From: Candidatus Berkelbacteria bacterium CG10_big_fil_rev_8_21_14_0_10_43_13
GTDB taxonomy: Bacteria > Patescibacteriota > UBA1384 > XYA2-FULL-43-10 > 1-14-0-10-43-13
DNA: 64,000 nucleotides
Assembly (NCBI GenBank): GCA_002773985.1
Contig: PEZW01000009.1
Coordinates: 23,546 to 87,545, forward strand
Direction: 5' to 3'
Part shown: positions 1-64,000 of the stretch, one piece after another
How positions within the stretch are numbered: position 1 is the first letter of the stretch
How the letters are laid out: each line of letters starts with the position of its first letter
Made by a program: the position numbers and the translations under genes
Notes under the pieces: generated by a model
What the model saw: the letters and a program-made list of their open reading frames with translations, nothing else
Databases searched by the model: none
Told to the model about the DNA's origin: nothing

Positions 1-190
1 CCGGTACAAAAGCTGTGATAATCTCCACAACTTGATCCGGTGTCAGGATGGGAGCTTCGGGAATCGCATTTAGCTTGCCGTCGATCCTAACCATAGCCGG
101 GATGCCGACAGAAATATGCACGTCAGAAGCTTGCTTGGATATGGCGAAATCCAAGTATTTGGCTATTGCTGTAGTTTTTCCCTCCGTCAT
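1..190 (-). CDS. pilT: Twitching-motility ATPase PilT, N-terminal part (gene continues beyond window start)
   Basis: Reverse-strand translation from ATG at 188-190 gives MTEGKTTAIAKYLDFAISKQASDVHISVGIPAMVRIDGKL..., typical PilT/PilU N-terminus. Adjacent to pilB. Confidence 0.75.
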   Translation of the reverse strand, partial: MTEGKTTAIAKYLDFAISKQASDVHISVGIPAMVRIDGKLNAIPEAPILTPDQVVEIITAFVP

Positions 191-286
191 ACCCCTCCGT
201 TTTTCTTCACGTAGTATCTAGTCTGTGTTCGTGGCCCAAGCTACGTTCTGATAGAATTTTCACTCTAATAGAACTTACGCGGTTCC

Positions 287-374
287 TGTCATCCCTGCCA
301 GTAGCTGGAGAGCAGGGATCTTACTATATAATAGCTCAAGATCCCGCATCTCGCGCTTACAGTGCGGGATGACA
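287..374. repeat. Small palindromic element copy (TGTCATCC...GGGATGACA termini, internal hairpins tccctgc/gcaggga and atcccgca/tgcgggat)
   Basis: Seen directly: inverted termini and two internal hairpins. Same termini recur at 10699-10847, 19937-20145, 20975-21102 and 43147-43215. Confidence 0.5.
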
Positions 375-447
375 AACAGGGGAATTGTTCAAACGCGTAA
401 ATCCTATCTAATAACATTTTAGCTTGCGCCAACTTATTCTGCAATAG

Positions 448-2910
448 CTAATTTGTCACAACTGCCTGATAAACTTCATCGATTGTCGTTTCCCCGGCCA
501 CAGCCTTCAAAATCCCATCTTGCTTCATCGTAATCATACCGGCCTTGATGGAAGCATTTTTAATCTCATCTGCCGGTCGCTTGGTCGTCGCCATCTCCTC
601 AATCTCCGGCGTCATCGTCATCGCTTCATAGATACCGACACGACCCTTGAACCCGTGATTGCACTCAGAGCAACCCTTGCCATGAAAAAGCTTGATCTCG
701 GCCGGAATTCTTGCCCGATCTTTCGTATTGGCTTCCGGAATTTTGTCCAGCTCAGCCTTGATCTGGTCGAAAAGCCGCTGTGGTGCCTTGTATTCCTCTT
801 TGCATTTGGGACAAATCCGTCTAATCAGCCTCTGGGCAATGATCAGATTGATCGAGGACGTGATCAGAAATGGCTCGACGCCCATATTTGTCAATCTCGG
901 CAGAGCGCCGGCTGTATCATTGGTATGTAGTGTAGAAAGCACCAAGTGACCTGTCAGAGCTGAGTGAACTGCCATAGTCGCTGTTTCCGCATCACGAATC
1001 TCACCGACCATGATCACGTTTGGATCCTGACGCAAGATACTGCGAAGCCCTGAAGCAAATGTAAATCCTATCTCCGGCTTGATCTGGCACTGATTGATCC
1101 CGGCAATTTCATATTCAACCGGATCCTCGAGTGTGACTATATTGACACCCGGCATACTGATACGGTTTAGGATGGCATATAGAGTTGTGGATTTGCCTGA
1201 ACCGGTCGGCCCAGTCGATAAAATAATTCCATATGGTTTGGCGATTGCGGCGATGGTTTTGTCAAAGGCACTGCCCTGCATACCCAAGTCCTCCAGAGAC
1301 AGGATGCCCTGACTTTTGTCGAGAATTCTCATCACGATTTTTTCACCATGAACAGTCGGCAGTGTCGAAACACGTACATCAACTTCGCGCTCATCAAAAA
1401 CAGTGTCGAAGCGACCATCCTGCGGAACTCGCATTTCATCAATCTTCAGCTTTGACATAATCTTGATCCTGCTGACAAAAGCAGCATGGTCACTTACCGG
1501 CAACTTCAAGATATCACGCAAAATACCGTCGACGCGACACCTGATGCGCAGATATTTTGCCTCAGGTTCTACATGGATGTCACTTGAGCGATTGTTTAGA
1601 GCGTAATCAATGATTGCGGCAACCACCTTTGGCACCGAAGCACCCTTGGCAAAATCAACCAAGTCTTGGTCGGTCTTTATCTCATGATCGAGCCAATCAC
1701 CAAGATTTTTGTTGTCGAGTAAGGCAACTGATTCACCACCCTCTTTGTCACTAGATGCTTCTTCTTTTGCTGACTCTTGGTCCGTATTGCTTTCGCTAGC
1801 ACCATGATCAGAGGTGTCATCTGAGTCTTTTTCTGATGCCTCTTTAGTCTCAGCAGATTGAGGTTTGTTCTGGTCAGAGGGCTGATCTTTTGTAGCATTT
1901 TTCACTGTTTCTGCTGGGTCGGCAGTTTTTGCTGCAGTAGAGTCAGCTTCAACACTATCGATGGTTAGCTCTGGACCAGCTGAACTCCTAAAATTATCCA
2001 TAAAACTTTTGATACCCGACTTCTGTCCCGATTCCTTCGTAGAGCCTGAGTCATCTGAGGATTCATGATTATCTTCAGTTTTAGTGACGGGAGCATCTGT
2101 TTTCTTCGCTTTTGGCGCTTCTGATATGTAAGTTTTTGTCTTGTCGAGAATAAAATCAATGTCTGCTTTTGAAGTCGCAAATATTTCATATTTAATCTGA
2201 TTTTCCTGCTTGATAAAATTCAAAATTTTTATTGTGACCGGTGAATCAGGTTGCTCACAAGCGATAAGGTAATATCCATGATTGTTCCGTCCAAAGACGA
2301 CAATGCGATATTTTATCATAAATTCACGTGGAATTTTCTCAATAAATTCCGAGGCAATTGTCTGGTTTCTCAGGTAGATGACAGGAAAACGTCCTTTTTT
2401 CAGCAAAGAATCGTTCTTGTATTTTTTGTTGTATTGTTTGATGCATTCATCAAAGTCAGACTCGCTGGTGATGAAAAGCTCAACTTCCAGTTCTTTTTCT
2501 TCAAGTATTTTGCTGAGACCAGACCTAAAGCCAACCAGAAGATCGGCAGGTCGTGAAAGTGCTATCCTGATCGCACCATCCTCCAGAGAAAACGGTATTA
2601 TTCCGTATTTTTGTGCTACTTTTTCTGGTATTAGAGCTTTGAGCTCGTCAGAAATTTTAATATTACTAAGCTCTACATAGGGCAACTTCAAAACAATACT
2701 ATAAGCCTTGTTGATCGTATTTCTGGTGACAATTTTGTTCTTAACTAAAAAATTTTCGATCTCTCGGTTTGTTTTAAATTGTCGCTTGAGTTTTTCAGCA
2801 TCTTCTTGGTCGATCAAATCCTGAATCACAAAAACGTCCAGAATTGATTGACTGGTAAGCGCCATATTCGAAAAACCGTAATACTCAGTTATTGTGTTTG
2901 CATCTGCCAT
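448..2910 (-). CDS. pilB: Type IV pilus assembly ATPase PilB/GspE with a long internal acidic low-complexity linker
   Basis: GspE N-terminal domain, Walker A GPTGSGKST, and a CPKC..CSEC tetracysteine motif typical of GspE/PilB. About 230 aa of S/D/E/K-rich low-complexity insert lies between the N-domain and the ATPase. Confidence 0.9.
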   Translation of the reverse strand: MADANTITEYYGFSNMALTSQSILDVFVIQDLIDQEDAEKLKRQFKTNREIENFLVKNKIVTRNTINKAYSIVLKLPYVELSNIKISDELKALIPEKVAQKYGIIPFSLEDGAIRIALSRPADLLVGFRSGLSKILEEKELEVELFITSESDFDECIKQYNKKYKNDSLLKKGRFPVIYLRNQTIASEFIEKIPREFMIKYRIVVFGRNNHGYYLIACEQPDSPVTIKILNFIKQENQIKYEIFATSKADIDFILDKTKTYISEAPKAKKTDAPVTKTEDNHESSDDSGSTKESGQKSGIKSFMDNFRSSAGPELTIDSVEADSTAAKTADPAETVKNATKDQPSDQNKPQSAETKEASEKDSDDTSDHGASESNTDQESAKEEASSDKEGGESVALLDNKNLGDWLDHEIKTDQDLVDFAKGASVPKVVAAIIDYALNNRSSDIHVEPEAKYLRIRCRVDGILRDILKLPVSDHAAFVSRIKIMSKLKIDEMRVPQDGRFDTVFDEREVDVRVSTLPTVHGEKIVMRILDKSQGILSLEDLGMQGSAFDKTIAAIAKPYGIILSTGPTGSGKSTTLYAILNRISMPGVNIVTLEDPVEYEIAGINQCQIKPEIGFTFASGLRSILRQDPNVIMVGEIRDAETATMAVHSALTGHLVLSTLHTNDTAGALPRLTNMGVEPFLITSSINLIIAQRLIRRICPKCKEEYKAPQRLFDQIKAELDKIPEANTKDRARIPAEIKLFHGKGCSECNHGFKGRVGIYEAMTMTPEIEEMATTKRPADEIKNASIKAGMITMKQDGILKAVAGETTIDEVYQAVVTN

Positions 2911-2968
2911 TCTACCTTGAATATTTCCTAATTTGCTAGCAAAAACTAAAAACCTGCCAAGTCAACAA

Positions 2969-3244
2969 CTAATTGCTCGCAAAAGGATTGTCGCGACCGA
3001 CCTGGTCAGATGTTGGAGGCTGGACCGGTAAATCTCCGGCGTTTGTTTTATCAGAAATTAATGACTTGGCTGTCGAAGCCAGATTGGAAACCTCGATAGT
3101 TTGATATTTTTGGTCAGCAGATGTGTCTATTGCTACCTCAGACTGAGCTGAGCTCCAAAACCAAAAGAAACCAGCCACCGTCACAACCAGCAGTAGAGAG
3201 CTACCAATAATTCCAAGCATCCGTGATTTTGTGTTTTTACCCAT
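2969..3244 (-). CDS. Small single-pass membrane protein in the pilus operon (possible PilP-like)
   Basis: ORF with an N-terminal TM helix (LLLVVTVAGFFWFW), co-directional and tightly spaced with pilB and the PilO-like gene. Confidence 0.4.
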   Translation of the reverse strand: MGKNTKSRMLGIIGSSLLLVVTVAGFFWFWSSAQSEVAIDTSADQKYQTIEVSNLASTAKSLISDKTNAGDLPVQPPTSDQVGRDNPFASN

Positions 3245-3271
3245 TTAATTCCTTTCTCGATTTGATGAAAA

Positions 3272-3877
3272 TTATTGTGCCGTTGCAGTGGACATCACAT
3301 CAGCAGACGCACCACCACTGATCGTAGATGTGTCTCCCTGTGTGTATGTTTCCAGTTGAAGAGTCGTGGAGAAGGTGCCGTCATCAGCCGGTGCGATCGT
3401 AGCACTCTTGATAGCAAAGAACTTTAGATTGCTCTCGATCGACTTGACAAAACCGGTCAAACCGGCAAAATCTCCGCTGACAGAGAAAGATACAGAGACG
3501 GCTCCAGTACTGGTACTCTGGGACTGGTCGCTCGTGCCACTGCTATCTGATCCACCGGAAATTTGAAAACTGGGAATGTATGTTTTGTTGGCAGTCGCTA
3601 TCGCTTCCAAAGTCGTGATGATGTCACCGTTGTCCTGATCACTCGGAACCGCCACAAACATCGAATCAACCGTCGAACCAAGACTGTCAAGGGTTGACTT
3701 GGCCGTCTTGAGCGAGTCTAGCTTGGCTTTGACCGCCGTCAGCTCATGATCTACCTGAGCAACATCAGCCTTGTTTTGTTTGTATTGCGGTATGATCCAA
3801 AACCAGCTCAGTAAAAAGGCAACTATCACCAGAAAAACTGCGATAAATCCGGGAGTCGATGATTTCTTCTTTTCCAT
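3272..3877 (-). CDS. PilO-like type IV pilus assembly protein
   Basis: N-terminal TM, coiled-coil segment, S/T-rich C-terminus. Operon position after the PilN-like gene. Confidence 0.5.
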   Translation of the reverse strand: MEKKKSSTPGFIAVFLVIVAFLLSWFWIIPQYKQNKADVAQVDHELTAVKAKLDSLKTAKSTLDSLGSTVDSMFVAVPSDQDNGDIITTLEAIATANKTYIPSFQISGGSDSSGTSDQSQSTSTGAVSVSFSVSGDFAGLTGFVKSIESNLKFFAIKSATIAPADDGTFSTTLQLETYTQGDTSTISGGASADVMSTATAQ

Positions 3878-3878
3878 T

Positions 3879-4571
3879 TTAGATTCCTCCTTCTGTTGCG
3901 CTAACTGAGGCTGTAGAAAGCGCAGTAGTTTTATCCACAGTCGCTGAGATAGAGAAAGTCACCGAGACAACACCTGATTCGACACTCTCGGATTCAGAAT
4001 CGAGTGTCGCTGTGGTAACGACATTTTTTTCATCTATCTTCCAATTTTTCAGTGTCGCAACCTGTTGTGCCGCTGACTTGTAACTGTCAGTCGTGCCGGA
4101 AAAGCTAACTTTTCCTGTGTCATCCACCGATAATGTCGTGACGACAACGTTTTTGTTCACCTGACCATAAAGAAGTGGCAAAAAGTTGTCCATCGAAAAT
4201 CGGCTCTTGGAAGCTGTGCTTAGCTGGTTGACCGCAGACTGAAATTGATTCGCCCTCGTTTCGAGTGCAGCATATGTCGGACTGGAAATCTCGGCGACAG
4301 CATCATCTTTCTGGCTAGTCTTATCTGCAAGATCCTGTGTCGCGCTACTGTTTAGAAACCAAAAAAACACAGTGGCGCTGATCGCTATGATTGCACTGAG
4401 CCAGAGAAGCAATCCGGAGATGCTAAACTCGCCGTGATCCGCCATCTCTGTGAGATAATCGTCACCACTATTTCCGCCACTTGGCCTTGGCGCTGGTGCC
4501 GGAGCTGGAGCAGACGATGGTATAGACGCTGATCCTGCTGCTTGGCTATCTAAAGTTTTTTCGAGATCCAT
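3879..4571 (-). CDS. PilN-like fimbrial assembly membrane protein with Pro/Ala-rich N-terminus
   Basis: TM helix around residues 55-75, then a periplasmic domain. Operon context. Confidence 0.45.
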   Translation of the reverse strand: MDLEKTLDSQAAGSASIPSSAPAPAPAPRPSGGNSGDDYLTEMADHGEFSISGLLLWLSAIIAISATVFFWFLNSSATQDLADKTSQKDDAVAEISSPTYAALETRANQFQSAVNQLSTASKSRFSMDNFLPLLYGQVNKNVVVTTLSVDDTGKVSFSGTTDSYKSAAQQVATLKNWKIDEKNVVTTATLDSESESVESGVVSVTFSISATVDKTTALSTASVSATEGGI

Positions 4572-4641
4572 GATCTCCCTCCTAATTCGTTTGTATATAT
4601 TGTATTAAATAGTGAAATAAAAAGCAAATTTTTTTAAAATA

Positions 4642-4672
4642 GAATCATGAATACTGAATCATGAATTATGGG
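4642..4672. repeat. Left inverted repeat flanking the four-helix-bundle gene (gaatcatgaatactgaatcatgaattatgg)
   Basis: Near-perfect reverse complement of 5039-5068. Confidence 0.7.
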
Positions 4673-5042
4673 TCTTTGATTTTTTAATCAATCCAGAAAT
4701 TAACTTGTGCGCGATGATTGTTTGATTTGCTATCTCTTGAAACAATTTATTATCAATAAGACCAATATCTCTGGCAATTAGAATTTGATTTTGAGCTTCA
4801 GTGACCGAACCCTGGGCAATCGAATAAAATTGAACTTTTTCTTTGTATGACTGACGACTGAACCCCTCGGCAATATTTGAGGTAATCGAAACGATGCATC
4901 TCCTGAGTTGATTTGTTAACCCGAACAATTCTTCTTTTGGAAATTTGTTTGTCGTTTTATATACTGCTAAAACTAACTTATGACCTTCTTTCCAAGCATT
5001 TAAATCGGTAAATGATTTTATTTTTTCTGGATGTTCTTCCAT
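4659..5042 (-). CDS. Four-helix-bundle protein of the 23S rRNA intervening-sequence protein family
   Basis: 127 aa with the characteristic FPKEE..L..QL.RA..SI..NIAEG motif. Flanked by 30-bp inverted repeats. Confidence 0.75.
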   Translation of the reverse strand: MEEHPEKIKSFTDLNAWKEGHKLVLAVYKTTNKFPKEELFGLTNQLRRCIVSITSNIAEGFSRQSYKEKVQFYSIAQGSVTEAQNQILIARDIGLIDNKLFQEIANQTIIAHKLISGLIKKSKTHNS

Positions 5043-5068
5043 AATTCATAATTCTTGATTCATGATTC
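5039..5068. repeat. Right inverted repeat flanking the four-helix-bundle gene
   Basis: ccataattcataattcttgattcatgattc is the reverse complement partner of 4642-4672. Confidence 0.7.
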
Positions 5069-5087
5069 AACTTGATCCAGTGCTGAG

Positions 5088-6254
5088 CTAATTTTTGTTC
5101 CCAACCTCTTCAGAACGCGGCATCGCCAAGTTTCGAAAACCTGGTGGCTGGCTGTTGTCAAAAGCCGGGTCATAAGAAAATAAGACTGATTGGTTCTGAT
5201 TGATCGAAAAATCTGACGCGACAAAAGAACCAGTAAACTCACCATTACCAGTGACTTCAAAATTTGATTCACAGTACATCATGACATTTATTTTATTGTT
5301 TCCTCCAAAATTACAGTTTCCCCCAGTACCGTCAGCTTTTTTCAAAACTATAATACCCAGTTTATCGCCAGACGTAGAATTTGGCAGAATATTTTTATTT
5401 TGGTTAATAGTCAGGTTGCCACCATTGACAACAATAGTGCCAATTCCATTGAAATTTGCCGAATTGTTAATGGTCAAATTACCATTGACAACCCAAACCT
5501 TACCATCAGGAAATTTCGCAAGATCACCTTTGGAGTTATTTTTGAAGAAATTAATAGGAGTATCAGCCTGAAGAGAAAAATTACTTGTAAACAGAAAATC
5601 GTTCGCCGCAATCGGCTGACCACTCCCAGCTAGAGTTTTCAGCTGGGCGATATATTGCTTGTACTGATTGCTTCCATACTTAACCTGAGCAGCAGGATTG
5701 AAGACATAGCTAGATCCAGGCGCCCAGCCAGCTCCATCAGCTGCACCAGCACCTTCAAACAAGTTGGCTGGATTCCAAAATTTTGCCAGATATTCCAAAG
5801 TAGAGCCAGCTTCACCACTATAAACATCGCCATCGACATTTAGCCCGAGAAAAATCAGGGCGGGTATTTCATAAACGACATTACCGTCCACTAGCGTCTG
5901 ACTGGTCATCAGACGGCCAGAACCACCATAATAATTTTGGCCTTCATTACCAGTGCCAAGACTAAAACAGGCTGCCATGCCAGTGGTAAATAATTGCCAA
6001 ATACAACCAATTTGCCCCAGTGCGGCTTCTGTTTTGTTGAATCCAAGATCACCGTTTGTATTGTTATTCAAAACTGCATGATTACCACCAAGTCCACCAT
6101 AAGTAATTTCACCAGAACTTGTGGTTACCTTGGTACTACCTGATATAATTTCCGGGAAATTAGACGAAGCAGCTCTGACTTTTACCACAGAAAAAACTGT
6201 TGCTACTGCAACTAAAAATACGATTAATCTCTGTGTTTTAAATCTATTTTTCAC
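5088..6254 (-). CDS. Secreted protein with Asn/Gly-rich beta-helix-like repeats (possible pilus-associated or adhesin protein)
   Basis: Signal peptide MKNRFKTQRLIVFLVAVATVFSVVKVRA. Repeats such as VVNGNLTINNSANFNGIGTIVVNGGNLTIN. Same operon as the pil genes. Confidence 0.5.
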   Translation of the reverse strand: MKNRFKTQRLIVFLVAVATVFSVVKVRAASSNFPEIISGSTKVTTSSGEITYGGLGGNHAVLNNNTNGDLGFNKTEAALGQIGCIWQLFTTGMAACFSLGTGNEGQNYYGGSGRLMTSQTLVDGNVVYEIPALIFLGLNVDGDVYSGEAGSTLEYLAKFWNPANLFEGAGAADGAGWAPGSSYVFNPAAQVKYGSNQYKQYIAQLKTLAGSGQPIAANDFLFTSNFSLQADTPINFFKNNSKGDLAKFPDGKVWVVNGNLTINNSANFNGIGTIVVNGGNLTINQNKNILPNSTSGDKLGIIVLKKADGTGGNCNFGGNNKINVMMYCESNFEVTGNGEFTGSFVASDFSINQNQSVLFSYDPAFDNSQPPGFRNLAMPRSEEVGNKN

Positions 6255-6282
6255 GATAATTTATTTTCAAATTATGATGTCT

Positions 6283-8145
6283 TTATTGCACCTTACAATA
6301 ATAAGTAAGCGAAGTGCCAGAGCTAATACCAGTCCACAACACATAACCATTGAGGTTATCTGCCGCCCCAACATTACTTGGATTGCCCCTCGTTGTATCA
6401 TTTTTACACGCTACACTCGAACCACCAGAGCCAGGAGCAGTAAGGTAGTCATCTTCGACAGAAACAGTTCCACTAAAGGTTCCAAGATCAAGCTTGACCT
6501 GAATAATATCTCCCACTTGCAAAGCATAAGGATTAAAATTATCCACAGGACTAGCACTTTTTCGTTCAACTGGAATAAGGGTTTTCTTTATCGTCACCTT
6601 CGCCGCGGCGTCAGTTTGCTGGATGTAAATCCGCCCACCACCACCGGCAGGCCCTTGGGTGGAGAGATGACTTGCTCCACCGACAGCCTGTATGTTTGTG
6701 TATAAGGAATTTACAACGGGACTATTGTTTTCCTGACCAAGCGTAGATGATGAGTAATGCACTGTACCTACTGCCGCTGCATTTCCAAAGTCATTTCCCG
6801 AGGGATTTCTCACCGCATAACTAGACAAACTCGCTGTTGGATGTAAATTAACAAATGCTTTACTAAATGAAATTATTATGGAACCACCGGATCCACCACC
6901 TGGGGCCGTTTTATAATCGTTAGTTCCGTCACCTCCATTCGCCAGAATAAATGAAGACGAATCCATATAAATGGAATCAGAAAAAAGCATAACTCTGCCA
7001 CCGCCAGGTCCACCGTCCGACACTCTCTTTCCTTCTGTACCACCACCACCAGACCCCCATTCAAAATTTGCGGGTAAACCCGAAAAGGAAGCATCTCCAT
7101 AAGCAACCCCTCCGGCAAGATCCCCGTTTTGACCATGACCGCCATAGCCAGCTCCAGAACCAGAACACCCCCTTGTGCCGCGTGAGCACCCCCATCCATG
7201 CCCTGGACCATATCCGACAGAAGAGTATTGATTATTAATACCACCAGGATAACCCTTGTTGCTTACATCGATCAAACTAGCATTCAGACTGATTGCTTTA
7301 CCCACTACTAGATCAACCTTTTTCCAATGCGCAGCGTTAGAAATATCATTTACTAGAGAAAATGATGGGTTGTTTCCATCTACATCAGAGGTGGTTATCT
7401 GAGTGTGATTTAGGGTGGTATTGTTTAGAGTCAGGCTGGCAAAGTGCCTCTTTGTATCACAATCAGACATTTGATTATAGGCAGCTGTATACAATGAGTT
7501 AAGCATTTTAGGCGTAAAACTAGCCAAGCACTGGACTCCATTGTAATGATAGGTTAGTTGACCTTGCATGATATAGTTTTGGGCAGCAGGGGTATATACA
7601 TACTGGCACTGCAAGTAATAACCCCACAAGCCACCGGCTGAATTCCAGCTTTTTTCGAACGCATAAGTGTTTCCTCCGTAGTTGTAAGTGGCCGGACAAT
7701 TAGCGTTGTCCGCTGGGTGGATCACCTGAGTCAACGGAGTTGACGCCTTGGTATAGTGGCAAACGTTATCATTTTCACTGAAATAACTAAGGTAATACCC
7801 ACCTCCTGGTGCGTATACGCATTCATAATGTGTCCCATCCTTCTGCCAGACACCAACCGTATCAGCATTGATAGTTCCCCCATGAGTTGTAACAGTATAA
7901 TCAGGTCCACACACTGCAGGGAAATATGTGGAGGACCCTGAACCGACGCATGTGTGAGCCGTAGTATTAATCGTCCAGCCAGCCAAGGTGTATGTAGACG
8001 CATTGGCCTTTCGTGGAGACTGTGAGATAATCATCTCCCCTAGTACCACGAAGAGAAGCAGGCATGCCAGAATAGTCACCACTCGAAATCTACGTCTAGA
8101 TCTAAGAACATCTGAAATTGATATTTTTGCCATTATTCCCCTCAC
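6283..8145 (-). CDS. Large membrane-anchored Gly-rich, Cys-containing surface protein
   Basis: 620-aa ORF with an N-terminal TM and long GGxGG-type glycine-rich tracts. First gene of the pilus operon. Confidence 0.55.
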   Translation of the reverse strand: MRGIMAKISISDVLRSRRRFRVVTILACLLLFVVLGEMIISQSPRKANASTYTLAGWTINTTAHTCVGSGSSTYFPAVCGPDYTVTTHGGTINADTVGVWQKDGTHYECVYAPGGGYYLSYFSENDNVCHYTKASTPLTQVIHPADNANCPATYNYGGNTYAFEKSWNSAGGLWGYYLQCQYVYTPAAQNYIMQGQLTYHYNGVQCLASFTPKMLNSLYTAAYNQMSDCDTKRHFASLTLNNTTLNHTQITTSDVDGNNPSFSLVNDISNAAHWKKVDLVVGKAISLNASLIDVSNKGYPGGINNQYSSVGYGPGHGWGCSRGTRGCSGSGAGYGGHGQNGDLAGGVAYGDASFSGLPANFEWGSGGGGTEGKRVSDGGPGGGRVMLFSDSIYMDSSSFILANGGDGTNDYKTAPGGGSGGSIIISFSKAFVNLHPTASLSSYAVRNPSGNDFGNAAAVGTVHYSSSTLGQENNSPVVNSLYTNIQAVGGASHLSTQGPAGGGGRIYIQQTDAAAKVTIKKTLIPVERKSASPVDNFNPYALQVGDIIQVKLDLGTFSGTVSVEDDYLTAPGSGGSSVACKNDTTRGNPSNVGAADNLNGYVLWTGISSGTSLTYYCKVQ

Positions 8146-8382
8146 TTACATTTATATAGACCTATTTTCTCATAACTAAAATATTTATCAAGTCCCACCA
8201 AGCCCTGCCCCAGGTCACAGCACGATGTCGTAACTTCCAACACACAGTATTTTAAACCCCACAAATGGAGTGGTCTGTAGAATGTACAAGGTCCAGTGGC
8301 ATGGGGGGTGTTGTGGGCGCTAGAAAGCGCCCTACCCCCATGCCAATCGGATACATCGTTCATCTCGTTCGCGCTGGCCAAT

Positions 8383-8937
8383 CTACTGCTGATCGAGAGC
8401 TGAGAAGTCCAGGGCGGACATGTTGTCGACGTTCTCCCTGACCGTCTCCTGCTGGTCATGGTTGGCATCATACCAGACCACAGTGACCACCCAGTAGCCG
8501 GCAAGGTCACCACTGTCCGGGCAAACGAACCAGAGCTCGTCACCGTTGATGCCGCCGGTCGTGTACCGCCAGATTGCCGCCTCATCAGCATTGACTTGGC
8601 CATCGCCGTTGCTGTCCTTCCAGACAAACAACTGGCGCCAAGTCTCGACCGAGTTACTCAGCAATGTCAGCTTGACAACCGTCTTGTTGTCGCTCGTCAA
8701 GAGGCGGCTTCCCTCGACACTGCCCTGACGGTCTCGGAGACCGACGGTGTAGCCGGCACCATCACGGACTGTGATAGACAAAGTCTTTGTGCCGGTTGTC
8801 GGATAACCGTTGCTTCCGCCGGCGCCGCCGGCGCCGCAGCCGACCAGCGCGAGGCTGGCCAGAGCGGTCAGAATCGAAACGACCAACCACATGCTGATCT
8901 TGCGCATCTGTCGCTCCATCGTCTGGATTAGCACCAT
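8383..8937 (-). CDS. Putative lipoprotein encoded in a GC-rich islet
   Basis: Signal peptide plus lipobox LALVGC. The region is about 60% GC against an approximately 40% background. Overlapping alternative-frame ORFs are GC artefacts. Confidence 0.45.
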   Translation of the reverse strand: MVLIQTMERQMRKISMWLVVSILTALASLALVGCGAGGAGGSNGYPTTGTKTLSITVRDGAGYTVGLRDRQGSVEGSRLLTSDNKTVVKLTLLSNSVETWRQLFVWKDSNGDGQVNADEAAIWRYTTGGINGDELWFVCPDSGDLAGYWVVTVVWYDANHDQQETVRENVDNMSALDFSALDQQ

Positions 8938-9083
8938 CGCCTTGTTGGCGATTTATTCCAGATCTCGCTCAAACCATACAATATATTGAAAAAAAATGCA
9001 AGGGGTCGACAGTACCCGCTTACTCGCCCCTGTCATTTTAACCCTATGAACTCTGCGAATCGTCGGAGAAATCTGACACGGAG

Positions 9084-9109
9084 TGTCATCCTGAGCTTGT
9101 CGAAGGATC
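9084..9109. repeat. Short hairpin copy of the TGTCATCC repeat family (tgtcatcctgagcttgtcgaaggatc)
   Basis: Shares the GTCATCCTGAGC...CGAAGGATC core with other copies. Confidence 0.4.
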
Positions 9110-9203
9110 TTCTCAAAAAACAAGATCTCTCCACCCTCGATGAACCGAGGAGTCGAGATAACAATATGAAATGAGTGATTAATTACTCTGTCGCCCATTG
9201 CAT

Positions 9204-9232
9204 TGTCAATAAATTTGTGTTATGATAGTAAA
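9204..9232 (+). promoter_or_regulatory. Candidate sigma70 promoter (TTGTCA -35, TGn extended -10) about 165 nt upstream of the DEAD-box helicase
   Basis: ttgtcaataaatttgtgttatgatagtaa. A long 5' UTR is typical of cold-shock DEAD helicases. Confidence 0.3.
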
Positions 9233-9395
9233 AGTTAGAAAAATTGTTCTATAGATTTCCGAGAAAGTAATTAATAATTTCGACGTTCTATACGGCAATT
9301 GAGAGCTAGTCAGTCCAGTAACTCGACAGGCTCAATAAATTATTAATTATTTTTGTCGTTTTTTGTTTTGCAAATTTCGGCAATAAGAAGGAAAC

Positions 9396-10676
9396 ATGCA
9401 AACATTCAAACGTGCTTCGAGCCGCTCTTTCGGCTCACGCAGTCAATCCCCTGACCGAGGTTTTGTCAAAAACAGAACACCCAAAACTAGTTTCAACGGT
9501 CGTCGAAAATCGTTCTCGTCAAATCAAAGCGCCGGACGTGGCCCGAAACGCCGCCGAGGCGAAACTATTGATATCGCCCGATTTATCCACAGTTCCTCAC
9601 CGGAAAACCAGCCAAAAACTGACCCCATCGTCAACTCTTTTGACGATTTTAACCTTGCACCCGAGATCAAGTCCAATTTGAAATTCAAGAAATACGTCAC
9701 GCCTACACCGATCCAAGATCAAGCAATCAATCTAATCGTCGAAGGACGCGACCTCATCGGCCTCGCTAGTACCGGCACCGGCAAGACCGGCGCCTTTCTC
9801 TTGCCATTGATTGACAAGGTAGTCAAAGACAGGTCGCAAAGAGTCCTCATCCTCGCTCCGACTCGCGAACTGGCACTCCAGATCGACAACGAATTTCGTC
9901 AGTTTGCTTGGAATATGCAGATTTTCTCTGCTGTCTGTGTCGGCGGAGCTCCCATCCACAAACAAATTCACAATCTGACTCGCAAACCAAATTTTGTCAT
10001 CGGCACTCCCGGTCGTCTCAAGGATTTGTCTGAACGAAAAATCATCGATTTTTCTATTTTCAACAATATCGTCCTCGATGAGGTTGATCGTATGTTGGAT
10101 ATGGGTTTTATCGATGAAATCAAACGCATCATGGCCGTACTGCCGACCGAACGTCAGACACTTTTCTTCTCTGCTACCATGCCGGACAAAATCCGCGATC
10201 TGGTGGCAAAATTTCTAAATAATCCAGTCACCATCAATATAAATTCGGGTACGACTGCAGGAAATGTCGAGCAAGATGTCATCCGTGTCCACGGCGACAA
10301 AACGATTAAATTTAACCAATTATCAGAATTGCTCAAAAAACCGGAAATGAAAAAGGTTCTGCTTTTTTCTGAAACCAAGAGAGACGTCGAGCGACTGACA
10401 TCTGAGCTAAACCGCGAAGGCTTCAAGGCCGAATCAATTCACGGCAACAAGAAACAAAATCAGCGCGTCCGCGCCCTGACCGCCTTCCGCAACAACGAGG
10501 TCACTATTCTCGTTGCCACTGATGTTGCTGCCAGAGGCCTGGATATCAAAGATATAACTCACGTCATCAACTACACTGTCCCCCAGACCTACGACGATTA
10601 TATCCACCGCATCGGCCGCACCGGTCGCGGCGATAAAAAAGGAATTGCCCTGACCTTCGTCGAAGCACGCAACTAA
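9396..10676 (+). CDS. DEAD-box ATP-dependent RNA helicase with an Arg/Ser-rich N-terminal extension
   Basis: Motifs GTGKTGAF (motif I), PTRELA, DEVD, SAT and HRIGRTGR. Confidence 0.9.
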   Translation: MQTFKRASSRSFGSRSQSPDRGFVKNRTPKTSFNGRRKSFSSNQSAGRGPKRRRGETIDIARFIHSSSPENQPKTDPIVNSFDDFNLAPEIKSNLKFKKYVTPTPIQDQAINLIVEGRDLIGLASTGTGKTGAFLLPLIDKVVKDRSQRVLILAPTRELALQIDNEFRQFAWNMQIFSAVCVGGAPIHKQIHNLTRKPNFVIGTPGRLKDLSERKIIDFSIFNNIVLDEVDRMLDMGFIDEIKRIMAVLPTERQTLFFSATMPDKIRDLVAKFLNNPVTININSGTTAGNVEQDVIRVHGDKTIKFNQLSELLKKPEMKKVLLFSETKRDVERLTSELNREGFKAESIHGNKKQNQRVRALTAFRNNEVTILVATDVAARGLDIKDITHVINYTVPQTYDDYIHRIGRTGRGDKKGIALTFVEARN

Positions 10677-10698
10677 TATAGGACTTACAAGACCCATA

Positions 10699-10847
10699 TG
10701 TCATTCCCGCGAAGGCGGGAATCCAGGCAAGGCAAGTAGTACTAAATATAAACATAACTCAACTTACCTGGATCCCCGGGCCATGGCGTTGCTGTTCGAC
10801 TGCCGCTCACAGTCTGAGTGCAATCGAAGACCTGCCCGAGGATGACA
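10699..10847. repeat. MITE-like palindromic element (TGTCATTCC...GGATGACA) between the helicase and typA
   Basis: Terminal inverted repeats. The internal segment ctcacagtctgagtgcaatcgaagac is near-identical to an internal segment of the 19937-20145 copy. Confidence 0.55.
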
Positions 10848-10866
10848 ATAAAAAAGGAATTTTATT

Positions 10867-12741
10867 ATGAATATTCGTAACGTGGCGATAATCGCCCACG
10901 TTGACCACGGTAAAACGACCTTGGTTGATGGATTGCTGAAGCAATCCCAGACTTTTCGGACCAACGAAGCAGCGATGACCCAAGACCTGATCATGGATAG
11001 CAACGATCAGGAACGCGAGCGCGGCATCACTATCCTGGCCAAGAATACGGCGATCAATTACAAGGGCGTCAAGATAAATATTATCGATACGCCCGGTCAC
11101 GCCGATTTTGGTGGTGAGGTCGAACGCACGCTATCGATGGCCGACGGCGCTATTTTGCTGATCGACGCGCAGGAAGGCCCGATGCCTCAGACAAAATTTG
11201 TGCTCAAAAAGGCTTTTGGCCTCGGTTTGAAAATCATGGTCGTCATCAACAAAATTGACAAGATAAACGCCGACATTCCCAAAACGATCGACAAAACTTA
11301 CGATCTTTTCCTCGAACTGGCTACCGACGACGCTCAGCTCGATTTTCCGGTATACTACGCTATCGGTCGGAGCGGTAAAGCTTGGGATGAGCTGCCCCCA
11401 AAGGGGGCCCCTTCGGGGCCTGAGGATGAAAATCTTGAGGCAAATTTGACACCAATTTTAGACGGAATTATCACTCATATTCCTGAACCAGTGAAGAATG
11501 ATGAAGCACCGCTCCAGATGCTTGTTTCGGCTCTTGAATACGACACCTTTATCGGCAAACACGCTATCGGCAAGATCAAAGGCGGTATCGCCAAAGCCGG
11601 TATGCCGGCTGTACTGGTAAACGAGTCCGGCGTAGCCGAATCAGGTCGTATCGAAAAAATATTTGTAAATCTTGGTCTGAAAAAAGTCGAAGTCAGCGAG
11701 GCGGCTTCCGGTGACATCGTTTCGATTGCCGGTTTGAAAAAAGTTTCCATCGGCGACACTATCGCCGATCCGAGCAATCCAGCCGCACTCCCAGCGATAG
11801 CCATCGAGGAACCGACTCTGAATATTTCGATTTATGCCAACACTTCTCCATTTGCCGGACGCGAAGGAAAATACGTCACTGCTCGCCATCTCCATGATCG
11901 AATCGTCAAAGAGCTTGAAACCAATGTTTCGATGAGACTGGCGACCGATGAAAATGGCCCCAAAGGGGCCCCCGTTGGGGGTGAGTTTATTCTTTCTGGT
12001 CGAGGCGAACTTCACCTGTCTGTTTTTATTGAAACCCTCCGCCGTGAAGGTTATGAACTCCAAGCCGGCAAACCAAAAATTATCACCAAGGAAATTGATG
12101 GTGTCGTTTCCGAACCGGTCGAAGAATTAACAGTTGATGTCGCCACTGATTCCGCTAGCGCGGTAATCGGCGAGATCAATAAACGACGCGGCATCTTGAT
12201 GCACCAAGAAGAAAATTCTGACGGCTCGACTCGCCTAGTTTTCGAGATCACCACCCGCGGTATGCTCGGTCTACGAAATATTTTGCTGACGATCTCGAAG
12301 GGTACAGCCGTGATGAATTCGATATTTCTACGCTGGGACAAGATCGGCGGAGCCATTCCCAAACTGCGCAACGGCGTTCTGATCGCTTTCTTGGCCGGCA
12401 AGGCCGTCTCCTACGGGCTAAATATCGCCCAGCTTCGTGGTACGACTTTCATCCCACCAAACACTGACGTTTACGCCGGTATGATTGTCGGGCTCAATCA
12501 ACGCGAGGATGATCTCGAGATCAATATCTGCAAAGAAAAACAACTGACCAATATGCGCGCCTCAAGTGCCGACCAGATTACAGTTCTGACTCCCCCAACA
12601 ATTCTCTCACTTGAACAGTGCATCGATTTTCTAGAAGATGACGAACTACTCGAAGTCACTCCTAGTAATTTGCGTTTGCGCAAAAAGATTCTTGACTCCA
12701 ATCTCCGAATCAAAGCCCGAAAACCAAAAGCAACCGCTTAA
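10867..12741 (+). CDS. typA: Translational GTPase TypA/BipA
   Basis: [10 protein letters not shown]1 motif, DTPGH, NKID. Length 624 aa, including two short GC-rich in-frame inserts. Confidence 0.9.
11396..11421 (+). repeat. GC-rich double hairpin (cccccaaaggggg + ggccccttcggggcc) inserted in-frame in typA
   Basis: Encodes [12 protein letters not shown]-type and AAA loops. GC content is far above the surrounding sequence. Confidence 0.5.
11956..11981 (+). repeat. Second GC-rich hairpin (ggccccaaaggggcc) in-frame in typA
   Basis: Encodes PKGAPVGG. Same motif as 11396-11421. Confidence 0.5.
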
Positions 12742-12967
12742 TTACTGACTCTCAATATAGTTAAATTTAAAACATCGTAGATTGGACACTATCCTCCTTC
12801 GCCAAAGCTTCCCACTTCGTCAAGACTATGCATGACAAGACGGGAGGACACAGTCGCGCGCAATCTACATAATTACTCACTCACCCTTAGAGTGTCATCT
12901 CGACCGAACACACCAAGATATTTCAAACACTAAAAGGATTTTTTCTGCTGTATTAAACGTTTTTCTG

Positions 12968-14155
12968 TTATTGGCAAAACGATTCGCCATCTAGAGTACT
13001 ATCACCTAAGACAGTGTTGTATTTTGAGGTGTACGAAGATTTTAGGCTGGATGAGAAATAATTATAAGGACAAACTGCAGTTGTGTTAACCCAACTAGAA
13101 TTTAAAGCTGGATCAGAAGCATAGCGGTTTGGCGTGCTGGAATTGTAAACTCCAAAATCCCAGTTTCCAGCCAGAGCAGTCCCAGTTGTATATCCGATTA
13201 ATTCACCTGCACTAAAACTAATCTGAGAAATATTGTAGTTTGTTACGGAGCTTGCCGAAGGCGTCGGCCCAAAAGTGTCTTTGATCGATTGAACAGGATC
13301 CGTAATATGCCCCAATCTAAGAGTTACCTCACAGCTAACCTTGAAATCCATGCCATAATCAGACGGATCGCTTCCATGGGATAAGAATACTCCACCGTAA
13401 AGTTTCATCGCAACAGGGGCATAGATTGGAACATTTTGATGTTGCGTATCCACATAGCTGTGAGGCTTAAATTGCCCAGAAACATATCGAGGAGGAATTA
13501 TCACCTCATTGATCTTGCTTATATCCGTAAGATGACTAGTAAAGACTGGGCTTGTGTTGCTTTGACAATCGCTGCTGCTTGAGCTTGCGGAAGAAATGGT
13601 ATCAGTTGAGGCAGTTGAGGCTTGAGTAGAACTCTGACTAGAAGAAGATGTGGTTTTTTTGCTCTTGCTTGAAGCAGCCTGAGCAGCTGCTATTTTTTCC
13701 TCCTCGGCCTTTGCTGCGGCAGCAGCAGCAGCAGCTTCGGCTTCTTTTTGCTCATCAATCTTTTTCTGACAATCAGAATAGCGGTTTTGGGCCTGACTGT
13801 ATCTTGGAAAGTTCTTTTCTATTTTACCTAGAGAATCCAAGCATCCTTGCCAATCGCCCGCCCCGAAACTAGCTTCCCCTTCTACAATTATCTTGGCTTG
13901 ATCTTCAAATTTCAGAGCTATTTTCTTTTTTGGAATAATCTTTTTGTCATTCCATTTCCATTTCTTTAGAGCTTGATCATACCTGATGACGGCAGCACTA
14001 TAATCTCCACCCTTTACTAGCGACTCTGCTTCTTTGATCAGACTATTTGATTGATGATATGACGCGCCGACAAACGAGCAAGAAATAACGACCAAAATCG
14101 CAATTACAATTATTATTAGCACTTTTTTGAATTTGAAAAACGTAAATGACATCAA
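12968..14155 (-). CDS. Membrane-anchored protein with a TPR-like N-region, a poly-Ala/Ser linker and a C-terminal domain of unknown function
   Basis: 395-aa ORF with an N-terminal TM and low-complexity AAAAAAAA and SSSS tracts. Confidence 0.5.
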   Translation of the reverse strand: MMSFTFFKFKKVLIIIVIAILVVISCSFVGASYHQSNSLIKEAESLVKGGDYSAAVIRYDQALKKWKWNDKKIIPKKKIALKFEDQAKIIVEGEASFGAGDWQGCLDSLGKIEKNFPRYSQAQNRYSDCQKKIDEQKEAEAAAAAAAAKAEEEKIAAAQAASSKSKKTTSSSSQSSTQASTASTDTISSASSSSSDCQSNTSPVFTSHLTDISKINEVIIPPRYVSGQFKPHSYVDTQHQNVPIYAPVAMKLYGGVFLSHGSDPSDYGMDFKVSCEVTLRLGHITDPVQSIKDTFGPTPSASSVTNYNISQISFSAGELIGYTTGTALAGNWDFGVYNSSTPNRYASDPALNSSWVNTTAVCPYNYFSSSLKSSYTSKYNTVLGDSTLDGESFCQ

Positions 14156-14282
14156 ACCTTTTATTTTACCAGCTAATCACTAGCTTATATTTTACATTTA
14201 CAGACGAACATAATCAACCATAATATTCTAAAAATTAAGCAACACAAACACAAAATATCCATCTCTGAGATGAATATTTTAT

Positions 14283-14330
14283 GGCAGGGGCTAGAGGAGT
14301 CGGTTACGGTCAAAAATCTGTTGATTTTTG
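14283..14330 (-). pseudogene. Degenerate copy of the tRNA-Trp 3' end
   Basis: Minus-strand 3' end CGACTCCTCTAGCCCCTGCCA matches the tRNA-Trp 3' end. No complete cloverleaf could be built. Confidence 0.35.
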
Positions 14331-14426
14331 CCTCGACCCCGTCTCGACGCCAGTCGCGCCTCCGACTTTCGACTCCTTTTACTGTCACATATCAAAATTA
14401 TCTCAACCAATTTGGTTGAGATAATT

Positions 14427-14470
14427 TTGGCAGGGACTAGAGAAGTCGAACCTCTGGCTAGGGTTTTGCC
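14427..14470 (-). pseudogene. tRNA 3' fragment (intact T-arm AGAGG-TTCGACT-TCTCT plus acceptor 3' strand and CCA, no 5' half)
   Basis: Minus strand reads ...AGAGGTTCGACTTCTCTAGTCCCTGCCA. No complementary acceptor 5' strand upstream. Confidence 0.4.
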
Positions 14471-14492
14471 TGCCGGCCGAAGTAACTGTTTT

Positions 14493-14566
14493 TGGCAGGG
14501 GTACGAGGAGTCGGACCCCGGCTTGCGGTTTTGGAGACCGCCGTTCTACCGCTAAACTATACCCCT
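14493..14566 (-). tRNA. tRNA-Trp (anticodon CCA)
   Basis: Manual fold: acceptor AGGGGTA/TACCCCT, D-stem GTTT/GAAC, anticodon stem GCGGT/ACCGC with loop CTCCAAA, T-stem CGGGG/CCTCG, CCA encoded. Confidence 0.7.
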
Positions 14567-14756
14567 ATCAAAAACAGTTTTCTCGCGCAGGCGGGGAGAC
14601 CTCCGTTATACCGTTTTCCGCCAAAGGCGGATCAGTCTCAGACTAAAACTAAGCCCCTAAATTAGTTCATAAAGTTTATCAAGTGGAAAAGTTTTTAAAG
14701 TAATAATGAAATGATCTTTACAAACTTTATGAACTTTTTGCTTTACAAACTTATAA

Positions 14757-14924
14757 CTATTTAGTTTCCTTGTGCAAGGTGCGTGCTTTGCAGACGTTGC
14801 AATACTTCAAAAGCTCAATCCGCTTGATAACGTCTTGACCTTTCAATCTCTTGTCGGTGTGATAACCTCTGGTTTTGCATTTTTCACATTCCAGAGTAAC
14901 AAGTTTCCGTGCATCTTTGGCCAT
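14757..14924 (-). CDS. rpmG: 50S ribosomal protein L33
   Basis: 55-aa ORF MAKDARKLVTLECEKCKTRGYHTDKRLKGQDVIKRIELLKYCNVCKARTLHKETK with the L33 Cys4 zinc ribbon. Not in the supplied ORF track (<60 aa). Confidence 0.8.
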   Translation of the reverse strand: MAKDARKLVTLECEKCKTRGYHTDKRLKGQDVIKRIELLKYCNVCKARTLHKETK

Positions 14925-14948
14925 GATATTCCTTAAATTACAATTTTA

Positions 14949-15023
14949 TTAAATCTAAGTGGAGCCGATAGTCGGATTTGGACCGACGACCTTCGCTTTA
15001 CAAAAGCGCTGCTCTACCACTGA
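14949..15023 (-). tRNA. tRNA-Thr (anticodon UGU)
   Basis: Manual fold: acceptor GCCGATA/TATCGGC, D-arm GCTCAGTGGTAGAGC, anticodon loop TTTGTAA, T-arm GTCGG-TCCAAAT-CCGAC, CCA encoded. Confidence 0.65.
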
Positions 15024-15024
15024 G

Positions 15025-15615
15025 CTATATCGGCATTTTGTGCTGATTTATCCATTTATTAATAATTCTCAGTAACTCAGTGTCAGAATATCTTAATGAG
15101 ACAGTTCCGAACTCAGATCTTTTTGTGTACGACCCAGCTTTTCCAGTATGGTAAAAAGTTTTGCTGAATCGAGACAGTGGAATTTTGGTTGTTTCTGACC
15201 AGAATAATTTTAATTTATCTTCGTCTTGGTCTGGGTACATGTGGAGTAGTAATCGCAAACGATCTTCTTGTGCTCCGCAAATCTGTCGAAGAAAATGCAG
15301 AAAAAGTTTGATCATGCTAGGATCACTATTACTAAACACAACACTGTTTCCGGCTTTTGTCCCTTCACCCCAATAAAGCATAATCCCTGCAATTTTCAGA
15401 TCGTTCTCTTTTGCAGAAAGTTTCTTTTTAATTGAAAAAGTTGCTTTGCCGAATTTTGTAAGATGCAACATTCTACTTGCTGAACTGTGATTCCGAAATT
15501 GAATCCTTTGTTTCTGAAGAGAATAACGAATCTTTGAAGGACTGATCTTCTGCTGTTCGGCAATCTGTGTCACAGACAGTCCAGATTCATAAAGATCTGC
15601 AATTATATTTTCCAT
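15025..15615 (-). CDS. HTH-domain protein of unknown function inserted in the tRNA cluster
   Basis: N-terminal HTH (LYESGLSVTQIAEQQKISPSKIRYSL), then a domain with GIMLYWGEGTK. A tRNA 5' fragment lies immediately upstream and the stop abuts tRNA-Thr. Confidence 0.55.
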   Translation of the reverse strand: MENIIADLYESGLSVTQIAEQQKISPSKIRYSLQKQRIQFRNHSSASRMLHLTKFGKATFSIKKKLSAKENDLKIAGIMLYWGEGTKAGNSVVFSNSDPSMIKLFLHFLRQICGAQEDRLRLLLHMYPDQDEDKLKLFWSETTKIPLSRFSKTFYHTGKAGSYTKRSEFGTVSLRYSDTELLRIINKWINQHKMPI

Positions 15616-15659
15616 ACCTGTACTATAACAGAGCTAGTGTTTAGTAACAACAGTTGCTC

Positions 15660-15691
15660 TACCACTGAGTTAAAGTGGACAATTTGTGACT
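15660..15691 (-). pseudogene. tRNA 5' fragment (acceptor 5' strand + D-arm CTCAGTGGTAGAGCAACT, tRNA-Thr(GGU)-like) without a 3' half
   Basis: Minus strand reads GTCCACTTTAACTCAGTGGTAGAGCAACTG. No matching acceptor 3' strand downstream. Confidence 0.4.
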
Positions 15692-15696
15692 GTGCC

Positions 15697-15735
15697 AGCC
15701 GTAGCCTCCGCAAACTTGCGGAGCGAAGGCTGGTG
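15697..15735. repeat. Hairpin CCAGCCGTAGC..ctccgcaaacttgcggag..GCGAAGGCTGG abutting the tRNA-Tyr 3' end
   Basis: Shares the CGTAGC...GCGAAGG core with hairpins at 26292-26315, 27248-27271 and 20090-20140. Confidence 0.45.
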
Positions 15736-15816
15736 CCGGGTGAGAGATTTGCACTCCCGAAACCCGAAGGTGCGTGATTTACAGTCACGAGCGATTGACT
15801 ACTCCGCCAACCCGGC
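15731..15816 (-). tRNA. tRNA-Tyr (anticodon GUA) with a long variable arm
   Basis: Acceptor GCCGGGT/ACCCGGC, anticodon stem CGTGA/TCACG with loop CTGTAAA, long variable arm, atypical T-loop TGCAAAT, CCA encoded. Confidence 0.7.
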
Positions 15817-15940
15817 AAATTGTTAATTATGGATGTGCCACGTGAATCGAACGATTGATTTGTTGTCTTTGTCCGTCCCGTAAAACTCACTTCGTTCGCC
15901 ACGGGACACTCCAAAATCTCACTTTCGTTCGATTTTTACG

Positions 15941-16016
15941 TGGAGCCGTTGACCGGAGTTGAACCGGTGACCTACTCCTTACCATGGAGTTGCTCTACCA
16001 ACTGAGCTACAACGGC
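15941..16016 (-). tRNA. tRNA-Thr (anticodon GGU)
   Basis: Acceptor GCCGTTG/CAACGGC, D-arm GCTCAGTTGGTAGAGC, anticodon stem ACTCC/GGAGT with loop ATGGTAA, T-arm CCGGTTCAACTCCGG, CCA encoded. Confidence 0.8.
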
Positions 16017-16066
16017 AAAAACAACAATAGAACTATACCAGAAGTCAGCTCTCTTTTCAATTCTAA

Positions 16067-16609
16067 TTATTTTATTAAATTTTTCAAATCTTCTATTTTC
16101 TGAGATGAGTTATCAAAAATTTCAATGTTTAATTTACGAACTTCATCAATCAAAAACTCATCAATGTATCTCGCAGCAACAAATTGTTTTTCTACTGCGT
16201 CACTTCTTTTTCTGTGAACAAAGAAGCAATCGTGATGCACAAGTTCATCTTTGCAGACGACAAGGAAGCAATTTCCCAGCAAACTAAACTTAGCCGGATC
16301 CAAAAAAGCAGACTCGGCTATAAGTGACATGTTTTTGTTCTTGATAAATTTCAAGGCACGGTCAGACATTTCTTTTCTAACGGCGAGAAAGCCCTTTATC
16401 GCTGTTTCTCTGTTTAATTCTCCAAACTTTTGCCACGCCATAGTTGTGTAATAAAAAAGAAAAGGGCTGTCTTCAGCATTCTTCCCTTTTTGAGCAAGGG
16501 TTCTAATGTCGTCTAGTTCAAAAAAATCAAGATCCAAATCATCAGCAATTTTTTGGCCAATAGTAGTCTTCCCTGAACCAGGGGTGCCGTATAAAAATAT
16601 CTTTTTCAT
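16067..16609 (-). CDS. P-loop NTPase/kinase-family protein
   Basis: Walker A GTPGSGKTT at the N-terminus. About 180 aa. Confidence 0.55.
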   Translation of the reverse strand: MKKIFLYGTPGSGKTTIGQKIADDLDLDFFELDDIRTLAQKGKNAEDSPFLFYYTTMAWQKFGELNRETAIKGFLAVRKEMSDRALKFIKNKNMSLIAESAFLDPAKFSLLGNCFLVVCKDELVHHDCFFVHRKRSDAVEKQFVAARYIDEFLIDEVRKLNIEIFDNSSQKIEDLKNLIK

Positions 16610-16649
16610 AATAATTAATTTGACTTTGGTCGGGAAAAGCTAAATATCA

Positions 16650-17567
16650 TTACTCACTTTCAGTATCGCTCTTTTTACCAAGCGCTTCTCCTAGTTTTTC
16701 GATCGCCCACTCATCATAATGATCGATCATTATCTGACTTTCTTGGTACCACTCTACTTTAACTTTTTGATATTCTGCCCTAAAACGCTCAGTCTCCTCT
16801 TCGGTCCAGTCATCACCAAAAATTCTCTTCTCACCATTTTTTACTAAGCCGATTCGCGACGCCGCGATATATTTGAGCGTTCTAGGTAGTTCGGCACCAA
16901 CATCATACTGCTCGTCTGCCTGATAATCCAAAACACCGTTTACATCATCGCCTTCATATATTCCGTTTTTTTGAAGAAGTCGCATTACCGAATAATAATT
17001 AACTAACTGACAAAATTCGGTAATTTTAGTCCCCCGCTCTGAAGAAATCCCTTCTTCTAAGATATGTCCATCCTTAATAAAAGAATATGCATTTCTGGCC
17101 AGTCTCCCGTTCCCATCTGGAAACATGTGAGCAAAGACTAAAGCGACATAGAGCTTCACAGCCCAGATTTCTGTGGTTTCGGCAGAAATTTTTTGCTGCA
17201 GCTCTTTGAAAAAATGCTCGAATAGAATCTCAGCATTTTCTGGTGGTTCAAGCTCTTTCATCGACCCACCTCCAAATGCAACGGTAGTATCGGCAGCCTC
17301 ACCGCTCCACCTCGTAAAACCGGCACCACGCAAAAGCCCATTCGAGACACTCAAAATATCTAGAAATTTACCAGCTTCCATGTCTTTTAGTATTTTCAAG
17401 CGAGTTTCGCTGCCCTCAGGTATTTCTCTTGGTTTTTCATCGTCGCTATCAGCCACAACACTATCTTTATCTGCCACAACGCCATAAAGATGAGCAAAAC
17501 GATCGAATTTATTATGACCTTCTTGCCTACTTTCTGGCGAATCAGATTCAAATCTCGGCTCTCTCAT
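16650..17567 (-). CDS. Fic/Doc family protein (AMPylation-type)
   Basis: Fic motif HMFPDGNGRLAR (HxFxDGNGR). Confidence 0.85.
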   Translation of the reverse strand: MREPRFESDSPESRQEGHNKFDRFAHLYGVVADKDSVVADSDDEKPREIPEGSETRLKILKDMEAGKFLDILSVSNGLLRGAGFTRWSGEAADTTVAFGGGSMKELEPPENAEILFEHFFKELQQKISAETTEIWAVKLYVALVFAHMFPDGNGRLARNAYSFIKDGHILEEGISSERGTKITEFCQLVNYYSVMRLLQKNGIYEGDDVNGVLDYQADEQYDVGAELPRTLKYIAASRIGLVKNGEKRIFGDDWTEEETERFRAEYQKVKVEWYQESQIMIDHYDEWAIEKLGEALGKKSDTESE

Positions 17568-17588
17568 TTTTACTACAAAAAATAGTTA

Positions 17589-18323
17589 TTATTTTGATCG
17601 CGTGAAAACTGTATGTGATTTTTGCTTCTCTTCAGCCTCAGTGGATAGATCGCGATATTCTTTGTTGTTCATATCCAAACTCGTCGCCCGCTTCAAGGCC
17701 TTTGCCGCTTTGGCAAATTGGCGAATCTCCATATAGGCCTTGCCAAGTTCGGCGTACCATTCAGCGTGATTTTTTTCCAAAGCAACACTCTTGGCCAAAA
17801 GTTCCGTTGCTTCAGTGTAATTTTCTTCTCTTAGCTCCATGCGACCCAGACCAAAATATGCTTCCGCGAAGTCTGTGTTGCATTTCAGCGCTGCCTTATA
17901 TGATTCCTCAGCTTCAGTAAACTGACCACGACTCGAGGCAATATTGCCAATCAGCGAATAGGCCTTGGCACATTTTTTGTTCTTACTAATAGCTTCGATC
18001 GCTTTATCCTCTGCACCGCGCAAATCACCCTCAGCGCAAAGTTTATCCGCTTGGACCAAAAGCCGTGCCAGTTCTGGATCCTCGTCAAAACCGACCGCCG
18101 CATCTTCAAGCTCTTTTGGCGAAATGATATCTTCCTGACCACGAGCAATTTCCTCAGCAATTTCCTTGTGAATGTTTTTGCCCTTAAATTTGAAACGGCC
18201 GATGAATTGCGAAAGCGCTTCCCTACTGACAGGAAATTTTAGCGACTTGGCATCAGGATAGTGACGTAGCAGTAAATACAGCGCTCCAGCCACACACAAA
18301 ATTATAAAAACTTCTATTAACAA
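17589..18323 (-). CDS. TPR-repeat protein with an N-terminal membrane anchor
   Basis: Several TPR-like repeats (AEAYFGLGRMELREENYTEATELLAKSVAL...). N-terminal TM. Confidence 0.7.
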   Translation of the reverse strand: MLIEVFIILCVAGALYLLLRHYPDAKSLKFPVSREALSQFIGRFKFKGKNIHKEIAEEIARGQEDIISPKELEDAAVGFDEDPELARLLVQADKLCAEGDLRGAEDKAIEAISKNKKCAKAYSLIGNIASSRGQFTEAEESYKAALKCNTDFAEAYFGLGRMELREENYTEATELLAKSVALEKNHAEWYAELGKAYMEIRQFAKAAKALKRATSLDMNNKEYRDLSTEAEEKQKSHTVFTRSK

Positions 18324-19120
18324 TCTACCTCCAGATAAGTCCTGTCTTCTAACTGCACCGTAATCTTATTTTCTATGATATTTTGATTCTTGACAATCCC
18401 CTTGCCCCTCGGGGTCTGAAATATACTGCCAATTACCGGCATCTTTTTCTTGCGTTCTCGATAGAAATCAAGCTCATAACGCAAGCAGCACATCAATTTT
18501 CCACAACAACCAGTCACTCGATTCCCACCCATCTGAGACAGATTTTGATCAGCCGCCATCTCCGTCGTGACACATTCGAGATCACCTTTGAGAAATCGCT
18601 TGCAACAAAGTTCCTCACCACACCGGCCAACACCGCCAGCACAACGAGCTCGGTCTCTGGCACCAACTTGCTGAAGTCGGATTAATTTTTGAAATTTTGC
18701 TGCTAACTCTGAAACCATCAAGCGAAAATCAACCCGACCGGGTGCTGAAAAGTAAAAAGTTAATTTTTTGCCGTCGAACGAGATGTCGGCATCGAGCAGT
18801 TCCATCGGCAAGTCATGCTTCTCGATAATTTCCCGGCATTTCGGTAAATCACTAGCTGCTTCGACTTTTCTCTCTAAATCAACTGTCGTATCACGCTCAG
18901 ACAGACGCCGAATTATTTCAGCTTTGTCTAATCCCTTATCACTCACTTTGGCCTCTTTCAGAACAGCGCTAGAAATTACCGTTCCGATCTCCTGACAAAT
19001 CTCATTTTCAAATATGACCTGGTCACCAGTCTCCAGATCAAAGTTGACACTTTCAAAATCGTATATTTTGCTATCGCTGCGCGCTTTCAAATAATATTTT
19101 TCTGCTTTTTTTTCCATCAT
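18317..19120 (-). CDS. ricT: PSP1-domain protein RicT/YaaT
   Basis: PSP1 C-terminal domain with a Cys cluster (CAGGVGRCGEELCC...CCGKLMCC). Lies immediately downstream of holB, as in Firmicutes. Confidence 0.75.
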   Translation of the reverse strand: MMEKKAEKYYLKARSDSKIYDFESVNFDLETGDQVIFENEICQEIGTVISSAVLKEAKVSDKGLDKAEIIRRLSERDTTVDLERKVEAASDLPKCREIIEKHDLPMELLDADISFDGKKLTFYFSAPGRVDFRLMVSELAAKFQKLIRLQQVGARDRARCAGGVGRCGEELCCKRFLKGDLECVTTEMAADQNLSQMGGNRVTGCCGKLMCCLRYELDFYRERKKKMPVIGSIFQTPRGKGIVKNQNIIENKITVQLEDRTYLEVDC

Positions 19121-19129
19121 TTCCTAACA

Positions 19130-19840
19130 TTAAGTCTTTTTTACTCTCAAACTTTGCCCCAAAATAATTAAATTTTCCAAAACCAATCTCGGATTTACAT
19201 TTCTTTTTATTCTTTTCTGCGCTTTGACGATAGCCTGAACTAACTGCTCTGATCCTGTATCGGTTGTCGCCACCATTTCCTTTTCAGCCACTAATAAATA
19301 GTTGTTGAGAAAAGTCTCTGTGCCGCCTTCTTTGACAAGTTTTTCGATTGATTTAAATGAGGTTGCCAGATTTCCAGTCAATAATTGATCTAGATCAGAC
19401 GAATCCCCTAGTTCGGCTTGACTGTCAGTACTCTTGTAAACGCGACATCTTGACCGAATCGTTGCCAAGACATTCTCAGACTTTGCTCTCAAAATCAAGA
19501 TGACATTTTTTGGCGGTTCCTCTAGTACTTTAAGCAAAATATTGGCCGATGAGGAATTTAGTCTTTCGCAATTTTCCAAAATTCCAATCCGCGTTGGCCC
19601 ATAAGGAGAAAGTAAAATCTGATGAATAAACTCTTTGACAAACTCAACCTTGATCTCTTTGCCACGACTAGCCGAGTCTTCTTCCTCTCGAATGCGAATT
19701 ACGTCCAAGGAGATTGCTCCAGATTTCTCAATAATTCGCTCGATCGCTGGCTCGATTTCCAGATCATCCGCCCCGATAAGCAAGTAGGCATGTGACTGAC
19801 TTTTCTCTAGATTGATTTTTGCGGTCAAACCCATAAGCAT
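19130..19840 (-). CDS. holB: DNA polymerase III delta-prime subunit
   Basis: SANILLKVLEEPP and TIRSRC motifs. No functional P-loop. Confidence 0.8.
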   Translation of the reverse strand: MLMGLTAKINLEKSQSHAYLLIGADDLEIEPAIERIIEKSGAISLDVIRIREEEDSASRGKEIKVEFVKEFIHQILLSPYGPTRIGILENCERLNSSSANILLKVLEEPPKNVILILRAKSENVLATIRSRCRVYKSTDSQAELGDSSDLDQLLTGNLATSFKSIEKLVKEGGTETFLNNYLLVAEKEMVATTDTGSEQLVQAIVKAQKRIKRNVNPRLVLENLIILGQSLRVKKT

Positions 19841-19936
19841 AATGTAGCAAAGCCAATCTGAATTGACAATACACAGACAGATAGTAGAATGAAGATAACA
19901 ATTCTTAATTCTTAATTCTTACCACTGTTGTATAAT

Positions 19937-20145
19937 TGTCATCCTGTCTTCGACTCTGAGGTCTAGCGACCTCGTCGCTCAGACTCGAATGAGAGCCGAT
20001 CTAGCTTGGAGGCGAAGGATCTAAGAGCCCTGTCCTGCCGGCCGGCCGTAGCCATTCGACTTGCGCTCATGGTCTGAGTGTAATTGAAGACTTTAACGAA
20101 GGCTGGAGTGAAATCGAACGGATTCTTCGTAGCCTCAGAATGACG
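19937..20145. repeat. MITE-like palindromic element, about 209 bp (TGTCATCC...GAATGACG), containing the hairpin gaaggctgg..cgtagcctc
   Basis: Terminal inverted repeats. Internal gctcatggtctgagtgtaattgaagac matches the 10699-10847 copy. Confidence 0.55.
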
Positions 20146-20199
20146 CCTAACGTCGAATTGTACAACACTGGTAATAATTAGAATTTGAGTGGAGATATT

Positions 20200-20538
20200 A
20201 TGACAAAAGTAAATATCGAAGATCTCGAGGACAAATCGCTCATCTGCGTTGACTGCGGTAATAAATTCATCTGGACAGCTGGTGAACAAAAATTTTTTAT
20301 CGAAAAAGGACTGAAAAATTTGCCCAAACGGTGCAAGATCTGCACTGCTAAAAATCGTGATAAACTTCGCGAAAAACATCCTATGTGGTGGGCGAAATGT
20401 CGTATTTGCAAGAAGAAAAACGAGGTGCCGTTTGAACTGACGACGGACGATATTTTGTGCGAGGAGTGCTACAAAAAGGAGCTAATCAAACGCAATAACG
20501 CCCTCATCGCCGCCGGCGAGACGGTTCCAGAAAATTAA
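20200..20538 (+). CDS. Zinc-ribbon protein (four CxxC pairs)
   Basis: CVDCG..CKIC..CRIC..CEEC. GGAG RBS 8 nt before the ATG at 20200 (track ORF begins at an upstream TTG). Confidence 0.6.
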   Translation: MTKVNIEDLEDKSLICVDCGNKFIWTAGEQKFFIEKGLKNLPKRCKICTAKNRDKLREKHPMWWAKCRICKKKNEVPFELTTDDILCEECYKKELIKRNNALIAAGETVPEN

Positions 20539-20667
20539 CGGCATTTTCAACAAAAACAGGTCTGTGTTTTTTTGTTTTAGCACAAACTACAGTACCATAT
20601 AGTACTGTAGTAGAAATAAAAAAATAGCGTCCCAAATTACAGATAATCTGCAAAAGACACTATTTTT

Positions 20668-20862
20668 TTATTTTTCGGCCGATACCGGCTGAGCCTCAGC
20701 ACTTGAAGCAATCTTTTTCACCGATTTGAGACAACGAGTACAAATAACCAGACCGCTGACTTTTTGCAGGTTTGGTTTGAATTGTCGCTTAGTGTGAATT
20801 TGTGAATGTGATACAGCGTTTCCAGCTGTTTTGCTCTTGGAGCAGATTTGACATCGGGCCAT
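20668..20862 (-). CDS. rpmB: 50S ribosomal protein L28
   Basis: MARCQICSKSKTAGNAVSHSQIHTKRQFKPNLQ matches the L28 signature. Confidence 0.85.
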   Translation of the reverse strand: MARCQICSKSKTAGNAVSHSQIHTKRQFKPNLQKVSGLVICTRCLKSVKKIASSAEAQPVSAEK

Positions 20863-20974
20863 TTGGTTTACTCCGATCTGATAAATTTGCTATAATTATG
20901 TCTAACAGGAATATATTCTAACAGATTTTGTTTTATTAATCAACGTCACCTGTTTGTAACCACTCACTCATATC

Positions 20975-21102
20975 TGTCATCCTCGGGTTCAGCGATGTAG
21001 CTTGAGAGTGAAGCCCGGGGATCCAGAAAGTTTGGTTACGATTGTGCTACCTGGATTCCCACCGGAGTTTACCCCGTACTCTGATACGGGGCGGGAATGA
21101 CA
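20975..21102. repeat. MITE-like palindromic element, about 128 bp (CATCTGTCATCC...GGGAATGACAGATG)
   Basis: 13-bp terminal inverted repeats. Internal ccggggatcc and ggattccc palindromes. Confidence 0.55.
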
Positions 21103-21161
21103 GATGTAGCCAAGTGAGCAGCTACTACCATTTCGTCAATTTTATTAAATGAAAGTTATTT

Positions 21162-21809
21162 ATGTTAATTTTGGGTCTTTTCGGTAGCAACGCGACATTC
21201 GCTATAATCTTTATTGTCGCACTGCTGATTTGCTTGACAGTTCACGAATATGCTCACGCCTTGGTAGCAACCAAGCTCGGTGACCCGACTGCAAAACTTG
21301 ATGGACGGCTGACGCTCAATCCTATCGCCCACCTCGATCCGATGGGAACAGTCTTTTTGCTTCTGGTTGGCTTTGGCTGGGGCAAACCTGTGCCAATCAA
21401 CCCCAGATACTTTTCCAAAAAAAGCGATGAGATTTTAGTTGCCTTGGCTGGAATCACCACAAATTTAATTTTAGCTCTTGCTTGTGCCATTCCTCTGAGA
21501 AGTTTGCTTGCTAGCAACCAGGCAGCAGGAGCGTCGACATTGATCGTTTTTCTTAGTGTAATGGTTTTACTCGATGTAATTCTAGCCGTATTTAATCTCC
21601 TGCCGATTCCCCCACTTGATGGCTCACATGTCGTCGAATATTTTCTCTCCGATAGTGCAAAATACCAATATCAATTCCTCGGACCATATCTGCTGATCGG
21701 ATTGATTCTCCTTGATTATTTTTCCAGCACCTCGATAATTTTCGCTCTTGCTGAGCCGGTCATCAGATTCATCGCCGGCAGTCAGATAACTCAATTATTT
21801 TTCCGCTAA
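21162..21809 (+). CDS. Site-2 protease family (peptidase M50) membrane metalloprotease
   Basis: HEYAHA zinc motif in a TM helix, multiple TM segments, LDGSH motif. Confidence 0.8.
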   Translation: MLILGLFGSNATFAIIFIVALLICLTVHEYAHALVATKLGDPTAKLDGRLTLNPIAHLDPMGTVFLLLVGFGWGKPVPINPRYFSKKSDEILVALAGITTNLILALACAIPLRSLLASNQAAGASTLIVFLSVMVLLDVILAVFNLLPIPPLDGSHVVEYFLSDSAKYQYQFLGPYLLIGLILLDYFSSTSIIFALAEPVIRFIAGSQITQLFFR

Positions 21810-21938
21810 AACGAGGTAGTTTCTAATTGCTCTAATTAGCTTAATTGCTCTAAAAAAATTCCCAAAAAACCAATTTCTAAGCTTGGGTAGTTGGCGTTTG
21901 GGATTTATTTAGGTCAATTAGAAATTAGAATAATTAGG

Positions 21939-22745
21939 TCAATTTGTGTCGTTGACATTCATATTCACCACGGCATAGCCAACACCAAATGGTCCTTCGT
22001 ACGAGTAGACTTCAGGCTTATAATCCAGACCAGACAAAACCCCAAGCAAAATCAGTATTGAACGGTAGCCACACTCACCAACTTTCTCCAGCATCTCATC
22101 AGACATATTCATAATAGAATACTCATCACCCTTCTTGATCAGAGATAATATTTCGTTGTCAAAAGCTTTTCCTTCAGCAGAAGCACTGCCAATCAGCCTG
22201 TGGCTCAGATCACCAGAAGCGATGACAGCAACTCTTTCATCGTCATGACGTTCGATCACCTCGGAAATGATCTGGCCAAAAGAGCAGTGTTCACTCTGGC
22301 TAGCATAAGAGTAACTCAGTGGCAAAATCTTGGCTGGATAATCGAGCGCAGGCATCAGAAAATGAATTGGCACCAGAACGCCATGGTCAACTTCGTACTG
22401 ACCATCACCGTTGTTGTACAAAATTGTCGGCAGACCCTCGCTCTCAGCTTTATCGACAATTTCTCCGGCCAATTCAAGATTGTTGTGACCACGCCAATTG
22501 ATCTCCGGCGCTTCAAAAGCAGCGAAAGAGCCAAAAAGCTCTGACATCCCGCACACTGTAAATAAGTGCGGATAATGAATCATATGCGGCGAGATGATGA
22601 TAATTGTGTCCGGCTCAGCCGCCGCCAATTCCCCCGCCAATTTTTGATAAGCAGAAATAGTCGTTACTGTTTTTTTGGTGTCTTCCTTGCCGACCTCCGG
22701 TACGATAATCGGCGGATGCGGCACGATCCCGGCAAATACTAGCAT
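21939..22745 (-). CDS. LigB-type extradiol dioxygenase-fold / Memo-like protein (AmmeMemoRadiSam system protein B-like)
   Basis: N-terminal GIVPHPPIIVPEVG and GDLSH motifs resemble the class III extradiol dioxygenase B / Memo1 family. Family assignment is tentative. Confidence 0.45.
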   Translation of the reverse strand: MLVFAGIVPHPPIIVPEVGKEDTKKTVTTISAYQKLAGELAAAEPDTIIIISPHMIHYPHLFTVCGMSELFGSFAAFEAPEINWRGHNNLELAGEIVDKAESEGLPTILYNNGDGQYEVDHGVLVPIHFLMPALDYPAKILPLSYSYASQSEHCSFGQIISEVIERHDDERVAVIASGDLSHRLIGSASAEGKAFDNEILSLIKKGDEYSIMNMSDEMLEKVGECGYRSILILLGVLSGLDYKPEVYSYEGPFGVGYAVVNMNVNDTN

Positions 22746-23042
22746 TTTGACCTCAATACTATTTAGCTATTTCAATTCTTTGTTTTGTCCTCAACTTAAT
22801 TATATCAAACTTTATCTTTTATGTTCAGTAAAAAAACTAAGTATTTGTCTACAAATATTCACGATCGTGGAAAATCATAGACAAATTAATAATATTATTT
22901 ATTACTTTTTGTAATATTGACTGTGAATTTGAAACCGTAACAAGCAGGGGGCTGACCTTGAAATAATTACCATGAATAAAAAATTAGCCCTGGAAGGGGC
23001 TAATTTTTTACAATATACTTTATAACTCTATACTATATACTT

Positions 23043-23306
23043 TTACTCTTTACTCTCCCAGTACTCTTCTGCCTCCTCCTCCATCGCTTCGAGGCGGGTA
23101 TAGTAATCAGGAAATTCGTTCAGATGTGCTAGAGCAATTTTACCAGTTGTCAGCGGATCATCGCCAGAAACGTCCGTCTCCGGATCGACCTTGCCGTGCT
23201 CCAGCTCGACATCCATACCACGGCGAAACTGATCAACGTCAAATTTATCCCACGTAATTCCCAATTTTTCGCCAATTTCCTTGGCAACATCTTCACTAAA
23301 TTTCAT
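23043..23306 (-). CDS. Small acidic hypothetical protein
   Basis: 87-aa ORF with an AT-rich tandem repeat array in its upstream region. Confidence 0.5.
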   Translation of the reverse strand: MKFSEDVAKEIGEKLGITWDKFDVDQFRRGMDVELEHGKVDPETDVSGDDPLTTGKIALAHLNEFPDYYTRLEAMEEEAEEYWESKE

Positions 23307-23330
23307 TGTGTGTTCCTTCCGCTTTATTAA

Positions 23331-23420
23331 GATTATGACTTTACAAACTTGATAAACTTTATGACTTTATAAACTTTACAAACTTTTTAACTTTACAAAC
23401 TTTTTAACTTTATAAACTAT
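23331..23420. repeat. Degenerate tandem array of about 11-17 bp AT-rich units (CTTTACAAACTTTTTAA / CTTTATAAACTT)
   Basis: Five to six units seen directly. Similar units at 14700-14756. Confidence 0.6.
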
Positions 23421-23421
23421 A

Positions 23422-23655
23422 TTATTCTTTGCTCAACCCAAACCGCCAGATGGTTAGAATTAATATCACTACAATCCAGCCAAGGGCGATCCACACATGG
23501 ATTAGATTATCTAAAATTCTACCACCAAGTAGTGAAACCGACCGCATAATCCGAGGTAACGGTGATAACGGCAATATTTGAACGATATTATAGAGCCATT
23601 TCGGCAAGGAATCGATCGGAAAAAACATCATCGGAATAGTGATGGCTGTTGACAT
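23422..23655 (-). pseudogene. ABC-2 type permease C-terminal fragment
   Basis: 77-aa hydrophobic ORF, too short for a permease. Paired with a truncated ABC ATPase immediately upstream. Confidence 0.45.
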
Positions 23656-23876
23656 CCCTTTGTCATGGTGTAACCCAGTACTTTAATACTGCCGGAAGTT
23701 GCCAAGCGCAAACCTTCGATAATTTCTAGTGTTGTTGTCTTGCCGGCACCATTTTCTCCAAGCAAGCCAAAGATTTCTCCCTGTTTGACCTCGAATGAAA
23801 TACCGTTGACCGCAACCAACTCTCCGTATTGTTTGACCAAATTTTTTATCACAATTACGTTTTTCATAATCACCAA
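23628..23876 (-). pseudogene. ABC transporter ATP-binding protein, N-terminal fragment only
   Basis: Walker A GENGAGKTT present, but the ORF stops after about 80 aa. No Q-loop, signature or Walker B. Confidence 0.55.
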
Positions 23877-24041
23877 ATTAATGACAGAAATATTATACCA
23901 AGGTAGGGCAACTATTCAAGGCTAGATAGCTAAATTTTATTTATTTCAGTTGATAAATCAGCAAATGTCCAAAACATTTTCACCTCTTGTCGCCACAACT
24001 AATTGTCGCTATAATCAATTGGTAAATAAAAACAGGAAAAT

Positions 24042-24725
24042 ATGGAAATCCCTCAACATATCGCTATTGTTCCAGACGGCAATCGCCGCTGGGCGAAATC
24101 AAAAGGTTTGCCGACATTGCTCGGACACAAAAAAGGCTTTGATCGGACATATGAAATAATCTCACACGCCCAGAAGATGGGTGTCAAAGTGATCACCTTC
24201 TACGCCTTTTCCACCGAAAATTGGAATCGAGCCCGCAAAGAGGTTGACTATCTCATGAGCCTTTTTGTCCTCTTTTTTGACAAAAAGATGGCAAAATTAA
24301 ATGAGATGGGGATCAAATTGCGGCACCTCGGTGACATCAGCCGTCTGAACGAAGAATGTGCTTCCAAGCTCAAATCTGGCATTGAAATGACAAAAGACAA
24401 TGTCGGACTGGTCGTGCAATTGGCGATTAATTACGGTGGCCATGATGAGCTTAAGCGCGCAATCCAGAAAATTGTGACAAAAAAATATACCCCTGAGGAA
24501 ATTGACGAAAAAGTCATCAGTGACAATCTTGATACTGCTGGAATCGCTGACCCAGACCTCGTTATTCGCACTTCTGGTGAAAAACGTCTGTCAAATTTCC
24601 TGCTTTGGCAGTCAGCCTACTCCGAGCTTTATTTTCCGGTCTTAGCCTGGCCTGATTTCAGCAAAAAAGAATTTGACAAGGCAATAGAAGAATACAGCAC
24701 TCGCCAACGCCGACTCGGAAAATAG
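24042..24725 (+). CDS. uppS: Undecaprenyl-diphosphate synthase (cis-prenyltransferase)
   Basis: DGNRRWA, FSTENWNR and RTSGEKRLSNFLLWQSAYSE motifs. Confidence 0.9.
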   Translation: MEIPQHIAIVPDGNRRWAKSKGLPTLLGHKKGFDRTYEIISHAQKMGVKVITFYAFSTENWNRARKEVDYLMSLFVLFFDKKMAKLNEMGIKLRHLGDISRLNEECASKLKSGIEMTKDNVGLVVQLAINYGGHDELKRAIQKIVTKKYTPEEIDEKVISDNLDTAGIADPDLVIRTSGEKRLSNFLLWQSAYSELYFPVLAWPDFSKKEFDKAIEEYSTRQRRLGK

Positions 24726-24760
24726 GCCTTTATTCACTGATTAGAACCAATAATATTATG

Positions 24761-24789
24761 TGTTGACATTATTGTTTAACACTAATATA
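24761..24789 (+). promoter_or_regulatory. Near-consensus sigma70 promoter (TTGACA - 17 nt - TATATT) for the 24824 gene
   Basis: ttgacattattgtttaacactaatatatt, followed by the strong SD AAGGAGG at 24813-24819. Confidence 0.5.
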
Positions 24790-24823
24790 TTTTAAGTAGA
24801 TTAGAAAAAATATAAGGAGGCTT

Positions 24824-25480
24824 ATGACTTCTGAAACACTTAGTGCTGGACCAGATGAGATGCTTACGGAATCCGATAGAGATGATGCCGCAAGAGTTGG
24901 CGAAAAAGTCGAACCAGGCACATCGCCTCTGATAGGTTCAGATAAATTAAATAACGCTACTTCCGAAGCTACACCATCAACAGCAGAGACAACGGTCGAG
25001 AAAGAAGAAGACCCTGAAGACAAAAAACTTCGCGAAGAAATGGAATTTAAGGTTTATTTGCTCAGAATTACTGGCATACAAAGGATTGGCGTTGACAAAC
25101 TTCTCAGTCGAGAAGCTGAAGAGCCTGATCATGAACCATACATATTTCCTGATAATTTACTTGATCTCATGGACGATATGCTGGGTGATAAGCAAACAAC
25201 TCATGATCAATTGATGGATATCAAAGCAGCGCTCGACATTATTGGAGGTGAAGTCACAGCCGATGAAGAAGCCGAAATACACCGACAATATGAAGCTTTG
25301 GGAGATGAGGAAAAAATTAAACCTTTGATTCTGCCGGGCATTAAAGATTTACGTAGCGCTGCCGCATACAAATTGTTGGGGAATTATCAAGAAACCGCAC
25401 CTAGATTGAGCGCTGAAATTCGACATGACAGCAGACCAATGGATCGCAAAGGCTATCCGTATTATACAAGAGAGAGCTAG
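24824..25480 (+). CDS. Acidic hypothetical protein
   Basis: 218-aa ORF with a strong RBS and promoter. D/E-rich. Confidence 0.6.
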   Translation: MTSETLSAGPDEMLTESDRDDAARVGEKVEPGTSPLIGSDKLNNATSEATPSTAETTVEKEEDPEDKKLREEMEFKVYLLRITGIQRIGVDKLLSREAEEPDHEPYIFPDNLLDLMDDMLGDKQTTHDQLMDIKAALDIIGGEVTADEEAEIHRQYEALGDEEKIKPLILPGIKDLRSAAAYKLLGNYQETAPRLSAEIRHDSRPMDRKGYPYYTRES

Positions 25481-25557
25481 TTGATTAACAAAAACATCAC
25501 TTGGAGCAATCAATTTAATTCACTCATCTAGCAAAAATGCTTCGTATAGTTTGAAAA

Positions 25558-25633
25558 TGGTACCCTCAAGAGGAATCGAACCTCCGACTTCACGGACCGG
25601 AACCGTGCGCTCTATCCACTGAGCTATGAGGGC
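25558..25633 (-). tRNA. tRNA-Arg (anticodon CCG)
   Basis: Acceptor GCCCTCA/TGAGGGT, D-arm GCTCAGTGGATAGAGC, anticodon stem CACGG/CCGTG with loop TTCCGGT, T-arm GGAGGTTCGATTCCTCT, CCA encoded. Confidence 0.8.
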
Positions 25634-25720
25634 AATATAGAATTAGAAATTAGGAATTAGGAACAGTAAAGACACTGTCTTTTCTTCCCGATATTTATAA
25701 CATTTTTCTTGACTAAATAC

Positions 25721-25755
25721 AAAAACTGCCCAAGATCTTCGAGGCAGTTTTTGTA
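25721..25755. terminator. Bidirectional rho-independent terminator (ctgcc-caagatcttcgag-ggcag, flanked by A5 and T6)
   Basis: Hairpin plus T-run on the plus strand. The A-run gives a U-run for the minus strand. Confidence 0.6.
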
Positions 25756-25763
25756 TACTTGGA

Positions 25764-25856
25764 TTACTCGTTTTTTGACGAGCCGAGCCAACGCACGAGA
25801 AGGATCAGAACGATGATGATGAGCAGCCACCAGTACCATTGCATTCCCCAAAGCAT
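25764..25856 (-). CDS. Candidate 30-aa hydrophobic peptide (MLWGMQWYWWLLIIIVLILLVRWLGSSKNE)
   Basis: ATG ORF ending immediately before the bidirectional terminator. Preferred over the overlapping TTG-initiated 64-aa track ORF. Confidence 0.3.
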   Translation of the reverse strand: MLWGMQWYWWLLIIIVLILLVRWLGSSKNE

Positions 25857-26175
25857 TTTGCTCCTTTCTAGTCTGATACGACTTTTATATTAGCTTATGT
25901 CAATTTTTTCAATCTCCTAAACACTTTAATTGTAAAACATCTGAGAACTAATTCAAGTCAAAAATAACGACTGAATAATCTTATTTGCTCTGAGAGCCGA
26001 TAAAAAGAAAAATTGTAAAAAAGCGGTAATTGTGGTTTATTAGTTTATATCGGAGATTAGCGCCCCACTTTGCCAAAGCCTGCCTGTCGGCAGACAGGGC
26101 TACGCGGGGCAAGCAGTCTTCCCGATATTCATCGGGATAAAGTCCGCGCATAGCGTTCGCCCTGTACTAAATATT

Positions 26176-26251
26176 CGGGGATTGGCCTAATTGGTAAGGC
26201 GCACGATTCGGGTTCGTGAGATTGGCAGTTCAAGTCTGCCATCCCCGACCA
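26176..26251 (+). tRNA. tRNA-Pro (anticodon CGG)
   Basis: Acceptor CGGGGAT/ATCCCCG, D-arm GCCTAATTGGTAAGGC, anticodon stem CACGA/TCGTG with loop TTCGGGT, T-arm GGCAGTTCAAGTCTGCC, CCA encoded. Confidence 0.8.
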
Positions 26252-26267
26252 CTGATTATTGTAAGTA

Positions 26268-26381
26268 CGGGGCGAATAACGCTGCCTGTCCTCCGTAGCT
26301 TTAGCGAAGGAGGAAGGTCGTGGGTTCAAACTTGCCCTGAAGCGAACTAGTTCTGCTTCAGGGTTCCGCATCCCCGACCGT
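26268..26381 (+). pseudogene. tRNA-like remnant sharing the tRNA-Pro 5' and 3' ends (CGGGG...CATCCCCGACC), with an embedded conserved hairpin
   Basis: Direct repeat of the tRNA-Pro 3' end at 26370-26380. Internal hairpin TCCTCCGTAGCTTTAGCGAAGGAGGA. No valid cloverleaf found. Confidence 0.3.
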
Positions 26382-26431
26382 CTTTTGTCCTCCTCTGGCT
26401 ACAGATGGCACAACCAAAATTTTCAATATAA

Positions 26432-26456
26432 AAGAGCCTACCGGCTCATTTTTTGA
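26432..26456 (+). terminator. Rho-independent terminator (gagcc-tacc-ggctc + T6)
   Basis: Hairpin followed by TTTTTT. Confidence 0.55.
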
Positions 26457-26562
26457 TTATTAAAATATTAATAATAGGTATCCTTTCCGGAGGGACAAGT
26501 CGTCAGACTCATCCCCCCGCGATACTTTTGGGCCGTAGCCCAGACTGTACAGAACCGCACTA

Positions 26563-27000
26563 CTACTCCCACATGAAGACTCGCACTATCTGGTAGGTAC
26601 AAACAGCCCCACTCTGGGATTTAAGCACCCACCTATCGCCTTCAGGAACGAGCACTAGCGTCTGACAGCTGTCTTGATGACGGATCCTCAACTCGTCAGC
26701 TGAGATTGTCAATGTGGCGCCACTCTTAGTGGTCGACCCATTGTGACAGCACCCAACAACTTCGCTTCCGCCATCAAGATTGAATTCGAAGAGCGCTGGC
26801 CAGACTTTGCCGCTCTGCTCCCACGACAGATGAACGACAATTGACAACGTGATTCCAAGCGTGTCTTGCAGACACAACAAGGTTTCCTGTGGCCCTAGCA
26901 TTGTGCAACCCCTTTTATTTTGGTTTTTGCGACTCAGATTTTCAAACCCGAACCGCAAGACAAAAACAAAAACCGCCTCGTCGGCGGTAGTATTTATCAA
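26563..27000 (-). CDS. Hypothetical protein in a GC-rich islet between two tRNA-Pro genes
   Basis: 145-aa ORF. The region is about 52% GC. The real start may be an internal Met. No recognizable domain. Confidence 0.3.
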   Translation of the reverse strand: MINTTADEAVFVFVLRFGFENLSRKNQNKRGCTMLGPQETLLCLQDTLGITLSIVVHLSWEQSGKVWPALFEFNLDGGSEVVGCCHNGSTTKSGATLTISADELRIRHQDSCQTLVLVPEGDRWVLKSQSGAVCTYQIVRVFMWE

Positions 27001-27147
27001 GCTAATTATTATTAACTAGAAAATCACCGCCAAAAGGCAGAAATAATAATCGAGTTAATAACTATATTCTTCTTGGTCATTAACACTAACGATAATATAA
27101 AAAATCAAAAATTTCAATACCAGAGTTTGAGCCACTTTTCTGAAGAT

Positions 27148-27223
27148 TGGTCGGGGAGACCCGACTTGAACGGGCGACCTCATGACCCCCAGCCATGCGC
27201 ACTACCAACTGTGCTACTCCCCG
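27148..27223 (-). tRNA. tRNA-Pro (anticodon GGG)
   Basis: Acceptor CGGGGAG/CTCCCCG, D-arm GCACAGTTGGTAGTGC, anticodon stem CATGG/TCATG with loop CTGGGGG, T-arm GTCGCCCGTTCAAGTCGGGTC, CCA encoded. Confidence 0.75.
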
Positions 27224-27247
27224 AAATTATTTTGCGCGGCACTTTTC

Positions 27248-27271
27248 CACCGTAGCTTCAGCGAAGGTGGG
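27248..27271. repeat. Conserved hairpin CCACCGTAGCTTCAGCGAAGGTGG next to tRNA-Pro(GGG)
   Basis: Near-identical to 26292-26315 (TCCTCCGTAGCTTTAGCGAAGGAGGA). Confidence 0.5.
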
Positions 27272-27386
27272 CCAACTAAGCCACACCCTGAAAACTTGAT
27301 CTGAGCGTATCGCAAAATAATAAAATTGTGAAGGCTGGAAAAAAGCTTAGTTTATTCTTTCTAAAAACTTTGATAACATATTAAAT

Positions 27387-28610
27387 ATGAAAGTTATTCT
27401 TAGTAGTGAATCATTTCCACCAAATGTCTCTGGCGTTGCTACCGCGACTGTAAATCTCGCCGAAAATTTGACCAAAGCTGGCCATGAGGCTTTTGTCTTG
27501 ACTCCCGGAGAAACACACGAAACAACCCTAGACAAGGATTTTCCGAAATACAAAGTATACCGCCTGAAATCAATTACCAATCCCTTCCGTCATGGCTATC
27601 GTGTCACCTTTGTTTCCGATGCAGAGGTTGAAAAACTAGTTCAGGAGATAAGACCTGTCATTATTCATCTTCAGGATCCGGCAACGATCGGCCAGGCATT
27701 GCGAAGGGTCGGCAAAAAACTTGGCATCCCAGTCATCATCACAAATCACTTTTCACTCGAATACGCCATGTCGTATCTAAAAGCACTCAGCCCCTTTATC
27801 CCCCTTTTCCGAGCTACTTTAGTCGAATATCTTGTCCTCTTCTACAATAAATGCGACGCCGTCACGACTCCAACAGAAACTTTTCGTCGACAGATTGTCG
27901 ATTGGGGTGTCAAAACTCCAGTTTACGCTGTCTCAAATGGTATAAAAATGGAAAAATTCCTCGAACACACATCAGAGAAGCAACTAGATGAAACCCGAAA
28001 AAAATTTAATTTACCAGAAAAGCCAACTGCTTTATATCTTGGTCGCGTCGATAAAGACAAGAGCATAGAAGTCTTGGTCCGAGCAATCCCGACAATACTC
28101 AAAAAAGTTGATGCCCACTTCATAATTGCTGGCACTGGTGGAGAACTGGAACGCATGAAATCACTTGTTGCCGATCTAAATATTGATTCTCATGTCACAT
28201 TTATTGGTTTTATCGAACACAACTCGTCTGATTTTGTTAACTTATATAAATGTGCAACTCTTTTTGCCATCCCATCTACAATTGAGACACAAAGCCTTGT
28301 TACACTTGAAGCAATGTCGGCCGGCATACCGATAGTTGCAGCTCGTGCCGGAGCCCTGCCCGAACTGGCCCACAATGGCAAAAATGGCTACCTTTTCACG
28401 CCGGGCAGAAGCGATCAGCTTGCGGCTCGTATCTCTAAAATCTTGCGCAATCACAAATTAGCAACAAGGATGGGCAAAGAGTCCATCAAGATCGCCACTC
28501 CACATCAGATGGACCGCGCTTTTGGCGAGATGCTAAAATTATATGAGAAAGTAATCAAAAATATCGCCACAAAAAAAGATCTTGCCGGAGATAAATTGGT
28601 CGAAAGATGA
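27387..28610 (+). CDS. Family-4 glycosyltransferase (GT4, GT-B fold)
   Basis: N-terminal VSGVATATVNL. C-terminal EAMSAGIPIVAARAGALPE nucleotide-sugar binding motif. Confidence 0.85.
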   Translation: MKVILSSESFPPNVSGVATATVNLAENLTKAGHEAFVLTPGETHETTLDKDFPKYKVYRLKSITNPFRHGYRVTFVSDAEVEKLVQEIRPVIIHLQDPATIGQALRRVGKKLGIPVIITNHFSLEYAMSYLKALSPFIPLFRATLVEYLVLFYNKCDAVTTPTETFRRQIVDWGVKTPVYAVSNGIKMEKFLEHTSEKQLDETRKKFNLPEKPTALYLGRVDKDKSIEVLVRAIPTILKKVDAHFIIAGTGGELERMKSLVADLNIDSHVTFIGFIEHNSSDFVNLYKCATLFAIPSTIETQSLVTLEAMSAGIPIVAARAGALPELAHNGKNGYLFTPGRSDQLAARISKILRNHKLATRMGKESIKIATPHQMDRAFGEMLKLYEKVIKNIATKKDLAGDKLVER

Positions 28611-28801
28611 CCAAGGCGGTGACTGCACATCTCGACCACAGCCGAGATAAATTTTAGTCACCAAATGCAATCTAATTATGGGCCAATTTATGATTCCGGC
28701 AAGATCTTTTATATTATATCACAGCATCACACTATTCTAACAGGAAGTTTGCCGACAGTGGTACTTTTTGCTAAAATAATCTGAAATGGGGAAATTTTCT
28801 G

Positions 28802-30976
28802 ATGAGCAGCAAAGATATTTTTATTAGCACAGCAATTCTGTCAACAAAAGAGAAAACAGCCAACCGCCTCATCGAGTGTGGGAAAATCGGAGGAGGTACC
28901 GAGGCTGAATCTTTTTTGTTCTACATTATTGATTTGCCATCGCCTCAAAACAGCGCTGTGACGAAAAAGGTGCTCTCAGTTCTCCACAGCAAAGCCAAAG
29001 GTACAGAAAGATTATCAGCTGATCTGTACGAAGATACGCTCTCTGAGATCAACCAAGCTCTTGGTAAACTTTCCCAAACATCCGACAACGTCTGGGTGGG
29101 TAAACTAAATGCCGTTATCGGTTTGATCGACCAAAATGAGATATTGATCTCACAGGCTGGCAATGTCATCGGCTATATATTTCGTAAAAATAAAATTTCC
29201 GGTCTGACCGAGTCGCCCGACCCAAACTTATCTCTACCACCCAGCCGAACTTTTACTGATATTACTTCCGGCTCAATCCTTGCCGGTGATCAGATAGTTT
29301 TTGGCAGTAGTGAGCTCTTCAATCGAATTTCGGTCGATCGTCTGCGTACTATAGCCCAGATGGAAACTGCTGGTATATCTGCACTCGAGCTGAAGCGCTA
29401 TCTTCGACGAACTCACCCTGACGGCATCGGCGCGATTTTTCTCTCTGCTTTAGAAGAGCCGTCTCAGGGTCAAAATCAAGAAACCATCTACCTTGATGAG
29501 ATTGAAGATTCAGCATTAAAATCAGCCTCGAAAAAGATAATTCCAGTTTGGAATAAAATTAGAATTGAAACACAGGAAATTTGGCGAGATTCATCTGCCG
29601 TTGGCAACAAACTTGCAAATAAATGGCATAAAAGCTGGCGAGAAAAAGTCGAACCAAAAAGCAAGCGACTGTTCAAATCAGGCAAAGAAAAAATTAGCCG
29701 AAGTTTGAAATCTGGTCAACACAAAATAACCGAATTGAGTTACGGCCGCGACAATCCCTCACGACTGAAGATCAAGGCTGTCCCTTACCACAAGAATGAA
29801 AAGGAACTTTCACCGTTCGCCAAATATTGGCAAAACTTTACCAGCAATGTCGGACCCATACTAAAGTCTCTCTTTGCGGCAAAAAACAGGCGCTATTTAA
29901 TAAGCATCATTATTTTATTAATTTTAATTGTCAGCTACACAAAGATAAAGATTAACAACAATAACAATAAAGACAAAGCCGCCCATCAGGTCGAGGTCGC
30001 TAGTTCATATGACAAAGCAACAGACCTTTTTATTAAGGCAAAATCAGATCTTGCTTCCGGCAGTAACAGTCTAGACAAATTTTATCAGGCGAGAGATTTA
30101 GCAGAGACGGCAAAAGAAGACAAGACAAATTCGGACAAAGCTAGTGCTCTGATCAAACAAATCAACCTAATTGTTGACGACAAGACAAAGACGGTTCGTT
30201 TTTATACAGCGACGAATTATCCTTTGACTTCAAATATTAACAAAATTGTACTAGCCGGCACAGCAATTTATGGTGTCAACTCAGACAATAAAATTTATAT
30301 GGTTGACACTCGCGATGAGCAGCCAAAACTAGTTGGATCTCTCGGCACAGACACTGGAAAATCGACCGGAGTTCATTATTCCGAATCGGCCAACGCAATA
30401 TTTTTTGAAACAAGTGGTGGTAAGATGCTCTCTTTCGATATCAGTAAAAATATTGTTAGCACACTGACCAACGCTGACGGCAGCTGGAAAAGCGCGAACG
30501 CTCTCGGCACATACTCAGGTAATATCTATCTTCTTGATAGCACTGTCGGCACTGTCTGGAAATACACTCTTTCGAGTGGGGTTTATTCGACAGCAACTGA
30601 CTATACCGACACTCGGACAGTCAGTCTGAAAGACGCGCGCGATATTGCAATTGATGGTAATATTTTTATTCTGAAAGCAGATGGAACAATCGTCAAATTT
30701 GTCAAAGGCGCTTATCAGTCTGATTTTGCTGTCCGCAACATCCCCCCGCCACAAAACACCATCGGCACACCTGATCAGATCTTCACCAGCGACACCACGA
30801 ATAGTCTTTTTGTTCTCGATAAGAAAAACAATCGCATCATCAAATTCGATAAATCGGGTGAATTTAACACTCAATATGTTTTTGACGGTGTCAAGCTTGA
30901 TAGTTTCGTCGTCGACGCCAAACTGCAAAAAATCTGGGGTCTGGCAGACGGTAAAATATATGAGGGGGGCTTATAA
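28802..30976 (+). CDS. Membrane protein with an N-terminal PP2C-like domain and C-terminal beta-propeller-like repeats
   Basis: Central TM (YLISIIILLILIVSY). Repeated hydrophobic-LD-x3-G-x-I-x-KF blades (NIYLLDSTVGTVWKY, NIFILKADGTIVKF, SLFVLDKKNNRIIKF). Domain calls tentative. Confidence 0.55.
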   Translation: MSSKDIFISTAILSTKEKTANRLIECGKIGGGTEAESFLFYIIDLPSPQNSAVTKKVLSVLHSKAKGTERLSADLYEDTLSEINQALGKLSQTSDNVWVGKLNAVIGLIDQNEILISQAGNVIGYIFRKNKISGLTESPDPNLSLPPSRTFTDITSGSILAGDQIVFGSSELFNRISVDRLRTIAQMETAGISALELKRYLRRTHPDGIGAIFLSALEEPSQGQNQETIYLDEIEDSALKSASKKIIPVWNKIRIETQEIWRDSSAVGNKLANKWHKSWREKVEPKSKRLFKSGKEKISRSLKSGQHKITELSYGRDNPSRLKIKAVPYHKNEKELSPFAKYWQNFTSNVGPILKSLFAAKNRRYLISIIILLILIVSYTKIKINNNNNKDKAAHQVEVASSYDKATDLFIKAKSDLASGSNSLDKFYQARDLAETAKEDKTNSDKASALIKQINLIVDDKTKTVRFYTATNYPLTSNINKIVLAGTAIYGVNSDNKIYMVDTRDEQPKLVGSLGTDTGKSTGVHYSESANAIFFETSGGKMLSFDISKNIVSTLTNADGSWKSANALGTYSGNIYLLDSTVGTVWKYTLSSGVYSTATDYTDTRTVSLKDARDIAIDGNIFILKADGTIVKFVKGAYQSDFAVRNIPPPQNTIGTPDQIFTSDTTNSLFVLDKKNNRIIKFDKSGEFNTQYVFDGVKLDSFVVDAKLQKIWGLADGKIYEGGL

Positions 30977-31013
30977 TATTGTTTTATGTCACAAATTTCG
31001 TTACATTAATCTT

Positions 31014-31418
31014 ATGACCAAAAAAGAACAACAAATTACACTTGATGATTTGGCGGCTATGGTCGCCAACGGTTTTCAGAAGATGTCTGACCAGTTTTCC
31101 GACCGATTTGATGGTGTCGACAAGCGTCTTGATGGTGTCGACAAGCGTCTTGATGGTGTCGACAAGCGTCTTGATGGTGTCGACAAGCGTCTTGATGGTG
31201 TTGAATTTAATATGAATGGTTTGCGTCAAGAATTCAACGCATTTCGAAGTGAGACACGTGCTAATTTTGAAAGGTTGTGGAATGAGATTGCAAAGATAAA
31301 TCATCGTCTCGATTTGATTGAAAAAAGAACAGACGAAGATACCGGTCTGGCTTTGTCTGAGATTGAAAAACTGAAAAAAAGAATTTTAATTCTTGAACAA
31401 AAGCTAAAAACCGCATAA
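31014..31418 (+). CDS. Small coiled-coil protein with an internal DGVDKRL x4 tandem repeat
   Basis: ATG at 31014, in frame with the longer track ORF that overlaps the upstream gene. Perfect 21-bp repeats. Confidence 0.5.
   Translation: MTKKEQQITLDDLAAMVANGFQKMSDQFSDRFDGVDKRLDGVDKRLDGVDKRLDGVDKRLDGVEFNMNGLRQEFNAFRSETRANFERLWNEIAKINHRLDLIEKRTDEDTGLALSEIEKLKKRILILEQKLKTA
31111..31200 (+). repeat. Perfect 21-bp tandem repeat x4 (gatggtgtcgacaagcgtctt) within the coding sequence
   Basis: Seen directly. A candidate VNTR. Confidence 0.85.
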
Positions 31419-31479
31419 ACACAATTAGAAAAACTTAATAATTTTAACTTTTGATCTATAACTTTTGACTTGTCTTCTA

Positions 31480-33138
31480 TTACATTTTCTCTGGCGCGTC
31501 GATACTGAGAATATTAAGTGCATTTTTCAAAACATATTTTGTTGCTCTGATGAGAAAGAGACGAGCCTGCTTGAGTTGTTTCGTCTCTGCGCCAATGACT
31601 CGACAACTGCCATAAAAGTCGTGGAAGAGACCGGCAATTTTGTAAGCAAAATGGGGGAGTGCTTGAATTTGAAAATTTGTTGAAATTTCTTCGATTAATT
31701 CCGGAAACTTGATCAGCTCTTTTATAAGAGCAATTTCCTTTGCATTATTTAATACCGAATAATCGGCTGGTGTCCCGTCGCCTGTTCCCTCTCCCCTGCT
31801 TTTTTCCAAGATCGAACAAATGCGGGCGTGAGCGTATTTAATATAGAAAACTGGATTTTTTTCCGAAGTATCGGCGGCGAGTTCCAAATCAAAATCAAAA
31901 GGCGTGTTGGGGTTTTGCGAGAGAATAAAATATTTAAAAGCATCAGGAACAACTCCGGCCTCTATCACCTCTCGAAGGCTGATAAAGTTTCCGAGCCGCT
32001 TGCCCATACTAGCTGCTTGACCTGATTTTTTTAAACGGACATATTGATAAAGAACTATTTCTAGGGCATCGGGTTGGCCGAGCGCTTTAAGAGCTGCTCT
32101 CATCCGCGGGATATGACCGAAATGGTTGGCGCCCCAGACATCAATCATTTTTGTCGCCCCACGTTCTATCTTGTCTAAATGGTACGCCAAGTCATTGGCG
32201 AAATATGTCACCGAATGATTCTCGTCACTTTTGACCAATACTGCTTCTTTGTCAGCCAGCTCTGGATCATCGGGCTGTTTAAACCAAACTGCTCCTTCTT
32301 TTTCGATGGTGTTTCCGGATTCTCTGAGTCTCTCAATAACCGCAGCCGACTTACCCGCCTCAGCTATCTTGCTTTCATAACTCCAAACATCGATTTTCAT
32401 ACCGGCAAATTTCAGGTCATCACGAATCTTTTCCACCATAATATCTAAACCGACTTTAGCAAAAAATTTAATCAGTTCTTCTCTGTCCGATATTTTTGAA
32501 ATTTCGTCGTCAAATTTCAATTGAATTACTTCTGATGTTTCTTTGATATACGGACCAGGGTAGCCTTCCTCAGGAAACTTCACATCCACATTATCTTTGA
32601 TCTCATACCAATGATAAAGTGACTGACCGAAACGACCGATCTGGACACCAATGTCGTTGATGTAAAATTCCTTCGTCGTGTCATAACCCAAGAACATAAA
32701 AAGGTTGGCAATCGCCTCCCCAATTGGTCCGCTTCTGGCATTCCCGATGTGGAGTGGTCCGGTCGGATTGGCTGAAACGTATTCGACGTTGATCTTTTTA
32801 CCAGCACCAATTTCAGACCGTCCATATTGTTCTTTTTGTTCCACGATCTTGGCTAATTCATCAAAATAGACTTGTAGTTCCAATTTAATATTGATGAATC
32901 CCGGACCGGCAACTTCTACTTTTATGATATCGTCATACTTTTCTAATTCAATCTTGATTTTGTTTGCAATTTCCCTCGGATTGTCCTTTATTTGACCAGC
33001 AATAATCATCGCCACATTCGTCGCAAAATCACCAATCTCCGGCTTTGGCGCTTCTGTCACCGAAAAATCAGACGGGGGATTATACTCAGCTGATTTGACA
33101 GCGCTTATTATTTTCTTAAGCAGTTCAGATTTCATCAA
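31480..33138 (-). CDS. argS: Arginine--tRNA ligase
   Basis: Class I HIGH-type motif PTGPLHIGNARSG. KMSK-like SMGKR. Anticodon-binding DALR domain at the C-terminus. Confidence 0.9.
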   Translation of the reverse strand: MMKSELLKKIISAVKSAEYNPPSDFSVTEAPKPEIGDFATNVAMIIAGQIKDNPREIANKIKIELEKYDDIIKVEVAGPGFINIKLELQVYFDELAKIVEQKEQYGRSEIGAGKKINVEYVSANPTGPLHIGNARSGPIGEAIANLFMFLGYDTTKEFYINDIGVQIGRFGQSLYHWYEIKDNVDVKFPEEGYPGPYIKETSEVIQLKFDDEISKISDREELIKFFAKVGLDIMVEKIRDDLKFAGMKIDVWSYESKIAEAGKSAAVIERLRESGNTIEKEGAVWFKQPDDPELADKEAVLVKSDENHSVTYFANDLAYHLDKIERGATKMIDVWGANHFGHIPRMRAALKALGQPDALEIVLYQYVRLKKSGQAASMGKRLGNFISLREVIEAGVVPDAFKYFILSQNPNTPFDFDLELAADTSEKNPVFYIKYAHARICSILEKSRGEGTGDGTPADYSVLNNAKEIALIKELIKFPELIEEISTNFQIQALPHFAYKIAGLFHDFYGSCRVIGAETKQLKQARLFLIRATKYVLKNALNILSIDAPEKM

Positions 33139-33152
33139 CTTTTATTAACTTT

Positions 33153-34328
33153 CTACTTTTTAACTTTATACACTTTGAGCTTGCCAATCTGAATTACCAG
33201 TCCTTTTTTAATCCCGATTTCTACCAAAGGATCAGTAATTTTAGTTCCATCAATTTTAACACCACCCTGTTCGATAACCCGCCTAGCATCAGATTTGGAG
33301 AGTGATTCATCAGCCAACGTCACAAATGTCAAAATATCAATATTTTTTTCTGGAATCGAAATTTCTGGAATGTCGGTTGGCAGTTCTTTTTTTGAAAAAC
33401 GATTCAAAAACTCTTTTTTAGCCCCCAAGGACTCTTTTTTTGTATGATAAAGTGTGACAATTTCTTCTGCTAACAGTAATTTTATATCTCTCGGATTTGC
33501 ACCGTTCCTAAGATTATTGCCAACTTTTTCTATTTCCTTATCCGACAATAAAGTACAAAGACTAAAATAATCTATTATTAAACCATCGGGAATTGACATT
33601 ATCTTACCAAACATCTGATCAGATTCTTCCGTTATCGAAATATAATTATCAGCAGACTTACTCATCTTTTCTTTGCCATCTAGACCTACCAGTAATTTAA
33701 CCATGACAACATTTTGCGGAGCTTGACCCATCTTTTTCTGTAAATCTCGTCCAGCAAGTAAATTGAACTTTTGGTCTGTTCCGCCAAACTCGACATCCGC
33801 CCGAAGCATTACTGAATCATAAGCTTGCATCACAGGATAGAGTAATTCATGCAAACTGATATCATTGCCCATATCAAGTCTCTTGGCAAAATCATCGCGC
33901 TCCAAAATCTGTGCTGCAGTGAATTTACCGACCAGCTGTAAAATGTCGCCAAAACTCATCTTTGCAAACCACTCAGAATTTGCCCTGATCTCGGCTTTTT
34001 TAACATTTAGAATTTTCCCGACCTGATCAAAATATGTTCTAGCGTTTTGCTCGATTTCAGCATCAGTTAAAACAGGACGAGTCGAATTTCTTCCACTAGG
34101 ATCACCAATCTTTGTCGTGTAATCACCAACTAGAAAAATTATCTTATGACCGGCATCTTGGAGTTCTTTTAGTTTCCACAAACCAACAGCATGACCCAGA
34201 TGGATATCTGGACGAGTTGGATCAAAACCCATTTTGATACGCAGGGGCTTTTTGCTCTTCAGTTTTTCCTCAAATGAAGATTGGACAATTATTTCCTCAA
34301 TTCCTCTTTCAAAAAAATCTTTGTTCAT
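33153..34328 (-). CDS. tyrS: Tyrosine--tRNA ligase
   Basis: HLGH motif (PDIHLGHAVG), KMSKS, C-terminal S4 domain. Confidence 0.9.
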   Translation of the reverse strand: MNKDFFERGIEEIIVQSSFEEKLKSKKPLRIKMGFDPTRPDIHLGHAVGLWKLKELQDAGHKIIFLVGDYTTKIGDPSGRNSTRPVLTDAEIEQNARTYFDQVGKILNVKKAEIRANSEWFAKMSFGDILQLVGKFTAAQILERDDFAKRLDMGNDISLHELLYPVMQAYDSVMLRADVEFGGTDQKFNLLAGRDLQKKMGQAPQNVVMVKLLVGLDGKEKMSKSADNYISITEESDQMFGKIMSIPDGLIIDYFSLCTLLSDKEIEKVGNNLRNGANPRDIKLLLAEEIVTLYHTKKESLGAKKEFLNRFSKKELPTDIPEISIPEKNIDILTFVTLADESLSKSDARRVIEQGGVKIDGTKITDPLVEIGIKKGLVIQIGKLKVYKVKK

Positions 34329-34436
34329 TTTGATCCGTTTTTAGATTGACAAAATTGGTAATTAACTTTAAAATAGAGCCGTTTTGTATTTACATACTAC
34401 CAATCCGCGCGTATAATGTAAAGAAAGGACAATCTT

Positions 34437-37271
34437 ATGAAATTCAATTTGAGCGGCTTAAAAAAACGGTTCAATTCTGTAAAAAAGCGATTCAAGTTTG
34501 ATATGACCAGGAACCCGCGCCCCACTAAAAAGCGCAAGAAAATCTCCTGGAAAAAAGTATTCATCGTTTGCGGCTACGTCGTTTTGGCTTTTATCTTGGT
34601 AACAGCGGTTACATTTGCCTGGTTTGCGAAAGATTTGCCTACCCCAGAAAAAATCGCCCAGCAACAGATGGCCCAGTCAACGAAAATATATGATCGGACT
34701 GGCAAGGTTTTATTGTACCAAACAGGCAACGAGAAACGAACCATTGTCAAATCCGACCAGATATCCCAGACCCTCAAGGATGCAACTATTGCGACAGAAG
34801 ATCCAGGCTTTTACAACAACCATGGCATCGAGCCAATCGAAATATTAAAAGCAATCGGCAGTAAACTAATAGGCAAAACTAATACACTACGCGGTGGCTC
34901 GACGATCACACAGCAATACGTGAAAAATTCTTTCTTGACGCCAGACCGTTCAATCTCCCGCAAGATCAAGGAAGCGATTATCTCGATTGAACTCGAATTT
35001 ATGTACAGCAAAGATGAAATCCTGACAATGTACTTAAATGAAATCCCCTACGGAAATGCAAACGGCGGGATAGAAGCAGCTGCCCAATCTTATTACGGCG
35101 TTTCAGCCAAGGATCTTGGCTTGGCAGAATCGGCTACTCTGGCCGCAATTCCACAGGCCCCAACTTATTATTCTCCATATGGTACTCACCTTGACGATCT
35201 GGTCGGCAGGAAAAATTACGTTCTAAACCAGATGGTTAAGCACAAAAAAATCACCAAAGCCGAAGCCGATGCTGCCAAAACCGAAGATACGACGACAGTC
35301 GGACAATTACTCCAAGCCCGCCGCGACCCGATATTGGCTCCACATTTCTCAATGTACGTTCTCCAGCAAGCAGTAAATGAATATGGTGAATCAGCAATTC
35401 AGAGTCAGGGACTGAAAATTGTCACCTCGCTTGATTGGGATAAACAACAAATTGCCGAAGAAGCCATTACTAACGGTGTCCCAAAACTTATTAAGTATGG
35501 CGCCAGCAACGGTGCCCTCGTCGCTGTCGACCCCAAAACCGGACAGATTTTAGCAATGGTTGGATCGGCTGATTATTTTGACACTGCAATTGACGGTAAC
35601 TTCAACGTCGCTGATGCTGGCCGTCAGCCAGGTTCGTCGTTCAAGCCGATCGTTTATGCCACCGCCTTCAAGCAGTCAGACTTCTCACCATCAAGAATTC
35701 TTTATGACTTCACGACCAATTTTGGCGGCACACCACCTTATATTCCTCAAGATGATGATGGCAAAAACCGTGGTCCAGTCACTGTCCGTGATGCCTTGGC
35801 TCAATCCCTCAATATTCCGGCAGTCAAGGTGCTTGGACTCGCTGGCATCGATGAAGCACTGAAAACAGCCAAAGATATGGGAATTACTTCGCTAACCCAG
35901 CGCGATCGCTATGGCCTTTCACTCGTCCTCGGAGTCGGTGAAGTTTCACCACTTGAGATGGCAAGTGCCTACTCAACTTTTGCCAACGCAGGCACACACA
36001 ACGAAACCACACCATTTCTCAAGGTAACCGATTCGAGTGGTAAGACTCTTTACGATTTTGATAAAGATCATCCGTCAGGCAAACAGGTCCTCGATCCCCA
36101 AATTGCTTATGAAATGTCCAGCATACTCTCTGACAACGCTGCAAGAACCCCAGTCTTTGGTTCTCGCAGTGGATTATTTCTAAAAGAACGTCCAGTAGCT
36201 GCCAAGACAGGAACAACTTCTGATTTCAAAGACGCCTGGACTGATGGCTATACTCCATCCCTCGCTGTTTCCGTCTGGACTGGCAATAGTAACAATAAAG
36301 CGATGAAAAAAAATGGCTTTGGTGCCACCCTAGCTGCACCAATTTTTCATGAATTTATGACCAAGGCTTTGGCTGGCACGGCGGCCGAAGAATTTGCCAA
36401 ACCGGATGGCATTCAGACAATAACTGTCGAGAGATATTCCAATAAATTACCAGATGAACATGCAACCGCAACAACGACAGACATCTTCGCTACCTGGCAG
36501 GTACCAAAAGAAAAGGAAAATATCTACAAACAGGTTACCGTCTGCAAGGGCACCAACCTCATCGCCCCAGACGGTACAAATACTGCATTAATAGAAACAA
36601 AGGTTTTTGCCGATCTTCATTCAGAAAAGCCAAGTAATCCAAACTGGGAAAACCCTGTCCGAGCCTGGGCTGAGGCCAACGGGCTCGCCACCACTATCCC
36701 GACTGGTCAATGTGATGTAGCCGCCATGTCTCCAACAATTCACTTTGTCAGCCCAGCCGACAAAGCAACTGTGACTGGTAGCACCATCATCACTGTCACC
36801 GCTATTGCGCCAAACGGCATCGCCAATATAACGTACTTTATTGATGATGTTCAGATAGGACAGACCACTTCAGATCCCTATACCTTGAAATATGATTTCA
36901 ACTCCATCAGCGCTGGTACTCACAAATTGACTGCCCAAATTTCTGATGTGAACGCGATGACTGCAAGTGCTGATATAAATATTACAATTGCCACTCTAAG
37001 TCTGGATGTCTCTGGACTGTTGGCAAAATCAAATACTGGCACTCCACCGTCAGCAACGATCACCTGGACGACAAACCTAGCTGCTAACAGCAGTATCACC
37101 TACTCAACAGGGACATTGCCGTCAGTTACCAAATCAGATAGCATCAAGACAACTTCCCATAGCCTTACACTGACAAATCTGACTGCAGGCAAGACTTACA
37201 ACTACACTGTCATATCTACTGACAATTATGGCAACACCGATACCGCCACCGGCTTCTTCACCACACCATAG
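34437..37271 (+). CDS. mrcA: Class A penicillin-binding protein (PBP1A; glycosyltransferase GT51 + transpeptidase) with C-terminal Ig/FN3-like repeats
   Basis: GT51 motifs (ATIATEDPGFYNNHGIE, RGGSTITQQ). Transpeptidase SSFKP (SxxK), SLN and KTGT motifs. N-terminal TM. Confidence 0.9.
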   Translation: MKFNLSGLKKRFNSVKKRFKFDMTRNPRPTKKRKKISWKKVFIVCGYVVLAFILVTAVTFAWFAKDLPTPEKIAQQQMAQSTKIYDRTGKVLLYQTGNEKRTIVKSDQISQTLKDATIATEDPGFYNNHGIEPIEILKAIGSKLIGKTNTLRGGSTITQQYVKNSFLTPDRSISRKIKEAIISIELEFMYSKDEILTMYLNEIPYGNANGGIEAAAQSYYGVSAKDLGLAESATLAAIPQAPTYYSPYGTHLDDLVGRKNYVLNQMVKHKKITKAEADAAKTEDTTTVGQLLQARRDPILAPHFSMYVLQQAVNEYGESAIQSQGLKIVTSLDWDKQQIAEEAITNGVPKLIKYGASNGALVAVDPKTGQILAMVGSADYFDTAIDGNFNVADAGRQPGSSFKPIVYATAFKQSDFSPSRILYDFTTNFGGTPPYIPQDDDGKNRGPVTVRDALAQSLNIPAVKVLGLAGIDEALKTAKDMGITSLTQRDRYGLSLVLGVGEVSPLEMASAYSTFANAGTHNETTPFLKVTDSSGKTLYDFDKDHPSGKQVLDPQIAYEMSSILSDNAARTPVFGSRSGLFLKERPVAAKTGTTSDFKDAWTDGYTPSLAVSVWTGNSNNKAMKKNGFGATLAAPIFHEFMTKALAGTAAEEFAKPDGIQTITVERYSNKLPDEHATATTTDIFATWQVPKEKENIYKQVTVCKGTNLIAPDGTNTALIETKVFADLHSEKPSNPNWENPVRAWAEANGLATTIPTGQCDVAAMSPTIHFVSPADKATVTGSTIITVTAIAPNGIANITYFIDDVQIGQTTSDPYTLKYDFNSISAGTHKLTAQISDVNAMTASADINITIATLSLDVSGLLAKSNTGTPPSATITWTTNLAANSSITYSTGTLPSVTKSDSIKTTSHSLTLTNLTAGKTYNYTVISTDNYGNTDTATGFFTTP

Positions 37272-37294
37272 AAAACATTAATCGCAAATCATTA

Positions 37295-37337
37295 AATATA
37301 AAAATATACAGTCTAAAGCTGTATATTTTTATATTTA
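37295..37337 (+). terminator. AT-rich 18-bp perfect hairpin (aaatataaaaatatacag/ctgtatatttttatattt) downstream of the PBP gene
   Basis: Perfect inverted repeat with a 7-nt loop, followed by a T-rich tract. Confidence 0.5.
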
Positions 37338-37398
37338 ATCTATTAACACGAGCTCTCTACACTTGACAGAACAGCACTCGATAGTGTACTATCGTGTT

Positions 37399-37412
37399 AA
37401 CACAGTGATACA
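37399..37412. promoter_or_regulatory. Palindromic operator-like site GTGTTAACAC upstream of the TrpR/YerC-like gene
   Basis: Perfect 10-bp palindrome. A second copy at 37757-37770 and a half-site at 37351-37357. Confidence 0.4.
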
Positions 37413-37429
37413 TAATCGAAGAGTAGAAA

Positions 37430-37732
37430 ATGAAACGCAAACTTGAACCACAACTAGATATGCCGGCACCGAAGAGTTTGTACGATGTTTTGGCAAAGAT
37501 AGATAAGCCAAAAGATATGGCTCTTTTTCTGCGTGATGTCCTGACGCTCGAAGAGATCGAGGAAGCCAGTCGTCGCTTTTTGATTGCTTCTAAGCTCAAG
37601 GAAGGCAAAGGTGTCCGCGAGACCGCTAAGGAATTTGGCGTCTCAACGACTACCGTTTCTCGCATCAACTATTGGCTCCATCATGGCACCGGTGGATATG
37701 ATTTAGCTTTGAAGAAATTAAATAATAAGTAA
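37430..37732 (+). CDS. TrpR/YerC-YecD family DNA-binding protein
   Basis: 100 aa. The C-terminal HTH GVSTTTVSRINYWL matches the Trp-repressor-like family. Confidence 0.7.
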   Translation: MKRKLEPQLDMPAPKSLYDVLAKIDKPKDMALFLRDVLTLEEIEEASRRFLIASKLKEGKGVRETAKEFGVSTTTVSRINYWLHHGTGGYDLALKKLNNK

Positions 37733-37756
37733 ACCCGATGATTGTGTCACAGTGTG

Positions 37757-37770
37757 TTAACACGATGAGA
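37757..37770. promoter_or_regulatory. Second GTGTTAACAC palindrome downstream of the TrpR-like gene, with direct repeat (g)acataatcga(t)aag
   Basis: Seen directly. Confidence 0.4.
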
Positions 37771-37832
37771 CATAATCGATAAGCATTACAGATAATTAAT
37801 TTTTCCAAGCCAGTCGTATCTACCACTAAGAC

Positions 37833-37853
37833 TCCGCCCTCGGGCGGTTTTTT
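37833..37853 (+). terminator. Rho-independent terminator (ccgccc-tcg-ggcgg + T6)
   Basis: GC hairpin followed by TTTTTT. Confidence 0.65.
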
Positions 37854-38085
37854 GGTGGCAAAAAACAAAGATGACCAGAAAGGCAATCACATGCACGGAA
37901 TCCCCACACCTACCGCTCGTGAAAAACAGATCGAGCGACTGCAGCAGGCAGCTCGTAATCTCGCCGACCCGTCTGGTGAGATCAGACAATGTTTGGAGGA
38001 TCTCAAAAGGAGACTGGAAGAGAAAGAGACGAAGATATTCTTCAGACTTCTCGAAGAGGAAGGGTGGCCAGATGAAAATGCATAA
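37852..38085 (+). CDS. Small hypothetical protein (start uncertain, possibly the internal Met at 37891)
   Basis: 77-aa ORF, charged, coiled-coil-like. Strong hairpin 38088-38122 just downstream. Confidence 0.3.
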   Translation: MVAKNKDDQKGNHMHGIPTPTAREKQIERLQQAARNLADPSGEIRQCLEDLKRRLEEKETKIFFRLLEEEGWPDENA

Positions 38086-38161
38086 CCCTGCGCTGCGCCC
38101 AGAAACTGGGCGCAGCGTACAACCAAACTACTAGTTATTAAATAATGAAAGGAAAAATCGC

Positions 38162-39454
38162 ATGAAAACATTGACATTGGAAAAAATGAGTCCGAAAAAA
38201 ATTATTGCACTTTGCCGACGACCCAGCACCGTCACTGTCAAAGATATGGAAAGAACAAGCAAAATAATTTCGTCAGTAAAAAAAGAAGGCGACCGAGCAG
38301 TTAGCAGATATACTGCTATGTTCGATGGTGCGAATATTAACAATATTAAAGTTTCCGCAAATAAAATAACAAGAGCGTGGAAAACACTCAACAACCAGAC
38401 ACGCCAAGCACTGATTTTAGCCCAAAAATCAATTTTTGATTTTCACTGTCTAGAAAATCCAAAAGATATTCACCTAGCAAAAAACGGTGCAAAACTGTCT
38501 CGGAAGTCCATAGCGATAGAAAAAGTAGGACTGTACATCCCCAGCGGTCAAGCACCACTTGTCTCGACTGTTTTGATGCTCGGAGTGCCAGCAAAGATTG
38601 CCGGATGCAAACGTGTAGTCATCTGCACACCGCCGTCAAAATCGGGCGAAATCAATTCCAATATTTTAGCTACAGCAAAAATCGTTGGCATCCAAGAAAT
38701 TTACAGAGTTGGTGGTGTACAAGCGATTGCAGCACTCGCATATGGCACAGAATCGATACCAAAAGTAGATAAAATTTTTGGTCCGGGCAATCGTTTCGTG
38801 ACTACAGCCAAAATGATCGTTTCAGCTGACCAAGATGGTGCAGCGATAGATATGCCTGCGGGACCATCAGAACTGCTAGTAATTGCCGACCGATTTGCGC
38901 GTGCTGATTTTATTGCCGCTGACCTCCTGTCCCAAGCAGAGCACAGCTCGGATTCTCAAGTAATTCTTGTCTGCACCGACGAAATCAAAATACGCGAGAT
39001 AGAGCTAGAAATCAGAAAACAAATATTAGGTCTACCGCGCAAAAAGATTATTGAGCAAGTTTTAGAAAAGAGTTATTCAATAATTGCAAAAGACGTCAAT
39101 TCGGCAATTAAATTCGCAAATACCTATGCTCCCGAGCACCTTATTTTGAATGTCAAAAATTTCCGATCATTTGAAAAAAAAATCCAAAATGCCGGGTCAG
39201 TCTTCCTTGGTCAACTATCTCCAGAATCAGCCGGTGATTATGCGAGTGGACCCAATCACACCCTGCCTACGTCTGGCTACGCTAGGACTTGGAGTGGATT
39301 ATCTGTTGAGAGTTTTACGAAAAACATTACATTTCAAGAACTGGATCAAGACGCCATTAAATACCTATCATCGCCAGTAAAAACCCTGGCGAAAATTGAG
39401 GGGCTCGAGGCACACAGCAAAGCCATGGAGATTAGAGAGAAATTTAATAATTAG
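38162..39454 (+). CDS. hisD: Histidinol dehydrogenase
   Basis: Full-length, 430 aa, with conserved AGPSE and the Cys/His/Asp catalytic regions. No other his genes in the window. Confidence 0.85.
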   Translation: MKTLTLEKMSPKKIIALCRRPSTVTVKDMERTSKIISSVKKEGDRAVSRYTAMFDGANINNIKVSANKITRAWKTLNNQTRQALILAQKSIFDFHCLENPKDIHLAKNGAKLSRKSIAIEKVGLYIPSGQAPLVSTVLMLGVPAKIAGCKRVVICTPPSKSGEINSNILATAKIVGIQEIYRVGGVQAIAALAYGTESIPKVDKIFGPGNRFVTTAKMIVSADQDGAAIDMPAGPSELLVIADRFARADFIAADLLSQAEHSSDSQVILVCTDEIKIREIELEIRKQILGLPRKKIIEQVLEKSYSIIAKDVNSAIKFANTYAPEHLILNVKNFRSFEKKIQNAGSVFLGQLSPESAGDYASGPNHTLPTSGYARTWSGLSVESFTKNITFQELDQDAIKYLSSPVKTLAKIEGLEAHSKAMEIREKFNN

Positions 39455-40743
39455 TTCAAAAATTTGACGAGACTTGCAATATCTCTGACTCCATCAACAA
39501 TCTTATAGCCAAGATTTTTAGTCTCTTTTTCGCGGTCGGATTGACGGATGACACGGCGAACCTCACCGAGAAGTCCAACCTCTCCGACAAAAACTGAGTT
39601 TGCCCCAAATGATTTATTTTTGTATGAAGAAATTATCGCCGCACAAACTGCCAGATCGACTGCCGGCTCGTTTACCCGCATCCCGCCGACGATATTTAGA
39701 TAGATATCATGATTTGACAGATCAAAATGCGTTTTCTTGGAGATCACTGCCGCTAGCAGATTTAATCTGTTCAAGTTGAACCCAGCCGCCGTTCTCTTCG
39801 GATAGCCGAAATGTGTCGGCGCGACCAGAGCCTGAACCTCGACCAATATCGGTCGCGTCCCCTCGAGTGCAACTGTGACCACCGAACCCGGGCTATCGTT
39901 TTTCTCCGACAGGAAAAGTTCCGATGGGTTCTTAACCTCGACCAGACCTTTCTCCTGCATCGCGAAAATACCGACTTCGTTGGTCGCGCCAAACCTGTTT
40001 TTGATATCACGCAGGATCCGCGCTTCAGAAAATTTCTCACCTTCCAGATACAAAACTGTGTCGACCAAATGCTCGAGAATTCTCGGACCGGCTAGATTGC
40101 CCTCTTTCGTTACATGACCGATAATAATGATTGATCGACCGGTTTTCTTCGCCAGCTGTTGCAAGTAAATTCCACACTCCCGCACCTGGACGATCGAGCC
40201 GGGTGTCGCGTCATACGAATTATGAAAAACGGTTTGGATCGAATCAATGATTATCAGATCTGGATCTATCTTTTCAATTTCACGATCTAGCGCAGAAATT
40301 TCTGGTCCGGAAGCTAGAGTGATGTTTTCACCATTTATTCCCATTCTTTTTGCCCGCATCGTGATTTGCGACATCGACTCCTCTGCCGAGAGATAAAACG
40401 CTCGCTTCATCCTATTGGCAACGTCTAAGATCAGAGTTGATTTACCAATCCCCGGCTCGCCACCAAGCAAGGTGATCGAACCCGGCACTATTCCCCCACC
40501 CATCACCCGATCAAATTCACCAATTCCAGTTTTTGTCCGCTGATTATTTGTGACCTCAACATCAGACATCATCTTGCTCTCAATTTTCTCTTCCGCCTTG
40601 CTTCCCCCTCGGGACTTAGTACTCTGTACTTGCAACTCCTTTAGCGTATTCCATTCACCACAAGCAGGACACTTCCCTGCCCAAGTGCTAAATTCGTTTC
40701 CACAACTCTCACACAACCAGATTGTTGAAGGTTTTTTAGACAT
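39451..40743 (-). CDS. radA: DNA repair protein RadA/Sms
   Basis: N-terminal C4 zinc finger (CESCGNEF..CPACGEW), Walker A GGEPGIGKST, KNRFG motif, Lon-like C-domain. Confidence 0.9.
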   Translation of the reverse strand: MSKKPSTIWLCESCGNEFSTWAGKCPACGEWNTLKELQVQSTKSRGGSKAEEKIESKMMSDVEVTNNQRTKTGIGEFDRVMGGGIVPGSITLLGGEPGIGKSTLILDVANRMKRAFYLSAEESMSQITMRAKRMGINGENITLASGPEISALDREIEKIDPDLIIIDSIQTVFHNSYDATPGSIVQVRECGIYLQQLAKKTGRSIIIIGHVTKEGNLAGPRILEHLVDTVLYLEGEKFSEARILRDIKNRFGATNEVGIFAMQEKGLVEVKNPSELFLSEKNDSPGSVVTVALEGTRPILVEVQALVAPTHFGYPKRTAAGFNLNRLNLLAAVISKKTHFDLSNHDIYLNIVGGMRVNEPAVDLAVCAAIISSYKNKSFGANSVFVGEVGLLGEVRRVIRQSDREKETKNLGYKIVDGVRDIASLVKFLN

Positions 40744-40752
40744 ATTGTCTTA

Positions 40753-42432
40753 TTATTTTGAATGAATTTTTATATCAATGATGTGCAAGCAAAGTTCAGA
40801 TTGACCGTTCCATTCGTCCAGGTTCAATGTGAATGCAAGGTCATATTTTTTATCTTCACTTATCATACTTTTATCATACGGAAAGAAAAAATGGATTAAT
40901 TTTATCCGATCATTTTGATCAACTGCTTTGGCTTGGAAATGGTTTTGGTCACGTCCGACAAATCGTATATTTTCGAAATTAACTTTTTCGGTCATAAAGG
41001 CTGGACGTGGGTTACCCATTCCAAACGGCTCGAAATGTAATACTTTTTCATACAATTTTCTCGACATTTCTGAGAGCTTGACTTCGGCATCGATCTTTAT
41101 CTTCTTGACCAGATCGCTATCTTTGATATTTTCTTTGCCGATTTTGGCAATCAATTTTTGAAACTTTGTCCAATTTACTGTCTTCATCGACAAACCAGCT
41201 GCGCCGGCATGACCACCAAATTTCTCAAGCAAATCCTTGGCCAGAGTTAATATATCGACGATATTGACGCCGCTGACACTTCGGGAGCTTCCGACCAACA
41301 TCACACCTTCTTCAGCGAAGAGAATGATCGGACGATTGTATTTTTCGACCATCCGACTTGCTGTCGGTCCGATGACTCCCTTCGGCCAGTCTCCACGAAC
41401 GATAATAATCTTGTCTGCCATCAAATTATTTTCTTCGATATATTTGGTTGCTTCCTTTTCGACCTTATCCATAGCCGCTTGTCGAGATTCATTTTCAGAG
41501 TTAAGCCATTTCGCCAATTCCTTCGCCTCAGCTGGGTCATCAGTCACCAGAAGTTCGAAAGATTTCGTCGCTTTACCCATTCGTCCCGGCGCATTTATCC
41601 TCGGTCCTATCTGAAAACCGACATGATATGCCCCGATATTTTCTGCGTCTAAATTTGCGATTCGAATTAGTTCTGCCAGACCGAGATTTTTGGTCTTGCG
41701 CATCACCAGCAAGCCAAACAGAGCAATAATTCTGTTTTCATTTTTCAAAGCCACAACATCAGAGATGGTCGAAATTGCAACTAAATCCAAATTCCACTTG
41801 AGAAATTTTTCATCAATATTGTCGGGGAATATTTTACCAAGTCCTTGAATTAATTTAAAAGCGACGGCACAGCCGCACAGATCTTTGTCTGGATACTTAT
41901 CCCCTTTTTGCTTCGGATTGATGACCAAAAATGCTTCAGGGGTCTTGTTATCCGGCAGATGGTGGTCAGTGATAATCAGATCAATTCCTATTTCTCTAGC
42001 ATAATTCGCTTCAGCAAAACTCCTGATACCGAGATCGATAGTTATGACAAGTTCACATTTTTTGGATTTCAATAAATCAAGACCAACTTTGCTCAGACCA
42101 TATCCATCATCACGACTTGGGATATAAACTTCGTGATCGATACCGATTTTTTTCAATGCACGAGAAAATAGTGCCGCACCTGGTACGCCATCAGCATCGT
42201 AGTCAGAGAAAATACCGATTTTTGTCTTGTTGTCATAAGCCAGTTTTATCCGATCGACTGCTTTCTCCAGATTTTTCATCAGAAACGGATCATGAAGGTC
42301 TTTGTTAAAATCAGGATTGAAAAATCTCTTTTTAGCCTCTTCGTCAGTTTCTAGCTGGATAACGCCCCGATTAAAAAGCAGTTGATCAAGCAGATCGTCA
42401 AATTGTCGTTTTTTTACTTTCCATTCTGGCAT
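40753..42432 (-). CDS. recJ: Single-stranded-DNA-specific exonuclease RecJ
   Basis: DHH motifs (ITDHH), DHHA1 GGHAGAAG. Confidence 0.85.
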   Translation of the reverse strand: MPEWKVKKRQFDDLLDQLLFNRGVIQLETDEEAKKRFFNPDFNKDLHDPFLMKNLEKAVDRIKLAYDNKTKIGIFSDYDADGVPGAALFSRALKKIGIDHEVYIPSRDDGYGLSKVGLDLLKSKKCELVITIDLGIRSFAEANYAREIGIDLIITDHHLPDNKTPEAFLVINPKQKGDKYPDKDLCGCAVAFKLIQGLGKIFPDNIDEKFLKWNLDLVAISTISDVVALKNENRIIALFGLLVMRKTKNLGLAELIRIANLDAENIGAYHVGFQIGPRINAPGRMGKATKSFELLVTDDPAEAKELAKWLNSENESRQAAMDKVEKEATKYIEENNLMADKIIIVRGDWPKGVIGPTASRMVEKYNRPIILFAEEGVMLVGSSRSVSGVNIVDILTLAKDLLEKFGGHAGAAGLSMKTVNWTKFQKLIAKIGKENIKDSDLVKKIKIDAEVKLSEMSRKLYEKVLHFEPFGMGNPRPAFMTEKVNFENIRFVGRDQNHFQAKAVDQNDRIKLIHFFFPYDKSMISEDKKYDLAFTLNLDEWNGQSELCLHIIDIKIHSK

Positions 42433-43100
42433 TATAATCCAAACTTTTTATTATTTAATTCGCGTAAAGCATCTGCAGCAATCCACCTAGCTGACTTGGA
42501 ATCAATCTGTTTGATTTCTTCCGCTAATTTAATTGCTTTTTTATTTAACTCTTTGTTTCGCTTGCCGATCTGGCGCAGACACCAATTCACCGCCTTTTTG
42601 ACAAAGTTGCGTTCATCGGTAGCATATTTTTTTATCATCGGAAAAAACTTTACAAACTCTTCGTCCGCCATTTTTTTGTCATGAACTGACAATGCAGTAA
42701 TGATGACGAAACCGGTGCGACGGACAAACTCCTCTTCTCTTTTGACCAATTCAAAGGCTTTTCTATAGGCAAAGTCAGTTTTATCAAATAAATTGCTACA
42801 GGTTTGATCGCAGATATCCCAACTGTCAAAATCAGCCGCCCAATCATCAAGCTGTTTCTCGGTCACCTTGTCCGGCTCGTCGATAAAGACTGCCAACATT
42901 CTCGCTTCATGAATGCCGCTGTTCCACAATTCAAGCGCCAATTCGTGATTTCGGCCGATTTCTTTGGCAATTTTCCTAAGTGTTGGCAGATTTGGTCCAC
43001 CAAGAACATTCTCTCCAGTAATTCCAAATCGCGCCATCCCCTCGCGGTTTTTGGCACTTTCATAAGTTTTTAGTTGTGCAATTATCTCTTCAGCGGTCAT
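42432..43100 (-). CDS. DNA alkylation repair protein (AlkD/AlkC-like HEAT-repeat glycosylase)
   Basis: 222 aa, helical-repeat architecture, conserved W and R positions of the AlkD family. Confidence 0.7.
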   Translation of the reverse strand: MTAEEIIAQLKTYESAKNREGMARFGITGENVLGGPNLPTLRKIAKEIGRNHELALELWNSGIHEARMLAVFIDEPDKVTEKQLDDWAADFDSWDICDQTCSNLFDKTDFAYRKAFELVKREEEFVRRTGFVIITALSVHDKKMADEEFVKFFPMIKKYATDERNFVKKAVNWCLRQIGKRNKELNKKAIKLAEEIKQIDSKSARWIAADALRELNNKKFGL

Positions 43101-43146
43101 CGAGAAATCCAGTTTTAAGTCTTAATATTTAGTCTGTAGTGAAATG

Positions 43147-43215
43147 CTGTCTGTACTGTCATTCTGAGCCTCAAAGCGAAGAATCAGTAACCGGTTCAGA
43201 GATCCTTCGCAAGCT
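43147..43215. repeat. Short MITE-like palindromic element (TGTCATTCTGAGCC...GCTCAGGATGACA), about 69 bp
   Basis: Imperfect inverted repeat with central aaccggtt. Confidence 0.55.
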
Positions 43216-43309
43216 CAGGATGACAACTAATTTATAGAAACGCTACACGCTAAATTTGGAATTTATAATTGTTTGAAAATTGCAAAATTGAAAATTGAAA
43301 ATTTTTTGG

Positions 43310-44110
43310 TCACTTGTAGTACGCCCAACCATCAATTCGCAGATCGACGTATTCATGAATATTGTCTCTGTACTGAGTCAGAATTTTTTTCAAATCACCG
43401 AGCTGTTTCTGACTGCTTCGCAGTGAATTTAGTTTGACATAGAAGCCAGCTTCAGTCTTCAGGTTGATATTAAAAGTCGTCTCGGGAATCTCGAAATTTA
43501 GCGGCTTGATACCCTCCTCAATTTGAAAAGAGGAAAAGACATTGGTGATAAAAGCGACAAAATTTGGTGAGACTAATTCCTGCCCCAGCTTGATCGGCAG
43601 GTTTTTCGTATCGACAACGACCGGCAAACTTCCGATCTGCTTAGTGACAATTTTACGTGTCACGTAACCTTTAGCACTGACATAATATAAATCACTGTTC
43701 GTCTGCCAGACCATCTTGTTTTCGCGCTCTAGCACGACTATCTTCAGCGCATCAGGTACGCCACGATATATTGCGACTTGCTTAATCTCAGGAAATTTCG
43801 ACACTATTTCTGACCTACTTTTTTCAGTATTGAACAGAAAAATATTTTTACCCTGAGGCAATATACTCACAATCTCATCTTTGCTAACCAGAGAGTTGCC
43901 TTCGATAATAATTTCTTTGACTTGGAATTGCGACGAGGCAAAAAAATAATAGAGAACCACAAGGATGATAATTAAAATCAATAAAAACTTCAGCCTTGCA
44001 GGAGACAGTTTGAACTTCGTCTTCTCTCGACCGCGTGTTGGCCGATAAATTTTAGGCGAACGGTATTTATTGGCCGAAGGATATGTTTTTTTGTAATATT
44101 CTTTTACCAT
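43310..44110 (-). CDS. ftsQ: Cell division protein FtsQ/DivIB (POTRA)
   Basis: Basic N-terminus, single TM, POTRA-like domain. Position at the distal end of the dcw cluster after murB. Confidence 0.65.
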   Translation of the reverse strand: MVKEYYKKTYPSANKYRSPKIYRPTRGREKTKFKLSPARLKFLLILIIILVVLYYFFASSQFQVKEIIIEGNSLVSKDEIVSILPQGKNIFLFNTEKSRSEIVSKFPEIKQVAIYRGVPDALKIVVLERENKMVWQTNSDLYYVSAKGYVTRKIVTKQIGSLPVVVDTKNLPIKLGQELVSPNFVAFITNVFSSFQIEEGIKPLNFEIPETTFNINLKTEAGFYVKLNSLRSSQKQLGDLKKILTQYRDNIHEYVDLRIDGWAYYK

Positions 44111-45045
44111 CTGCCGATATACTCAATTTCTTCTTCAAGATCACAATCATATTTTTCTTTGACCAATTCCTTGGCTTTTTCAGCCAAATCATGCACATCG
44201 GAAGCGGTAGCGTTTTTACGATTGATTAGAAAATTTGCATGTTTTTTTGAGAATGCAGCACCACCGACACGAAGTTTCTTGGCACCTGAGTGATCGATTA
44301 GATATCCAGCGGAATTTTCCGGTAGAGCACCAAGATTTTTAAAGAAGCTGCCAGCAGATATTTCACCAAGTGGTTGATTTTTCTTTTTGACCGCCATATT
44401 TTCCTGTGTCATCCTCAAGATCTCGTCCTTTCGTCTTTGAACCAGCTGTAGTGTCACCGTGAGGATGACTGGCTTATGTTTGTCTTTTCTGTAATCAGTT
44501 TTCAAGATAGATGACCGATAAGCAAAACTCATCCATGCTGGACTATGCCTGACGATAACGACTGTATCGTCCTTCGGAATAAGCAAGGTAACAGATTTGA
44601 CGAAATCGCCGATTGATTGACCAAGCGCCCCAGCGTTGCCATAAACTGCCCCACCAACAGAAGAAGGCACACCAAAAAGAAATTCCAAACCACCAAGATC
44701 ATGACTGGTTGCCTGATTTATCAGCCGGCCCAAATTGACACCAGAATCAGCAATCACTCCTGAAAAATCAGGACTAAACACTATATTCGAACAATCGTTT
44801 TTGATTACCAAACCGGGAAAACCAAGATCGGAGGGAATAATATTGTAACCACCACCAAGAATAAAATATGGAATTTTTAGCTTAACTGCTGCTGATACTG
44901 CCAATGTCAGATTGTTAATATCTGTCGCTGAGTAAAAAAAATCTGCGACCCCACCGACCTTCATCGAAACGTAGTCGCGTAAAACGACATTTTGTCGCAA
45001 GTCTTCACCTAAAATTTTTCGCAACTCTGCGTCGATATCCTTCAT
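44104..45045 (-). CDS. murB: UDP-N-acetylenolpyruvoylglucosamine reductase
   Basis: FAD-binding N-domain (VGGVADFF), catalytic region. dcw context. Confidence 0.85.
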   Translation of the reverse strand: MKDIDAELRKILGEDLRQNVVLRDYVSMKVGGVADFFYSATDINNLTLAVSAAVKLKIPYFILGGGYNIIPSDLGFPGLVIKNDCSNIVFSPDFSGVIADSGVNLGRLINQATSHDLGGLEFLFGVPSSVGGAVYGNAGALGQSIGDFVKSVTLLIPKDDTVVIVRHSPAWMSFAYRSSILKTDYRKDKHKPVILTVTLQLVQRRKDEILRMTQENMAVKKKNQPLGEISAGSFFKNLGALPENSAGYLIDHSGAKKLRVGGAAFSKKHANFLINRKNATASDVHDLAEKAKELVKEKYDCDLEEEIEYIGRW

Positions 45046-46307
45046 TTTGACTCCAATAAGAGATCGGCAATTTTGTAGACCGGCGGAATACCAATGGTCA
45101 ACAAGACAGCGCTTGAGTCAAGTTCATCCCTTAAATATTTTGCTATCTCTTCATCTGTTTCTATCACTTTTGCAATATTTTTTTTCCGATTTACTCTATC
45201 AACCAAATCATCTGAAGATATATCTAGCACCTCGTCGCGGCCTGGTACAAAATAAATTGGTTTGATGATAACCTCGTCGACTTGGCTAAAAGCAGCGCCA
45301 AATTCTTCCAGTAGCGGCTTGATTCGCTTATATTGATGTGGCCAAAAAACAACAATTTTCTTTTTGTCTGGATAACGCTCAGCAAGAGCAGCAATAGTCG
45401 TCTTGATTTCCGTAGGATGGTGGCCGTAATCATCTATCAGGTCAGCACCATTTAGGTTGCCTTTGAGTTCAAACCGGCGATGAGCACCGCGAAATTTCGC
45501 CAGAACACTGGAGACAACTTCATACTTTATATGAAGATAATCCGCCAGAGCAACAACAGCCAAAGTATTCAAAACATTGTGCTTTCCTGGTATGGCTAAA
45601 TCAAAATCAAGCTGATTGTATTTCTCCGCCGTAAAACCGTAGTCAATAATCCTGGCTTTAGTCGTTAATTTACCAAGAACTTCTTGCACATTGGCATCAT
45701 CGTGGCAGGCAATAATCACACCATCGTCTGGTAGATGATTGAGATATTCGACAAACGCGTCCTTTATCTCCGACAAGCCACCCGGATAAGTATCGAGATG
45801 TTCGGCTTCAATATTGGTCAGGATAGCAATCTTTGGATAAAAGTCGAGAAAACTTCGATCGTACTCGCAGGCTTCAAAGACAAACCAGTCCGATTCACCT
45901 ATTCGGATCACATCATTGTCAAAATCCTTCACTTCTTCACCAATCAAAACCGTTGGATCCAAATTAGCCGCAATCATAACCAGTCCAGCCATCGCTGTCG
46001 TCGTTGTCTTGCCATGCATACCCGAAATCGCGATAAGTTTCTTGTCCTTGGTCAACTGACCAATCAGCTCTGATCGTTTGACTATTTTGATACCAAGTTT
46101 CTGAGCCGCCTCGACCTCTACCCAGCCTGGAGATCCAGGATTTACCGCCGATGTCCTGACAACTAAGTCAATGTCCGAAGTGACATTGACAGCTGCGTGT
46201 CCGCCAGTCTTGAGATCAGAACCCGTCACGTCATTGCCCAGGAACTCTAAATATTTTTTAATTCCGCGCATCGAGATGCCGCGGTCACCAATCAAATGAT
46301 ATTTCAT
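45042..46307 (-). CDS. murC: UDP-N-acetylmuramate--L-alanine ligase
   Basis: Mur ligase P-loop GMHGKTTTTAM. Confidence 0.9.
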   Translation of the reverse strand: MKYHLIGDRGISMRGIKKYLEFLGNDVTGSDLKTGGHAAVNVTSDIDLVVRTSAVNPGSPGWVEVEAAQKLGIKIVKRSELIGQLTKDKKLIAISGMHGKTTTTAMAGLVMIAANLDPTVLIGEEVKDFDNDVIRIGESDWFVFEACEYDRSFLDFYPKIAILTNIEAEHLDTYPGGLSEIKDAFVEYLNHLPDDGVIIACHDDANVQEVLGKLTTKARIIDYGFTAEKYNQLDFDLAIPGKHNVLNTLAVVALADYLHIKYEVVSSVLAKFRGAHRRFELKGNLNGADLIDDYGHHPTEIKTTIAALAERYPDKKKIVVFWPHQYKRIKPLLEEFGAAFSQVDEVIIKPIYFVPGRDEVLDISSDDLVDRVNRKKNIAKVIETDEEIAKYLRDELDSSAVLLTIGIPPVYKIADLLLESK

Positions 46308-47440
46308 TTTGAAACCTCGCTAATAATTTCTTCACCAATCTTTTCAATGGCATGCGGTGGAAAAAACTTTTTGGCTGACGCAGTCATCTCCTTCATCTTG
46401 CTCTTATCATCAAACAGCTTGCTGATGGTTTCTGTCAAGGTCACCGGCGTCAGTTCACGATCAGTTATCATCAGACAAGCACCAGTTTTTTGTAAAATCT
46501 GTGCATTTTTGACCTGATGGTCACTAGCCGCATGTGGGTAAGGAATCAGAACCATCGGCTTACCAGACCTAGCGATCTCAGCCACGGTCGTCGCACCAGC
46601 TCGGGCAACAACCAAATCAGCCAACTCCATAGCTGACAATAATTTGTTGTCCCCACTAATCGCTGACAGGAAGTCTGCAACAAAGTATGACCTCCTCATA
46701 CTTCCTGGCAACTTTACTCTGACGTCTATCGCTTCGCTAAAACTCTTTGCACCGGTCTGGTGGATGATATTATATTTTGGCAAAAGTTCGGATAGTGCTC
46801 CAAAAACATTCTTATTTATACTGGCCGCACCGAGACTACCACCAGTGATAAACACGACTGGATTATTGTTTGTAAAACCAAAATCAAACCGCTCTGATTT
46901 GTCCAGTTTTTCCATGTCAGTAATCAGTTGACCACAAAATATAATCTTACTTTTCTTCAACTCTGGATAATTTTTTTCAGGAAAACCGGTAAAAACCTTT
47001 TTGGCACCTTTTGCGGCAAAGCGATTGGCTCGACCCATCACTGTGTCTGACTCATGAATATAATAAGGAATGCGCAAAAATCGGGCCCAGATGAGAATCG
47101 GAACAGTGACATAGCCACCTTTTGCAAAAATAATCTTCGGGCGGATCTGGAGTAGATAAACTAGCGCTTGGACAAATCCAGCACAAAAAAGAATACTCTG
47201 CCACAAATTGACGAGGATGTCATAACCCTGAAATTTACCGCTGGTCAAAACAAAATAATTTGGCAAGCCGCCGAAAAATGGCTGTTCGATCTTCGAGCCG
47301 CTGCCGATAATAGCTACTGGAATATCTGGCTCTCTTTCAAGTAAAAACTGATAGATATTGTAGAGCGGAACAACATGACCACCGGTGCCACCACCGACCA
47401 GTAAGATTTTTTCATTTTTATTATTTTTCGATTTTTTCAT
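46304..47440 (-). CDS. murG: Undecaprenyldiphospho-muramoylpentapeptide beta-N-acetylglucosaminyltransferase
   Basis: GGGTGGHVVP N-terminal motif, GT28 architecture. Confidence 0.9.
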   Translation of the reverse strand: MKKSKNNKNEKILLVGGGTGGHVVPLYNIYQFLLEREPDIPVAIIGSGSKIEQPFFGGLPNYFVLTSGKFQGYDILVNLWQSILFCAGFVQALVYLLQIRPKIIFAKGGYVTVPILIWARFLRIPYYIHESDTVMGRANRFAAKGAKKVFTGFPEKNYPELKKSKIIFCGQLITDMEKLDKSERFDFGFTNNNPVVFITGGSLGAASINKNVFGALSELLPKYNIIHQTGAKSFSEAIDVRVKLPGSMRRSYFVADFLSAISGDNKLLSAMELADLVVARAGATTVAEIARSGKPMVLIPYPHAASDHQVKNAQILQKTGACLMITDRELTPVTLTETISKLFDDKSKMKEMTASAKKFFPPHAIEKIGEEIISEVSK

Positions 47441-47503
47441 TTTTAAATTCCAACGATGATATTTGACTTCTGTGTTTATCTGTGGAAAAGATCTGTGCTA
47501 AAA

Positions 47504-48622
47504 TTATCCACCCTGCTGTTTAACTTGATGCTTGGAAATATTGGTCAACACTCCGACTGCAGCAAGCAAAACGATCAGCGAGGTTCCGCCATAGCTAATA
47601 AATGGAAGCGGAATTCCAGTCAACGGCAATAGTCCCAACATCGCTGCCGTATTGATGGCCATCTGAGAAAATATCCAGATTGTCACCCCGATCGCCACTA
47701 ATCTAGCAAAGCCATCCGGAGCAGTCTTGGCGATTTTCAAACCGCGCAAGGCGATAAAAACAAAAACCAGGATAATAGCCGCTGCCCGCAATGTTCCCAA
47801 CTCTTCACAAATTATAGCAAAAATCGAGTCTGTATGCGCTTCCGGCAGATAAAGATATTTCTGTTTACTTTGACCAAAACCGAGACCAAGCAAGCCGCCA
47901 GAACCGATCGCTATCAGAGCATTTTGGATATGATAGCCAGTTGTCAGGGAACCTGTTCCTGGGTTTAAAAATGTGGTCAGTCGCTGCATCCGGTATGGCT
48001 CTAACTTGATCATCAACCAAAGTAAGACTCCGCCAAGGCCCACAGCACCAAAAATCTGATTGAGCGGTGCACCGGATGCGACAAATAAACTACCAGCAAT
48101 AATTACATATACGGACAGTGTGCCAAGATCCTTTTGCATAAACATCAAAAGAACAATAATTCCCAGAATACTGATAAAGGGCCAAAACAGTTTTGCTACA
48201 TCCTTGAGATTGTTGCCTTTTTCACTAAACCAACCGGCTAAATAAAAAATAAATGTCAGCTTTGCTAGTTCTGCTGGCTGAAAATTAAAGCTGCCGACAT
48301 TGATCCAACGACCAGCTGAAGTAATGTGAAGAGGCGAGAGAATAACCGGTAGAAGCAACAGCCCAATTGTAATAAAAAACATCGTCCCGGCGTGTTTTTG
48401 CCAATAGTGATAATCGATAGCCTGAACCACAACCCAGCCGACGAGGCCGATCGCCACCATTAAGAGCTGTTTTTTTAGAAAATATTTATCAGTCACACCG
48501 TCTGTCAATTCTAGAGAATAATATTTCGACACCGAGTAGATCATGATAAGACCAAAAACAATCAAGCCAAAAATCGCCACAGACAACCAATAATCTGAAT
48601 GTTGTCGCCGAAAATTAGTCAT
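47504..48622 (-). CDS. ftsW: SEDS-family peptidoglycan polymerase FtsW/RodA
   Basis: 10-TM SEDS protein between murD and murG. Confidence 0.85.
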   Translation of the reverse strand: MTNFRRQHSDYWLSVAIFGLIVFGLIMIYSVSKYYSLELTDGVTDKYFLKKQLLMVAIGLVGWVVVQAIDYHYWQKHAGTMFFITIGLLLLPVILSPLHITSAGRWINVGSFNFQPAELAKLTFIFYLAGWFSEKGNNLKDVAKLFWPFISILGIIVLLMFMQKDLGTLSVYVIIAGSLFVASGAPLNQIFGAVGLGGVLLWLMIKLEPYRMQRLTTFLNPGTGSLTTGYHIQNALIAIGSGGLLGLGFGQSKQKYLYLPEAHTDSIFAIICEELGTLRAAAIILVFVFIALRGLKIAKTAPDGFARLVAIGVTIWIFSQMAINTAAMLGLLPLTGIPLPFISYGGTSLIVLLAAVGVLTNISKHQVKQQGG

Positions 48623-50075
48623 TGTTTTGCCTTGATTTTAGAACCGCTTCCTTAAATTTCTCGCCGCGATCTTTGTAGTTTTTAAACATATCGAAACTGG
48701 CGCAAGCCGGAGAAAAGATAATCACGTCACCTCGTCGTGCTTCTCGAAGCGCTTGTTGGACTATCTTTTCTAGTGTCTCATGACCAACAATTATTTCGCC
48801 AGAATAACTTGCTATCTCCAGTGATTCTCTAATTTTCGATCCTTCGGCCCCAATCAACACAACAGTCTTCACATTTGTTCCCGCGATTGCCTCGGCCAAC
48901 TTACTAAAATCAGCTCCCTTCGAACTGCCACCAAGTATCAGAATTTTATTCTCGTCAAATGAGTTGATTGCCGCCATTGTCGGATCAGGATTGGTCGCAA
49001 ATGAGTCATTGATAAATTTGATTCCGCCAATCTCTCGGACTAGTTCTAGGCGATGTGGCAGACCGACAAAACGCTTGACTGCCTCACGAGTTATTTCAAT
49101 TGGAATGTTTAATATATCGGCAACAAGCGTCGCCGCAGCAATATTTTCCAAATTGTGTTTGCCGACCAATTTCAAATCACTAATTTCGCAAATCTCTATT
49201 TGACGATTTTGCGGATCGAGAACAACCTTACTCATACCGTTTTCATCGATGACAACACAATCAACAAATTTGTTGTCGCGGGCAAAATATTTAATATTCC
49301 CGCGGATTTTTTTCAAAGTGCCTGGACCAAATGTCGAAGAGTGATTTAAAACAGCATAATCTTCTTTCCCCTGCCACATAAGAATATTATTCTTGGCCGC
49401 TCGGTATTCGGCCTCGTCTTTGTGGTAATCAAGATGATCGACACCAAGATTGGTCATGACAGCGATATGCGGACTTTTGTCTAAATCCGCCAATTGAAAA
49501 TTTGATAGCTCAAGTATGACAACATCACACTTTTGTAGCTGTGGAATCAAGTTGATCGCCGGCTTACCGATATTGCCCGCCAGATAGGTTTTGGGATTTG
49601 GGATTTGGGATTTGGGATTTGATTTGACATTAGAAATTAGAAATTTGGCATTGTTCTCTAATATTGAAAATATTAGAGAACTTGTAGTTCCTTTTCCTTT
49701 GGTTCCGGTGACACCGATAATAGGACAGGGACAAAGATCGAAGAAAAGCTTCATCTGAGACGAAATAGCAACTCCCTGAGATTTGGCTAGCATCAAAGCA
49801 GGATCACGGAAGTAGATTGCTGGTGAGCGAAAAACAATGTCGTATTTTTCTAAATCATCCAGGTATCCGTCACCAAACACTTTGTCGATCCCGTCGTCAA
49901 CTATGATATTGGAAACCAAGTCTTTGAGTTCGCCCTCAGCTTTGTCAACAATCTTTTCAGCCGAATCTCGGTCATGAACAGCTAAACTGCCGACTCGGTT
50001 TTTCAGAAACTCCAAAAGAGCGACACCTTCAATGCCGAGTCCCAAAATAGCAACTCTTTTTCCCTCAAGCTTCAT
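48615..50075 (-). CDS. murD: UDP-N-acetylmuramoylalanine--D-glutamate ligase, with a repeat-derived in-frame insertion after the P-loop
   Basis: GVTGTKGKGTTSS P-loop, then about 25 extra residues (FLISNVKSNPKSQIPNPK) before LAGNIGKP. Confidence 0.9.
   Translation of the reverse strand: MKLEGKRVAILGLGIEGVALLEFLKNRVGSLAVHDRDSAEKIVDKAEGELKDLVSNIIVDDGIDKVFGDGYLDDLEKYDIVFRSPAIYFRDPALMLAKSQGVAISSQMKLFFDLCPCPIIGVTGTKGKGTTSSLIFSILENNAKFLISNVKSNPKSQIPNPKTYLAGNIGKPAINLIPQLQKCDVVILELSNFQLADLDKSPHIAVMTNLGVDHLDYHKDEAEYRAAKNNILMWQGKEDYAVLNHSSTFGPGTLKKIRGNIKYFARDNKFVDCVVIDENGMSKVVLDPQNRQIEICEISDLKLVGKHNLENIAAATLVADILNIPIEITREAVKRFVGLPHRLELVREIGGIKFINDSFATNPDPTMAAINSFDENKILILGGSSKGADFSKLAEAIAGTNVKTVVLIGAEGSKIRESLEIASYSGEIIVGHETLEKIVQQALREARRGDVIIFSPACASFDMFKNYKDRGEKFKEAVLKSRQNND
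49589..49682. repeat. Intragenic repeat block: (TTTGGGA)x4 tandem + ATTAGAAATTAGAAAT + perfect 29-bp palindrome GTTCTCTAATATTGAAAATATTAGAGAAC
   Basis: Seen directly inside the murD coding sequence. Stays in frame. Confidence 0.75.
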
Positions 50076-50113
50076 AGATTTATTTTATACCAATCAAAGC
50101 TCAAAGTAACTAT

Positions 50114-50142
50114 TGACAATTTTTATCAAATAGTGTAGTATA
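50114..50142 (+). promoter_or_regulatory. Near-consensus sigma70 promoter (TTGACA - 17 nt - TAGTAT), plus strand
   Basis: ttgacaatttttatcaaatagtgtagtat. Transcription would run into the GC-rich structured segment. Confidence 0.5.
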
Positions 50143-50149
50143 GTACGCA

Positions 50150-50660
50150 ATCTGAGTTTCGAAGAAACTATTAGTTATTTGTAACTGACAAATGATTAGA
50201 GCTTCTTCGGAAGGATGTGGCCATGCTCATCAAAAGCGGGCTCACAGAGTAACCCGCCGCTGGGGGTCGTAACCAGCGGGGCTGTGGTTGAGCAGCCAAA
50301 GAGTCGGTTCCGGGTGGACCGATCTCACTCAACTAGAGGAGGAAGGGCTTGAAAAAGCTCTTCGACTTCTACTAGCTACATAGAGACCCGAGCGGATTAA
50401 TTCGCATGTCTCATCCCCTTGCCGGTCAGGGTGACCGGTAAATCGGAGCGCGAGTTCATATTGGACACCCGAAAAGCCCGAGACGACATCTCGAGCCGTC
50501 GTGGATACCATAGTACCTCCGCCCTAAAACCGGCCAACCTCCTCCCCATGCACATTTTACTGCGTCTACGAAACCCTGCGGTTTAGCGAGACAATGTTCT
50601 ATGATGCTACGGCGAGGGGTTGGCTAACCCCTCAGCCTTTAATTTATTAAAGATTGAGGC
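50150..50660 (+). ncRNA. Candidate structured ncRNA of unknown class (GC-rich, hairpin-dense, no credible ORF)
   Basis: About 55% GC against about 40% background. Many stable hairpins (cgctgg..ccagcg, cggttccgggtggaccg, ggggttggctaacccc). Promoter upstream, terminator downstream. No RNase P, tmRNA or SRP signatures found by eye. Confidence 0.35.
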
Positions 50661-50667
50661 GAATCAA

Positions 50668-50706
50668 AAAATCCCCACTAGTTTGTGAGGATTTTTTGAT
50701 TTTTGA
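50668..50706. terminator. Bidirectional rho-independent terminator (aaaaaatccccac-tagttt-gtgaggatttttt)
   Basis: Serves the mraY 3' end on the minus strand and the candidate ncRNA on the plus strand. Confidence 0.65.
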
Positions 50707-50752
50707 TGTTAAAAATATGAATCGCAATATTTTCTTTAGAAATTAGAAATTT

Positions 50753-51793
50753 TCAGGACAGTGTTCCCCGCCCGATCAGTGCCAGAGCCATACCGGCGAC
50801 GGTGAAAACGGCAGAGATAATCCAGAAACGCATTGTAATCTTGTACTCCGGCCAACCAATCGCCTCGAAATGATGATGAAGCGGACTAGAGAGAAAAACT
50901 TTCTTCTTCCTGATTTTTTTCGATAAAAATTGAATGATAAAACTCAATCCTTCAATACTAAAAACGGCGGTGATAACAAAAAAGGCAATGACTGAGTTTG
51001 TCAAAAAGGCGACGACACCAAGCGTCATACCGAGTGACATGCTGCCAGTATCGCCCATAAAGAAGCGCGCCGGCGGAATATTGAACCAGAGAAACGAAAA
51101 AAGAGCTCCGACGACAGTAGCACAAAAAACTGCTAAGCCGATCCGACCCTGAGTCAGTGCAATAATGGCGTATGCACTGTAGCAAAGAGCGAAGATACCA
51201 CCAGCCAGACCATCGAGCCCATCAGTTTCGTTCGAGGCAAAAGCGATCCAGACCAGTACTGCGATGAAAAGTGGAATATACCAAGCACCGATTGTAAAAT
51301 CTCCAACCGCCGGAATATGAATGATGTTCCAACCAAGTTTCGAATAAAACCACCAAGCACCAACCGCGGCGATCACTGCATAGACAGGAAATTTTTGTTT
51401 GATACTCAAGCCACCACCCTTTTCGCCGATACCACGAACATTCCAGAGGTCATCGATTGCCCCGACAATTCCTGTCGCTACCAGACAAAAAAGTGGCAGC
51501 CAGGTCGCCGACCGAGATAAATTGAAAAGAATAGTCAAAATCGCCACCGTTATCCAGATCAATAATCCTCCCATCGTCGGCGTACCATCCTTTTTCTGGT
51601 GGAGAGCTGAGTAAATCGGAGCATCAGCGCTGGCCCGAATGCGTTTGGCAATCTTGTTTTTGTACAAAAAACGAGTCAGGATCGGCGTCAGGACGATCGC
51701 TACCAAAAAAGCCACCAGTGCAAACCAACTCATCCTCATCAAATCATCCGGCTGGATGTAAAAAGCCTTTACAATACTCATTCTGTCTCCCAT
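50753..51793 (-). CDS. mraY: Phospho-N-acetylmuramoyl-pentapeptide transferase
   Basis: 10-TM protein with FMGDTGSMSLG and DGLDGLAGG motifs. Confidence 0.9.
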   Translation of the reverse strand: MGDRMSIVKAFYIQPDDLMRMSWFALVAFLVAIVLTPILTRFLYKNKIAKRIRASADAPIYSALHQKKDGTPTMGGLLIWITVAILTILFNLSRSATWLPLFCLVATGIVGAIDDLWNVRGIGEKGGGLSIKQKFPVYAVIAAVGAWWFYSKLGWNIIHIPAVGDFTIGAWYIPLFIAVLVWIAFASNETDGLDGLAGGIFALCYSAYAIIALTQGRIGLAVFCATVVGALFSFLWFNIPPARFFMGDTGSMSLGMTLGVVAFLTNSVIAFFVITAVFSIEGLSFIIQFLSKKIRKKKVFLSSPLHHHFEAIGWPEYKITMRFWIISAVFTVAGMALALIGRGTLS

Positions 51794-51911
51794 TTATATT
51801 TTTCATTGATCATTTTTTATTTCACATTAATTTTTCATTGTTCATTTATCAATTAATAAATCGTTAAATGATAAATTAATGAAAATTTGTAAAATGGAAA
51901 ATGTAAAATTT

Positions 51912-53171
51912 TTATCGTTTCTTTTTTAGCCAAAACTTGCTCTGACGAACCAGTAATTCTGAGGCTTTCTCTGGATTTTTCATCAACTGCTTGCTTGTTT
52001 CCTCAAAAAAATTACCATTTTGTGATGCTTTGACTAAAACCAGGTCTTTTGGTTTGACAATTTTGTTCAGATTTTTTGACAGATCGGCTCTATTGTCATA
52101 AACCAAGACTTTGTCACGCTTGCCATTTGCTATTGCCATGATGCCAGCATTTTTACCAACAAAAACAGTAAGGTCGGCTTTATCACGGCTATAATCGCCC
52201 AAACTTTTATGCTCGTCCAATTCAAAACGACCCAGCTCGTTCATATTTCCGAGAATCGCTACCTTGCGGCCGCTGTATTTAATTTGCTCCAAGACATCAA
52301 GCGCTGCTTTGGCAGAAGTCGGGCTAGAATTATAAGTATCATCGATAATTATACAATCACGTTTTCCTTCAAGCAATCGCATCCTACCAGGTAATGGCTC
52401 GATGCGCTCAAGTGATTTCTTGATTTTGAGCGATTGAATGCCAAATTGGTGCCCGATAATAAAGGCGGGCAATGACGATGCTACGAATTGAGAACCAAGT
52501 AATTTTGATTTTACGGAAATTTTCTGCCCTAAACTGCAAATTCGATAATCGGTCCCCTCGAGAGATGGCTGGACACTTTCAGCATAAAAATCTGACTTGT
52601 GATAAATCGAATAAAATATAATCTTCGCTAAATTAATTTTAGATAGAATGGGATCGTCAGCATTTGCGATAACCAGACCACCCGGTTTTAACTCCTTTGT
52701 GAGAGATATCTTTTCGTTTTGATAATCAGCCAGTGAATCAAAATTACCCAAGTGAGCGCCGGCAGCCGAAGTAATCACTACCATATCAAACTTTAAAATC
52801 CGACCAAAATATGCGATATCGCCAGGCTTATCTACTCCAAGTTCCAAAACCAAATATTTTGGAAATGTTTTTTGAAAAGTTTTCAAATAAGCCTGAAATA
52901 GAAAAAATGGCCAAACCCAATTGGATATTCTTTTCTTTTCTCCGTAGCCCAATATTGACAATGGCAAGCCTAATTCTGAATTAAAATTTCCGTGGCTTTT
53001 TCTAACTTCAGCGCCAAACTTGTCGTACAGAACTTGATAAATCGCTTCCTTGGTTGAGCTTTTGCCAACTGATCCGGTCACGCCGATTACAAACGGGTCG
53101 TGACGACGAATTACTTTTCGTGCTTCTAAAAACAAGATCCAATGAATAAATTTTAATCCCAGTTTTTTCAT
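51912..53171 (-). CDS. murF: UDP-N-acetylmuramoyl-tripeptide--D-alanyl-D-alanine ligase
   Basis: Mur ligase P-loop GVTGSVGKSSTKE. Confidence 0.85.
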   Translation of the reverse strand: MKKLGLKFIHWILFLEARKVIRRHDPFVIGVTGSVGKSSTKEAIYQVLYDKFGAEVRKSHGNFNSELGLPLSILGYGEKKRISNWVWPFFLFQAYLKTFQKTFPKYLVLELGVDKPGDIAYFGRILKFDMVVITSAAGAHLGNFDSLADYQNEKISLTKELKPGGLVIANADDPILSKINLAKIIFYSIYHKSDFYAESVQPSLEGTDYRICSLGQKISVKSKLLGSQFVASSLPAFIIGHQFGIQSLKIKKSLERIEPLPGRMRLLEGKRDCIIIDDTYNSSPTSAKAALDVLEQIKYSGRKVAILGNMNELGRFELDEHKSLGDYSRDKADLTVFVGKNAGIMAIANGKRDKVLVYDNRADLSKNLNKIVKPKDLVLVKASQNGNFFEETSKQLMKNPEKASELLVRQSKFWLKKKR

Positions 53172-53183
53172 ACTTTTTGTGAA

Positions 53184-54932
53184 TTATTGTGATGCTTGTT
53201 TTCCAGGAACATGATAATAATAATTTAACAGAAAAGAGGTAATATCGCCAAAGAGCGGGCCGGCAGTTCGCTCTGCAAATTCAGCCGATTTCGGCTTGTC
53301 TAGTTTGACGATCATCACAAATTTCGGATCATCCGTCGGCGCCATGCCACAAACAGAGTGGATAAATATTCCCAGGTTGGACCCATCCGGACTAGTCATA
53401 TACCCGCCGGTCGGTGATGGAATCTGAGCGGTGCCGGTTTTCGCGCCGACCTGGAAACCTTGAACCTTGGCACCAAGAGAACGATAGTGCAACACATCAT
53501 TGGCAAGCATTGCACGTAGCTCCGTTGCAGTTGATGAAGAAATTATTTGATTACCTTCCTCGCGCTTGATCTCTTTTTCTGTACCATCATTATAAACTAT
53601 ATTGCTGATCAGGTGAGGGTAAATATATCTTCCATTATTTGCAATTGCACCGTAAGCGGCAACCATTTGCAGCGGGGTCACCGAAACACCTTGACCAAAC
53701 GAGATTGTCGCTCTGTTGATATTGCGCCAGTTTTTTACCTTCGGCACCTGCCCTGACTCTTCACCGGTAAGATCGATGCCACTCTTGCTTCCAAAACCAA
53801 ATTTTTGAATATAATTTGACATTATGTCGTTGCCCATCTGGTCGGCTAGCCAGACCATGCCGACATTATCAGAATTCTGTAGGATTTGCGCAACATTTTC
53901 AGTACCAAACGCTTTGCCCTCAGCGGTATGGATCGTGTAACCGTCGACCTCGACCGTTGTACCAAAAGTATTCGTAGTTTCCGGTGTTACCGTCCCAGAA
54001 TCAAGGGCCGCAGAGACAATCAGAGGTTTGAAAATACTTCCCGGCTCATACAAACTACTGATTGCCGGATTTCCAAACAAAGCTTGGTTTGTGTTGGCAG
54101 TTTCACGATAATTATTTGGGTCAAACGTTGGGTTGTTGACCATCGTCAATATTCCGCCGGTGGCCACATCCATAACGATGACCGTCCCCGACTCTGCTTG
54201 CGTTTCTTCTATTGCCTGAGCCAATCTTTTTTCGACATAATATTGAACCGAACGATCAATCGTCAAAACATAGCTCGTACCGTTTTGCGGGTTCGTCTGA
54301 GACAGCATACTGATCATTCGCCCGAGAGTGTCCTTCTCGCCGACAATATCACCATTTTTCCCTTTTAATTCGGAATCATAATAACCTTCGACTCCGTAGT
54401 TGCCAGTGCCCTCACTGTTGACAAAGCCAAGCAACTGCGACGCGAGCGAGCCCTCCGGATAATACCGATTGTACTCCGGCATGACAAAAATACCAGTAAT
54501 ATTCTTGGATGAGATACTATCCGCTTTACTGAGATTTAGACTCTTTTTCAGCGGCGGGATGTAGAGCTTATTGTTGTTAATCAATTCAAATATTTCATTT
54601 TCGGGAATATCAAGAGGCCCAGCCAGGGCAGATGCAGTAGCACGCTTGTCCTTGATCTGATTTGGTACTGCCCAAACGGAGAAACTTTTAACATCAAAAG
54701 CTAGTGGATAATACGCATTTGGGTCAGAAACAGAGTCATGAACCAAGATTTTTCCGCGACTCGCCGTTTCTGTCTCCTCAAAACGTTGCTGGTTTTGTGC
54801 CAATGCCAGATAATGACCGTGTTGGATAACACCGATCCCAGCCATCCTGTAGATCAAGATGAACGAAAGAGCGATCATCATGAAACCAGACAGCATCAGA
54901 CGTGATCCGATTGTCTTTTGGTAAGTATCCAT
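53184..54932 (-). CDS. ftsI: Class B penicillin-binding protein (FtsI/PBP2 transpeptidase)
   Basis: N-terminal TM, dimerization domain, GSIFKP (SxxK) and KTGTAQ motifs. Confidence 0.85.
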   Translation of the reverse strand: MDTYQKTIGSRLMLSGFMMIALSFILIYRMAGIGVIQHGHYLALAQNQQRFEETETASRGKILVHDSVSDPNAYYPLAFDVKSFSVWAVPNQIKDKRATASALAGPLDIPENEIFELINNNKLYIPPLKKSLNLSKADSISSKNITGIFVMPEYNRYYPEGSLASQLLGFVNSEGTGNYGVEGYYDSELKGKNGDIVGEKDTLGRMISMLSQTNPQNGTSYVLTIDRSVQYYVEKRLAQAIEETQAESGTVIVMDVATGGILTMVNNPTFDPNNYRETANTNQALFGNPAISSLYEPGSIFKPLIVSAALDSGTVTPETTNTFGTTVEVDGYTIHTAEGKAFGTENVAQILQNSDNVGMVWLADQMGNDIMSNYIQKFGFGSKSGIDLTGEESGQVPKVKNWRNINRATISFGQGVSVTPLQMVAAYGAIANNGRYIYPHLISNIVYNDGTEKEIKREEGNQIISSSTATELRAMLANDVLHYRSLGAKVQGFQVGAKTGTAQIPSPTGGYMTSPDGSNLGIFIHSVCGMAPTDDPKFVMIVKLDKPKSAEFAERTAGPLFGDITSFLLNYYYHVPGKQASQ

Positions 54933-54997
54933 ATTTAGATCATATCAAAAAATTTACTTTGGGCCTATCATACCAGCACTGTGAACAACTATAAAAA

Positions 54998-55378
54998 TCA
55001 GTTTGCGCCATCAATATAATTGACGTTTGAAACTGGCTGCATCGTGTCTTTTGGAGTGCCACTATCGATATTTCGCAGAGACTGGAGACGAGTTTGCTCA
55101 GCTTGGAGTCGCTCTTCTTCAAGGCCAAGCCTGTCTTTGGTTGATTGAATATCACGCACTTGGATACTTTGGTTTGCTCCAGCAGTTGATTGACTCAAAT
55201 ACACGACCGCCAAAACTGCGACGATAGTTAATGTGACAAACTTAATGGCGCTAGGTCCGATAACAATCGACTTTGAAATCGTCGTTTTCTTCCTGCCCCT
55301 ACCCATTCTATTGCTTCTTGTGACCACAAAATCTCTACCCACAAACCCTCCGAAATCGTTTACGATTTCGCCCCGCAT
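54998..55378 (-). CDS. ftsL: FtsL-like septum formation initiator
   Basis: Single TM plus coiled coil (RLGLEEERLQAEQTRLQSL). Position upstream of ftsI. The start codon may be internal. Confidence 0.5.
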   Translation of the reverse strand: MRGEIVNDFGGFVGRDFVVTRSNRMGRGRKKTTISKSIVIGPSAIKFVTLTIVAVLAVVYLSQSTAGANQSIQVRDIQSTKDRLGLEEERLQAEQTRLQSLRNIDSGTPKDTMQPVSNVNYIDGAN

Positions 55379-55689
55379 AGCTCTTTGAGCGAAGTGGAGC
55401 AGAAATCAACCTGATTTTTAACTTATTGGTTTACAGCTAACGAGCTAACTAACTTACTTTCAGACAATAGGCCAGCACTTTTTCGCACAAATTTTTGTTT
55501 TTGACTTGTCCCGCGAAGCCCGAAAGGCGAAGTGGGATTTTTCCTTTTAAGAACAAGGAGTGTTTTTAAGCTTTACCCCTCCTAAACGGAGCTCCGTTTA
55601 CCCTGAGCGATTCGCCGACCGGCGAAGAGTCGAAGGGTTTGCGTGTCCCGTAGAATAAAGCTTAAAATTTTTGTGTGCTGGCTTATTGT

Positions 55690-56148
55690 CTAAAAGCCAA
55701 TATTTTCCAATTCTTCTGCAACTTCGTCGGAATTTTTTTCCATCTCATCACGGAACTTTGACCATTTTTCTTCCGCCCAAATTTCCAAACGATTATGCAT
55801 CCCCGTAATCACAACTTTATTTTTAATCCCAGCATAGTCGTTTAAATATTTGGGGCAATTGATCCGCCCGGCCTTATCTAAATTTAAATCCATCGCACCC
55901 GACAGGACAAAACGGGAAAATGAACGAGCTTTTTTTTGTGTTATTGGCAGAGCTGAAACCTCATCTGCAATTTTCTGCCACTCTTCGACAGTGTAGAGCC
56001 AGAGGCAACCGTCAAGACCACGGGTCAACACCGCACCAGTCGCCAAATCAGCCCGAAATTTCACCGGAACTGATAGTCTGCCTTTTTCATCAATAGAATG
56101 TGAATATTCGCCGATAAACATGACCCACCAATTGTTAATTTTAACCAA
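55690..56148 (-). CDS. mraZ: Transcriptional regulator MraZ
   Basis: Duplicated MraZ domain with DxxGR motifs (DEKGRLSVP, DKAGRINCP). Confidence 0.85.
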   Translation of the reverse strand: MVKINNWWVMFIGEYSHSIDEKGRLSVPVKFRADLATGAVLTRGLDGCLWLYTVEEWQKIADEVSALPITQKKARSFSRFVLSGAMDLNLDKAGRINCPKYLNDYAGIKNKVVITGMHNRLEIWAEEKWSKFRDEMEKNSDEVAEELENIGF

Positions 56149-56390
56149 CGGCTAATCGTAAAACACTTCAATTTGCCATTCGTTGAATTCGCTATTGGTA
56201 TGACCACTCCACTTCTTCCCACTTTTCAACACCTGAGTATTATTTTAGTCTATAACGATAATTAGTCAAGCCCACTTTCCACACCTAGGGTTTAACATTA
56301 AAAAAACCAGTCAGAGACTGGAAAAATATTTTAAGTTTCCTTTCTTGCTGCCGTCCGCCAAGGCGTACGGCAGCAAGCGGACACACAGGT

Positions 56391-56753
56391 CTAGCCTGTC
56401 TGGACAGTGTAGACTAGCTGCTGGACAAACTCTATTCTGGCTTCCAGCAGGTGGACAACGACCCAACGAAGTTGTTCTTCGGTCGGATCACCCGGATCGA
56501 CGTTTTCCAAACAGCCTTCGTTGTCATAGTGACCAAGATCGGAGTGGGTTTTGACGTATATCGCCACCCGCACCGCAATAGCCACCTCGCAAGGAACAGG
56601 ATGACGACATAGACGCTTCCCCTCGGTATCGACCACCATGATCAATAGGTGATCAACATCGCAGGGCCAGAGCTCGATCCGGTACGGCGCCAGAAACGTA
56701 TTGTCCAGCGCACCAACCAGACACTTCAGCGGGTTCTCAACCTCAACCGGCAC
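56391..56753 (-). CDS. Hypothetical protein in a GC-rich islet
   Basis: 120-aa ORF. Region is about 56% GC. Followed on the minus strand by the hairpin ccagtctctgactgg and an A/T run. Confidence 0.35.
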   Translation of the reverse strand: MPVEVENPLKCLVGALDNTFLAPYRIELWPCDVDHLLIMVVDTEGKRLCRHPVPCEVAIAVRVAIYVKTHSDLGHYDNEGCLENVDPGDPTEEQLRWVVVHLLEARIEFVQQLVYTVQTG

Positions 56754-56872
56754 GGTCTTTCTCCCTTCACGTTGAAATGACTCTATTTTTATACCAAAAA
56801 ATCAACTTTTTTTCAACCAAAAAAGACTCACTAACATGTGAATCTTTTTTTAAATCATTTGCCCAAATTTTT

Positions 56873-64000: not shown

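Follow-up and report, generated by a model that had tools for sequence, protein, structure and literature searches.

In the 64,000-nucleotide stretch of Candidatus Berkelbacteria DNA analysed here (hereafter, the window), small palindromic elements bounded by the inverted termini TGTCATCC...GGATGACA recur between genes, raising the question of which class of repeats they belong to and which enzyme is their partner. A first-pass annotation regarded them as a genome-specific family of MITE-like or REP-like elements. The analysis described in this article indicates that they are probably hairpin repeats of the NTS/SRM class, that is, strand-specific hairpins of single-stranded DNA (ssDNA) with the nuclease Ssn as partner, and that the paired copies are probably derivatives of a gene-bearing cassette.

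According to Chenal et al. (Nat Commun 2025, PMC11893778), Ssn is a small GIY-YIG nuclease whose ssDNA targets are the NTS/SRM repeats. In Neisseria, GTC acts as the cleavage determinant and a 3' C as the most critical base for binding, and the enzyme SsnA, a protein of 94 amino acids with Y6, Y17, and E64, lacks RNA binding, cleaves ssDNA specifically, and has an effect on transformation (PMC11893778). The association screen of that study used RefSeq reference and representative genomes and lists Rickettsia among the SRM-rich ones, while the words "Patescibacteria" and "candidate" are absent from its text (PMC11893778).

Abundance and Anatomy of the Hairpin Units

The motif TGTCATYC is found 18 times in the window, compared with 4.8 occurrences expected, and none of 100 shuffled sequences reached 18, so that the shared termini are, as supposed earlier, more than a chance 8-mer. 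When a structured unit was defined as (T)GTC, a hairpin whose stem starts with ATYC and ends with GRAT, and a following C, a strict scan of the window returned 12 units; 300 Markov shuffles gave 1.0 on average. A 13th unit (58324-58357), carrying one stem mismatch, was found without imposing the 3' C. The window thus holds 13 units at eight sites, comprising five inverted pairs (doublets), two solo units, and one in-frame unit inside the glycyl-tRNA synthetase (GlyRS) gene, where about one unit would be expected, which upholds the earlier description of a dispersed family of small palindromes with REP-like or MITE-like architecture.

GTC lies directly 5' of the palindrome in all 13 units and is preceded by T in 12 of them; C lies directly 3' of the palindrome in all 13, a feature that is partly imposed by the scan and that holds for the 13th unit found without it. 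The frame of the unit (GTC, the ATYC...GRAT stem, and C) is fixed, and the inner stem and loop vary freely. Selecting GTCATYC-N12-GRATC sites solely on their anchors gave 37 sites in 0.40 Mb of Ssn loci and window sequence as against none in 1.2 Mb of control loci; in these sites, pairing is seen in 142 of 148 inner-stem cells, and the stems fall into at least 13 types. The palindrome of the unit is conserved as a structure, with covarying stems. The non-Watson-Crick stem pairs favour G.T on the GTCAT strand (19 vs 8, p = 0.05). Four stem subtypes are represented in the window, and in most units the loop is long (8-70 nt), the stem is of the tandem G.A kind, or a further hairpin is nested inside. 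According to public gene calls, 12 of the 13 units and seven of the eight sites are intergenic, in a window of which about 14% is noncoding. All elements had been thought to fold into long hairpins; upon folding as ssDNA, this applies to 287-374 and 43157-43225, which pair arm against arm; in the remaining elements, pairing across the element is confined to the termini, and the rest folds into local hairpins.

Distribution of the Units in the Window

The sites behind the earlier count of at least six copies are real, but two further ones, 58324-58357 and 57896-57921, had been missed. The first doublet, D1 (287-374), consists of units at 287-320 on the plus strand and 340-374 on the minus strand, with 8-bp stems (CCCTGC/GCAGGG and CCCGCA/TGCGGG) and loops of 13-14 nt ending in GAGA, and is located between the stop of a pilB-like gene (448) and the start of a pilT-like gene (about 190). 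The element at 9084-9109, previously read as two-ended, is a single plus-strand unit of the CTGAG/CGAAG subtype, composed of a 5-bp stem (ATCCT/AGGAT), tandem G.A mismatches, and a short inner pair with its loop, within the divergent intergenic region 8908-9395. Doublet D3 is composed of an A arm at 10699-10731 (unit 10699-10723, plus strand; sequence TGTCATTCCCGCGAAGGCGGGAATCCAGGCAAG) and a B arm at 10769-10847 (unit 10771-10847, minus strand), the end of which lies 20 nt upstream of the typA start codon.

Doublet D4 (19937-20145) is situated between a holB-like gene (start 19840, minus strand) and a zinc-ribbon gene (start 20200); its left unit (19937-20021, plus strand) is of the CTGAG type, and the right end of the doublet, formed by the minus-strand unit 20121-20145, reads GAATGACG, a correction to the earlier description. 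Doublet D5 (20975-21102), between rpmB (start about 20862, minus strand) and an M50 protease gene (21162), pairs a B-type arm (20975-21023, plus strand) with an A-type arm (21054-21102, minus strand), the loop of the latter holding a nested CCCCGTA...TACGGGG hairpin. In doublet D6, both units (43157-43185, plus strand; 43201-43225, minus strand) belong to the CTGAG/CGAAG type, and the doublet, lying between a DNA-alkylation-repair gene and an ftsQ-like gene, spans 43157-43225 and not 43147-43215 as annotated previously. A further doublet of the A+B type, Dx, is found about 4 kb beyond the right end of the window.

The in-frame unit (57896-57921, plus strand) lies inside the GlyRS open reading frame (56873-58306, minus strand) and is translated as GSRIKSGMT in a variable surface loop of the enzyme; it is present in the relatives L173, L174, and L175; other relatives, among them the closest (L176, 89% identity), lack it. 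The neighbouring solo unit (58324-58357, plus strand), of the GAGA-loop subtype with one C.A mismatch, is located 18 nt ahead of the start of glyS, which is encoded on the opposite strand, and the orthologues of this unit in L013 and L173 have another stem (GGC/GCC), in which all positions pair. Degenerate pieces had also been reported at 12742-12960 and 55380-55690. Both stretches contain plausible decayed units, of which two can be recognized by eye at 55505-55640, namely GTCCCGCGAAG...GTGGGAT and GTTTACCCTGAGCG...GTCGAAGGGTT (the latter at about 55590-55640), and nothing in either region passes the strict definition.

Nested Hairpins and Flanking Sequences

The conserved internal block noted earlier in the two largest elements is confirmed (31 of 38 positions identical) and represents a separate nested hairpin starting with GTCTTCGA, here termed class 2, which occurs on the minus strand at 10793-10831 and 20054-20091 and has a third copy at 19946-19990. 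The 39-nt copy at 10793-10831 lies in the loop of the D3 B arm and has the form GTC-TTCGA...TCGAA-C-A, and the insert begins exactly at GTC. The 45-nt copy at 19946-19990 splits the left unit of D4, and its removal restores TGTCATCCTGAG...GCGAAGGATC. These nested inserts have exact GTC...C(+1) boundaries and no duplication. Around D4, an outer inverted repeat is formed by 19907-19936 and 20157-20185 (27 of 31 aligned columns identical); among the doublet flanks it is the only clearly significant one, and both of its arms carry an inward-reading -10-like sequence (TGnTATAAT/TACAAT). Target-site duplications, suggested earlier as a check of mobility, were not found, as no direct repeats flank any doublet; nor was a pair of empty and filled sites found for any doublet.

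The ssn Cassette and Its Candidate Nuclease

A cassette of 362 bp, located at 5968-6329 of locus L177, consists of hairpin A, a gene encoding a GIY-YIG protein of 94 amino acids (P0362), and an inverted hairpin B, with its TGTCAT ends pointing outward. The left end (5968-6000) is identical to the D3 A arm at 31 of 33 positions, and the right end (6290-6329) is identical to the D3 B arm at 40 of 40 positions once the nested 39-nt hairpin is taken out; D5 and Dx are built from the same A and B arms as D3 and the cassette.

Neither the window nor the 12 kb read past its ends contains an Ssn gene, and P0362 is not listed in the NCBI MAG that holds the TypA of the window. Contigs with P0362 occur in ERZ27293400, ERZ27293386, 3300008255, and SRR6240789, which are four of the six samples holding the window genome, and L177 has a GC content of 0.425 and a tetranucleotide correlation with the window of 0.979, matching that of the window's own pieces. 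On this co-occurrence, composition, and arm identity, which link separate contigs, the P0362 gene very probably belongs to this Candidatus Berkelbacteria genome, with metK and pfkB on either side.

The protein contains Y7, Y18, and E65, Pfam recognizes GIY-YIG only, NCBIfam returns nothing specific apart from a weak match to a group I intron endonuclease model, and the nearest PDB entries to proteins of this type are UPF0213 proteins. By its single domain and SsnA-like catalytic spacing, P0362 is a candidate Ssn-family nuclease, and by analogy with the Neisseria enzyme it may act on the units of the window. A candidate exists for the cognate enzyme sought by the first-pass annotation, encoded between the hairpins seen in D3, D5, and Dx, but this would be an ssDNA nuclease and not a DDE or Y1 transposase.

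The association between units and Ssn-like genes extends well beyond this genome. In the Berkelbacteria MAG L048, a GIY-YIG gene of 92 amino acids is directly flanked by units, and a unit lies within 200 nt of the homologous gene in 65 of 80 metagenome loci. Unit density reaches 6.67 per kb in the 150-nt flanks of the gene compared with 0.35 per kb elsewhere in the same loci, a 19-fold difference, and the commonest layout combines an upstream unit in gene orientation (67) with an inverted downstream unit (52). The patterns of PMC11893778 itself are found in 11 (NTS) and 26 (SRM) of the 80 loci. Dozens of unrelated metagenomes have Ssn-like genes with the same unit subtypes at their sides, half-unit arrays adjoin ssn genes in others, and the A-arm core is present in at least 120 IMG/VR contigs. 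The family is consequently not genome-specific, its units being members of a cross-phylum NTS/SRM class.

Relation to the Published Repeat Class

The closest correspondence to the published repeats is given by 10699-10726, which differs from the Neisseria NTS consensus by a single mismatch (27 of 28 positions agree), where no such match is expected; one unit just beyond the window has a core identical to NTS. The published SRM pattern fits only two of the 13 window units, and one unit fits the NTS pattern with at most one mismatch. The remaining units miss these patterns solely because of loop length or tandem G.A stems. Loops can be removed or extended with cleavage kept (PMC11893778), so long-loop units may still be substrates. 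Altering the stem sequence with the structure kept abolished the activity of Neisseria SsnA (PMC11893778), so the four stem subtypes represented here may be too many for a single nuclease to serve.

Proposed Mechanism and Mobility

The reading of the elements as Ssn-related repeats draws on the motif and its excess, stem covariation, association with Ssn genes, arm identity, and the co-occurrence of cassette and genome; the mechanistic steps are modelled on Neisseria SsnA. When DNA becomes single-stranded, as in incoming transforming DNA or in replication and repair intermediates, the hairpin would extrude and be bound by Ssn in a manner dependent on the 3' C. Cleavage would be confined to the strand with the hairpin, at a position a few nucleotides to the 5' side of GTC, and could shorten recombination tracts around loci flanked by units. 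The window doublets would be MITE-like derivatives of the cassette in which two arms, A+B or two alike, are paired without the gene; further hairpin modules may later have been inserted precisely into their loops, and a tolerant loop of GlyRS would have come to keep one unit in frame.

Cassettes, doublets, or single units presumably move. A more far-reaching and rather doubtful proposal is that the cassette moves autonomously and represents a new mechanistic class of mobile element, in which a GIY-YIG ssDNA nuclease moves the cassette via single-stranded intermediates without target duplication, with doublets, solo units, and nested hairpins as non-autonomous derivatives. If so, hairpin loops, intergenic DNA, and even coding loops of essential genes would all receive such derivatives with exact GTC...C boundaries, in a symbiont genome of roughly 1 Mb. 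The three A+B doublets at different sites with arms identical or near-identical to those of the cassette, the two nested insertions with exact boundaries, the presence or absence of units among close relatives, and the half-unit arrays beside ssn genes in other metagenomes are consistent with this proposal; no transposition event or joining activity was among the observations made here.

Alternative Explanations

It has also been considered that the hairpins function mainly at the RNA level, as structures of 5' UTRs or intergenic regions (terminators, attenuators, mRNA stabilizers, or promoter donors) retained because they regulate genes, the link to Ssn being incidental. The intergenic position of seven of the eight sites, several of them just upstream of the typA, zinc-ribbon, M50 protease, and glyS genes, is in keeping with such a role, and the G.T lean on the GTCAT strand suits a single-stranded role in either RNA or DNA; in addition, a weak likeness to the Francisella sRNA FtrB was detected below threshold (23 bits vs a gathering score of 66). 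Yet no Rfam family is matched at its threshold, the prevalence of inverted pairs leaves no orientation bias relative to transcription, and one unit is antisense within a coding region. The suggestion that the copies could supply promoters or terminators is not supported: no terminator-like site (stem plus T run) overlaps any element, and the ATGACA end provides the -35-like hexamer in just two promoter-like matches. The conserved GTC and 3' C are exactly the determinants of Ssn, whose Neisseria representative does not bind RNA (PMC11893778), and this explanation, which would also leave the 19-fold enrichment of units beside Ssn genes to coincidence, appears unlikely.

Repeats of the REP/BIME or REPIN type, which a RAYT (a tyrosine transposase of the Y1, IS200/IS605-like kind) disperses, look much the same in general: they too are small imperfect palindromes that carry a conserved 5' tag, lie between genes in multiple copies, and are frequently arranged as inverted pairs. 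The analogy is drawn in PMC11893778 too. The gene flanked by the units, however, encodes a GIY-YIG nuclease and not a Y1 transposase, and no transposase family is found among the open reading frames of the window. REP repeats carry a GTAG-type tetranucleotide as their tag, whereas the tag here is GTC directly before the stem, as in NTS. A RAYT origin is very improbable.

Equally improbable is a family of classical MITEs, in which the elements would be deletion derivatives of a DDE-transposase insertion sequence with the terminal inverted repeat TGTCATCC. The inverted TGTCATYC/GRATGACA termini, small size, intergenic location, and "autonomous" relative sharing both ends can be cited in its favour, but target-site duplications are lacking, each end is a self-folding hairpin with covarying stems and not a conserved linear repeat, solo and loop-nested units occur, and the gene between the shared ends encodes a nuclease of 94 amino acids without a transposase domain. 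A chance or compositional origin of the shared 8-mer, for which the shortness of the motif might speak, has a negligible probability and is rejected on the basis of the shuffles, the excess of structured units, the 28-nt NTS match, and the identity with the cassette arms.

Comparison with Known Systems

The elements resemble classical MITEs such as Correia elements in their small size, terminal inverted repeats, and intergenic location, in an end that may act as an outward -35-like sequence, and in a presumed origin from a longer element that carries a gene and has the same ends; they differ in having no target-site duplications or DDE transposase and in possessing ends that fold on themselves and also occur alone. 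With Rickettsia palindromic elements, which are longer (about 100-150 bp), they share a reduced-genome symbiont as host and an in-frame palindrome tolerated in a surface loop of an essential protein, here GlyRS (57896-57921).

The REP/BIME/REPIN and RAYT system is similar in its short hairpin with an orienting 5' tag, its inverted doublets, its single-copy gene flanked by the repeats that are recognized, and ssDNA as the recognized form, but the enzyme is of the HUH/Y1 type instead of GIY-YIG, and the 5' tag and hairpin consensus are different. RAYT-dependent REP activity has experimental support, while to our knowledge there is none for Ssn-dependent spread. The dRS3 repeats and NIMEs of Neisseria also form short variable intergenic segments between inverted hairpin copies, and the unit at 10703-10722 conforms to ATTCCC-N8-GGGAAT, the pattern of dRS3; phylum, spacers, and arms differ, many arms here not being of the ATTCCC type. 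dRS3 repeats are also described in PMC11893778.

The nearest relatives are the NTS/SRM repeats, with which the units share GTC, the palindrome ATTCCC/ATCCC...GGGAAT/GGGAT, and the 3' C, often followed by CAG, as well as a partner in the form of a single-domain GIY-YIG gene of about 94 amino acids with equally spaced catalytic residues, the hairpin-ssn-hairpin layout, and a multi-copy, mostly intergenic distribution. They differ from these repeats in that most of them fall outside the published SRM pattern, with long loops, tandem G.A stems, or nested hairpins, and in that one unit lies in frame in a housekeeping gene. The class and its nuclease are already established; what is added here is a host within the CPR/Patescibacteria lineage, unmentioned in PMC11893778, and the gene-less A+B doublets whose arms are identical to those of the cassette.

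Anatomy and distribution of the repeat units

The dispersed palindromic family proposed in the first-pass annotation is real: the window contains 18 copies of the 8-mer TGTCATYC where 4.8 would be expected, a count reached in none of 100 shuffles. Reading the copies one by one reveals that the repeated object is a small oriented hairpin rather than a linear 8-mer, consisting of (T)GTC, a stem that always starts with ATYC and ends with GRAT, and a C directly after the stem. The inner stems vary in sequence while remaining complementary (CCTGC/GCAGG, CCGCA/TGCGG, CCCGC/GCGGG, CTCGGG/CCCGGG, and CCGGA/TCCGG), and loop length lies between 4 and about 70 nt. When this architecture was searched for strictly, the window yielded 12 units, compared with an average of 1.0 across 300 Markov shuffles, and a 13th unit at 58324-58357 contains one stem mismatch.

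Most units are arranged as inverted pairs, termed doublets, with their TGTCAT ends directed outward, at 287-374 (D1), 10699-10847 (D3), 19937-20145 (D4), 20975-21102 (D5), and 43157-43225 (D6). Solo units are located at 9084-9109 and 58324-58357, and a further unit at 57896-57921 lies within the glycyl-tRNA synthetase (GlyRS) ORF. According to public gene calls, seven of the eight sites are intergenic, in a window of which approximately 14% is non-coding. The coordinates first assigned to the copies were correct except for the last one, which is shifted by 10 nt, and two copies had been overlooked; the description of the elements as long hairpins applies to D1 and D6, but not to the remaining ones.

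Complementarity was also evident in sites picked by their outer anchors alone (GTCATYC-N12-GRATC), of which 37 distinct examples were present in 0.40 Mb comprising Ssn loci and the window, and none in a 1.2-Mb control composed of unrelated loci from a GlyRS search of genome contigs, which returned mostly Actinomycetota. In these anchor-picked sites, 142 of 148 inner-stem cells were paired, with at least 13 stem sequences represented. A looser scan for GTCAT followed by any 7-bp stem yielded 43 hits versus 33 by chance and was discarded, and the shortness and divergence of the units leave them almost invisible to a generic repeat finder. Among the stem mismatches, G.T on the GTCAT strand predominates (19 versus 8, p = 0.05, among copies that are not independent), a lean weakly compatible with a single-stranded function of that strand.

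Other repeats in the window include a 21-nt tandem repeat within an ORF (TTGATGGTGTCGACAAGCGTC, 31087-31212, about five copies, three of them identical) and AT-rich repeats with a period of 8-9 nt (ACTTTACAAACTTTATAA...) in a long non-coding stretch at 23322-23424, a related inverted copy of which is found 8.6 kb away at 14664-14749.

Correspondence with the NTS and SRM motifs

A full-text literature search with the core sequences returned one relevant paper, in which the Neisseria Transformation Sequence (NTS, CGTCATTCCCGCGMAVGCGGGAATCYRG) and a degenerate Ssn-related motif (SRM) are described together with the nuclease that partners them, SsnA, a GIY-YIG protein of 94 aa with a single domain, assigned to CDD family cd10448 (Chenal et al. 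2025, PMC11893778). SsnA binds the hairpin solely as single-stranded DNA, on a single strand, cuts a few nucleotides upstream of it, and reduces transformation by NTS-bearing DNA. Mutagenesis in that study identified the C right after the palindrome as most critical for binding and the three bases right before it as the main determinants of cleavage, while the loop could be removed or extended without loss of cleavage (PMC11893778).

The GTC and the 3' C, which occupy these critical positions, are present in all 13 window units. The unit at 10699-10726 differs from the NTS consensus by one mismatch, where no such match is expected, and a unit lying approximately 4 kb outside the window on the right (L003 5750-5773) has a core identical to the NTS. 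The published SRM pattern itself fits two of the 13 units, the others failing through long loops or the tandem G.A stem of the CTGAG...CGAAG subtype. The family is a member of the NTS/SRM-Ssn class described in 2025 and not, as had been proposed, specific to this genome. Since SsnA of Neisseria requires a particular stem sequence (PMC11893778), the four stem subtypes observed here may not share one enzyme.

Ssn-like genes and their flanking units

In the window and the 12 kb beyond its ends, no GIY-YIG ORF was detected with sequence queries and subsequently an HMM, and the other ORFs are of housekeeping type, including type IV pilus genes, a cell-wall/division (dcw) cluster, tRNA synthetases, RecJ, RadA, and others. 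A LAGLIDADG_2 homing-endonuclease gene (L003 3860-4462), about 5.5 kb past the right end, adjoins the extra doublet located there (Dx, see below). In a more distant Berkelbacteria MAG (locus L048), units immediately flank both ends of a GIY-YIG gene at 3723-4001 that encodes 92 aa, and Y5, Y16, R26, H30, and E63 are invariant among its homologues (alignment A1).

Scanning JGI metagenomes with this alignment gave 80 loci. In 65 of these, one or more strict units lie no further than 200 nt from the gene, and units are denser in the 150-nt gene flanks (6.67/kb) than in the remainder of the same loci (0.35/kb). The commonest layout is an upstream unit in the orientation of the gene (67 cases) with an inverted downstream unit (52 cases), producing cassettes of 360-650 bp with TGTCAT ends outward. 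With the published patterns, NTS was found in 11 and SRM in 26 of the 80 loci, compared with 0 NTS and 13 SRM matches in the 1.2-Mb control loci. The CTGAG/CGAAG and long-loop subtypes of the window also flank Ssn-like genes in this set. Many Ssn-like genes lie on very short contigs, a pattern that may reflect breakage of metagenome assemblies at the repeats. L150, an Ssn locus that shares its JGI sample with the window, has a GC content of 33% and no units, and therefore probably belongs to another organism.

At four loci (L109, L112, L119, and L145), arrays of 5' half-units stand beside ssn, for example TGTCATCCTTGC plus 7 nt in 3-4 repeats followed by one complete hairpin, and may have arisen through several rounds of cutting and repair or through insertion 5' of a unit. 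A GIY-YIG query of GSTSNLEKRLERHN type (approximate sequence) found a different small GIY-YIG subfamily, which was rejected as the partner. Its genes (84-87 aa; L009, L010, L011, and L012, from Parcubacteria, Levybacteria, and other Patescibacteria) reside inside tRNA gene arrays, next to partially duplicated tRNAs and hairpins of another kind (GTCCCGAT...ATCGGGA), as though tRNA genes were their target. In the window, tRNA-Trp (14493-14566, minus strand) is followed by two partial tRNA 3'-end copies, at 14424-14449 and 14278-14303, which resemble attachment-site remnants of an integrated element.

A cassette encoding P0362 and related gene-less doublets

A counterpart of the window doublets is a 362-bp cassette in one of the 80 loci, L101 (extended as L177), in which TGTCATTCCCGCGGAGGCGGGAATCCATGCAAG precedes and GGAATGGATCCCCGGGCCATGGCGTTGCCTGCCCGAGGATGACA follows an ATG-to-TAA gene for a 94-aa GIY-YIG protein, P0362. 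The left arm of D3 matches the left (A) arm of the cassette at 31 of 33 positions, the right arm matches the right (B) arm at 40 of 40 after removal of a 39-nt insert (10793-10831), and a 37-nt spacer takes the place of the gene. The same pair of arms, A and B, makes up D5 and the doublet outside the window on its right side (Dx).

Exact P0362 is always located between metK and pfkB, on contigs from ERZ27293400, ERZ27293386, JGI 3300008255, and SRR6240789, four of the six samples that contain the window genome. The P0362 contig has a GC content of 42.5% and a tetranucleotide correlation with the window of 0.979, compared with 0.93-0.98 for 12-kb pieces of the window itself, and it also bears its own CTGAG-type doublet. 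From sample co-occurrence, composition, and arm identity, and not from a shared contig, it is inferred that the partner gene very probably belongs to the same genome; P0362 is not listed in the NCBI MAG holding the TypA of the window. The A-arm core GTCATTCCCGCGNNNGCGGGAATC additionally occurs in at least 120 IMG/VR viral or proviral contigs (L185-L264 and further loci), with up to 13 copies per contig among the matches listed.

Nested insertions and unit gain and loss

The conserved internal block noted in the first-pass annotation is indeed a repeated block, and its identity is that of a second hairpin type, GTC-TTCGA...TCGAA-C/T (class-2, GTCTTCGA), all three copies of which lie in the window. 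In D3, the class-2 hairpin sits in the B-arm loop, starting at GTC and ending one base past the C of the palindrome, and comparison with the uninterrupted cassette arm shows exact boundaries without duplication. In D4, a 45-nt class-2 copy splits a CTGAG-type unit, and its excision in silico restores TGTCATCCTGAG...GCGAAGGATC. Another nested hairpin occupies the A-arm loop of D5, and similar 'CCCC...GGGGTAAACT' modules occur inside units of other metagenomes.

Units are gained and lost among relatives. The unit within the GlyRS ORF (56873-58306) is translated in frame as GSRIKSGMT, in a loop that varies in length and sequence among homologues. This loop contains an identical unit in L173 (86% identity), a copy with one mismatch in L174 (78%), a CGAG-subtype copy in L175 (70%), an unrelated perfect hairpin (CCTCCCCTC-GGA-GAGGGGAGG) in the closest relative L176 (89%), GAAATCC-type simple repeats read as SEIRNPKSETN... 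in L013 and several proteins, and no insert in several other relatives. In this essential enzyme, the loop seems to be a preferred place for palindromic or repetitive inserts. L013 and L173 share the unit upstream of glyS, where it has a different, fully paired stem, and is absent in L176.

Regulatory and transposon-like readings

The proposal that the elements supply promoters or terminators is not supported. The ATGACA end serves as the -35 hexamer in two promoter-like matches, one of which faces a holB-like gene, and no terminator-like site coincides with any element. Rfam gave nothing at gathering scores across the whole window, and permissive scans of two element regions gave sub-threshold noise (best FtrB, 23 bits versus a gathering score of 66). 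Operator-like palindromes were observed elsewhere, with an CACGATCGTG core at 59054-59094 and 59727-59767 around a PaaX_M-like ORF (59159-59698) and again near 22860 (22860-22869), and with an GTGTTAACAC core at 37378-37417 and 37740-37779 around a Trp-repressor-like HTH ORF (37430-37732).

A conventional transposon-derived origin, as implied by the earlier comparison with MITEs, fares less well: no target-site duplication flanks any doublet, and no transposase family occurs among the ORFs of the window and the flanks read. Extended inverted repeats or duplications past the TGTCAT ends were absent at 24 cassettes (8% with p <= 0.02), and the outer flanks of four of the six doublets lack an extended repeat, D1 being marginal (p = 0.016). 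The only clearly significant outer repeat is an inverted repeat of approximately 30 nt enclosing D4 (19907-19936 and 20157-20185), whose arms carry the extended -10-like sequences TGTTGTATAAT and TGTTGTACAAT, each reading into the repeat and facing the gene opposite. A hammerhead reading of the CTGAG...CGAAG subtype, made by eye, was rejected as the core bases do not fit.

Host and genomic surroundings

The Candidate Phyla Radiation (CPR) comprises ultra-small symbionts whose DNA contains very few repeats and which, on the general view, rely on type IV pili and DNA uptake. The TypA and DEAD-box helicase of the window correspond to PIS07848.1 and PIS07847.1 on a 98-kb MAG contig of Candidatus Berkelbacteria bacterium (NCBI), and the named GlyRS relatives are Patescibacteria and Berkelbacteria. 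In a GlyRS search, the host species was absent among GTDB representatives, the best match being 86%. As to strain polymorphism, identity among all other contigs of this genome is 99.9% or higher, and the elements are free of indels.

Genes resembling pilB, pilT, and pilC adjoin one doublet, which may be a coincidence. Within the type IV pilus gene cluster lies a 23S_rRNA_IVP (four-helix-bundle) gene (4659-5042, minus strand) flanked by 35-nt inverted repeats that are 83% complementary (4637-5073), a homologue of which is located two genes from the ssn cassette in L177.

Working model and comparison with the Neisseria system

In the most likely model, the Ssn nuclease P0362 would recognise and cut the units as single-stranded DNA hairpins, and the doublets would be gene-less derivatives of its hairpin-bracketed cassette. 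If Neisseria is a guide, this would modulate recombination by single-stranded DNA that is incoming or exposed, and the insertions in loops and in GlyRS would represent tolerated by-products. The clean pairing of cassette and gene-less doublet (40/40 and 31/33), together with the exact-boundary insertions, makes it directly testable whether Ssn spreads its own repeats. For annotation of CPR genomes, masking of the units is advisable, as they can yield spurious peptides such as GSRIKSGMT.

The resemblance to the Neisseria system extends to the nuclease, as P0362 has 94 aa with Y7, Y18, and E65, and Neisseria SsnA has 94 aa with Y6, Y17, and E64. New anatomical details comprise the CPR host, the long-loop and nested units, the identity of cassette and doublet arms, and the in-frame copy; the superphylum Patescibacteria is not mentioned in PMC11893778. 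Most units escape the published SRM pattern through their long loops, tandem-G.A stems, or nested modules, so that SRM counts across genomes are probably too low. The present findings extend the recently described Ssn/NTS system to the CPR, organisms thought to rely on DNA uptake, the very process that Ssn modulates in Neisseria.

Follow-up and report, generated by a model that had tools for sequence, protein, structure and literature searches.

Intervening sequences (IVSs) that encode the four-helix-bundle protein S23p lie in rRNA genes of Coxiella burnetii, Leptospira and Azospirillum lipoferum. The IVS of C. burnetii is 428–444 nt long, has a 28-bp terminal stem and bears, immediately 5' of the S23p ATG, a tandem run of three or four GACAGAT heptamers (PMC4990558). 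RNase III cleaves this IVS in vitro, and the ends of the excised RNA map within the stem (PMC4990558). Genes of the same family, 23S_rRNA_IVP, were noted without explanation in cas operons in 2013 by Zhang and Ye, who took the gene for one with a possible Cas-associated function (PMC3936711).

Short heptamer repeats have also been catalogued in their own right. Rehm et al. 2015 listed 186 GGGAATC arrays in Xanthomonas campestris, mostly of four units, of which about 70 form inverted pairs; such pairs occupy the operon spacers groES-groEL, atpA-atpG, atpD-atpC and gltB-gltD (PMC4692102). Rehm et al. read the G-rich xanthomonad units as G-quadruplex formers, found no function for the arrays, do not mention the S23p family and draw no link to the protein (PMC4692102). 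In the literature that could be searched, we found no paper that connects the PF05635 family with heptamer arrays.

The locus described here lies in a 64-kb stretch of DNA (64,000 nt, hereafter the window) and is a new instance of this known type of element in an unusual host context. Positions 4642–5068, read on the minus strand, hold exactly one complete unit consisting of an arm, an ORF for a four-helix-bundle (4HB) protein and a second arm (Table 1). Each arm consists of four tandem heptamers of the GAATNNN type as delineated by TRF. The ATG of the 4HB gene (5042–5040) is found inside the 5' arm, and the TGA stop codon (4661–4659) is found together with the last four codons inside the 3' arm. 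The first-pass annotation of this DNA overlooked the heptamer arrays as well as the start and stop codons within the arms. It had rightly placed the gene in a type IV pilus operon: a gene for a DUF7305-like protein precedes it, PilN-like, PilO-like and PilB genes follow on the same strand, and genes for a PilT-like ATPase and PilC are located farther downstream on the longer contig. The window contains no rRNA, and the cassette is situated between two protein genes and not in a 16S or 23S rRNA helix. No PF05635-family member other than the 4HB gene was detected in the window, and the defence-system models of PADLOC gave no match. A Shine-Dalgarno sequence is absent for the 4HB ORF, in direct contrast to pilN, 88 nt downstream in the same window, which has AGGAGGGAG at 4575–4583 in its leader.

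Table 1. Coordinates of the cassette, its host genes and a related hairpin in the window
Feature	Position	Strand	Remarks
PilB ATPase gene	448-2910	minus	after the 91-aa ORF
PilO-like gene	3272-3877	minus	after the PilN-like gene; followed by a 91-aa ORF
PilN-like gene	3879-4571	minus	host gene downstream of the cassette
pilN leader	4572-4641	minus	begins right after the 3' arm; homologous in relatives whether or not they have the cassette
3' arm	4642-4671	minus	sense strand CC ATAATTC ATGATTC AGTATTC ATGATTC; TRF period 7, 4.1 copies
4HB gene, PF05635/TIGR02436, 127 aa	4659-5042	minus	ORF call and profile matches; stop codon counted in
5' arm	5039-5068	minus	sense strand GAATCAT GAATCAA GAATTAT GAATTAT GG; TRF period 7, 4.3 copies
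Spacer, 19 nt	5069-5087	minus	from the DUF7305 stop codon to the 5' arm
DUF7305-like gene, 388 aa	5088-6254	minus	N-terminal hydrophobic segment; host gene upstream of the cassette
ORF-less hairpin	21817-21944	.	short-period arrays, flanked by two convergent genes; arms similar to those of the L092 cassette

The family assignment made in the first-pass annotation is right, as both matches are far over the curated cut-offs: PF05635 (23S_rRNA_IVP) scored 120.4 bits (E 4.7e-35) against a cut-off of 33.8, and TIGR02436 ("four helix bundle protein") scored 116.5 bits (E 6e-34) against a cut-off of 24. A Candidatus Berkelbacteria genome bin from Crystal Geyser encodes the identical protein, recorded there as hypothetical. 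The AlphaFold2 monomer model of the 127-aa protein has four helices and a pLDDT of 89. Foldseek superimposed it on XCC0516 (2GSC) at 0.8 Å rmsd and on BT_0352 (2RLD) at 1.9 Å. XCC0516 from Xanthomonas campestris is also the nearest solved relative in sequence (E 2.8e-19, 36–39% identity), and Avd (4DWL/8UB7) is a more distant structural match. Beyond the four-helix bundle the protein has no recognisable catalytic domain, the HUH/Y1 transposase domain included. The solved relatives 2GSC and 2RLD comprise five chains each, and by analogy with them the protein is most likely a nucleic-acid-binding pentamer.

The duplex of the two arms comprises 26 Watson-Crick pairs over 30 positions and a single U-G pair, is interrupted by a 3-nt internal loop and has an energy of −32.7 kcal/mol. 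The MFE fold of the transcript and its centroid fold each contain a stem that encloses the whole ORF. The inverted repeat scores 20, compared with 7.5 ± 1.2 at 1469 equally spaced placements elsewhere in the window, none of which attains that value. The 30-bp inverted repeats are located where the first-pass annotation had put them, while its wording "near-perfect" was slightly generous.

A scan with one genome per species yielded 80 loci in many lineages of the Candidate Phyla Radiation (CPR), with proteins 60–74% identical. Together with the window's own copy, these gave 81 full-length copies with both flanks. The inverted repeat, whose absence from other family members had been named at the outset among the findings that would speak against an IVS-like module, spans the ORF ends in 73 of the 81 copies, with arms of 28 nt at the median and a complementarity of 86%. 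In 58 of these 73 cassettes the 5' arm reaches the start codon, abutting or overlapping it, and in 56 the 3' arm does the same at the stop codon. The median energy of the arm duplex is −26.8 kcal/mol, compared with −14.1 for shuffled arms and −17.9 for arms taken from different loci. A period of 7 fits best in 71/73 cassettes (self-identity 0.76 at shift 7 and 0.19–0.35 at other shifts), and the arms hold a median of 4.3 heptamer units. The unit cores vary by copy, with GAATNNN in 52, GTATNNN in 15, and GTAG, GAGT, GAAG and others besides. Most copies have the same unit type in both arms.

The same build is found in genuine IVSs. A copy from Azospirillum lipoferum (plasmid record) lies inside a 23S rRNA gene identified with the Rfam LSU model, and its arms consist of GAGGACG/GATGACA heptamers over 36 nt. 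With the Coxiella heptamers described above (PMC4990558), this bears out the likeness to the stem of rRNA IVSs that the first-pass annotation had suggested. Inverted period-7 arrays also occur at the ORF ends in Riemerella (Bacteroidota) and, among cyanobacteria, in Stanieria, Geminocystis, Calothrix brevissima, Nostoc punctiforme and Anabaena sp. 90; of these, Stanieria and Anabaena have their 5' array some 50–100 nt upstream of the ATG. Picosynechococcus has inverted arrays with a period of about 7–8 nt. Nostoc PCC 7120 and Calothrix PCC 7716 have heptamers on one side only, and in Nostoc PCC 7120 an IS element adjoins the other, heptamer-free side. Pseudanabaena deviates with 14 and 10 heptamers in direct orientation, which counts against a stem, and a partial match in Gemmatirosa has no arrays at its ends. 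Overall, the heptamer-armed architecture is a trait of the family, near-universal in it across phyla.

The cassette in the window resembles the S23p-encoding IVSs in its homologous ORF, its total length of ~430 nt, its heptamer arms of ~28–30 nt abutting the ATG, its sense orientation in the host transcript and its apparent lack of a promoter of its own. It differs from them in that the host is the spacer of a protein operon instead of an rRNA helix. In addition, the ORF in the window is under strong purifying selection, whereas the Coxiella ORF has been reported as decaying and untranslated, and RNase III cutting is experimental for the Coxiella IVS while for the present cassette it would follow by analogy.

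Among the CPR copies, the 4HB gene is co-directional with both neighbours in 57/65 cases and opposite to both in none of the 65, while among host genes of the same loci 84/141 (60%) are co-directional and 14/141 opposite to both (p = 7e-7). Between the stop codon of the preceding gene and the 4HB ATG the median gap is 22.5 nt, and between the 4HB stop codon and the next possible start it is 26 nt, so that the 28-nt arms fill the spacers. Sense bias and spacer-filling fit together form the pattern expected of a promoter-less insertion that relies on host transcription, and the sense orientation of the operon copies parallels that of the copies within rRNA. A copy with 78% identity occurs in an unrelated operon. 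Several of the copies from outside the CPR are located between cas genes, in the orders cmr2-4HB-cmr3 and cas6-4HB-cas4. The genes noted by Zhang and Ye belong to the same family and likewise sit between co-directional operon genes; instead of the possible Cas-associated function considered there (PMC3936711), the flanking heptamer arrays indicate the same insertion module.

The pilus operon is common to four lineages, namely the window, L091, L092/L093 and L100–L103, which allowed the history of the site to be followed. In L091, the nearest relative, PilN, PilO, the 91-aa ORF and PilB are 82–92% identical and the DUF7305 protein 63% identical to those of the window; the 4HB gene is absent, and the spacer contains two 55-nt hairpin repeats in its place. 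L092/L093, with a PilN 59% identical, have a gene of another PF05635 subfamily (119 aa, 29% identical to that of the window) between arms of their own, which are of the CTAATTA type and 93% complementary, and a stray GAATCATGAATCA just past the upstream stop codon. L100–L103, whose pilus genes are 47–68% identical to those of the window, have the same cassette at the same site with a protein 85% identical. Their arms are identical to those of the window at 27/30 and 28/31 positions, with one compensatory change in the outermost unit.

In the window and in L092, homology of the pilN leader restarts precisely at the outer edge of the 3' arm, and the cassette is therefore a discrete insertion. 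Between the window and L100, the synonymous sites of the 4HB gene are saturated like those of the host genes (pS 0.74), while dN is 0.077 for the 4HB gene and 0.26–0.45 for the host genes. The 4HB protein and the arms are under purifying selection. The first-pass annotation had proposed that the cassette moved as a unit into the operon. Its discreteness stands, given the edge-exact homology, the absence from L091 and the different cassette in L092, and a recent move does not: lateral transfer into the pilus operon in recent times was ruled out by the saturation of synonymous sites against the syntenic L100 copy. These comparisons indicate an old, selected insertion that has been vertically inherited, and has been lost once and replaced once at the pilus site.

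G-U mismatches on the sense strand are about as frequent as A-C mismatches in the CPR stems (53 vs 45), and the lack of a G-U excess counts against an RNA stem as the selected feature. Permuting the heptamer units within one arm left the complementarity unchanged (18.7 vs 18.5), the observed value being the higher one in 31/63 cassettes. Base-for-base covariation, or pairing of units in mirror order, was accordingly dropped, and the matching of the arms at the level of units holds. Because permutation is harmless, selection seems to act on arrays of matching units and not on single base pairs. The term base-for-base palindrome therefore suits the arms less well than a description as oppositely oriented arrays of similar heptamers. 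What is conserved is about four similar heptamers, of one type at both ends and in opposite orientation, and a stable stem still results. Co-specificity of protein and unit was also set aside as a general rule, the core type following protein relatedness in part (9/21 vs 3 by chance). The stem alone does not explain a 7-nt period in every phylum, which points to a molecular ruler. The protein is the only conserved component available as such a ruler; its solved relatives comprise five chains each.

We favour the interpretation, with a probability of roughly 0.55, that the locus is an IVS-type module residing in an operon, transcribed by read-through, with the heptamer stem as a substrate of RNase III and with a functional ORF. 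The module would have no promoter and would be transcribed from the host operon. The arms would then pair in the RNA to form a stem of ~30 bp around the ORF, which RNase III may cut as it does in the IVSs of Coxiella and Leptospira. Cutting would free the cassette RNA and split the upstream message from the pilNO-pilB message. The processing step at this locus is proposed by analogy with the rRNA IVSs; a search of the 64-kb window for an RNase III signature gave no match, a result that is uninformative and not negative. With the ATG buried in the stem and no Shine-Dalgarno sequence, translation probably needs the stem to be opened. This might be achieved either by ribosomes finishing the upstream gene, given the median gap of 22.5 nt, or by the processing itself. 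As pilN has a conserved AT-rich leader and maybe its own promoter, the cassette could also end a transcription unit and not lie inside one.

A second interpretation, which we consider tentative and is compatible with RNase III processing, regards the heptamer arrays as binding sites, in RNA or DNA, of the 4HB pentamer, with the stem being secondary. The 4HB cassettes would be "autonomous" and ORF-less inverted spacer arrays "non-autonomous" members of one family, comparable to REP/REPIN elements and RAYT. This agrees with a 7-nt period and ~four units per arm that recur across phyla despite unrelated unit sequences, with the unit type shared between the arms of most cassettes, and with the irrelevance of unit order. 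The pentameric state of the solved relatives fits as well, as does Avd, which is part of an RNA-protein complex.

The wider population of heptamer elements speaks to the same point. In 606 kb of CPR loci, the arrays away from 4HB genes most commonly have a period of 7 (122 arrays), as against 14 arrays at period 6 and 42 at period 8; 52 and 15 arrays were counted at periods 14 and 21. Adjacent inverted array pairs number 95 in these loci, at least 52 of which enclose a 4HB ORF, at spacings of mostly 347–413 nt, while 27 are ORF-less hairpins with spacers of 4–100 nt. At loci with a scored cassette, 8 of 23 ORF-less hairpins share the unit type of the local cassette where ~2 would be expected. 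The hairpin at 21817–21944 is probably related to the cassettes, as a form of this element class without coding sequence. Several solo arrays were also detected in the window by TRF. The 7-nt period and the ORF-less heptamer hairpins together point to a partnership of protein and repeat.

Xanthomonas offers a parallel. Among the roughly 186 GGGAATC arrays, array #15 lies 6 nt past bccP and overlaps the start codon of XCC0516, according to the table of Rehm et al. (PMC4692102). XCC0516 thus shares with the window cassette a four-unit array over the start codon and a GAAT(C) core, although the table lists no inverted partner for array #15 (PMC4692102) while the window cassette has both arms. There is also a possible likeness to REP/REPIN-RAYT systems, in which a gene lies between inverted short repeats that are also dispersed gene-free in operon spacers. 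However, RAYT has an HUH nuclease and REP sequences are single palindromes, whereas here the HUH domain is lacking and the repeats are tandem heptamer arrays; the 4HB cassettes also differ in being multi-copy in many contexts.

Several observations weigh against binding sites as the main role of the arrays. Clear co-specificity of protein and unit is absent, since the proteins of a GAAT and a GTAT cassette can share about 70% identity; 15 of the 23 ORF-less hairpins differ from the local cassette; and the protein is without a recognisable catalytic domain. It is conceivable, at clearly less than even odds, that PF05635 pentamers are the partners of the unexplained heptamer arrays that occur in excess in many bacteria, and on the same tentative footing the Xanthomonas GGGAATC, the cyanobacterial STRR-type heptamers and the CPR GAATNNN/GTATNNN arrays could be examples. 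If so, cassettes of the 4642–5068 type would be the coding members of a cross-phylum "heptamer-hairpin" class residing in rRNA helices as well as in the spacers of operons. The ORF-less inverted pairs of four units would derive from them, and the protein would recognise the 7-nt period and thereby govern how the elements are processed, how stable they are or how they spread.

It is very improbable that the arms are the terminal inverted repeats of a DNA transposon or MITE whose transposase is encoded elsewhere, with the 4HB gene as a passenger. Inverted termini, discrete edges, presence/absence polymorphism and short ORF-less versions would all suit such an element. However, target-site duplications or a target motif were not found, the flank matches being distributed as in a cross-locus control and not beyond chance. 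The termini vary widely among copies, with differing unit cores, and it is the supposed cargo that is conserved. The strict sense bias is unexpected for DNA transposition, no transposase is nearby, and no relatives were found in viral contigs.

Still less likely is an ordinary native gene of the pilus operon flanked by incidental hairpins or terminators. The gene has been kept at the pilus site across a deep split, and the spacer of the cassette-free relative does contain other hairpin repeats. Yet the closest relative, L091, has an otherwise intact pilus operon without the gene, homologues with the same arms are found in unrelated operons and in 23S rRNA, and the arms are AU-rich, 30 bp long and ORF-enclosing, hence not terminator-like.

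Diversity-generating retroelements (DGRs) are common in CPR bacteria. That the gene encodes the DGR accessory protein Avd and serves to diversify a pilus or surface protein is nevertheless hardly credible: Avd (4DWL, 8UB7) shares the fold, has pentameric relatives and is a nucleic-acid-associated helper, and distant homology is seen (PF22296, E 0.003; PHROG "Avd protein of DGR", E 1.8e-8), but the window protein is below the family threshold (equivalog model NF033474, 19.8 bits vs a cut-off of 80), the Pfam-matching neighbour ORFs include no reverse transcriptase, a repeat search of 4400–5300 gave no template/variable repeat pair, and dozens of unrelated operons that lack a reverse transcriptase carry the same gene.

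The general architecture, and its tie to unexplained heptamer repeats, appear to be undescribed. Outside rRNA, PF05635 members carry the annotation of isolated "four helix bundle proteins". These non-rRNA copies retain the whole IVS architecture. With the rule that an arm holds about four heptamers and overlaps the start or the stop codon, and with sense-oriented copies placed within operons, including those for pilus, cas, ATP synthase and acc genes, this scattered annotation becomes one definable element class that spans CPR bacteria, Bacteroidota, Cyanobacteria and Proteobacteria. It also offers a testable connection with the heptamer repeats whose surplus in bacterial genomes is unexplained, and it cautions against reading such genes as functional members of the operons in which they reside, for example as Cas-associated proteins. 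The 4HB protein is among the most conserved in its CPR neighbourhoods, which argues for a real function at the level of the cell or of the element.

The period-7 repeats of the window extend beyond the arms of the cassette. Further solo period-7 arrays are found in intergenic spacers, and several of these share the GAAT type of the cassette arms. A perfect 21-nt tandem repeat bears no relation to the heptamer arrays.

Repeats and neighbouring genes considered here (window coordinates unless a locus is given)
Feature	Position	Strand	Details
Solo array	19900-19921		(AAGAATT)x3
Solo array	25640-25663		(GAATTAG)x3.4; immediately adjoins tRNA gene 25561-25633
Solo array	43273-43303		(TTGAAAA)x4.3
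Solo array	50693-50751		
Solo array	51798-51909		
21-nt tandem repeat	31108-31220		TTGATGGTGTCGACAAGCGTC x4.5
murD ORF	48615-50075	-	holds repeat cluster 49590-49690
Period-7 array	23009-23056		beside DUF5661 ORF
DUF5661 ORF	23043-23306	-	87 aa; Pfam E 7e-25
Period 8-9 array	23333-23422		beside DUF5661 ORF; ~10 copies
M50-peptidase gene	21162-21809	+	one flank of hairpin
ORF-less hairpin	21817-21944		128 nt; between convergent genes
LigB/Memo gene	21939-22745	-	other flank of hairpin
Divergent 4HB gene	L022 2841-3212		PF05635 E 1.4e-18

Repeats of this kind also occur within and around other genes. The cluster in murD comprises, in order, TTTGGGA x4.6, ATTAGAA x2.4 and the perfect hairpin gttctctaatattgaaaatattagagaac; it lies shortly past the P-loop, and the reading frame remains open. 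Rehm et al. (PMC4692102) list inverted arrays of a comparable kind inside the purL gene of Xanthomonas. Short-period arrays in the same orientation stand on both sides of the DUF5661 ORF (whole stretch 23009-23422), and small genes other than that of the four-helix-bundle protein (4HB) may be bracketed by heptamer-type arrays.

In the locus L022, several heptamer-bracketed units lie inside 8 kb (1912-4387), one of them the divergent 4HB gene; cassettes can cluster. The plasmid locus of Pseudanabaena galeata (L095) does not fit the stem model. There a 4HB gene (around 1507-1866) that has cas6 and cas4 as its neighbours is preceded by 14 copies of CTAAAAG and followed by about ten of CCAAAAG, all in one orientation and hence direct rather than inverted. 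These arrays resemble the cyanobacterial STRR repeats.

Within the 4HB ORF of the window, a sigma-70-like hexamer pair (4749-4777, minus strand; TTGCCA, 17 nt, GATAAT) directed at pilN matches 10 of 12 positions, as a consensus match only. In the relative L092, the pilus site carries a 4HB cassette of the second subfamily, to which the divergent L022 gene also belongs; the arms of the ORF-less hairpin, TTTCTAATTGCTCTAATTA... and ...TTAGGTCAATTAGAAATTAGAA, are closely similar to the arms of that cassette.

The pilus-site spacer itself varies among relatives. In L091, the nearest relative with the same operon, the equivalent spacer (831-940) contains two tandem 55-nt units, 80% identical and with two small hairpins each, another kind of structured insert at the site occupied by the cassette in the window. 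In L092, a stray GAATCATGAATCA (3452-3464) directly follows the stop codon of the DUF7305 gene and lies upstream of the different cassette with CTAATTA arms. It has the look of a leftover from an arm of the GAATCAT type, and as such would suggest that one cassette has replaced another at the pilus site.

Follow-up and report, generated by a model that had tools for sequence, protein, structure and literature searches.

Organization of the tRNA cluster

In the window (the whole stretch of 64,000 nucleotides [nt] that was analyzed), ARAGORN, Infernal/Rfam, and Pfam place six genes on the minus strand in the order tRNA-Thr(GGU), tRNA-Tyr, a 196-aa open reading frame (ORF), tRNA-Thr(UGU), rpmG, and tRNA-Trp (Table 1). 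This order had already been read from the sequence alone and was reproduced: ARAGORN and Infernal called four intact tRNAs, accompanied by rpmG and the ORF. Neither program called any of the tRNA fragments of the cluster as a tRNA, in line with their earlier description as fragments. A promoter-like site was found upstream of tRNA-Thr(GGU) in a promoter scan (16032-16060). tRNA-Tyr is 100% identical to its copy in relative L001, and hairpins like the one after it also lie 3' of tRNA ends in relatives (L001 and L009). The ORF overlaps tRNA-Thr(UGU) by 10 nt, and its TAG stop codon corresponds to positions 8-10 of this downstream tRNA. Three assemblies obtained independently from different samples (L008 and L011, from ERZ27293400 and JGI 3300004210, and L017) agree base for base in this arrangement, which is therefore not an assembly artifact.

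Table 1. Features of the cluster, listed in the direction of the minus strand
Feature	Coordinates	Strand	Basis and remarks
tRNA-Thr(GGU), intact, first gene of the cluster	15941..16016	-	ARAGORN; Rfam 70.5 bits
tRNA-Tyr(GUA), intact	15731..15816	-	ARAGORN; Rfam 49.6 bits
Hairpin GCCTTCGCT...GGCTACGGCTGG, directly 3' of the tRNA-Tyr CCA	15695..15730	-	Sequence, fold
Remnant, positions 1-48 of a former tRNA-Thr(UGU), 'GCCACCT/ACTGT' allele	15631..15680	-	Alignment with the L012 tRNA
Promoter-like site for the ORF (TTGTTA, 17 nt, TG-TATAGT)	15622..15650	-	Promoter scan
196-aa ORF, putative homing-endonuclease-like protein	15025..15615	-	N-terminal helix-turn-helix and C-terminal domain
tRNA-Thr(UGU), intact, 'GCCGATA/GCGCT' allele	14960..15034	-	ARAGORN; Rfam 69.3 bits
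rpmG (ribosomal protein L33)	14757..14924	-	Pfam PF00471, E = 6e-13
Fragment A, 5' half of tRNA-Trp allele T1	14595..14658	-	Alignment; repeat family D3
tRNA-Trp(CCA), intact, allele B (acceptor AGGGGTA, as in L003)	14493..14566	-	ARAGORN; Rfam 61.6 bits
Fragment C, 3' half of a T1-like tRNA-Trp, positions 33-74	14428..14468	-	36/41 identical
Non-coding spacer between fragments C and D	14304..14427	-	Inverted repeats I1, I4, I5
Fragment D, last 22 nt of T1, T loop to CCA	14282..14303	-	22/22 identical

The sequence-only reading had counted missing tuf, secE, and nusG genes as part of a rearrangement. In a tblastn search of the 64 kb with E. coli EF-Tu and NusG queries, only BipA was found, and tuf and nusG are thus indeed missing here. 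However, the order Thr-Tyr-(ORF)-Thr-rpmG-Trp without tuf/secE/nusG is also found in L001, L003, and L009-L016. The absence of tuf and nusG is therefore common to the clade and is neither recent nor local. The surroundings of the cluster differ between relatives, with an inverted cluster in L009/L012 and extra Fic and P-loop genes in the window.

A decayed tRNA-Thr gene upstream of the ORF

The tRNA piece next to the ORF had been attributed to tRNA-Thr(GGU). It aligns instead to a tRNA-Thr(UGU) allele, which is intact in relative L012. The D-arm part of this remnant (15650-15673) has 1 mismatch in 24 to the L012 tRNA, with 0 such matches expected by chance; the anticodon loop contains 2 extra nt, and the junction to the DNA of the ORF unit lies after the variable loop (position 48/49). 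A break in the anticodon loop was also considered for this remnant and dropped, since the alignment with L012, L020, and L021 continues to position 48. According to the L012 comparison, the resident tRNA-Thr(UGU) differs from the parent allele of the remnant only in the acceptor and anticodon stems.

The -35 box of the predicted ORF promoter lies inside the anticodon-arm hairpin of the remnant, and the ATG of the ORF follows 6 nt after the -10 box. Upstream of many homologues of the Thr clade (see below), a hairpin and, after it, (A)GGTC and TGnTATAAT are conserved.

A split tRNA-Trp gene around the resident tRNA-Trp

The intact tRNA-Trp, allele B, is flanked by an inverted repeat (AACTGTTTTT / AAAAACAGTT; I2) and nested in a split older tRNA-Trp (T1), with the 5' half of the latter upstream and two 3' pieces downstream. 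Intact T1 is present in relatives (L001, L009-L016, and L012). Fragment A, which was absent from the list of the sequence-only reading, consists of T1 positions 1-12, a 30-nt D-loop insertion, and positions 13-34 (19/22 identical). Its end falls in the anticodon loop, and the start of fragment C, in the same loop, is complementary to it. The two are exactly complementary halves (positions 1-34 and 33-74), which speaks for the homing-endonuclease-like reading given below. Fragment D, comprising T1 positions 52-74, is located at the original gene end, and the terminator hairpin after it (14249-14283) is the same as in relatives (L009 downstream sequence).

The 22-mer CCGACTCCTCTAGCCCCTGCCA (repeat family D1) matches 14282-14303 without a mismatch, and 14428-14449 and 14493-14514 each differ from it at 3 positions; the number of matches expected by chance is 0. 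The Trp pieces had been regarded as degenerate copies of the 3' end of the resident tRNA-Trp. Two 3' pieces do exist, but both are closer to T1 (36/41 and 22/22). Fragment C is followed by an 18-bp perfect hairpin (14393-14429). The spacer between the two pieces contains a terminator-like hairpin and an inverted T-arm copy (14368-14382). In its layout, the spacer resembles small elements that L032, L054, and L094 have at tRNA 3' ends; sequence homology to these elements could not be demonstrated. When metagenomes were scanned for the origin of allele B, the only matches were unrelated tRNA-Trp genes of marine phages.

Two other structures were considered and rejected. A tmRNA or other structured RNA over 14270-14665 was not supported by any Rfam family, and the strong fold of this segment (z = -7.2) is accounted for by the tRNA within it and by the hairpins. 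Nor was there support for a group I intron or split tRNA: Rfam gave no ribozyme and, over 14100-16100, nothing of the group I intron type at E <= 10, and the remnants are without partners. The Thr remnant has no matching 3' exon, and the DNA between fragments A and C is a complete tRNA.

The alignments indicate that the tRNA pieces are what is left of older tRNA-Thr and tRNA-Trp genes after their breakage and replacement, and that they represent other alleles, intact in genus-level relatives. The repeats had earlier been treated as the footprint of the rearrangement. In L001, the same gene order occurs with an intact tRNA-Trp without repeats and with only a vestigial Thr remnant, which in part counts against that view.

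The protein encoded by the ORF

The C-terminal domain of the ORF protein is marked by the motif GIMLYWGEGTK...NSDP. Within it, L-Y-W-G-E-G at the end of helix 68-84 is invariant, including Tyr81 and Glu84. The helix-turn-helix resembles that of phage HNH endonucleases (PHROGs) and also matches resolvase and transposase types weakly (HTH_7, 17 bits, below the cut-off). The C-terminal domain had no match in Pfam, NCBIfam, or PDB sequences, and a PDB profile search matched the helix-turn-helix only. When the structure model (pLDDT 92.8) was compared with the PDB by Foldseek, only OmpA-like folds were found (TM ~0.4), with no LAGLIDADG enzyme in the top 50. The family of the C-terminal domain includes one-copy and two-copy proteins, a pattern to be expected if the domain acts as a dimer. 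Purifying selection acts on the protein, which is conserved in many lineages.

A LAGLIDADG-like identity, raised earlier as a question and also suggested by the string MLYWGEG, was supported neither by Pfam and the PDB profile search nor by hhalign and Foldseek. Pfam scans of 35 members and of phage, distant, and long members returned no LAGLIDADG family, hhalign against I-CreI gave a probability of 0.2%, and matches to viral LAGLIDADG proteins were weak (E = 0.015-0.4). The resolvase catalytic domain PF00239 was not matched in the Pfam scans, and no resolvase appeared in the fold search. Catalytic domains of integrases or transposases were not matched by sequence or by fold.

A tRNA-linked gene family

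Homologues of the ORF form about 100 clusters and occupy 117 species loci, all in Patescibacteria and distributed sporadically among the species genomes scanned. In ~65/80 species loci, the homologue ends -38 to +65 nt from a tRNA on the same strand; the chance rate for a random gene is ~0.2% by rough estimate rather than by computation. In a neighbor-joining tree of 76 members, three protein clades coincide exactly with the identity of the neighboring tRNA: Gly(GCC), Tyr(GUA), and Thr(UGU). Viral contigs of IMG/VR contain seven distant relatives, of which four lie within tRNA clusters. Judging from its homologues, the ORF is a member of a large family of proteins, undescribed so far, in candidate-phyla bacteria and phages. 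It had been proposed to be the remaining cargo of a mobile element, a view that its membership in a conserved tRNA-linked family contradicts; the ORF is the conserved core of this family.

Only in a minority of family loci does a tRNA remnant precede the ORF or follow the neighboring tRNA. Most loci are without an obvious remnant, and many copies may thus be stably inherited. In L032, the unit lies between pieces of a split tRNA-Thr: the ORF is preceded by a 5' remnant, and the intact tRNA is followed by a piece running from the variable loop to the CCA. Group I introns adjoin some members (L032, L047, and L054).

Presence and absence of the ORF among relatives

The ORF is present in L001 and absent between the same tRNAs in L009-L016 and L012, genus-level relatives with an identical L33 protein. 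These ORF-less comparators are related at the genus level only (75-81% nucleotide identity), so that loss and gain are indistinguishable in this comparison. Both a fixed position beside the cognate tRNA and presence/absence polymorphism at this position were thus seen.

Between the window and L001, identical amino acids are encoded by the same codon in 71% of cases in the ORF (121/170) and in 50% in flanking housekeeping genes (544/1089), a difference with a Fisher p of 2e-7 that refers to one genome pair only. For rpmG, the fraction is intermediate (65%). The higher fraction in the ORF points to a more recent exchange of the ORF segment.

A candidate selfish gene for tRNA-Thr(UGU)

The explanation that we favor, and to which we give about an even chance, is that the 196-aa ORF is a free-standing homing-endonuclease-like gene specific for tRNA-Thr(UGU), which travels together with a replacement tRNA. 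It draws on the anatomy of the locus, the family-wide tRNA linkage, the clade-to-tRNA specificity, the presence/absence pattern, and the excess synonymous similarity, all of which were observed. The mobile unit would consist of the decayed tRNA-Thr positions 1-48 carrying the ORF promoter, the ORF, and the complete tRNA-Thr(UGU). The protein would bind tRNA-gene DNA via its helix-turn-helix and break ORF-less tRNA-Thr genes near the boundary of variable loop and T stem. Repair from an ORF-bearing genome would then copy in the ORF and a working tRNA, with the 5' remnant on one side and the 3' part of the tRNA with its downstream flank on the other as homology arms. The hairpin that the remnant contributes at the -35 box may double as an autoregulatory operator.

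At the tRNA-Trp locus, the outcome may have been of the same kind, with no surviving ORF. The resident allele T1 would have been broken in its anticodon loop, and a ~125-nt piece with a foreign complete tRNA-Trp now occupies the presumed break; an earlier small insertion at the Trp 3' end would have left the 22-nt repeat. Several observations argue against the homing-endonuclease-like reading: no ORF is present at the tRNA-Trp locus, an obvious tRNA remnant is missing at most family loci, no catalytic domain was identified in the ORF protein with Pfam, NCBIfam, and the PDB, and some ORFs of the Thr clade lie downstream, not upstream, of their tRNA. The resident tRNA-Thr(UGU) may be a resistant allele; this idea is weakened by L036 and L044, in which the ORF adjoins tRNAs with the presumed 'sensitive' type of anticodon stem.

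Alternative explanations

The ORF could instead be an ordinary host gene for a DNA-binding regulator or a tRNA-related factor that is co-transcribed with the tRNA, the fragments being unrelated decayed tandem tRNA duplicates. We regard this as unlikely. It would agree with a protein in which the helix-turn-helix alone is recognizable and which is kept across many lineages under purifying selection, with the operator-like palindromic hairpin at the -35 box, and with the lack of remnants at most loci. However, a host gene would not be expected to have such a sporadic distribution (117 of the species genomes scanned), to be present or absent among genus-level relatives, to have family members in phage tRNA clusters, or to exceed its flanks in synonymous similarity. 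Protein clades that track tRNA identity and a remnant junction immediately beside the ORF promoter are also at odds with it.

The tRNA fragments had earlier been interpreted as footprints of integration or excision. They are genuine footprints of rearrangement at tRNA genes, but no integrase was found among the neighboring ORFs scanned, and no cargo between the repeats. A corresponding scenario is integrase-mediated integration and excision of islands or prophages, the interiors of which were later deleted, with the ORF as leftover cargo or an excisionase-like gene. Tyrosine integrases that target tRNA genes reportedly cross over typically in the anticodon loop or the T loop, and the direct repeats, formed by fragments C (positions 33-74) and D (52-74) from the 3' part of the tRNA, begin in just these loops and run to the CCA. 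Small elements flanked by tRNA 3'-end repeats in L032, L054, and L094 and the variable cluster flanks among relatives would also fit. Nevertheless, we consider this scenario improbable. The integrase expected near the att-like repeats was not encountered, as no integrase or recombinase domain was detected by Pfam among the nine neighboring ORFs scanned (~9.4-30.9 kb), and the repeats are only 24-125 nt apart, with no cargo between them. Moreover, integration at the 3' end cannot make 5' halves upstream of complete tRNAs that have their own, different 5' halves, and the strict clade-specific tRNA linkage over about 100 species is unlike random cargo.

In a further alternative, the protein would be a new small site-specific recombinase of a one-gene integrative element, whose attachment site contains tRNA positions 1-48, so that its integration would push out the 5' part of the host and restore the tRNA. 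The succession of displaced 5' fragment, element, and rebuilt tRNA mirrors the layout of 3'-end integrative elements; moreover, the helix-turn-helix weakly matches resolvase and transposase types, and Tyr81 and Glu84 are invariant. This is still rather improbable, given that resolvase, integrase, and transposase catalytic domains were found neither by sequence nor by fold, that the two repeat copies are strongly diverged, and that the flanking repeat is missing at most family loci. Finally, assemblers can be misled by tRNA repeats, but an artifact or chimera at these sequences is hardly credible in view of the base-for-base agreement of L008, L011, and L017.

Implications

A more far-reaching form of the homing-endonuclease-like reading is possible, and we put it forward tentatively. 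The family (~2,900 clusters at 50% identity) might be a new class of site-specific endonucleases with a helix-turn-helix and a new catalytic domain, acting as a natural 'cleave and rescue' drive that breaks an essential single-copy tRNA gene and spreads through its linkage to a working, cleavage-immune copy of that tRNA. It would have clades for tRNA-Thr(UGU), tRNA-Tyr(GUA), tRNA-Gly(GCC), and others in candidate-phyla bacteria and phages.

If the protein is a nuclease, sequence-specific enzymes that naturally target tRNA genes would form an abundant family not described before, and one that would be interesting to draw on for new DNA-targeting scaffolds. Selfish elements would then enter essential intron-less RNA genes of tiny genomes by bringing a replacement gene, which would account for the mosaic tRNA alleles of Patescibacteria and for the pseudogene fragments of their tRNAs. 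If the protein is only a regulator, a conserved pairing of gene and tRNA together with ordinary pseudogene debris remains. For annotation, tRNA halves beside such ORFs should not be taken for split or intron-containing tRNAs, and a gene for an 'HTH hypothetical protein' beside a tRNA is a recognizable unit.

Comparison with known systems

In synthetic 'cleave and rescue' drives, a nuclease directed against an essential gene is combined with a linked copy that the nuclease spares. The ORF would follow this logic if its protein cuts tRNA-Thr genes and the tRNA copy beside it is immune. In contrast, the synthetic drives are engineered Cas9 systems in eukaryotes, and some data here argue against a simple resistant allele. 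I-TevI binds an operator that overlaps its own promoter and is similar to its homing site. The palindrome over the -35 box of the ORF, which is like a tRNA anticodon arm, may be analogous; I-TevI differs in being an intron-encoded GIY-YIG enzyme.

Like integrative elements that target tRNA genes, the cluster has direct repeats of the tRNA 3' part (fragments C and D), and the incoming DNA brings the tRNA part that it displaces. Unlike with such elements, no integrase and almost no cargo were found here. Displacement also affects 5' parts, and each replacement tRNA is a whole gene that has a 5' half of its own.

Homing endonucleases of group I introns target tRNA genes in Patescibacteria and Cyanobacteria, the same family tending to the same tRNA, and the intron-encoded families named are LAGLIDADG, PD-(D/E)XK, and HNH (PMC13011429). 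The ORF described here is likewise a candidate for a selfish nuclease at a tRNA gene. In contrast to these systems, there is no intron here according to Rfam, the protein matches none of the three families, and the interrupted tRNA copy is dead and replaced by an uninterrupted one.

T5-like phages have homing endonucleases in their tRNA region. T4 SegB is encoded by a free-standing endonuclease gene among tRNA genes, recognizes a 27-bp site including the conserved T-psi-C stem-loop of tRNA genes, and drives the inheritance of itself and the neighboring tRNA genes (PMC2330249). Similarly, the inferred junctions of the ORF family lie beside the T stem, and its phage relatives occur in tRNA clusters. 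SegB is a GIY-YIG enzyme, whereas the ORF family is without a recognizable nuclease domain. The family is also mostly chromosomal in Patescibacteria, with each clade tied to one tRNA species, and the ORF studied here abuts and overlaps the 5' end of its tRNA, with a tRNA remnant as its predicted promoter.

Conserved pairing of the ORF family with tRNA genes

The principal finding is that an uncharacterized protein family pairs with particular tRNA genes in a conserved, clade-specific manner. The window harbors one member, the 196-aa ORF listed in the table. A search with its protein returned approximately 100 clusters, and a scan with one genome per species yielded 117 loci, 80 of which were kept for analysis; all 80 carry Patescibacteria-type record titles. 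A same-strand tRNA starts -38 to +65 nt from the ORF stop in approximately 65 of these 80 loci. In two apparent exceptions (L047 and L054), the ORF is directly followed by a tRNA-Tyr gene that carries an interrupting group I intron-like sequence (~3080-3300 and ~2807-3000, respectively) and was missed by ARAGORN. A group I intron-like sequence was also seen in locus L032 (2080-2260), in a tRNA-Thr-like gene that precedes the ORF and received no ARAGORN call.

In a neighbor-joining tree of 76 members, three clades coincided exactly with the neighboring tRNA, which was Gly(GCC), Tyr(GUA), or Thr(UGU). The window's protein belongs to the Thr clade. IMG/VR viral contigs carry seven distant relatives (24-41% identity), of which four lie in tRNA clusters.

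Features of the tRNA-rpmG cluster and fragments of the older tRNA-Trp allele (T1)
Feature	Positions	Strand	Evidence or description
tRNA-Thr(GGU)	15941-16016	minus	ARAGORN, Infernal/Rfam
tRNA-Tyr(GUA)	15731-15816	minus	ARAGORN, Infernal/Rfam
196-aa ORF	15025-15615	minus	10-nt overlap with tRNA-Thr(UGU)
tRNA-Thr(UGU)	14960-15034	minus	ARAGORN, Infernal/Rfam
rpmG	14757-14924	minus	Pfam L33
Fragment A	14595-14658		T1 positions 1-12, 30-nt D-loop insertion, positions 13-34 (19/22 identical)
tRNA-Trp(CCA)	14493-14566	minus	ARAGORN, Infernal/Rfam
Fragment C	14428-14468		T1 positions 33-74, 36/41 identical
Fragment D	14282-14303		T1 positions 52-74, 22/22 identical

The gene order and the tRNA fragments described in a sequence-only reading were confirmed with corrections, and neither ARAGORN nor Infernal/Rfam called any fragment as a tRNA. 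The reported lack of tuf and nusG held as well: tblastn of the 64-kb window with EF-Tu and NusG (E. coli queries) matched BipA alone. The interval from the TPR gene to the tRNA cluster contains two genes (16067-17567), one encoding a Fic/DOC-domain protein and one a small P-loop NTPase, both missing from that position in the relative L001; on the opposite side, the 395-aa gene differs too. In L009 and L012, the entire tRNA-rpmG cluster is inverted with respect to its flanks.

In the 10-nt overlaps, U8-A9-G10 of the tRNA itself supplies the ORF stop codon. This TAG was seen in the window (15025-15034) and in L001, L018, L020-L022, L025, L029, L031, L033, L039, L041, L045, L079, and L094. Since RNase P cleavage at the tRNA 5' end would strip the stop from any cotranscript, it could limit protein expression.

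Properties of the protein

Pfam detected in the ORF protein a weak helix-turn-helix and nothing else. AlphaFold models reached high confidence (whole protein, pLDDT 88.5; C-terminal 137 residues, pLDDT 92.8 and pTM 0.87) and predicted a helix-turn-helix and, after it, an alpha-beta-beta-alpha-beta-alpha-beta-alpha domain, in which Y81, W82, E84, G85, N96, W139, and G170 are invariant. In no member did this C-terminal domain match Pfam, NCBIfam, or PDB entries at the sequence level. The initial guess of a LAGLIDADG enzyme was thus unsupported: hhalign against I-CreI gave no match, Foldseek against PDB returned OmpA-like matches alone (TM 0.4), and matches to viral proteins annotated as LAGLIDADG were few and weak (E = 0.015-0.4).

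The domain family comprises 2,887 representatives of 50%-identity clusters (E <= 1e-3). Some members (P0124, P0137, P0212, and P0233; 396-576 aa) contain two copies, suggesting that the domain acts in dimeric or pseudo-dimeric form. No known catalytic domain turned up in the long members that were scanned.

Evidence for mobility

For comparison, we used contigs that encode either the identical L33 protein or a close ORF homolog. Three independent assemblies of the same strain (L008, L011, and L017) show an identical arrangement, excluding an assembly artifact. L001, L009-L016, and L012 are related at the genus level; their BipA and TPR genes show 75-81% nucleotide identity.

Between the same tRNAs, the ORF is present in some relatives and absent in others. 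When the window was compared with L001, a single genome pair, identical residues were encoded by the same codon in 71% of cases (121/170) in the ORF versus 50% (544/1089) in four flanking housekeeping genes (Fisher p = 2e-7); rpmG, which adjoins the ORF unit (Thr remnant, ORF, and tRNA-Thr(UGU)), was intermediate (65%). In L032, the unit is framed on both sides by split tRNA-Thr pieces, and several Gly-clade loci have a tRNA 3'-end repeat downstream.

A tRNA-Thr remnant ahead of the ORF

A fragment of 24 nt at 15650-15673, which covers D arm and anticodon stem, is far above chance, with one mismatch in 24 to L012. It had been likened to tRNA-Thr(GGU); instead, the remnant aligns with positions 1-48 of the tRNA-Thr(UGU) allele GCCACCT...ACTGT-TTTGTAA-ACAGT-AGGTC, which is intact in L012 with no ORF beside it. 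The remnant has two extra anticodon-loop bases and ends past the variable loop, at the start of the -10 box of the ORF. This insertion and junction are common to L001, L020, and L021, indicating that the remnant is an old, inherited component of the ORF unit; L021 retains ACAGTAGGTC exactly. The D arm is unusually complete in the window and decayed in L001, and its completeness would fit a left-hand recombination junction inside an L012-type resident gene.

Compared with the L012 allele, the functional tRNA-Thr(UGU) differs solely in four acceptor-stem and five anticodon-stem pairs. L009-L016 lack the ORF, yet in front of the same new allele they contain an L012-type remnant that is broken otherwise, ending at position 34 with a hairpin in the D loop. 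This remnant marks an independent replacement event in the style of the Trp locus. A hairpin (CCNCCTTCGCT...GGCTACGGNGG) recurs in the clade at or just past the tRNA CCA end (window 15695-15730; L001 ~2729-2775), and one copy in the L009 spacer (2675-2804) lies within the D loop of the tRNA-Thr remnant.

A promoter-like site (15622-15650, TTGTTA-17-TG-TATAGT) has its -35 box within the anticodon-arm hairpin of the remnant, and the ATG follows the -10 box by 6 nt. The layout "hairpin, (A)GGTC, TGnTATAAT" recurs upstream of many Thr-clade genes, so the hairpin may also serve as an operator.

A resident tRNA-Trp nested in an older gene

Three copies of the final 22 nt of a tRNA-Trp are present (14282-14303, 14428-14449, and 14493-14514; none expected in shuffles) and were grouped as repeat family D1. 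In L001, L009-L016, and L012, tRNA-Trp is single and simple (allele T1, AGGGGCTTAGTTAAGCGG...CCGACTCCTCTAGCCCCTGCCA). Fragments A and C are complementary halves of T1, meeting at the anticodon loop. Between them, framed by a 10-bp inverted repeat (I2), sits the functional tRNA-Trp (allele B), whose acceptor stem resembles that of the more distant L003; the functional gene is thus nested within an older one that was split. The sequence-only reading had recognized the two 3' pieces, C and D, and missed fragment A. The locus fits the outcome proposed for the ORF unit, in which the resident gene is broken and a complete foreign gene fills the gap; it contains no ORF, and its mechanism is inferred.

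Past fragment D lies the terminator hairpin that is also seen in L009. Together with the preceding spacer, fragment D looks like the trace that a small element would leave on insertion at a tRNA 3' end, and here the earlier proposal of integration may well be right. As an explanation of the whole arrangement, integrase footprints at tRNA genes are unlikely: none of the nine neighboring ORFs scanned contained an integrase or recombinase domain. The proposal was supported in part.

Noncoding elements of ~130-150 nt were also observed at tRNA 3' ends in L032 (2276-2431), L094 (2962-3133), and L054 (1808-2180, a tandem array). They start with an inverted T-arm copy, contain a conserved core (GGGGGTCGGGGAAAC..GTTTCCCCGTGG), and end with a 15-19-nt tRNA 3'-end repeat. 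The C-D spacer (14304-14427) resembles them in layout; comparison did not establish sequence homology. A 28-nt core of the window's tRNA-Trp exactly matches tRNA-Trp genes of phage-looking marine and estuarine metagenome tRNA arrays (L105-L137), probably by convergence or deep conservation, since the acceptor stems are unrelated.

Interpretation and comparison with known systems

The best-supported interpretation is that the ORF is a free-standing, homing-endonuclease-like gene encoding a putative nuclease, which would be specific for a tRNA gene and move with a complete replacement tRNA. The resident tRNA allele may be immune to this nuclease; some loci speak against a simple resistant-allele version. 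An ordinary regulator amid tRNA duplication debris is about as unlikely as the integrase footprints, and a new small recombinase is slightly more so.

A literature search found no description of the family, and a recent survey of Patescibacteria tRNA introns describes intron-encoded endonucleases and not this family (PMC13011429). In the Berkelbacteria relative L003, an 86-aa GIY-YIG domain ORF (5344-5604) lies between tRNA-Tyr and the HTH ORF, a second endonuclease-type gene within one tRNA cluster. Homing endonucleases associated with tRNA clusters are a known kind, of which the family, as putative nucleases, would be a variant. The nearest described analog is T4 SegB, a GIY-YIG enzyme encoded in a tRNA cluster, which recognizes the T-psi-C stem-loop in tRNA genes and drives the inheritance of both its own gene and the tRNA genes nearby (PMC2330249).

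What the first reader, a model, noticed from the sequence alone, without database searches (positions are those of the whole stretch)
26040..27271. Convergent tRNA-Pro genes bracketing a GC-rich islet, with a duplicated tRNA 3' end and conserved CCGTAGCTTYAGCGAAGG hairpins
tRNA-Pro(CGG) (plus, 26176-26251) and tRNA-Pro(GGG) (minus, 27148-27223) face each other across the 26480-26960 GC-rich islet.
- tRNA-Pro(CGG) is flanked by a 17-bp inverted repeat: agcgttcgccctgta / tacggggcgaataacgct.
- It is followed by a tRNA-like remnant (26268-26381) that reuses its 5' CGGGG and 3' CATCCCCGACC ends.
- Both tRNAs are accompanied by near-identical hairpins, TCCTCCGTAGCTTTAGCGAAGGAGGA and CCACCGTAGCTTCAGCGAAGGTGG.
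- The same CGTAGC...GCGAAGG core abuts tRNA-Tyr at 15697-15735 and occurs inside the MITE at 20090-20140.
This points to a tRNA-associated recombination hotspot, with the islet as inserted cargo.
Basis: seen in the sequence. Interest (0 to 1): 0.6.

Follow-up and report, generated by a model that had tools for sequence, protein, structure and literature searches.

The report
tRNA genes nested inside tRNA relics
In this Saccharibacteria-like (CPR) genome, working proline and tryptophan tRNA genes sit inside the broken remains of older tRNA genes with the same anticodon, and small hairpins split those remains in their loops; six literature searches found no bacterial precedent for this layout.

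Summary
Close relatives (L021, L023) carry one intact 77-nt tRNA-Pro(CGG) at this position. In the window the same gene spans 26051-26380 and is cut into five pieces by four insertions, one in each loop (D, anticodon, variable, T). The anticodon-loop insertion holds the complete, different tRNA-Pro(CGG) that ARAGORN calls (26176-26251), bracketed by the "17-bp inverted repeat". tRNA-Pro(GGG) (27148-27223) sits just downstream of the 5' half of a resident tRNA-Pro(GGG) relic. tRNA-Trp (14493-14566) lies in the anticodon loop of a tRNA-Trp relic. About ten independent metagenomic loci show the same nesting, always with matching anticodon.

The relics evolve faster than the nested genes, and removing the insertions does not restore a tRNA. 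I therefore read them as pseudogenes left by in-place gene replacement.

The CGTAGC...GCGAAGG hairpins belong to a family that normally starts at the CCA end of tRNAs.

The GC-rich islet is a 112-aa protein gene. It is one of several alternative cassettes found in this slot.

How the insertions arise is unknown. Six literature searches found no precedent.

The parts
26051..26063 (+). Resident ('host') tRNA-Pro(CGG) relic, piece 1: acceptor 5' strand, positions 8-9 and the D-stem 5' strand (CGGAGATTAGCGC).
   Evidence: 13/13 identical to positions 1-13 of the intact tRNA-Pro(CGG) of relatives L021 and L023. The BLAST alignment of the upstream flank with L021 (94.5%) runs into it.
26064..26145 (+). 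Insertion replacing the host D-loop (82 nt). It includes the hairpin TCCCGAT-ATTC-ATCGGGA (26120-26137) followed by TAAAGTCC (26138-26145).
   Evidence: Absent from L021 and L023. The same hairpin+TARAGTCC module lies in the D-loop of a tRNA-Pro(GGG) relic (L037) and of a tRNA-Pro(CGG) relic (L039), with compensatory stem changes. It occurs nowhere else in about 490 kb.
26146..26159 (+). Host piece 2: D-stem 3' strand, anticodon-stem 5' strand and the first four bases of the anticodon loop (GCGC AT AGCG TTCG).
   Evidence: Alignment to the L021 tRNA.
26160..26278 (+). Insertion in the host anticodon loop (119 nt): left arm CCCTGTACT, a 7-nt linker, the complete nested tRNA, a 12-nt linker, and right arm AGTACGGGGCGAA.
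   Evidence: Inverted repeat I15. The folds show the arms pairing and extending the host anticodon stem.
26176..26251 (+). Nested, intact tRNA-Pro(CGG) ('type B'). Presumed to be the functional gene.
   Evidence: ARAGORN. Rfam tRNA 63 bits. The same tRNA type occurs un-nested in other CPR contigs.
26279..26284 (+). Host piece 3: last anticodon-loop base and the anticodon-stem 3' strand (ACGCTG).
   Evidence: 6/6 identical to L021. It pairs with 26151-26155.
26285..26314 (+). Insertion in the host variable loop: CCTG plus hairpin H1 (TCCTCC-GTA-GC-TTTA-GC-GAA-GGAGGA, 26289-26314).
   Evidence: The CCTGTCCNCC...GGNGGA helix is homologous to the variable-loop helix that carries the nested tRNA in L001 and L037.
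26315..26330 (+). Host piece 4: variable loop, T-stem 5' strand and six T-loop bases (AGGTCGTGGGTTCAAA).
   Evidence: 16/16 identical to L021.
26331..26363 (+). Insertion in the host T-loop: a near-perfect palindrome, CCCTGAAGC-GAACTAGTTCT-GCTTCAGGG.
   Evidence: Self-complementary match. It folds as its own hairpin. Absent in L021 and L023.
26364..26380 (+). Host piece 5: T-stem 3' strand, acceptor 3' strand, then ACCG instead of ACCA.
   Evidence: 14/17 identical to L021. The acceptor stem has one A-C mismatch.
26381..26415 (+). Degenerate trailer hairpin of the host gene (...TCCTCCTCTGGCTACAGATGGCACAAC).
   Evidence: It resembles the trailer of the intact tRNA-Pro(CGG) in L053 (...GGGCTACGGATGGCACGGC). 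Judged by eye; weak.
26434..26447 (.). Bidirectional terminator-like hairpin: it ends the tRNA-Pro(CGG) unit on + and the islet gene on -.
   Evidence: Conserved after the intact tRNA in L021 and L023.
26563..26901 (-). The 'GC-rich islet': a 112-aa protein-coding gene of unknown function (ATG at 26901; the ORF extends to a TTG at 27000).
   Evidence: Full-length homologs P0124 (31% identity, pairwise E 3e-15) and P0125. P0124 occupies the same slot in L053, with similar 5' and 3' untranslated sequence. No Pfam or PHROGs hit.
26972..26988 (.). Terminator-like hairpin between tRNA-Pro(GGG) and the islet gene. It lies within a block conserved with L021 (26954-27117, 87%).
27148..27223 (-). Intact tRNA-Pro(GGG) ('type B').
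   Evidence: It is 100% identical in L021, L001, L028, L043, L051 and L053.
27224..27290 (-). 5' half of the resident tRNA-Pro(GGG) relic (CAGGGTGTGGCTTAGTTGG...), with hairpin H2 (27246-27270) in its D-loop. No 3' half was found in the window.
   Evidence: 16/16 identical to the intact tRNA-Pro(GGG) of L023 and L026. No 3' half was found. L001 keeps both halves around the same nested tRNA.
15697..15735 (-). Hairpin H3: the trailer hairpin of tRNA-Tyr. Its outer stem (CCAGCC/GGCTGG) includes the tRNA's CCA end.
14282..14658 (-). Third nest. tRNA-Trp (14493-14566) lies in the anticodon loop of a tRNA-Trp relic. The relic's 5' half is 14658-14595, with a 30-nt D-loop insertion at 14645-14616. 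Its 3' half is 14452-14428. A second 3' relic, with a T-loop insertion, lies at 14346-14282.

Best explanation
The locus holds two convergent resident tRNA-Pro genes (CGG on +, GGG on -). Each has been replaced in place.

Shown:
- A second, complete tRNA-Pro gene of the same anticodon, closed off by its own leader-trailer helix, lies in the anticodon loop of the resident CGG gene. In relatives the equivalent gene lies in the variable loop or anticodon arm.
- For GGG, only the 5' half of the resident gene survives in the window, immediately upstream of the intact tRNA.
- The resident CGG halves remain as flanking relics. Short GC-rich palindromic hairpins further break them in the D, variable and T loops.

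Inferred:
- The nested tRNAs are the functional products.
- They are transcribed from the resident promoter through the relic 5' half.
- They are released by ordinary 5' and 3' tRNA processing.
- Transcription of the CGG unit stops at the conserved hairpin at 26434-26447.
- The relics are pseudogenes drifting under relaxed constraint.

Other elements:
- The CGTAGC...GCGAAGG hairpins belong to a family that normally starts at the CCA end of tRNAs in this clade (CCA-NCC-UUCGC...GCUAC-GGN-UGG). H1 and H2 are displaced copies inside relics.
- The GC-rich islet is an ordinary small protein gene in a slot where relatives carry alternative small genes.

Origin (inferred, mechanism not shown):
- A disruptive insertion into a presumably single-copy tRNA gene survives only if it brings the same tRNA. 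This would explain the matching anticodons.
- The strict loop placement suggests that insertions occur while the nucleic acid is folded, as single-stranded DNA or RNA.
For: 1. Relatives L021 (86% glycosyltransferase identity) and L023 (79%) carry an intact, identical 77-nt tRNA-Pro(CGG) at the syntenic site.
2. The window sequence aligns to that gene in five colinear pieces: 13/13, 12/12, 6/6, 16/16 and 14/17. Four insertions separate the pieces.
3. The same holds for GGG: L023 and L026 carry the intact resident type, while the window, L021, L001 and L037 have the other type beside or inside its relic.
4. tRNA-Trp in the window is built the same way.
5. A metagenome scan for the nested tRNA type returned 21 loci. 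About ten show host fragments around it, in distinct arrangements, and the anticodon always matches.
6. Relics diverge faster than the nested genes: 88.9% against 98.7% (L042 vs L048), and 60-70% against 98.7-100% for the GGG loci.
7. Removing the insertions does not give a callable tRNA-Pro. The D-loop is gone, the anticodon loop is 2 nt short, the acceptor stem has an A-C mismatch, and the 3' end reads CCG.
8. Identical structure appears in contigs from other samples, L020 and L045. This argues against an assembly artefact.
9. Hairpins: 5 distinct strict hits in 500 kb. Three start at a tRNA CCA end and two lie in relics.
10. Islet: full-length homologs, one of them syntenic in L053.
Against: - Every one of the roughly 20 insertions I could place lies in a loop or junction, and none lies in a stem. 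Most relic stems still pair. The tRNA-Trp host keeps acceptor 7/7, T stem 5/5 and anticodon stem 4/5.
- The D-loop hairpins and the bracketing helices show changes on both sides that keep pairing.
- These points fit some constraint on the composite RNA, or a structure-directed insertion process, better than plain decay.
- The retained host pieces are about 97% identical to L021. So either five insertions arose quickly, or the relic is still constrained.
- No transcript data exist. The insertion mechanism and the promoter use are inferred.
- 'Host' and 'nested' types were assigned by my own alignments and by eye in several loci.
Confidence: 0.7

Rival explanations
1. The composite is a functional unit rather than a gene plus junk. 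The host tRNA body acts as a natural 'tRNA scaffold' that folds into an expanded cloverleaf. It presents the nested pre-tRNA at the tip of its anticodon arm for processing, or yields a second stable tRNA-like RNA. Its hairpin modules are selected expansion segments.
For: - Loop-only placement of all insertions.
- Stems are largely preserved. A fold constrained to the host cloverleaf costs only 7 kcal/mol more than the minimum free energy (-136.3 against -143.5), and every module forms its own hairpin.
- The composite has a folding z-score of -6.3.
- The D-loop module recurs in CGG and GGG hosts with compensatory changes.
- The bracketing helix is kept in L042 and L044 through changes on both sides.
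Against: - The 3' half of the host is missing in several loci (window GGG, L021, L037, L048), yet the nested tRNA is intact there.
- Un-nested copies of the same tRNA exist (L028, L053 and others).
- Relics diverge several times faster than the nested genes.
- Acceptor mismatches occur in three of five hosts.
- Much of the z-score comes from the nested tRNA and the palindromes themselves.
Confidence: 0.15
2. The host is an intron-containing tRNA of the archaeal multi-intron type (or a group I intron host). The four insertions are spliced out to give a second mature tRNA-Pro(CGG).
For: Insertions in the D, anticodon, variable and T loops resemble the multi-intron tRNA genes of Thermoproteales. 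Short archaeal tRNA introns are reported to transpose between tRNAs (Fujishima 2010, as summarised in PMC10714607).
Against: - Precise removal does not restore a tRNA-Pro.
- I could draw no bulge-helix-bulge geometry at the junctions (inspection).
- No group I intron or any other Rfam family matches, even at E<=10.
- The insertions are too small to be ribozymes.
- I know of no bacterial splicing endonuclease (own knowledge).
Confidence: 0.03
3. The fragments are att-site scars of integrative elements that use tRNA genes. Repeated integration and deletion left duplicated tRNA pieces, and the nested tRNA was carried in by such an element.
For: - tRNA genes are classic integration sites (own knowledge).
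- Tandem 3' relics exist: two after tRNA-Trp in the window and two in L039.
- The 11-nt 3'-end duplication.
- Variable cargo lies next to the tRNAs.
- L031 has a large serine recombinase and a Replic_Relax gene next to the glycosyltransferase, where tRNA-Pro(GGG) is missing.
Against: - Site-specific integration gives hybrid tRNAs and 3' fragments only. It does not give 5' relics plus a complete foreign tRNA inside a 119-nt insert.
- No recombinase domain was found in the neighbouring ORFs of the window that I scanned.
- The nested tRNA type is absent from IMG/VR.
- It does not explain the hairpins in the D, variable and T loops.
Confidence: 0.1
4. Assembly or binning artefact: the nested arrangement is a chimera of two populations carrying different tRNA-Pro alleles.
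For: The data are metagenomic. Both tRNA types exist in related populations.
Against: - Identical structure appears in contigs from two other samples (L020, L045).
- The junctions are not at shared sequence.
- Many divergent versions of the architecture exist in other assemblies.
- The insertions include sequence that belongs to neither tRNA allele.
Confidence: 0.02

Closest known systems
Multi-intron and split tRNA genes of Archaea (Thermoproteales, Nanoarchaeum) and the red alga Cyanidioschyzon
   Same: A tRNA gene interrupted at several non-canonical positions (D, anticodon, variable and T regions) by short structured inserts. Related inserts appear in different tRNA genes.
   Different: This case is bacterial (CPR). 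I could draw no bulge-helix-bulge junction. Excision would not restore a tRNA. One insert is itself a complete tRNA with the same anticodon. The interrupted gene appears to be a relic.
tRNA gene fragments left by integrase-mediated insertion of genomic islands and prophages
   Same: Duplicated tRNA 3' segments, arrays of 3' relics, and variable cargo beside tRNA genes.
   Different: Here the 5' halves also persist. The material between the halves is only about 120-150 nt and consists of a whole tRNA with complementary arms. No integrase was found nearby.
Small palindromic repeats that invade genes (Rickettsia palindromic elements; REP/BIME elements with a GTAG head)
   Same: Short GC-rich hairpin modules inserted at positions that spare the fold of the host molecule. 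A GTAG-plus-hairpin layout on one strand of the H hairpins. Stems differ between copies but keep pairing.
   Different: Low copy number: 3-5 in 64 kb. Strict association with tRNA 3' ends and tRNA relics. No RAYT-type transposase was identified. Some copies include the tRNA's CCA end in their stem.
Engineered 'tRNA scaffold' for expressing recombinant RNA (insert replaces the anticodon stem-loop)
   Same: Geometry: a foreign structured RNA sits at the tip of the anticodon arm of a tRNA body.
   Different: This one is natural, the insert is another tRNA, and I have no evidence that the scaffold is needed.
Group I introns in bacterial tRNA anticodon loops
   Same: The insertion site lies in the anticodon loop of a bacterial tRNA gene.
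   Different: No ribozyme: no Rfam hit at E<=10. The insert is 119 nt, of which 76 are a tRNA.

Membership tests
Archaeal-type multi-intron tRNA gene | Removing the inserts yields a canonical tRNA. | tested here: not met
   ARAGORN finds no tRNA after removing all four inserts. With a guessed D-loop it calls a tRNA with a shifted anticodon (TCG), because the anticodon loop is 2 nt short.
Archaeal-type multi-intron tRNA gene | Bulge-helix-bulge motif at the exon-intron junctions. | tested here: not met
   Inspection of the junctions in the sequence and in the constrained fold. No 3-4-3 bulge-helix-bulge can be drawn. No dedicated BHB search tool was available.
Archaeal-type multi-intron tRNA gene | Splicing endonuclease and ligase encoded in the genome. 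| not testable with these tools
   Only a 64-kb window is available. None of the scanned ORFs had such domains.
Group I intron in a tRNA | Conserved ribozyme core. | tested here: not met
   No Intron_gpI or other match in 25900-27400, even at E<=10.
Integrated element at a tRNA gene (attL/attR) | Direct repeat of the tRNA 3' part bounding the inserted DNA. | tested here: met
   The 11-nt CATCCCCGACC occurs at 26240-26250 and 26369-26379 (D18). Tandem 3' relics follow tRNA-Trp.
Integrated element at a tRNA gene (attL/attR) | Integrase or recombinase gene within the bounded DNA or next to it. | tested here: not met
   Only 117 nt lie between the repeats. The flanking ORFs have no recombinase domains.
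Integrated element at a tRNA gene (attL/attR) | The functional tRNA is a hybrid of the resident 5' part and the element's 3' part, and no 5' relic is left. | tested here: not met
   The complete resident 5' half is retained upstream of a complete non-hybrid tRNA.
REP/RAYT-type or MITE-like palindromic repeat | Many dispersed copies per genome. | tested here: inconclusive
   Two to three strict copies, and one or two loose ones, in 64 kb. The whole genome is not available.
REP/RAYT-type or MITE-like palindromic repeat | Conserved GTAG head next to an imperfect palindrome. | tested here: met
   On the strand opposite to the tRNA, H1-H3 and the L053 copies read GTAG followed by a hairpin. Here the GTAG lies inside an outer stem, unlike classical REPs.
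REP/RAYT-type or MITE-like palindromic repeat | Associated RAYT / IS200-type transposase. | not tested
   Not seen among the ORFs scanned. The window was not scanned exhaustively.
Intrinsic terminator | GC-rich hairpin followed by a U run. | tested here: not met
   H1, H2 and H3 are not called by the terminator scan and have no T run. The true terminator-like sites are 26434-26447 and 26972-26988.
Canonical bacterial tRNA (the nested genes) | Cloverleaf with correct anticodon loop and encoded CCA. | tested here: met
   ARAGORN and Rfam for 26176-26251, 27148-27223 and 14493-14566.

The most novel reading that the evidence does not exclude
Saccharibacteria harbour a targeted process that writes structured nucleic acids into the loops of tRNA genes. 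The inserts are whole pre-tRNAs with paired leader and trailer, and small hairpin modules. The process would act on folded single-stranded DNA, or on RNA followed by reverse transcription and recombination through the tRNA halves. tRNA genes would then invade and replace their own isoacceptor genes repeatedly, giving 'Russian-doll' tRNA loci. This would be a bacterial counterpart of mobile archaeal tRNA introns, and a new route of tRNA gene turnover and horizontal spread.
Probability: 0.25. Interest if true: 0.85.

Novelty: new variant of a known kind. Interest (0 to 1): 0.68.

Why it matters
- Disrupted tRNA genes are regarded as an archaeal and eukaryotic peculiarity. In bacteria, tRNA genes are known as passive targets of integrases and of group I introns. 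Here three of the seven tRNA genes in one 64-kb bacterial window, and about ten independent metagenomic loci, show something different. A complete tRNA lies inside or beside the relic of a tRNA with the same anticodon, and hairpin modules sit in the relic's loops.
- If general, this is a distinct mode of tRNA gene replacement in the reduced genomes of CPR bacteria.
- It is a practical trap for annotation: relics, pseudo-'MITEs' and spurious ORFs over structured DNA.
- It is a natural example of the tRNA-scaffold geometry.
- It also gives a concrete system for asking whether loop-directed insertion of structured RNA or DNA happens in bacteria.

Tried and rejected
1. RNase P RNA. AUAAAGUCCGCGC-AUAG after a hairpin at 26120-26153 looks like P3-P4, and I looked by eye for a P4 3' strand. 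None fits, and Rfam gives no RNase P hit even at E<=10. The AAAGUCC turned out to be part of a recurrent D-loop module.
2. Islet as a large non-coding RNA. The minus strand folds well: z=-6.7 with terminators and z=-3.0 for the CDS alone. The plus strand gives z=-1.8 and +0.8. There is no Rfam hit. Full-length protein homologs and a syntenic ortholog make it a protein gene. The extra RNA structure remains unexplained.
3. The first word-indexed protein search found only the ORF itself. The exhaustive HMMER search was needed.
4. Hits of the ORF to the SprB and MBG repeat proteins P0122 and P0123 are probably repeat-driven noise.
5. Homology between the window's islet and the cargo genes of L021 and L023: none.
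6. Pfam and PHROGs on all cargo proteins: nothing.
7. [quoted passage not shown]
8. Copies of the inserted modules elsewhere in the window: only H1/H2 and one loose match at 12792-12809.
9. The nested tRNA type was not found in IMG/VR viral contigs.
10. A generic relic finder based on similarity to the neighbouring tRNA recovers few cases, because host and guest differ.
12. Seven literature searches were submitted, and one search was rejected with an error. The six that ran found no description of nested tRNA genes in bacteria.
Full report
**What is there**

ARAGORN and Rfam confirm tRNA-Pro(CGG) at 26176-26251 (+) and tRNA-Pro(GGG) at 27148-27223 (-). No other Rfam family matches 25900-27400, even at E<=10.

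- The flanking inverted repeat, the 11-nt duplicated 3' end and the two near-identical hairpins are all real.
- The 18-nt hairpin motif occurs twice, against 0.06 expected by chance.
- The interval 26480-26960 has GC 0.518 against 0.427 for the window.

**Origin of the window**

The glycosyltransferase at 27387-28610 has its closest genome hit (66% identity) in a Candidatus Saccharibacteria MAG (L001). Metagenomic homologs at 86% (L021), 79% (L023), 71% (L030/L053) and 66-67% (L026, L028) gave syntenic contigs.

**Key comparison**

- In L021 and L023 the site upstream of the islet holds one intact, identical 77-nt tRNA-Pro(CGG): CGGAGATTAGCGCAGCCTGGTAGCGCGCAGCGTTCGGGACGCTGAGGTCGTGGGTTCAAATCCCGCATCTCCGACCA. 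A terminator follows it directly.
- The window's upstream flank aligns to L021 at 94.5% up to 26063. That is 13 bases into this gene, and 113 bases before the tRNA that ARAGORN calls.
- A gap-tolerant alignment recovers the resident gene in five colinear pieces:
  - 26051-26063 (13/13)
  - 26145-26158 (12/12)
  - 26279-26284 (6/6)
  - 26315-26330 (16/16)
  - 26364-26380 (14/17)
- The four gaps fall in the D-loop (82 nt), the anticodon loop (119 nt), the variable loop (30 nt, hairpin H1) and the T-loop (33 nt, a near-perfect palindrome).
- The anticodon-loop insert contains the whole called tRNA, which has a clearly different sequence ('type B').

**The other tRNAs**

- *tRNA-Pro(GGG).* The sequence on the 5' side of the gene (27290-27224, minus strand) starts with CAGGGTGTGGCTTAGT. 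This is 16/16 identical to the intact tRNA-Pro(GGG) of L023 and L026. Hairpin H2 sits in the D-loop of this relic. The relic's 3' half is absent from the window.
- In L001 the same nested tRNA lies in the variable loop of a relic that keeps both halves and has a further hairpin in its T-loop.
- *tRNA-Trp* (14493-14566) lies in the anticodon loop of a tRNA-Trp relic with a 30-nt D-loop insertion. A second 3' relic with a T-loop insertion lies further downstream.
- Three of the seven tRNA genes in the window are therefore associated with relics in this way.

**Generality**

A degenerate pattern matching both nested tRNA-Pro types found 21 metagenomic loci.

- Inspection of the flanks shows host fragments around the tRNA in L039, L042, L044, L048/L050 and L049 (CGG) and in L037/L047, L021/L046 and L001 (GGG).
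- The insertion points differ: anticodon loop, anticodon arm, the junction after the D-arm, and the variable loop.
- The anticodon always matches that of the host.
- Other loci carry the same tRNA with no relic (L028, L032-L036, L038, L040, L041, L043, L051, L052).
- The distribution among relatives is mosaic. L023 has both resident genes intact, L021 has CGG intact and GGG nested, L042 has the reverse, and the window has both replaced.
- The nested tRNA-Pro(GGG) is 100% identical across relatives whose glycosyltransferases are only 66-86% identical. This hints at recent spread.

**Relic or functional composite?**

For relics:
- Host 5' halves diverge faster than the nested genes: 88.9% against 98.7%, and 60-70% against 98.7-100%.
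- Several hosts lack a 3' half.
- Three of five hosts have an acceptor mismatch.
- Removing the inserts gives no tRNA-Pro.

For some constraint, or for a structure-directed process:
- All of the roughly 20 insertions I could place lie in loops or junctions.
- A fold constrained to the host cloverleaf costs only 7 kcal/mol more than the minimum free energy, and each insert forms its own hairpin.
- A D-loop module (hairpin plus TARAGTCC) recurs in CGG and GGG hosts with compensatory stem changes and occurs nowhere else in about 490 kb.
- A variable-loop helix CCTG-TCCNCC...GGNGGA is 'empty' in the window (H1) but carries the nested tRNA in L001 and L037.

I favour relics (0.7) and keep a functional-composite reading at 0.15.

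**The hairpins**

Written in the sense of the adjacent tRNA, the motif reads NCC-UUCGC-(stem-loop)-GCUAC-GGN.

- Three begin exactly at the CCA end of a tRNA, so the outer stem is CCA-NCC/GGN-UGG: tRNA-Tyr in the window, and tRNA-Pro(GGG) and tRNA-Pro(CGG) in L053.
- The other two are H1 and H2, inside relics.
- On the opposite strand the internal loop reads GUA/GAA. This could form G-A, U-A and A-G pairs (inference).
- None has a U run, so they are not intrinsic terminators.
- Their role (3'-end processing signal, protein site or recombination site) is not established.

**The islet**

- The minus-strand ORF had no word-indexed homolog.
- Exhaustive HMMER found two full-length relatives of 110-116 aa. 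The pairwise comparison with P0124 gives 31% identity, E 3e-15.
- P0124 lies in L053 between tRNA-Pro(GGG) and tRNA-Pro(CGG), with similar untranslated sequence on both sides.
- L021 and L023 carry a different small-protein family in that slot (39% identical to each other, no similarity to the window's gene). They also carry a 267-293-aa gene that the window lacks.
- The islet is thus one of several alternative small-gene cassettes, bounded by conserved terminator-like hairpins.

**Comparison with known systems**

- Archaeal multi-intron tRNAs share the loop-wise interruptions but fail on restoration and on junction geometry.
- Group I introns fail on the ribozyme core.
- Integrase scars explain the 3' relic arrays. 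They do not explain the 5' relics, the complete nested tRNA in a 119-nt insert, or the loop hairpins, and no recombinase was found nearby.
- REP or Rickettsia-type palindromic elements are the nearest analogy for the hairpin modules.
- Six literature searches found no description of nested tRNA genes in bacteria. A meeting report notes mobile archaeal tRNA introns and intron-rich rRNA genes in CPR, but says nothing about tRNA introns in CPR.

**Verdict**

The central feature is in-place replacement of tRNA genes by nested tRNAs of the same anticodon, together with loop-specific hairpin insertions. I rate it a new variant of known kinds (disrupted tRNA genes, tRNA relics). The mechanism of origin is open.

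Noticed in passing
window 14282-14658 (minus strand): tRNA-Trp is nested in the anticodon loop of a tRNA-Trp relic. The relic has a D-loop insertion, a bracketing helix (AAACTGTTTT/AAAACAGTT) and two successive 3' relics, a 'Russian-doll' layout.
   Followed up: partly
window 15620-15690 and 15025-15612 (minus strand): Downstream of tRNA-Tyr and hairpin H3 lies a tRNA D-arm-like fragment (AACTCAGTGGTAGAGCAAC). After it comes a 195-aa ORF with no Pfam hit, lying inside the Thr-Tyr-Thr-Trp tRNA cluster.
   Followed up: partly
It includes a loose H-type hairpin (CCGGCC-GTAGCC...AACGAAGG-CTGG) next to a sequence that resembles a tRNA T-loop and 3' end (CGTTCGATTTCACTCCA on the minus strand). The overlapping 137-aa ORF has no Pfam hit.
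   Followed up: partly
window 12770-12870: A long hairpin between convergent genes. It contains TCCTCC...GGCGAAGGAGGA (minus strand), a loose relative of H1.
   Followed up: no
window 10700-10730; L042 1584-1615 and 3705-3735: Another small repeat, TGTCAT-[TCCSSS...SSSGGA hairpin]-ATCCAGG, is shared between the window and a distant relative. Small TCC...GGA hairpins are a recurrent intergenic element in these genomes.
   Followed up: no
window 25716-26063 vs L021 3329-3675: This intergenic block is 94.5% identical to L021, while the flanking protein genes are about 80-82% identical. It contains a short hydrophobic ORF that is also conserved in L053. tRNA-Arg(CCG) is inverted between the two genomes, and the 218-aa gene is missing in L021.
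   Followed up: partly
window 26563-26901 (minus strand): The mRNA strand of the 112-aa gene folds unusually well (z=-3.0; opposite strand +0.8) into a long rod-like structure with a perfect 13-bp helix (26672-26684 / 26767-26779). The unrelated cassette gene in L021 shows no such signal (z=0).
   Followed up: partly
L031 1-5733: In a 63%-identity relative, the space upstream of the glycosyltransferase lacks tRNA-Pro(GGG). Instead it holds a large serine recombinase, a Replic_Relax protein and an HTH protein, a likely integrated element at the same hotspot.
   Followed up: no
L043 around 4573-4632: After tRNA-Pro(GGG), a compound trailer: an outer stem CCATCC/GGATGG (including the CCA) encloses two tandem H-type units.
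   Followed up: no
window 15850-15940 (minus strand): The spacer between tRNA-Thr(GGT) and tRNA-Tyr forms a long hairpin whose outer stem again starts at the CCA end (CCACGT...ACGTGG-CAC). Pairing of the encoded CCA with a downstream UGG may be a general feature of tRNA trailers here.
   Followed up: no
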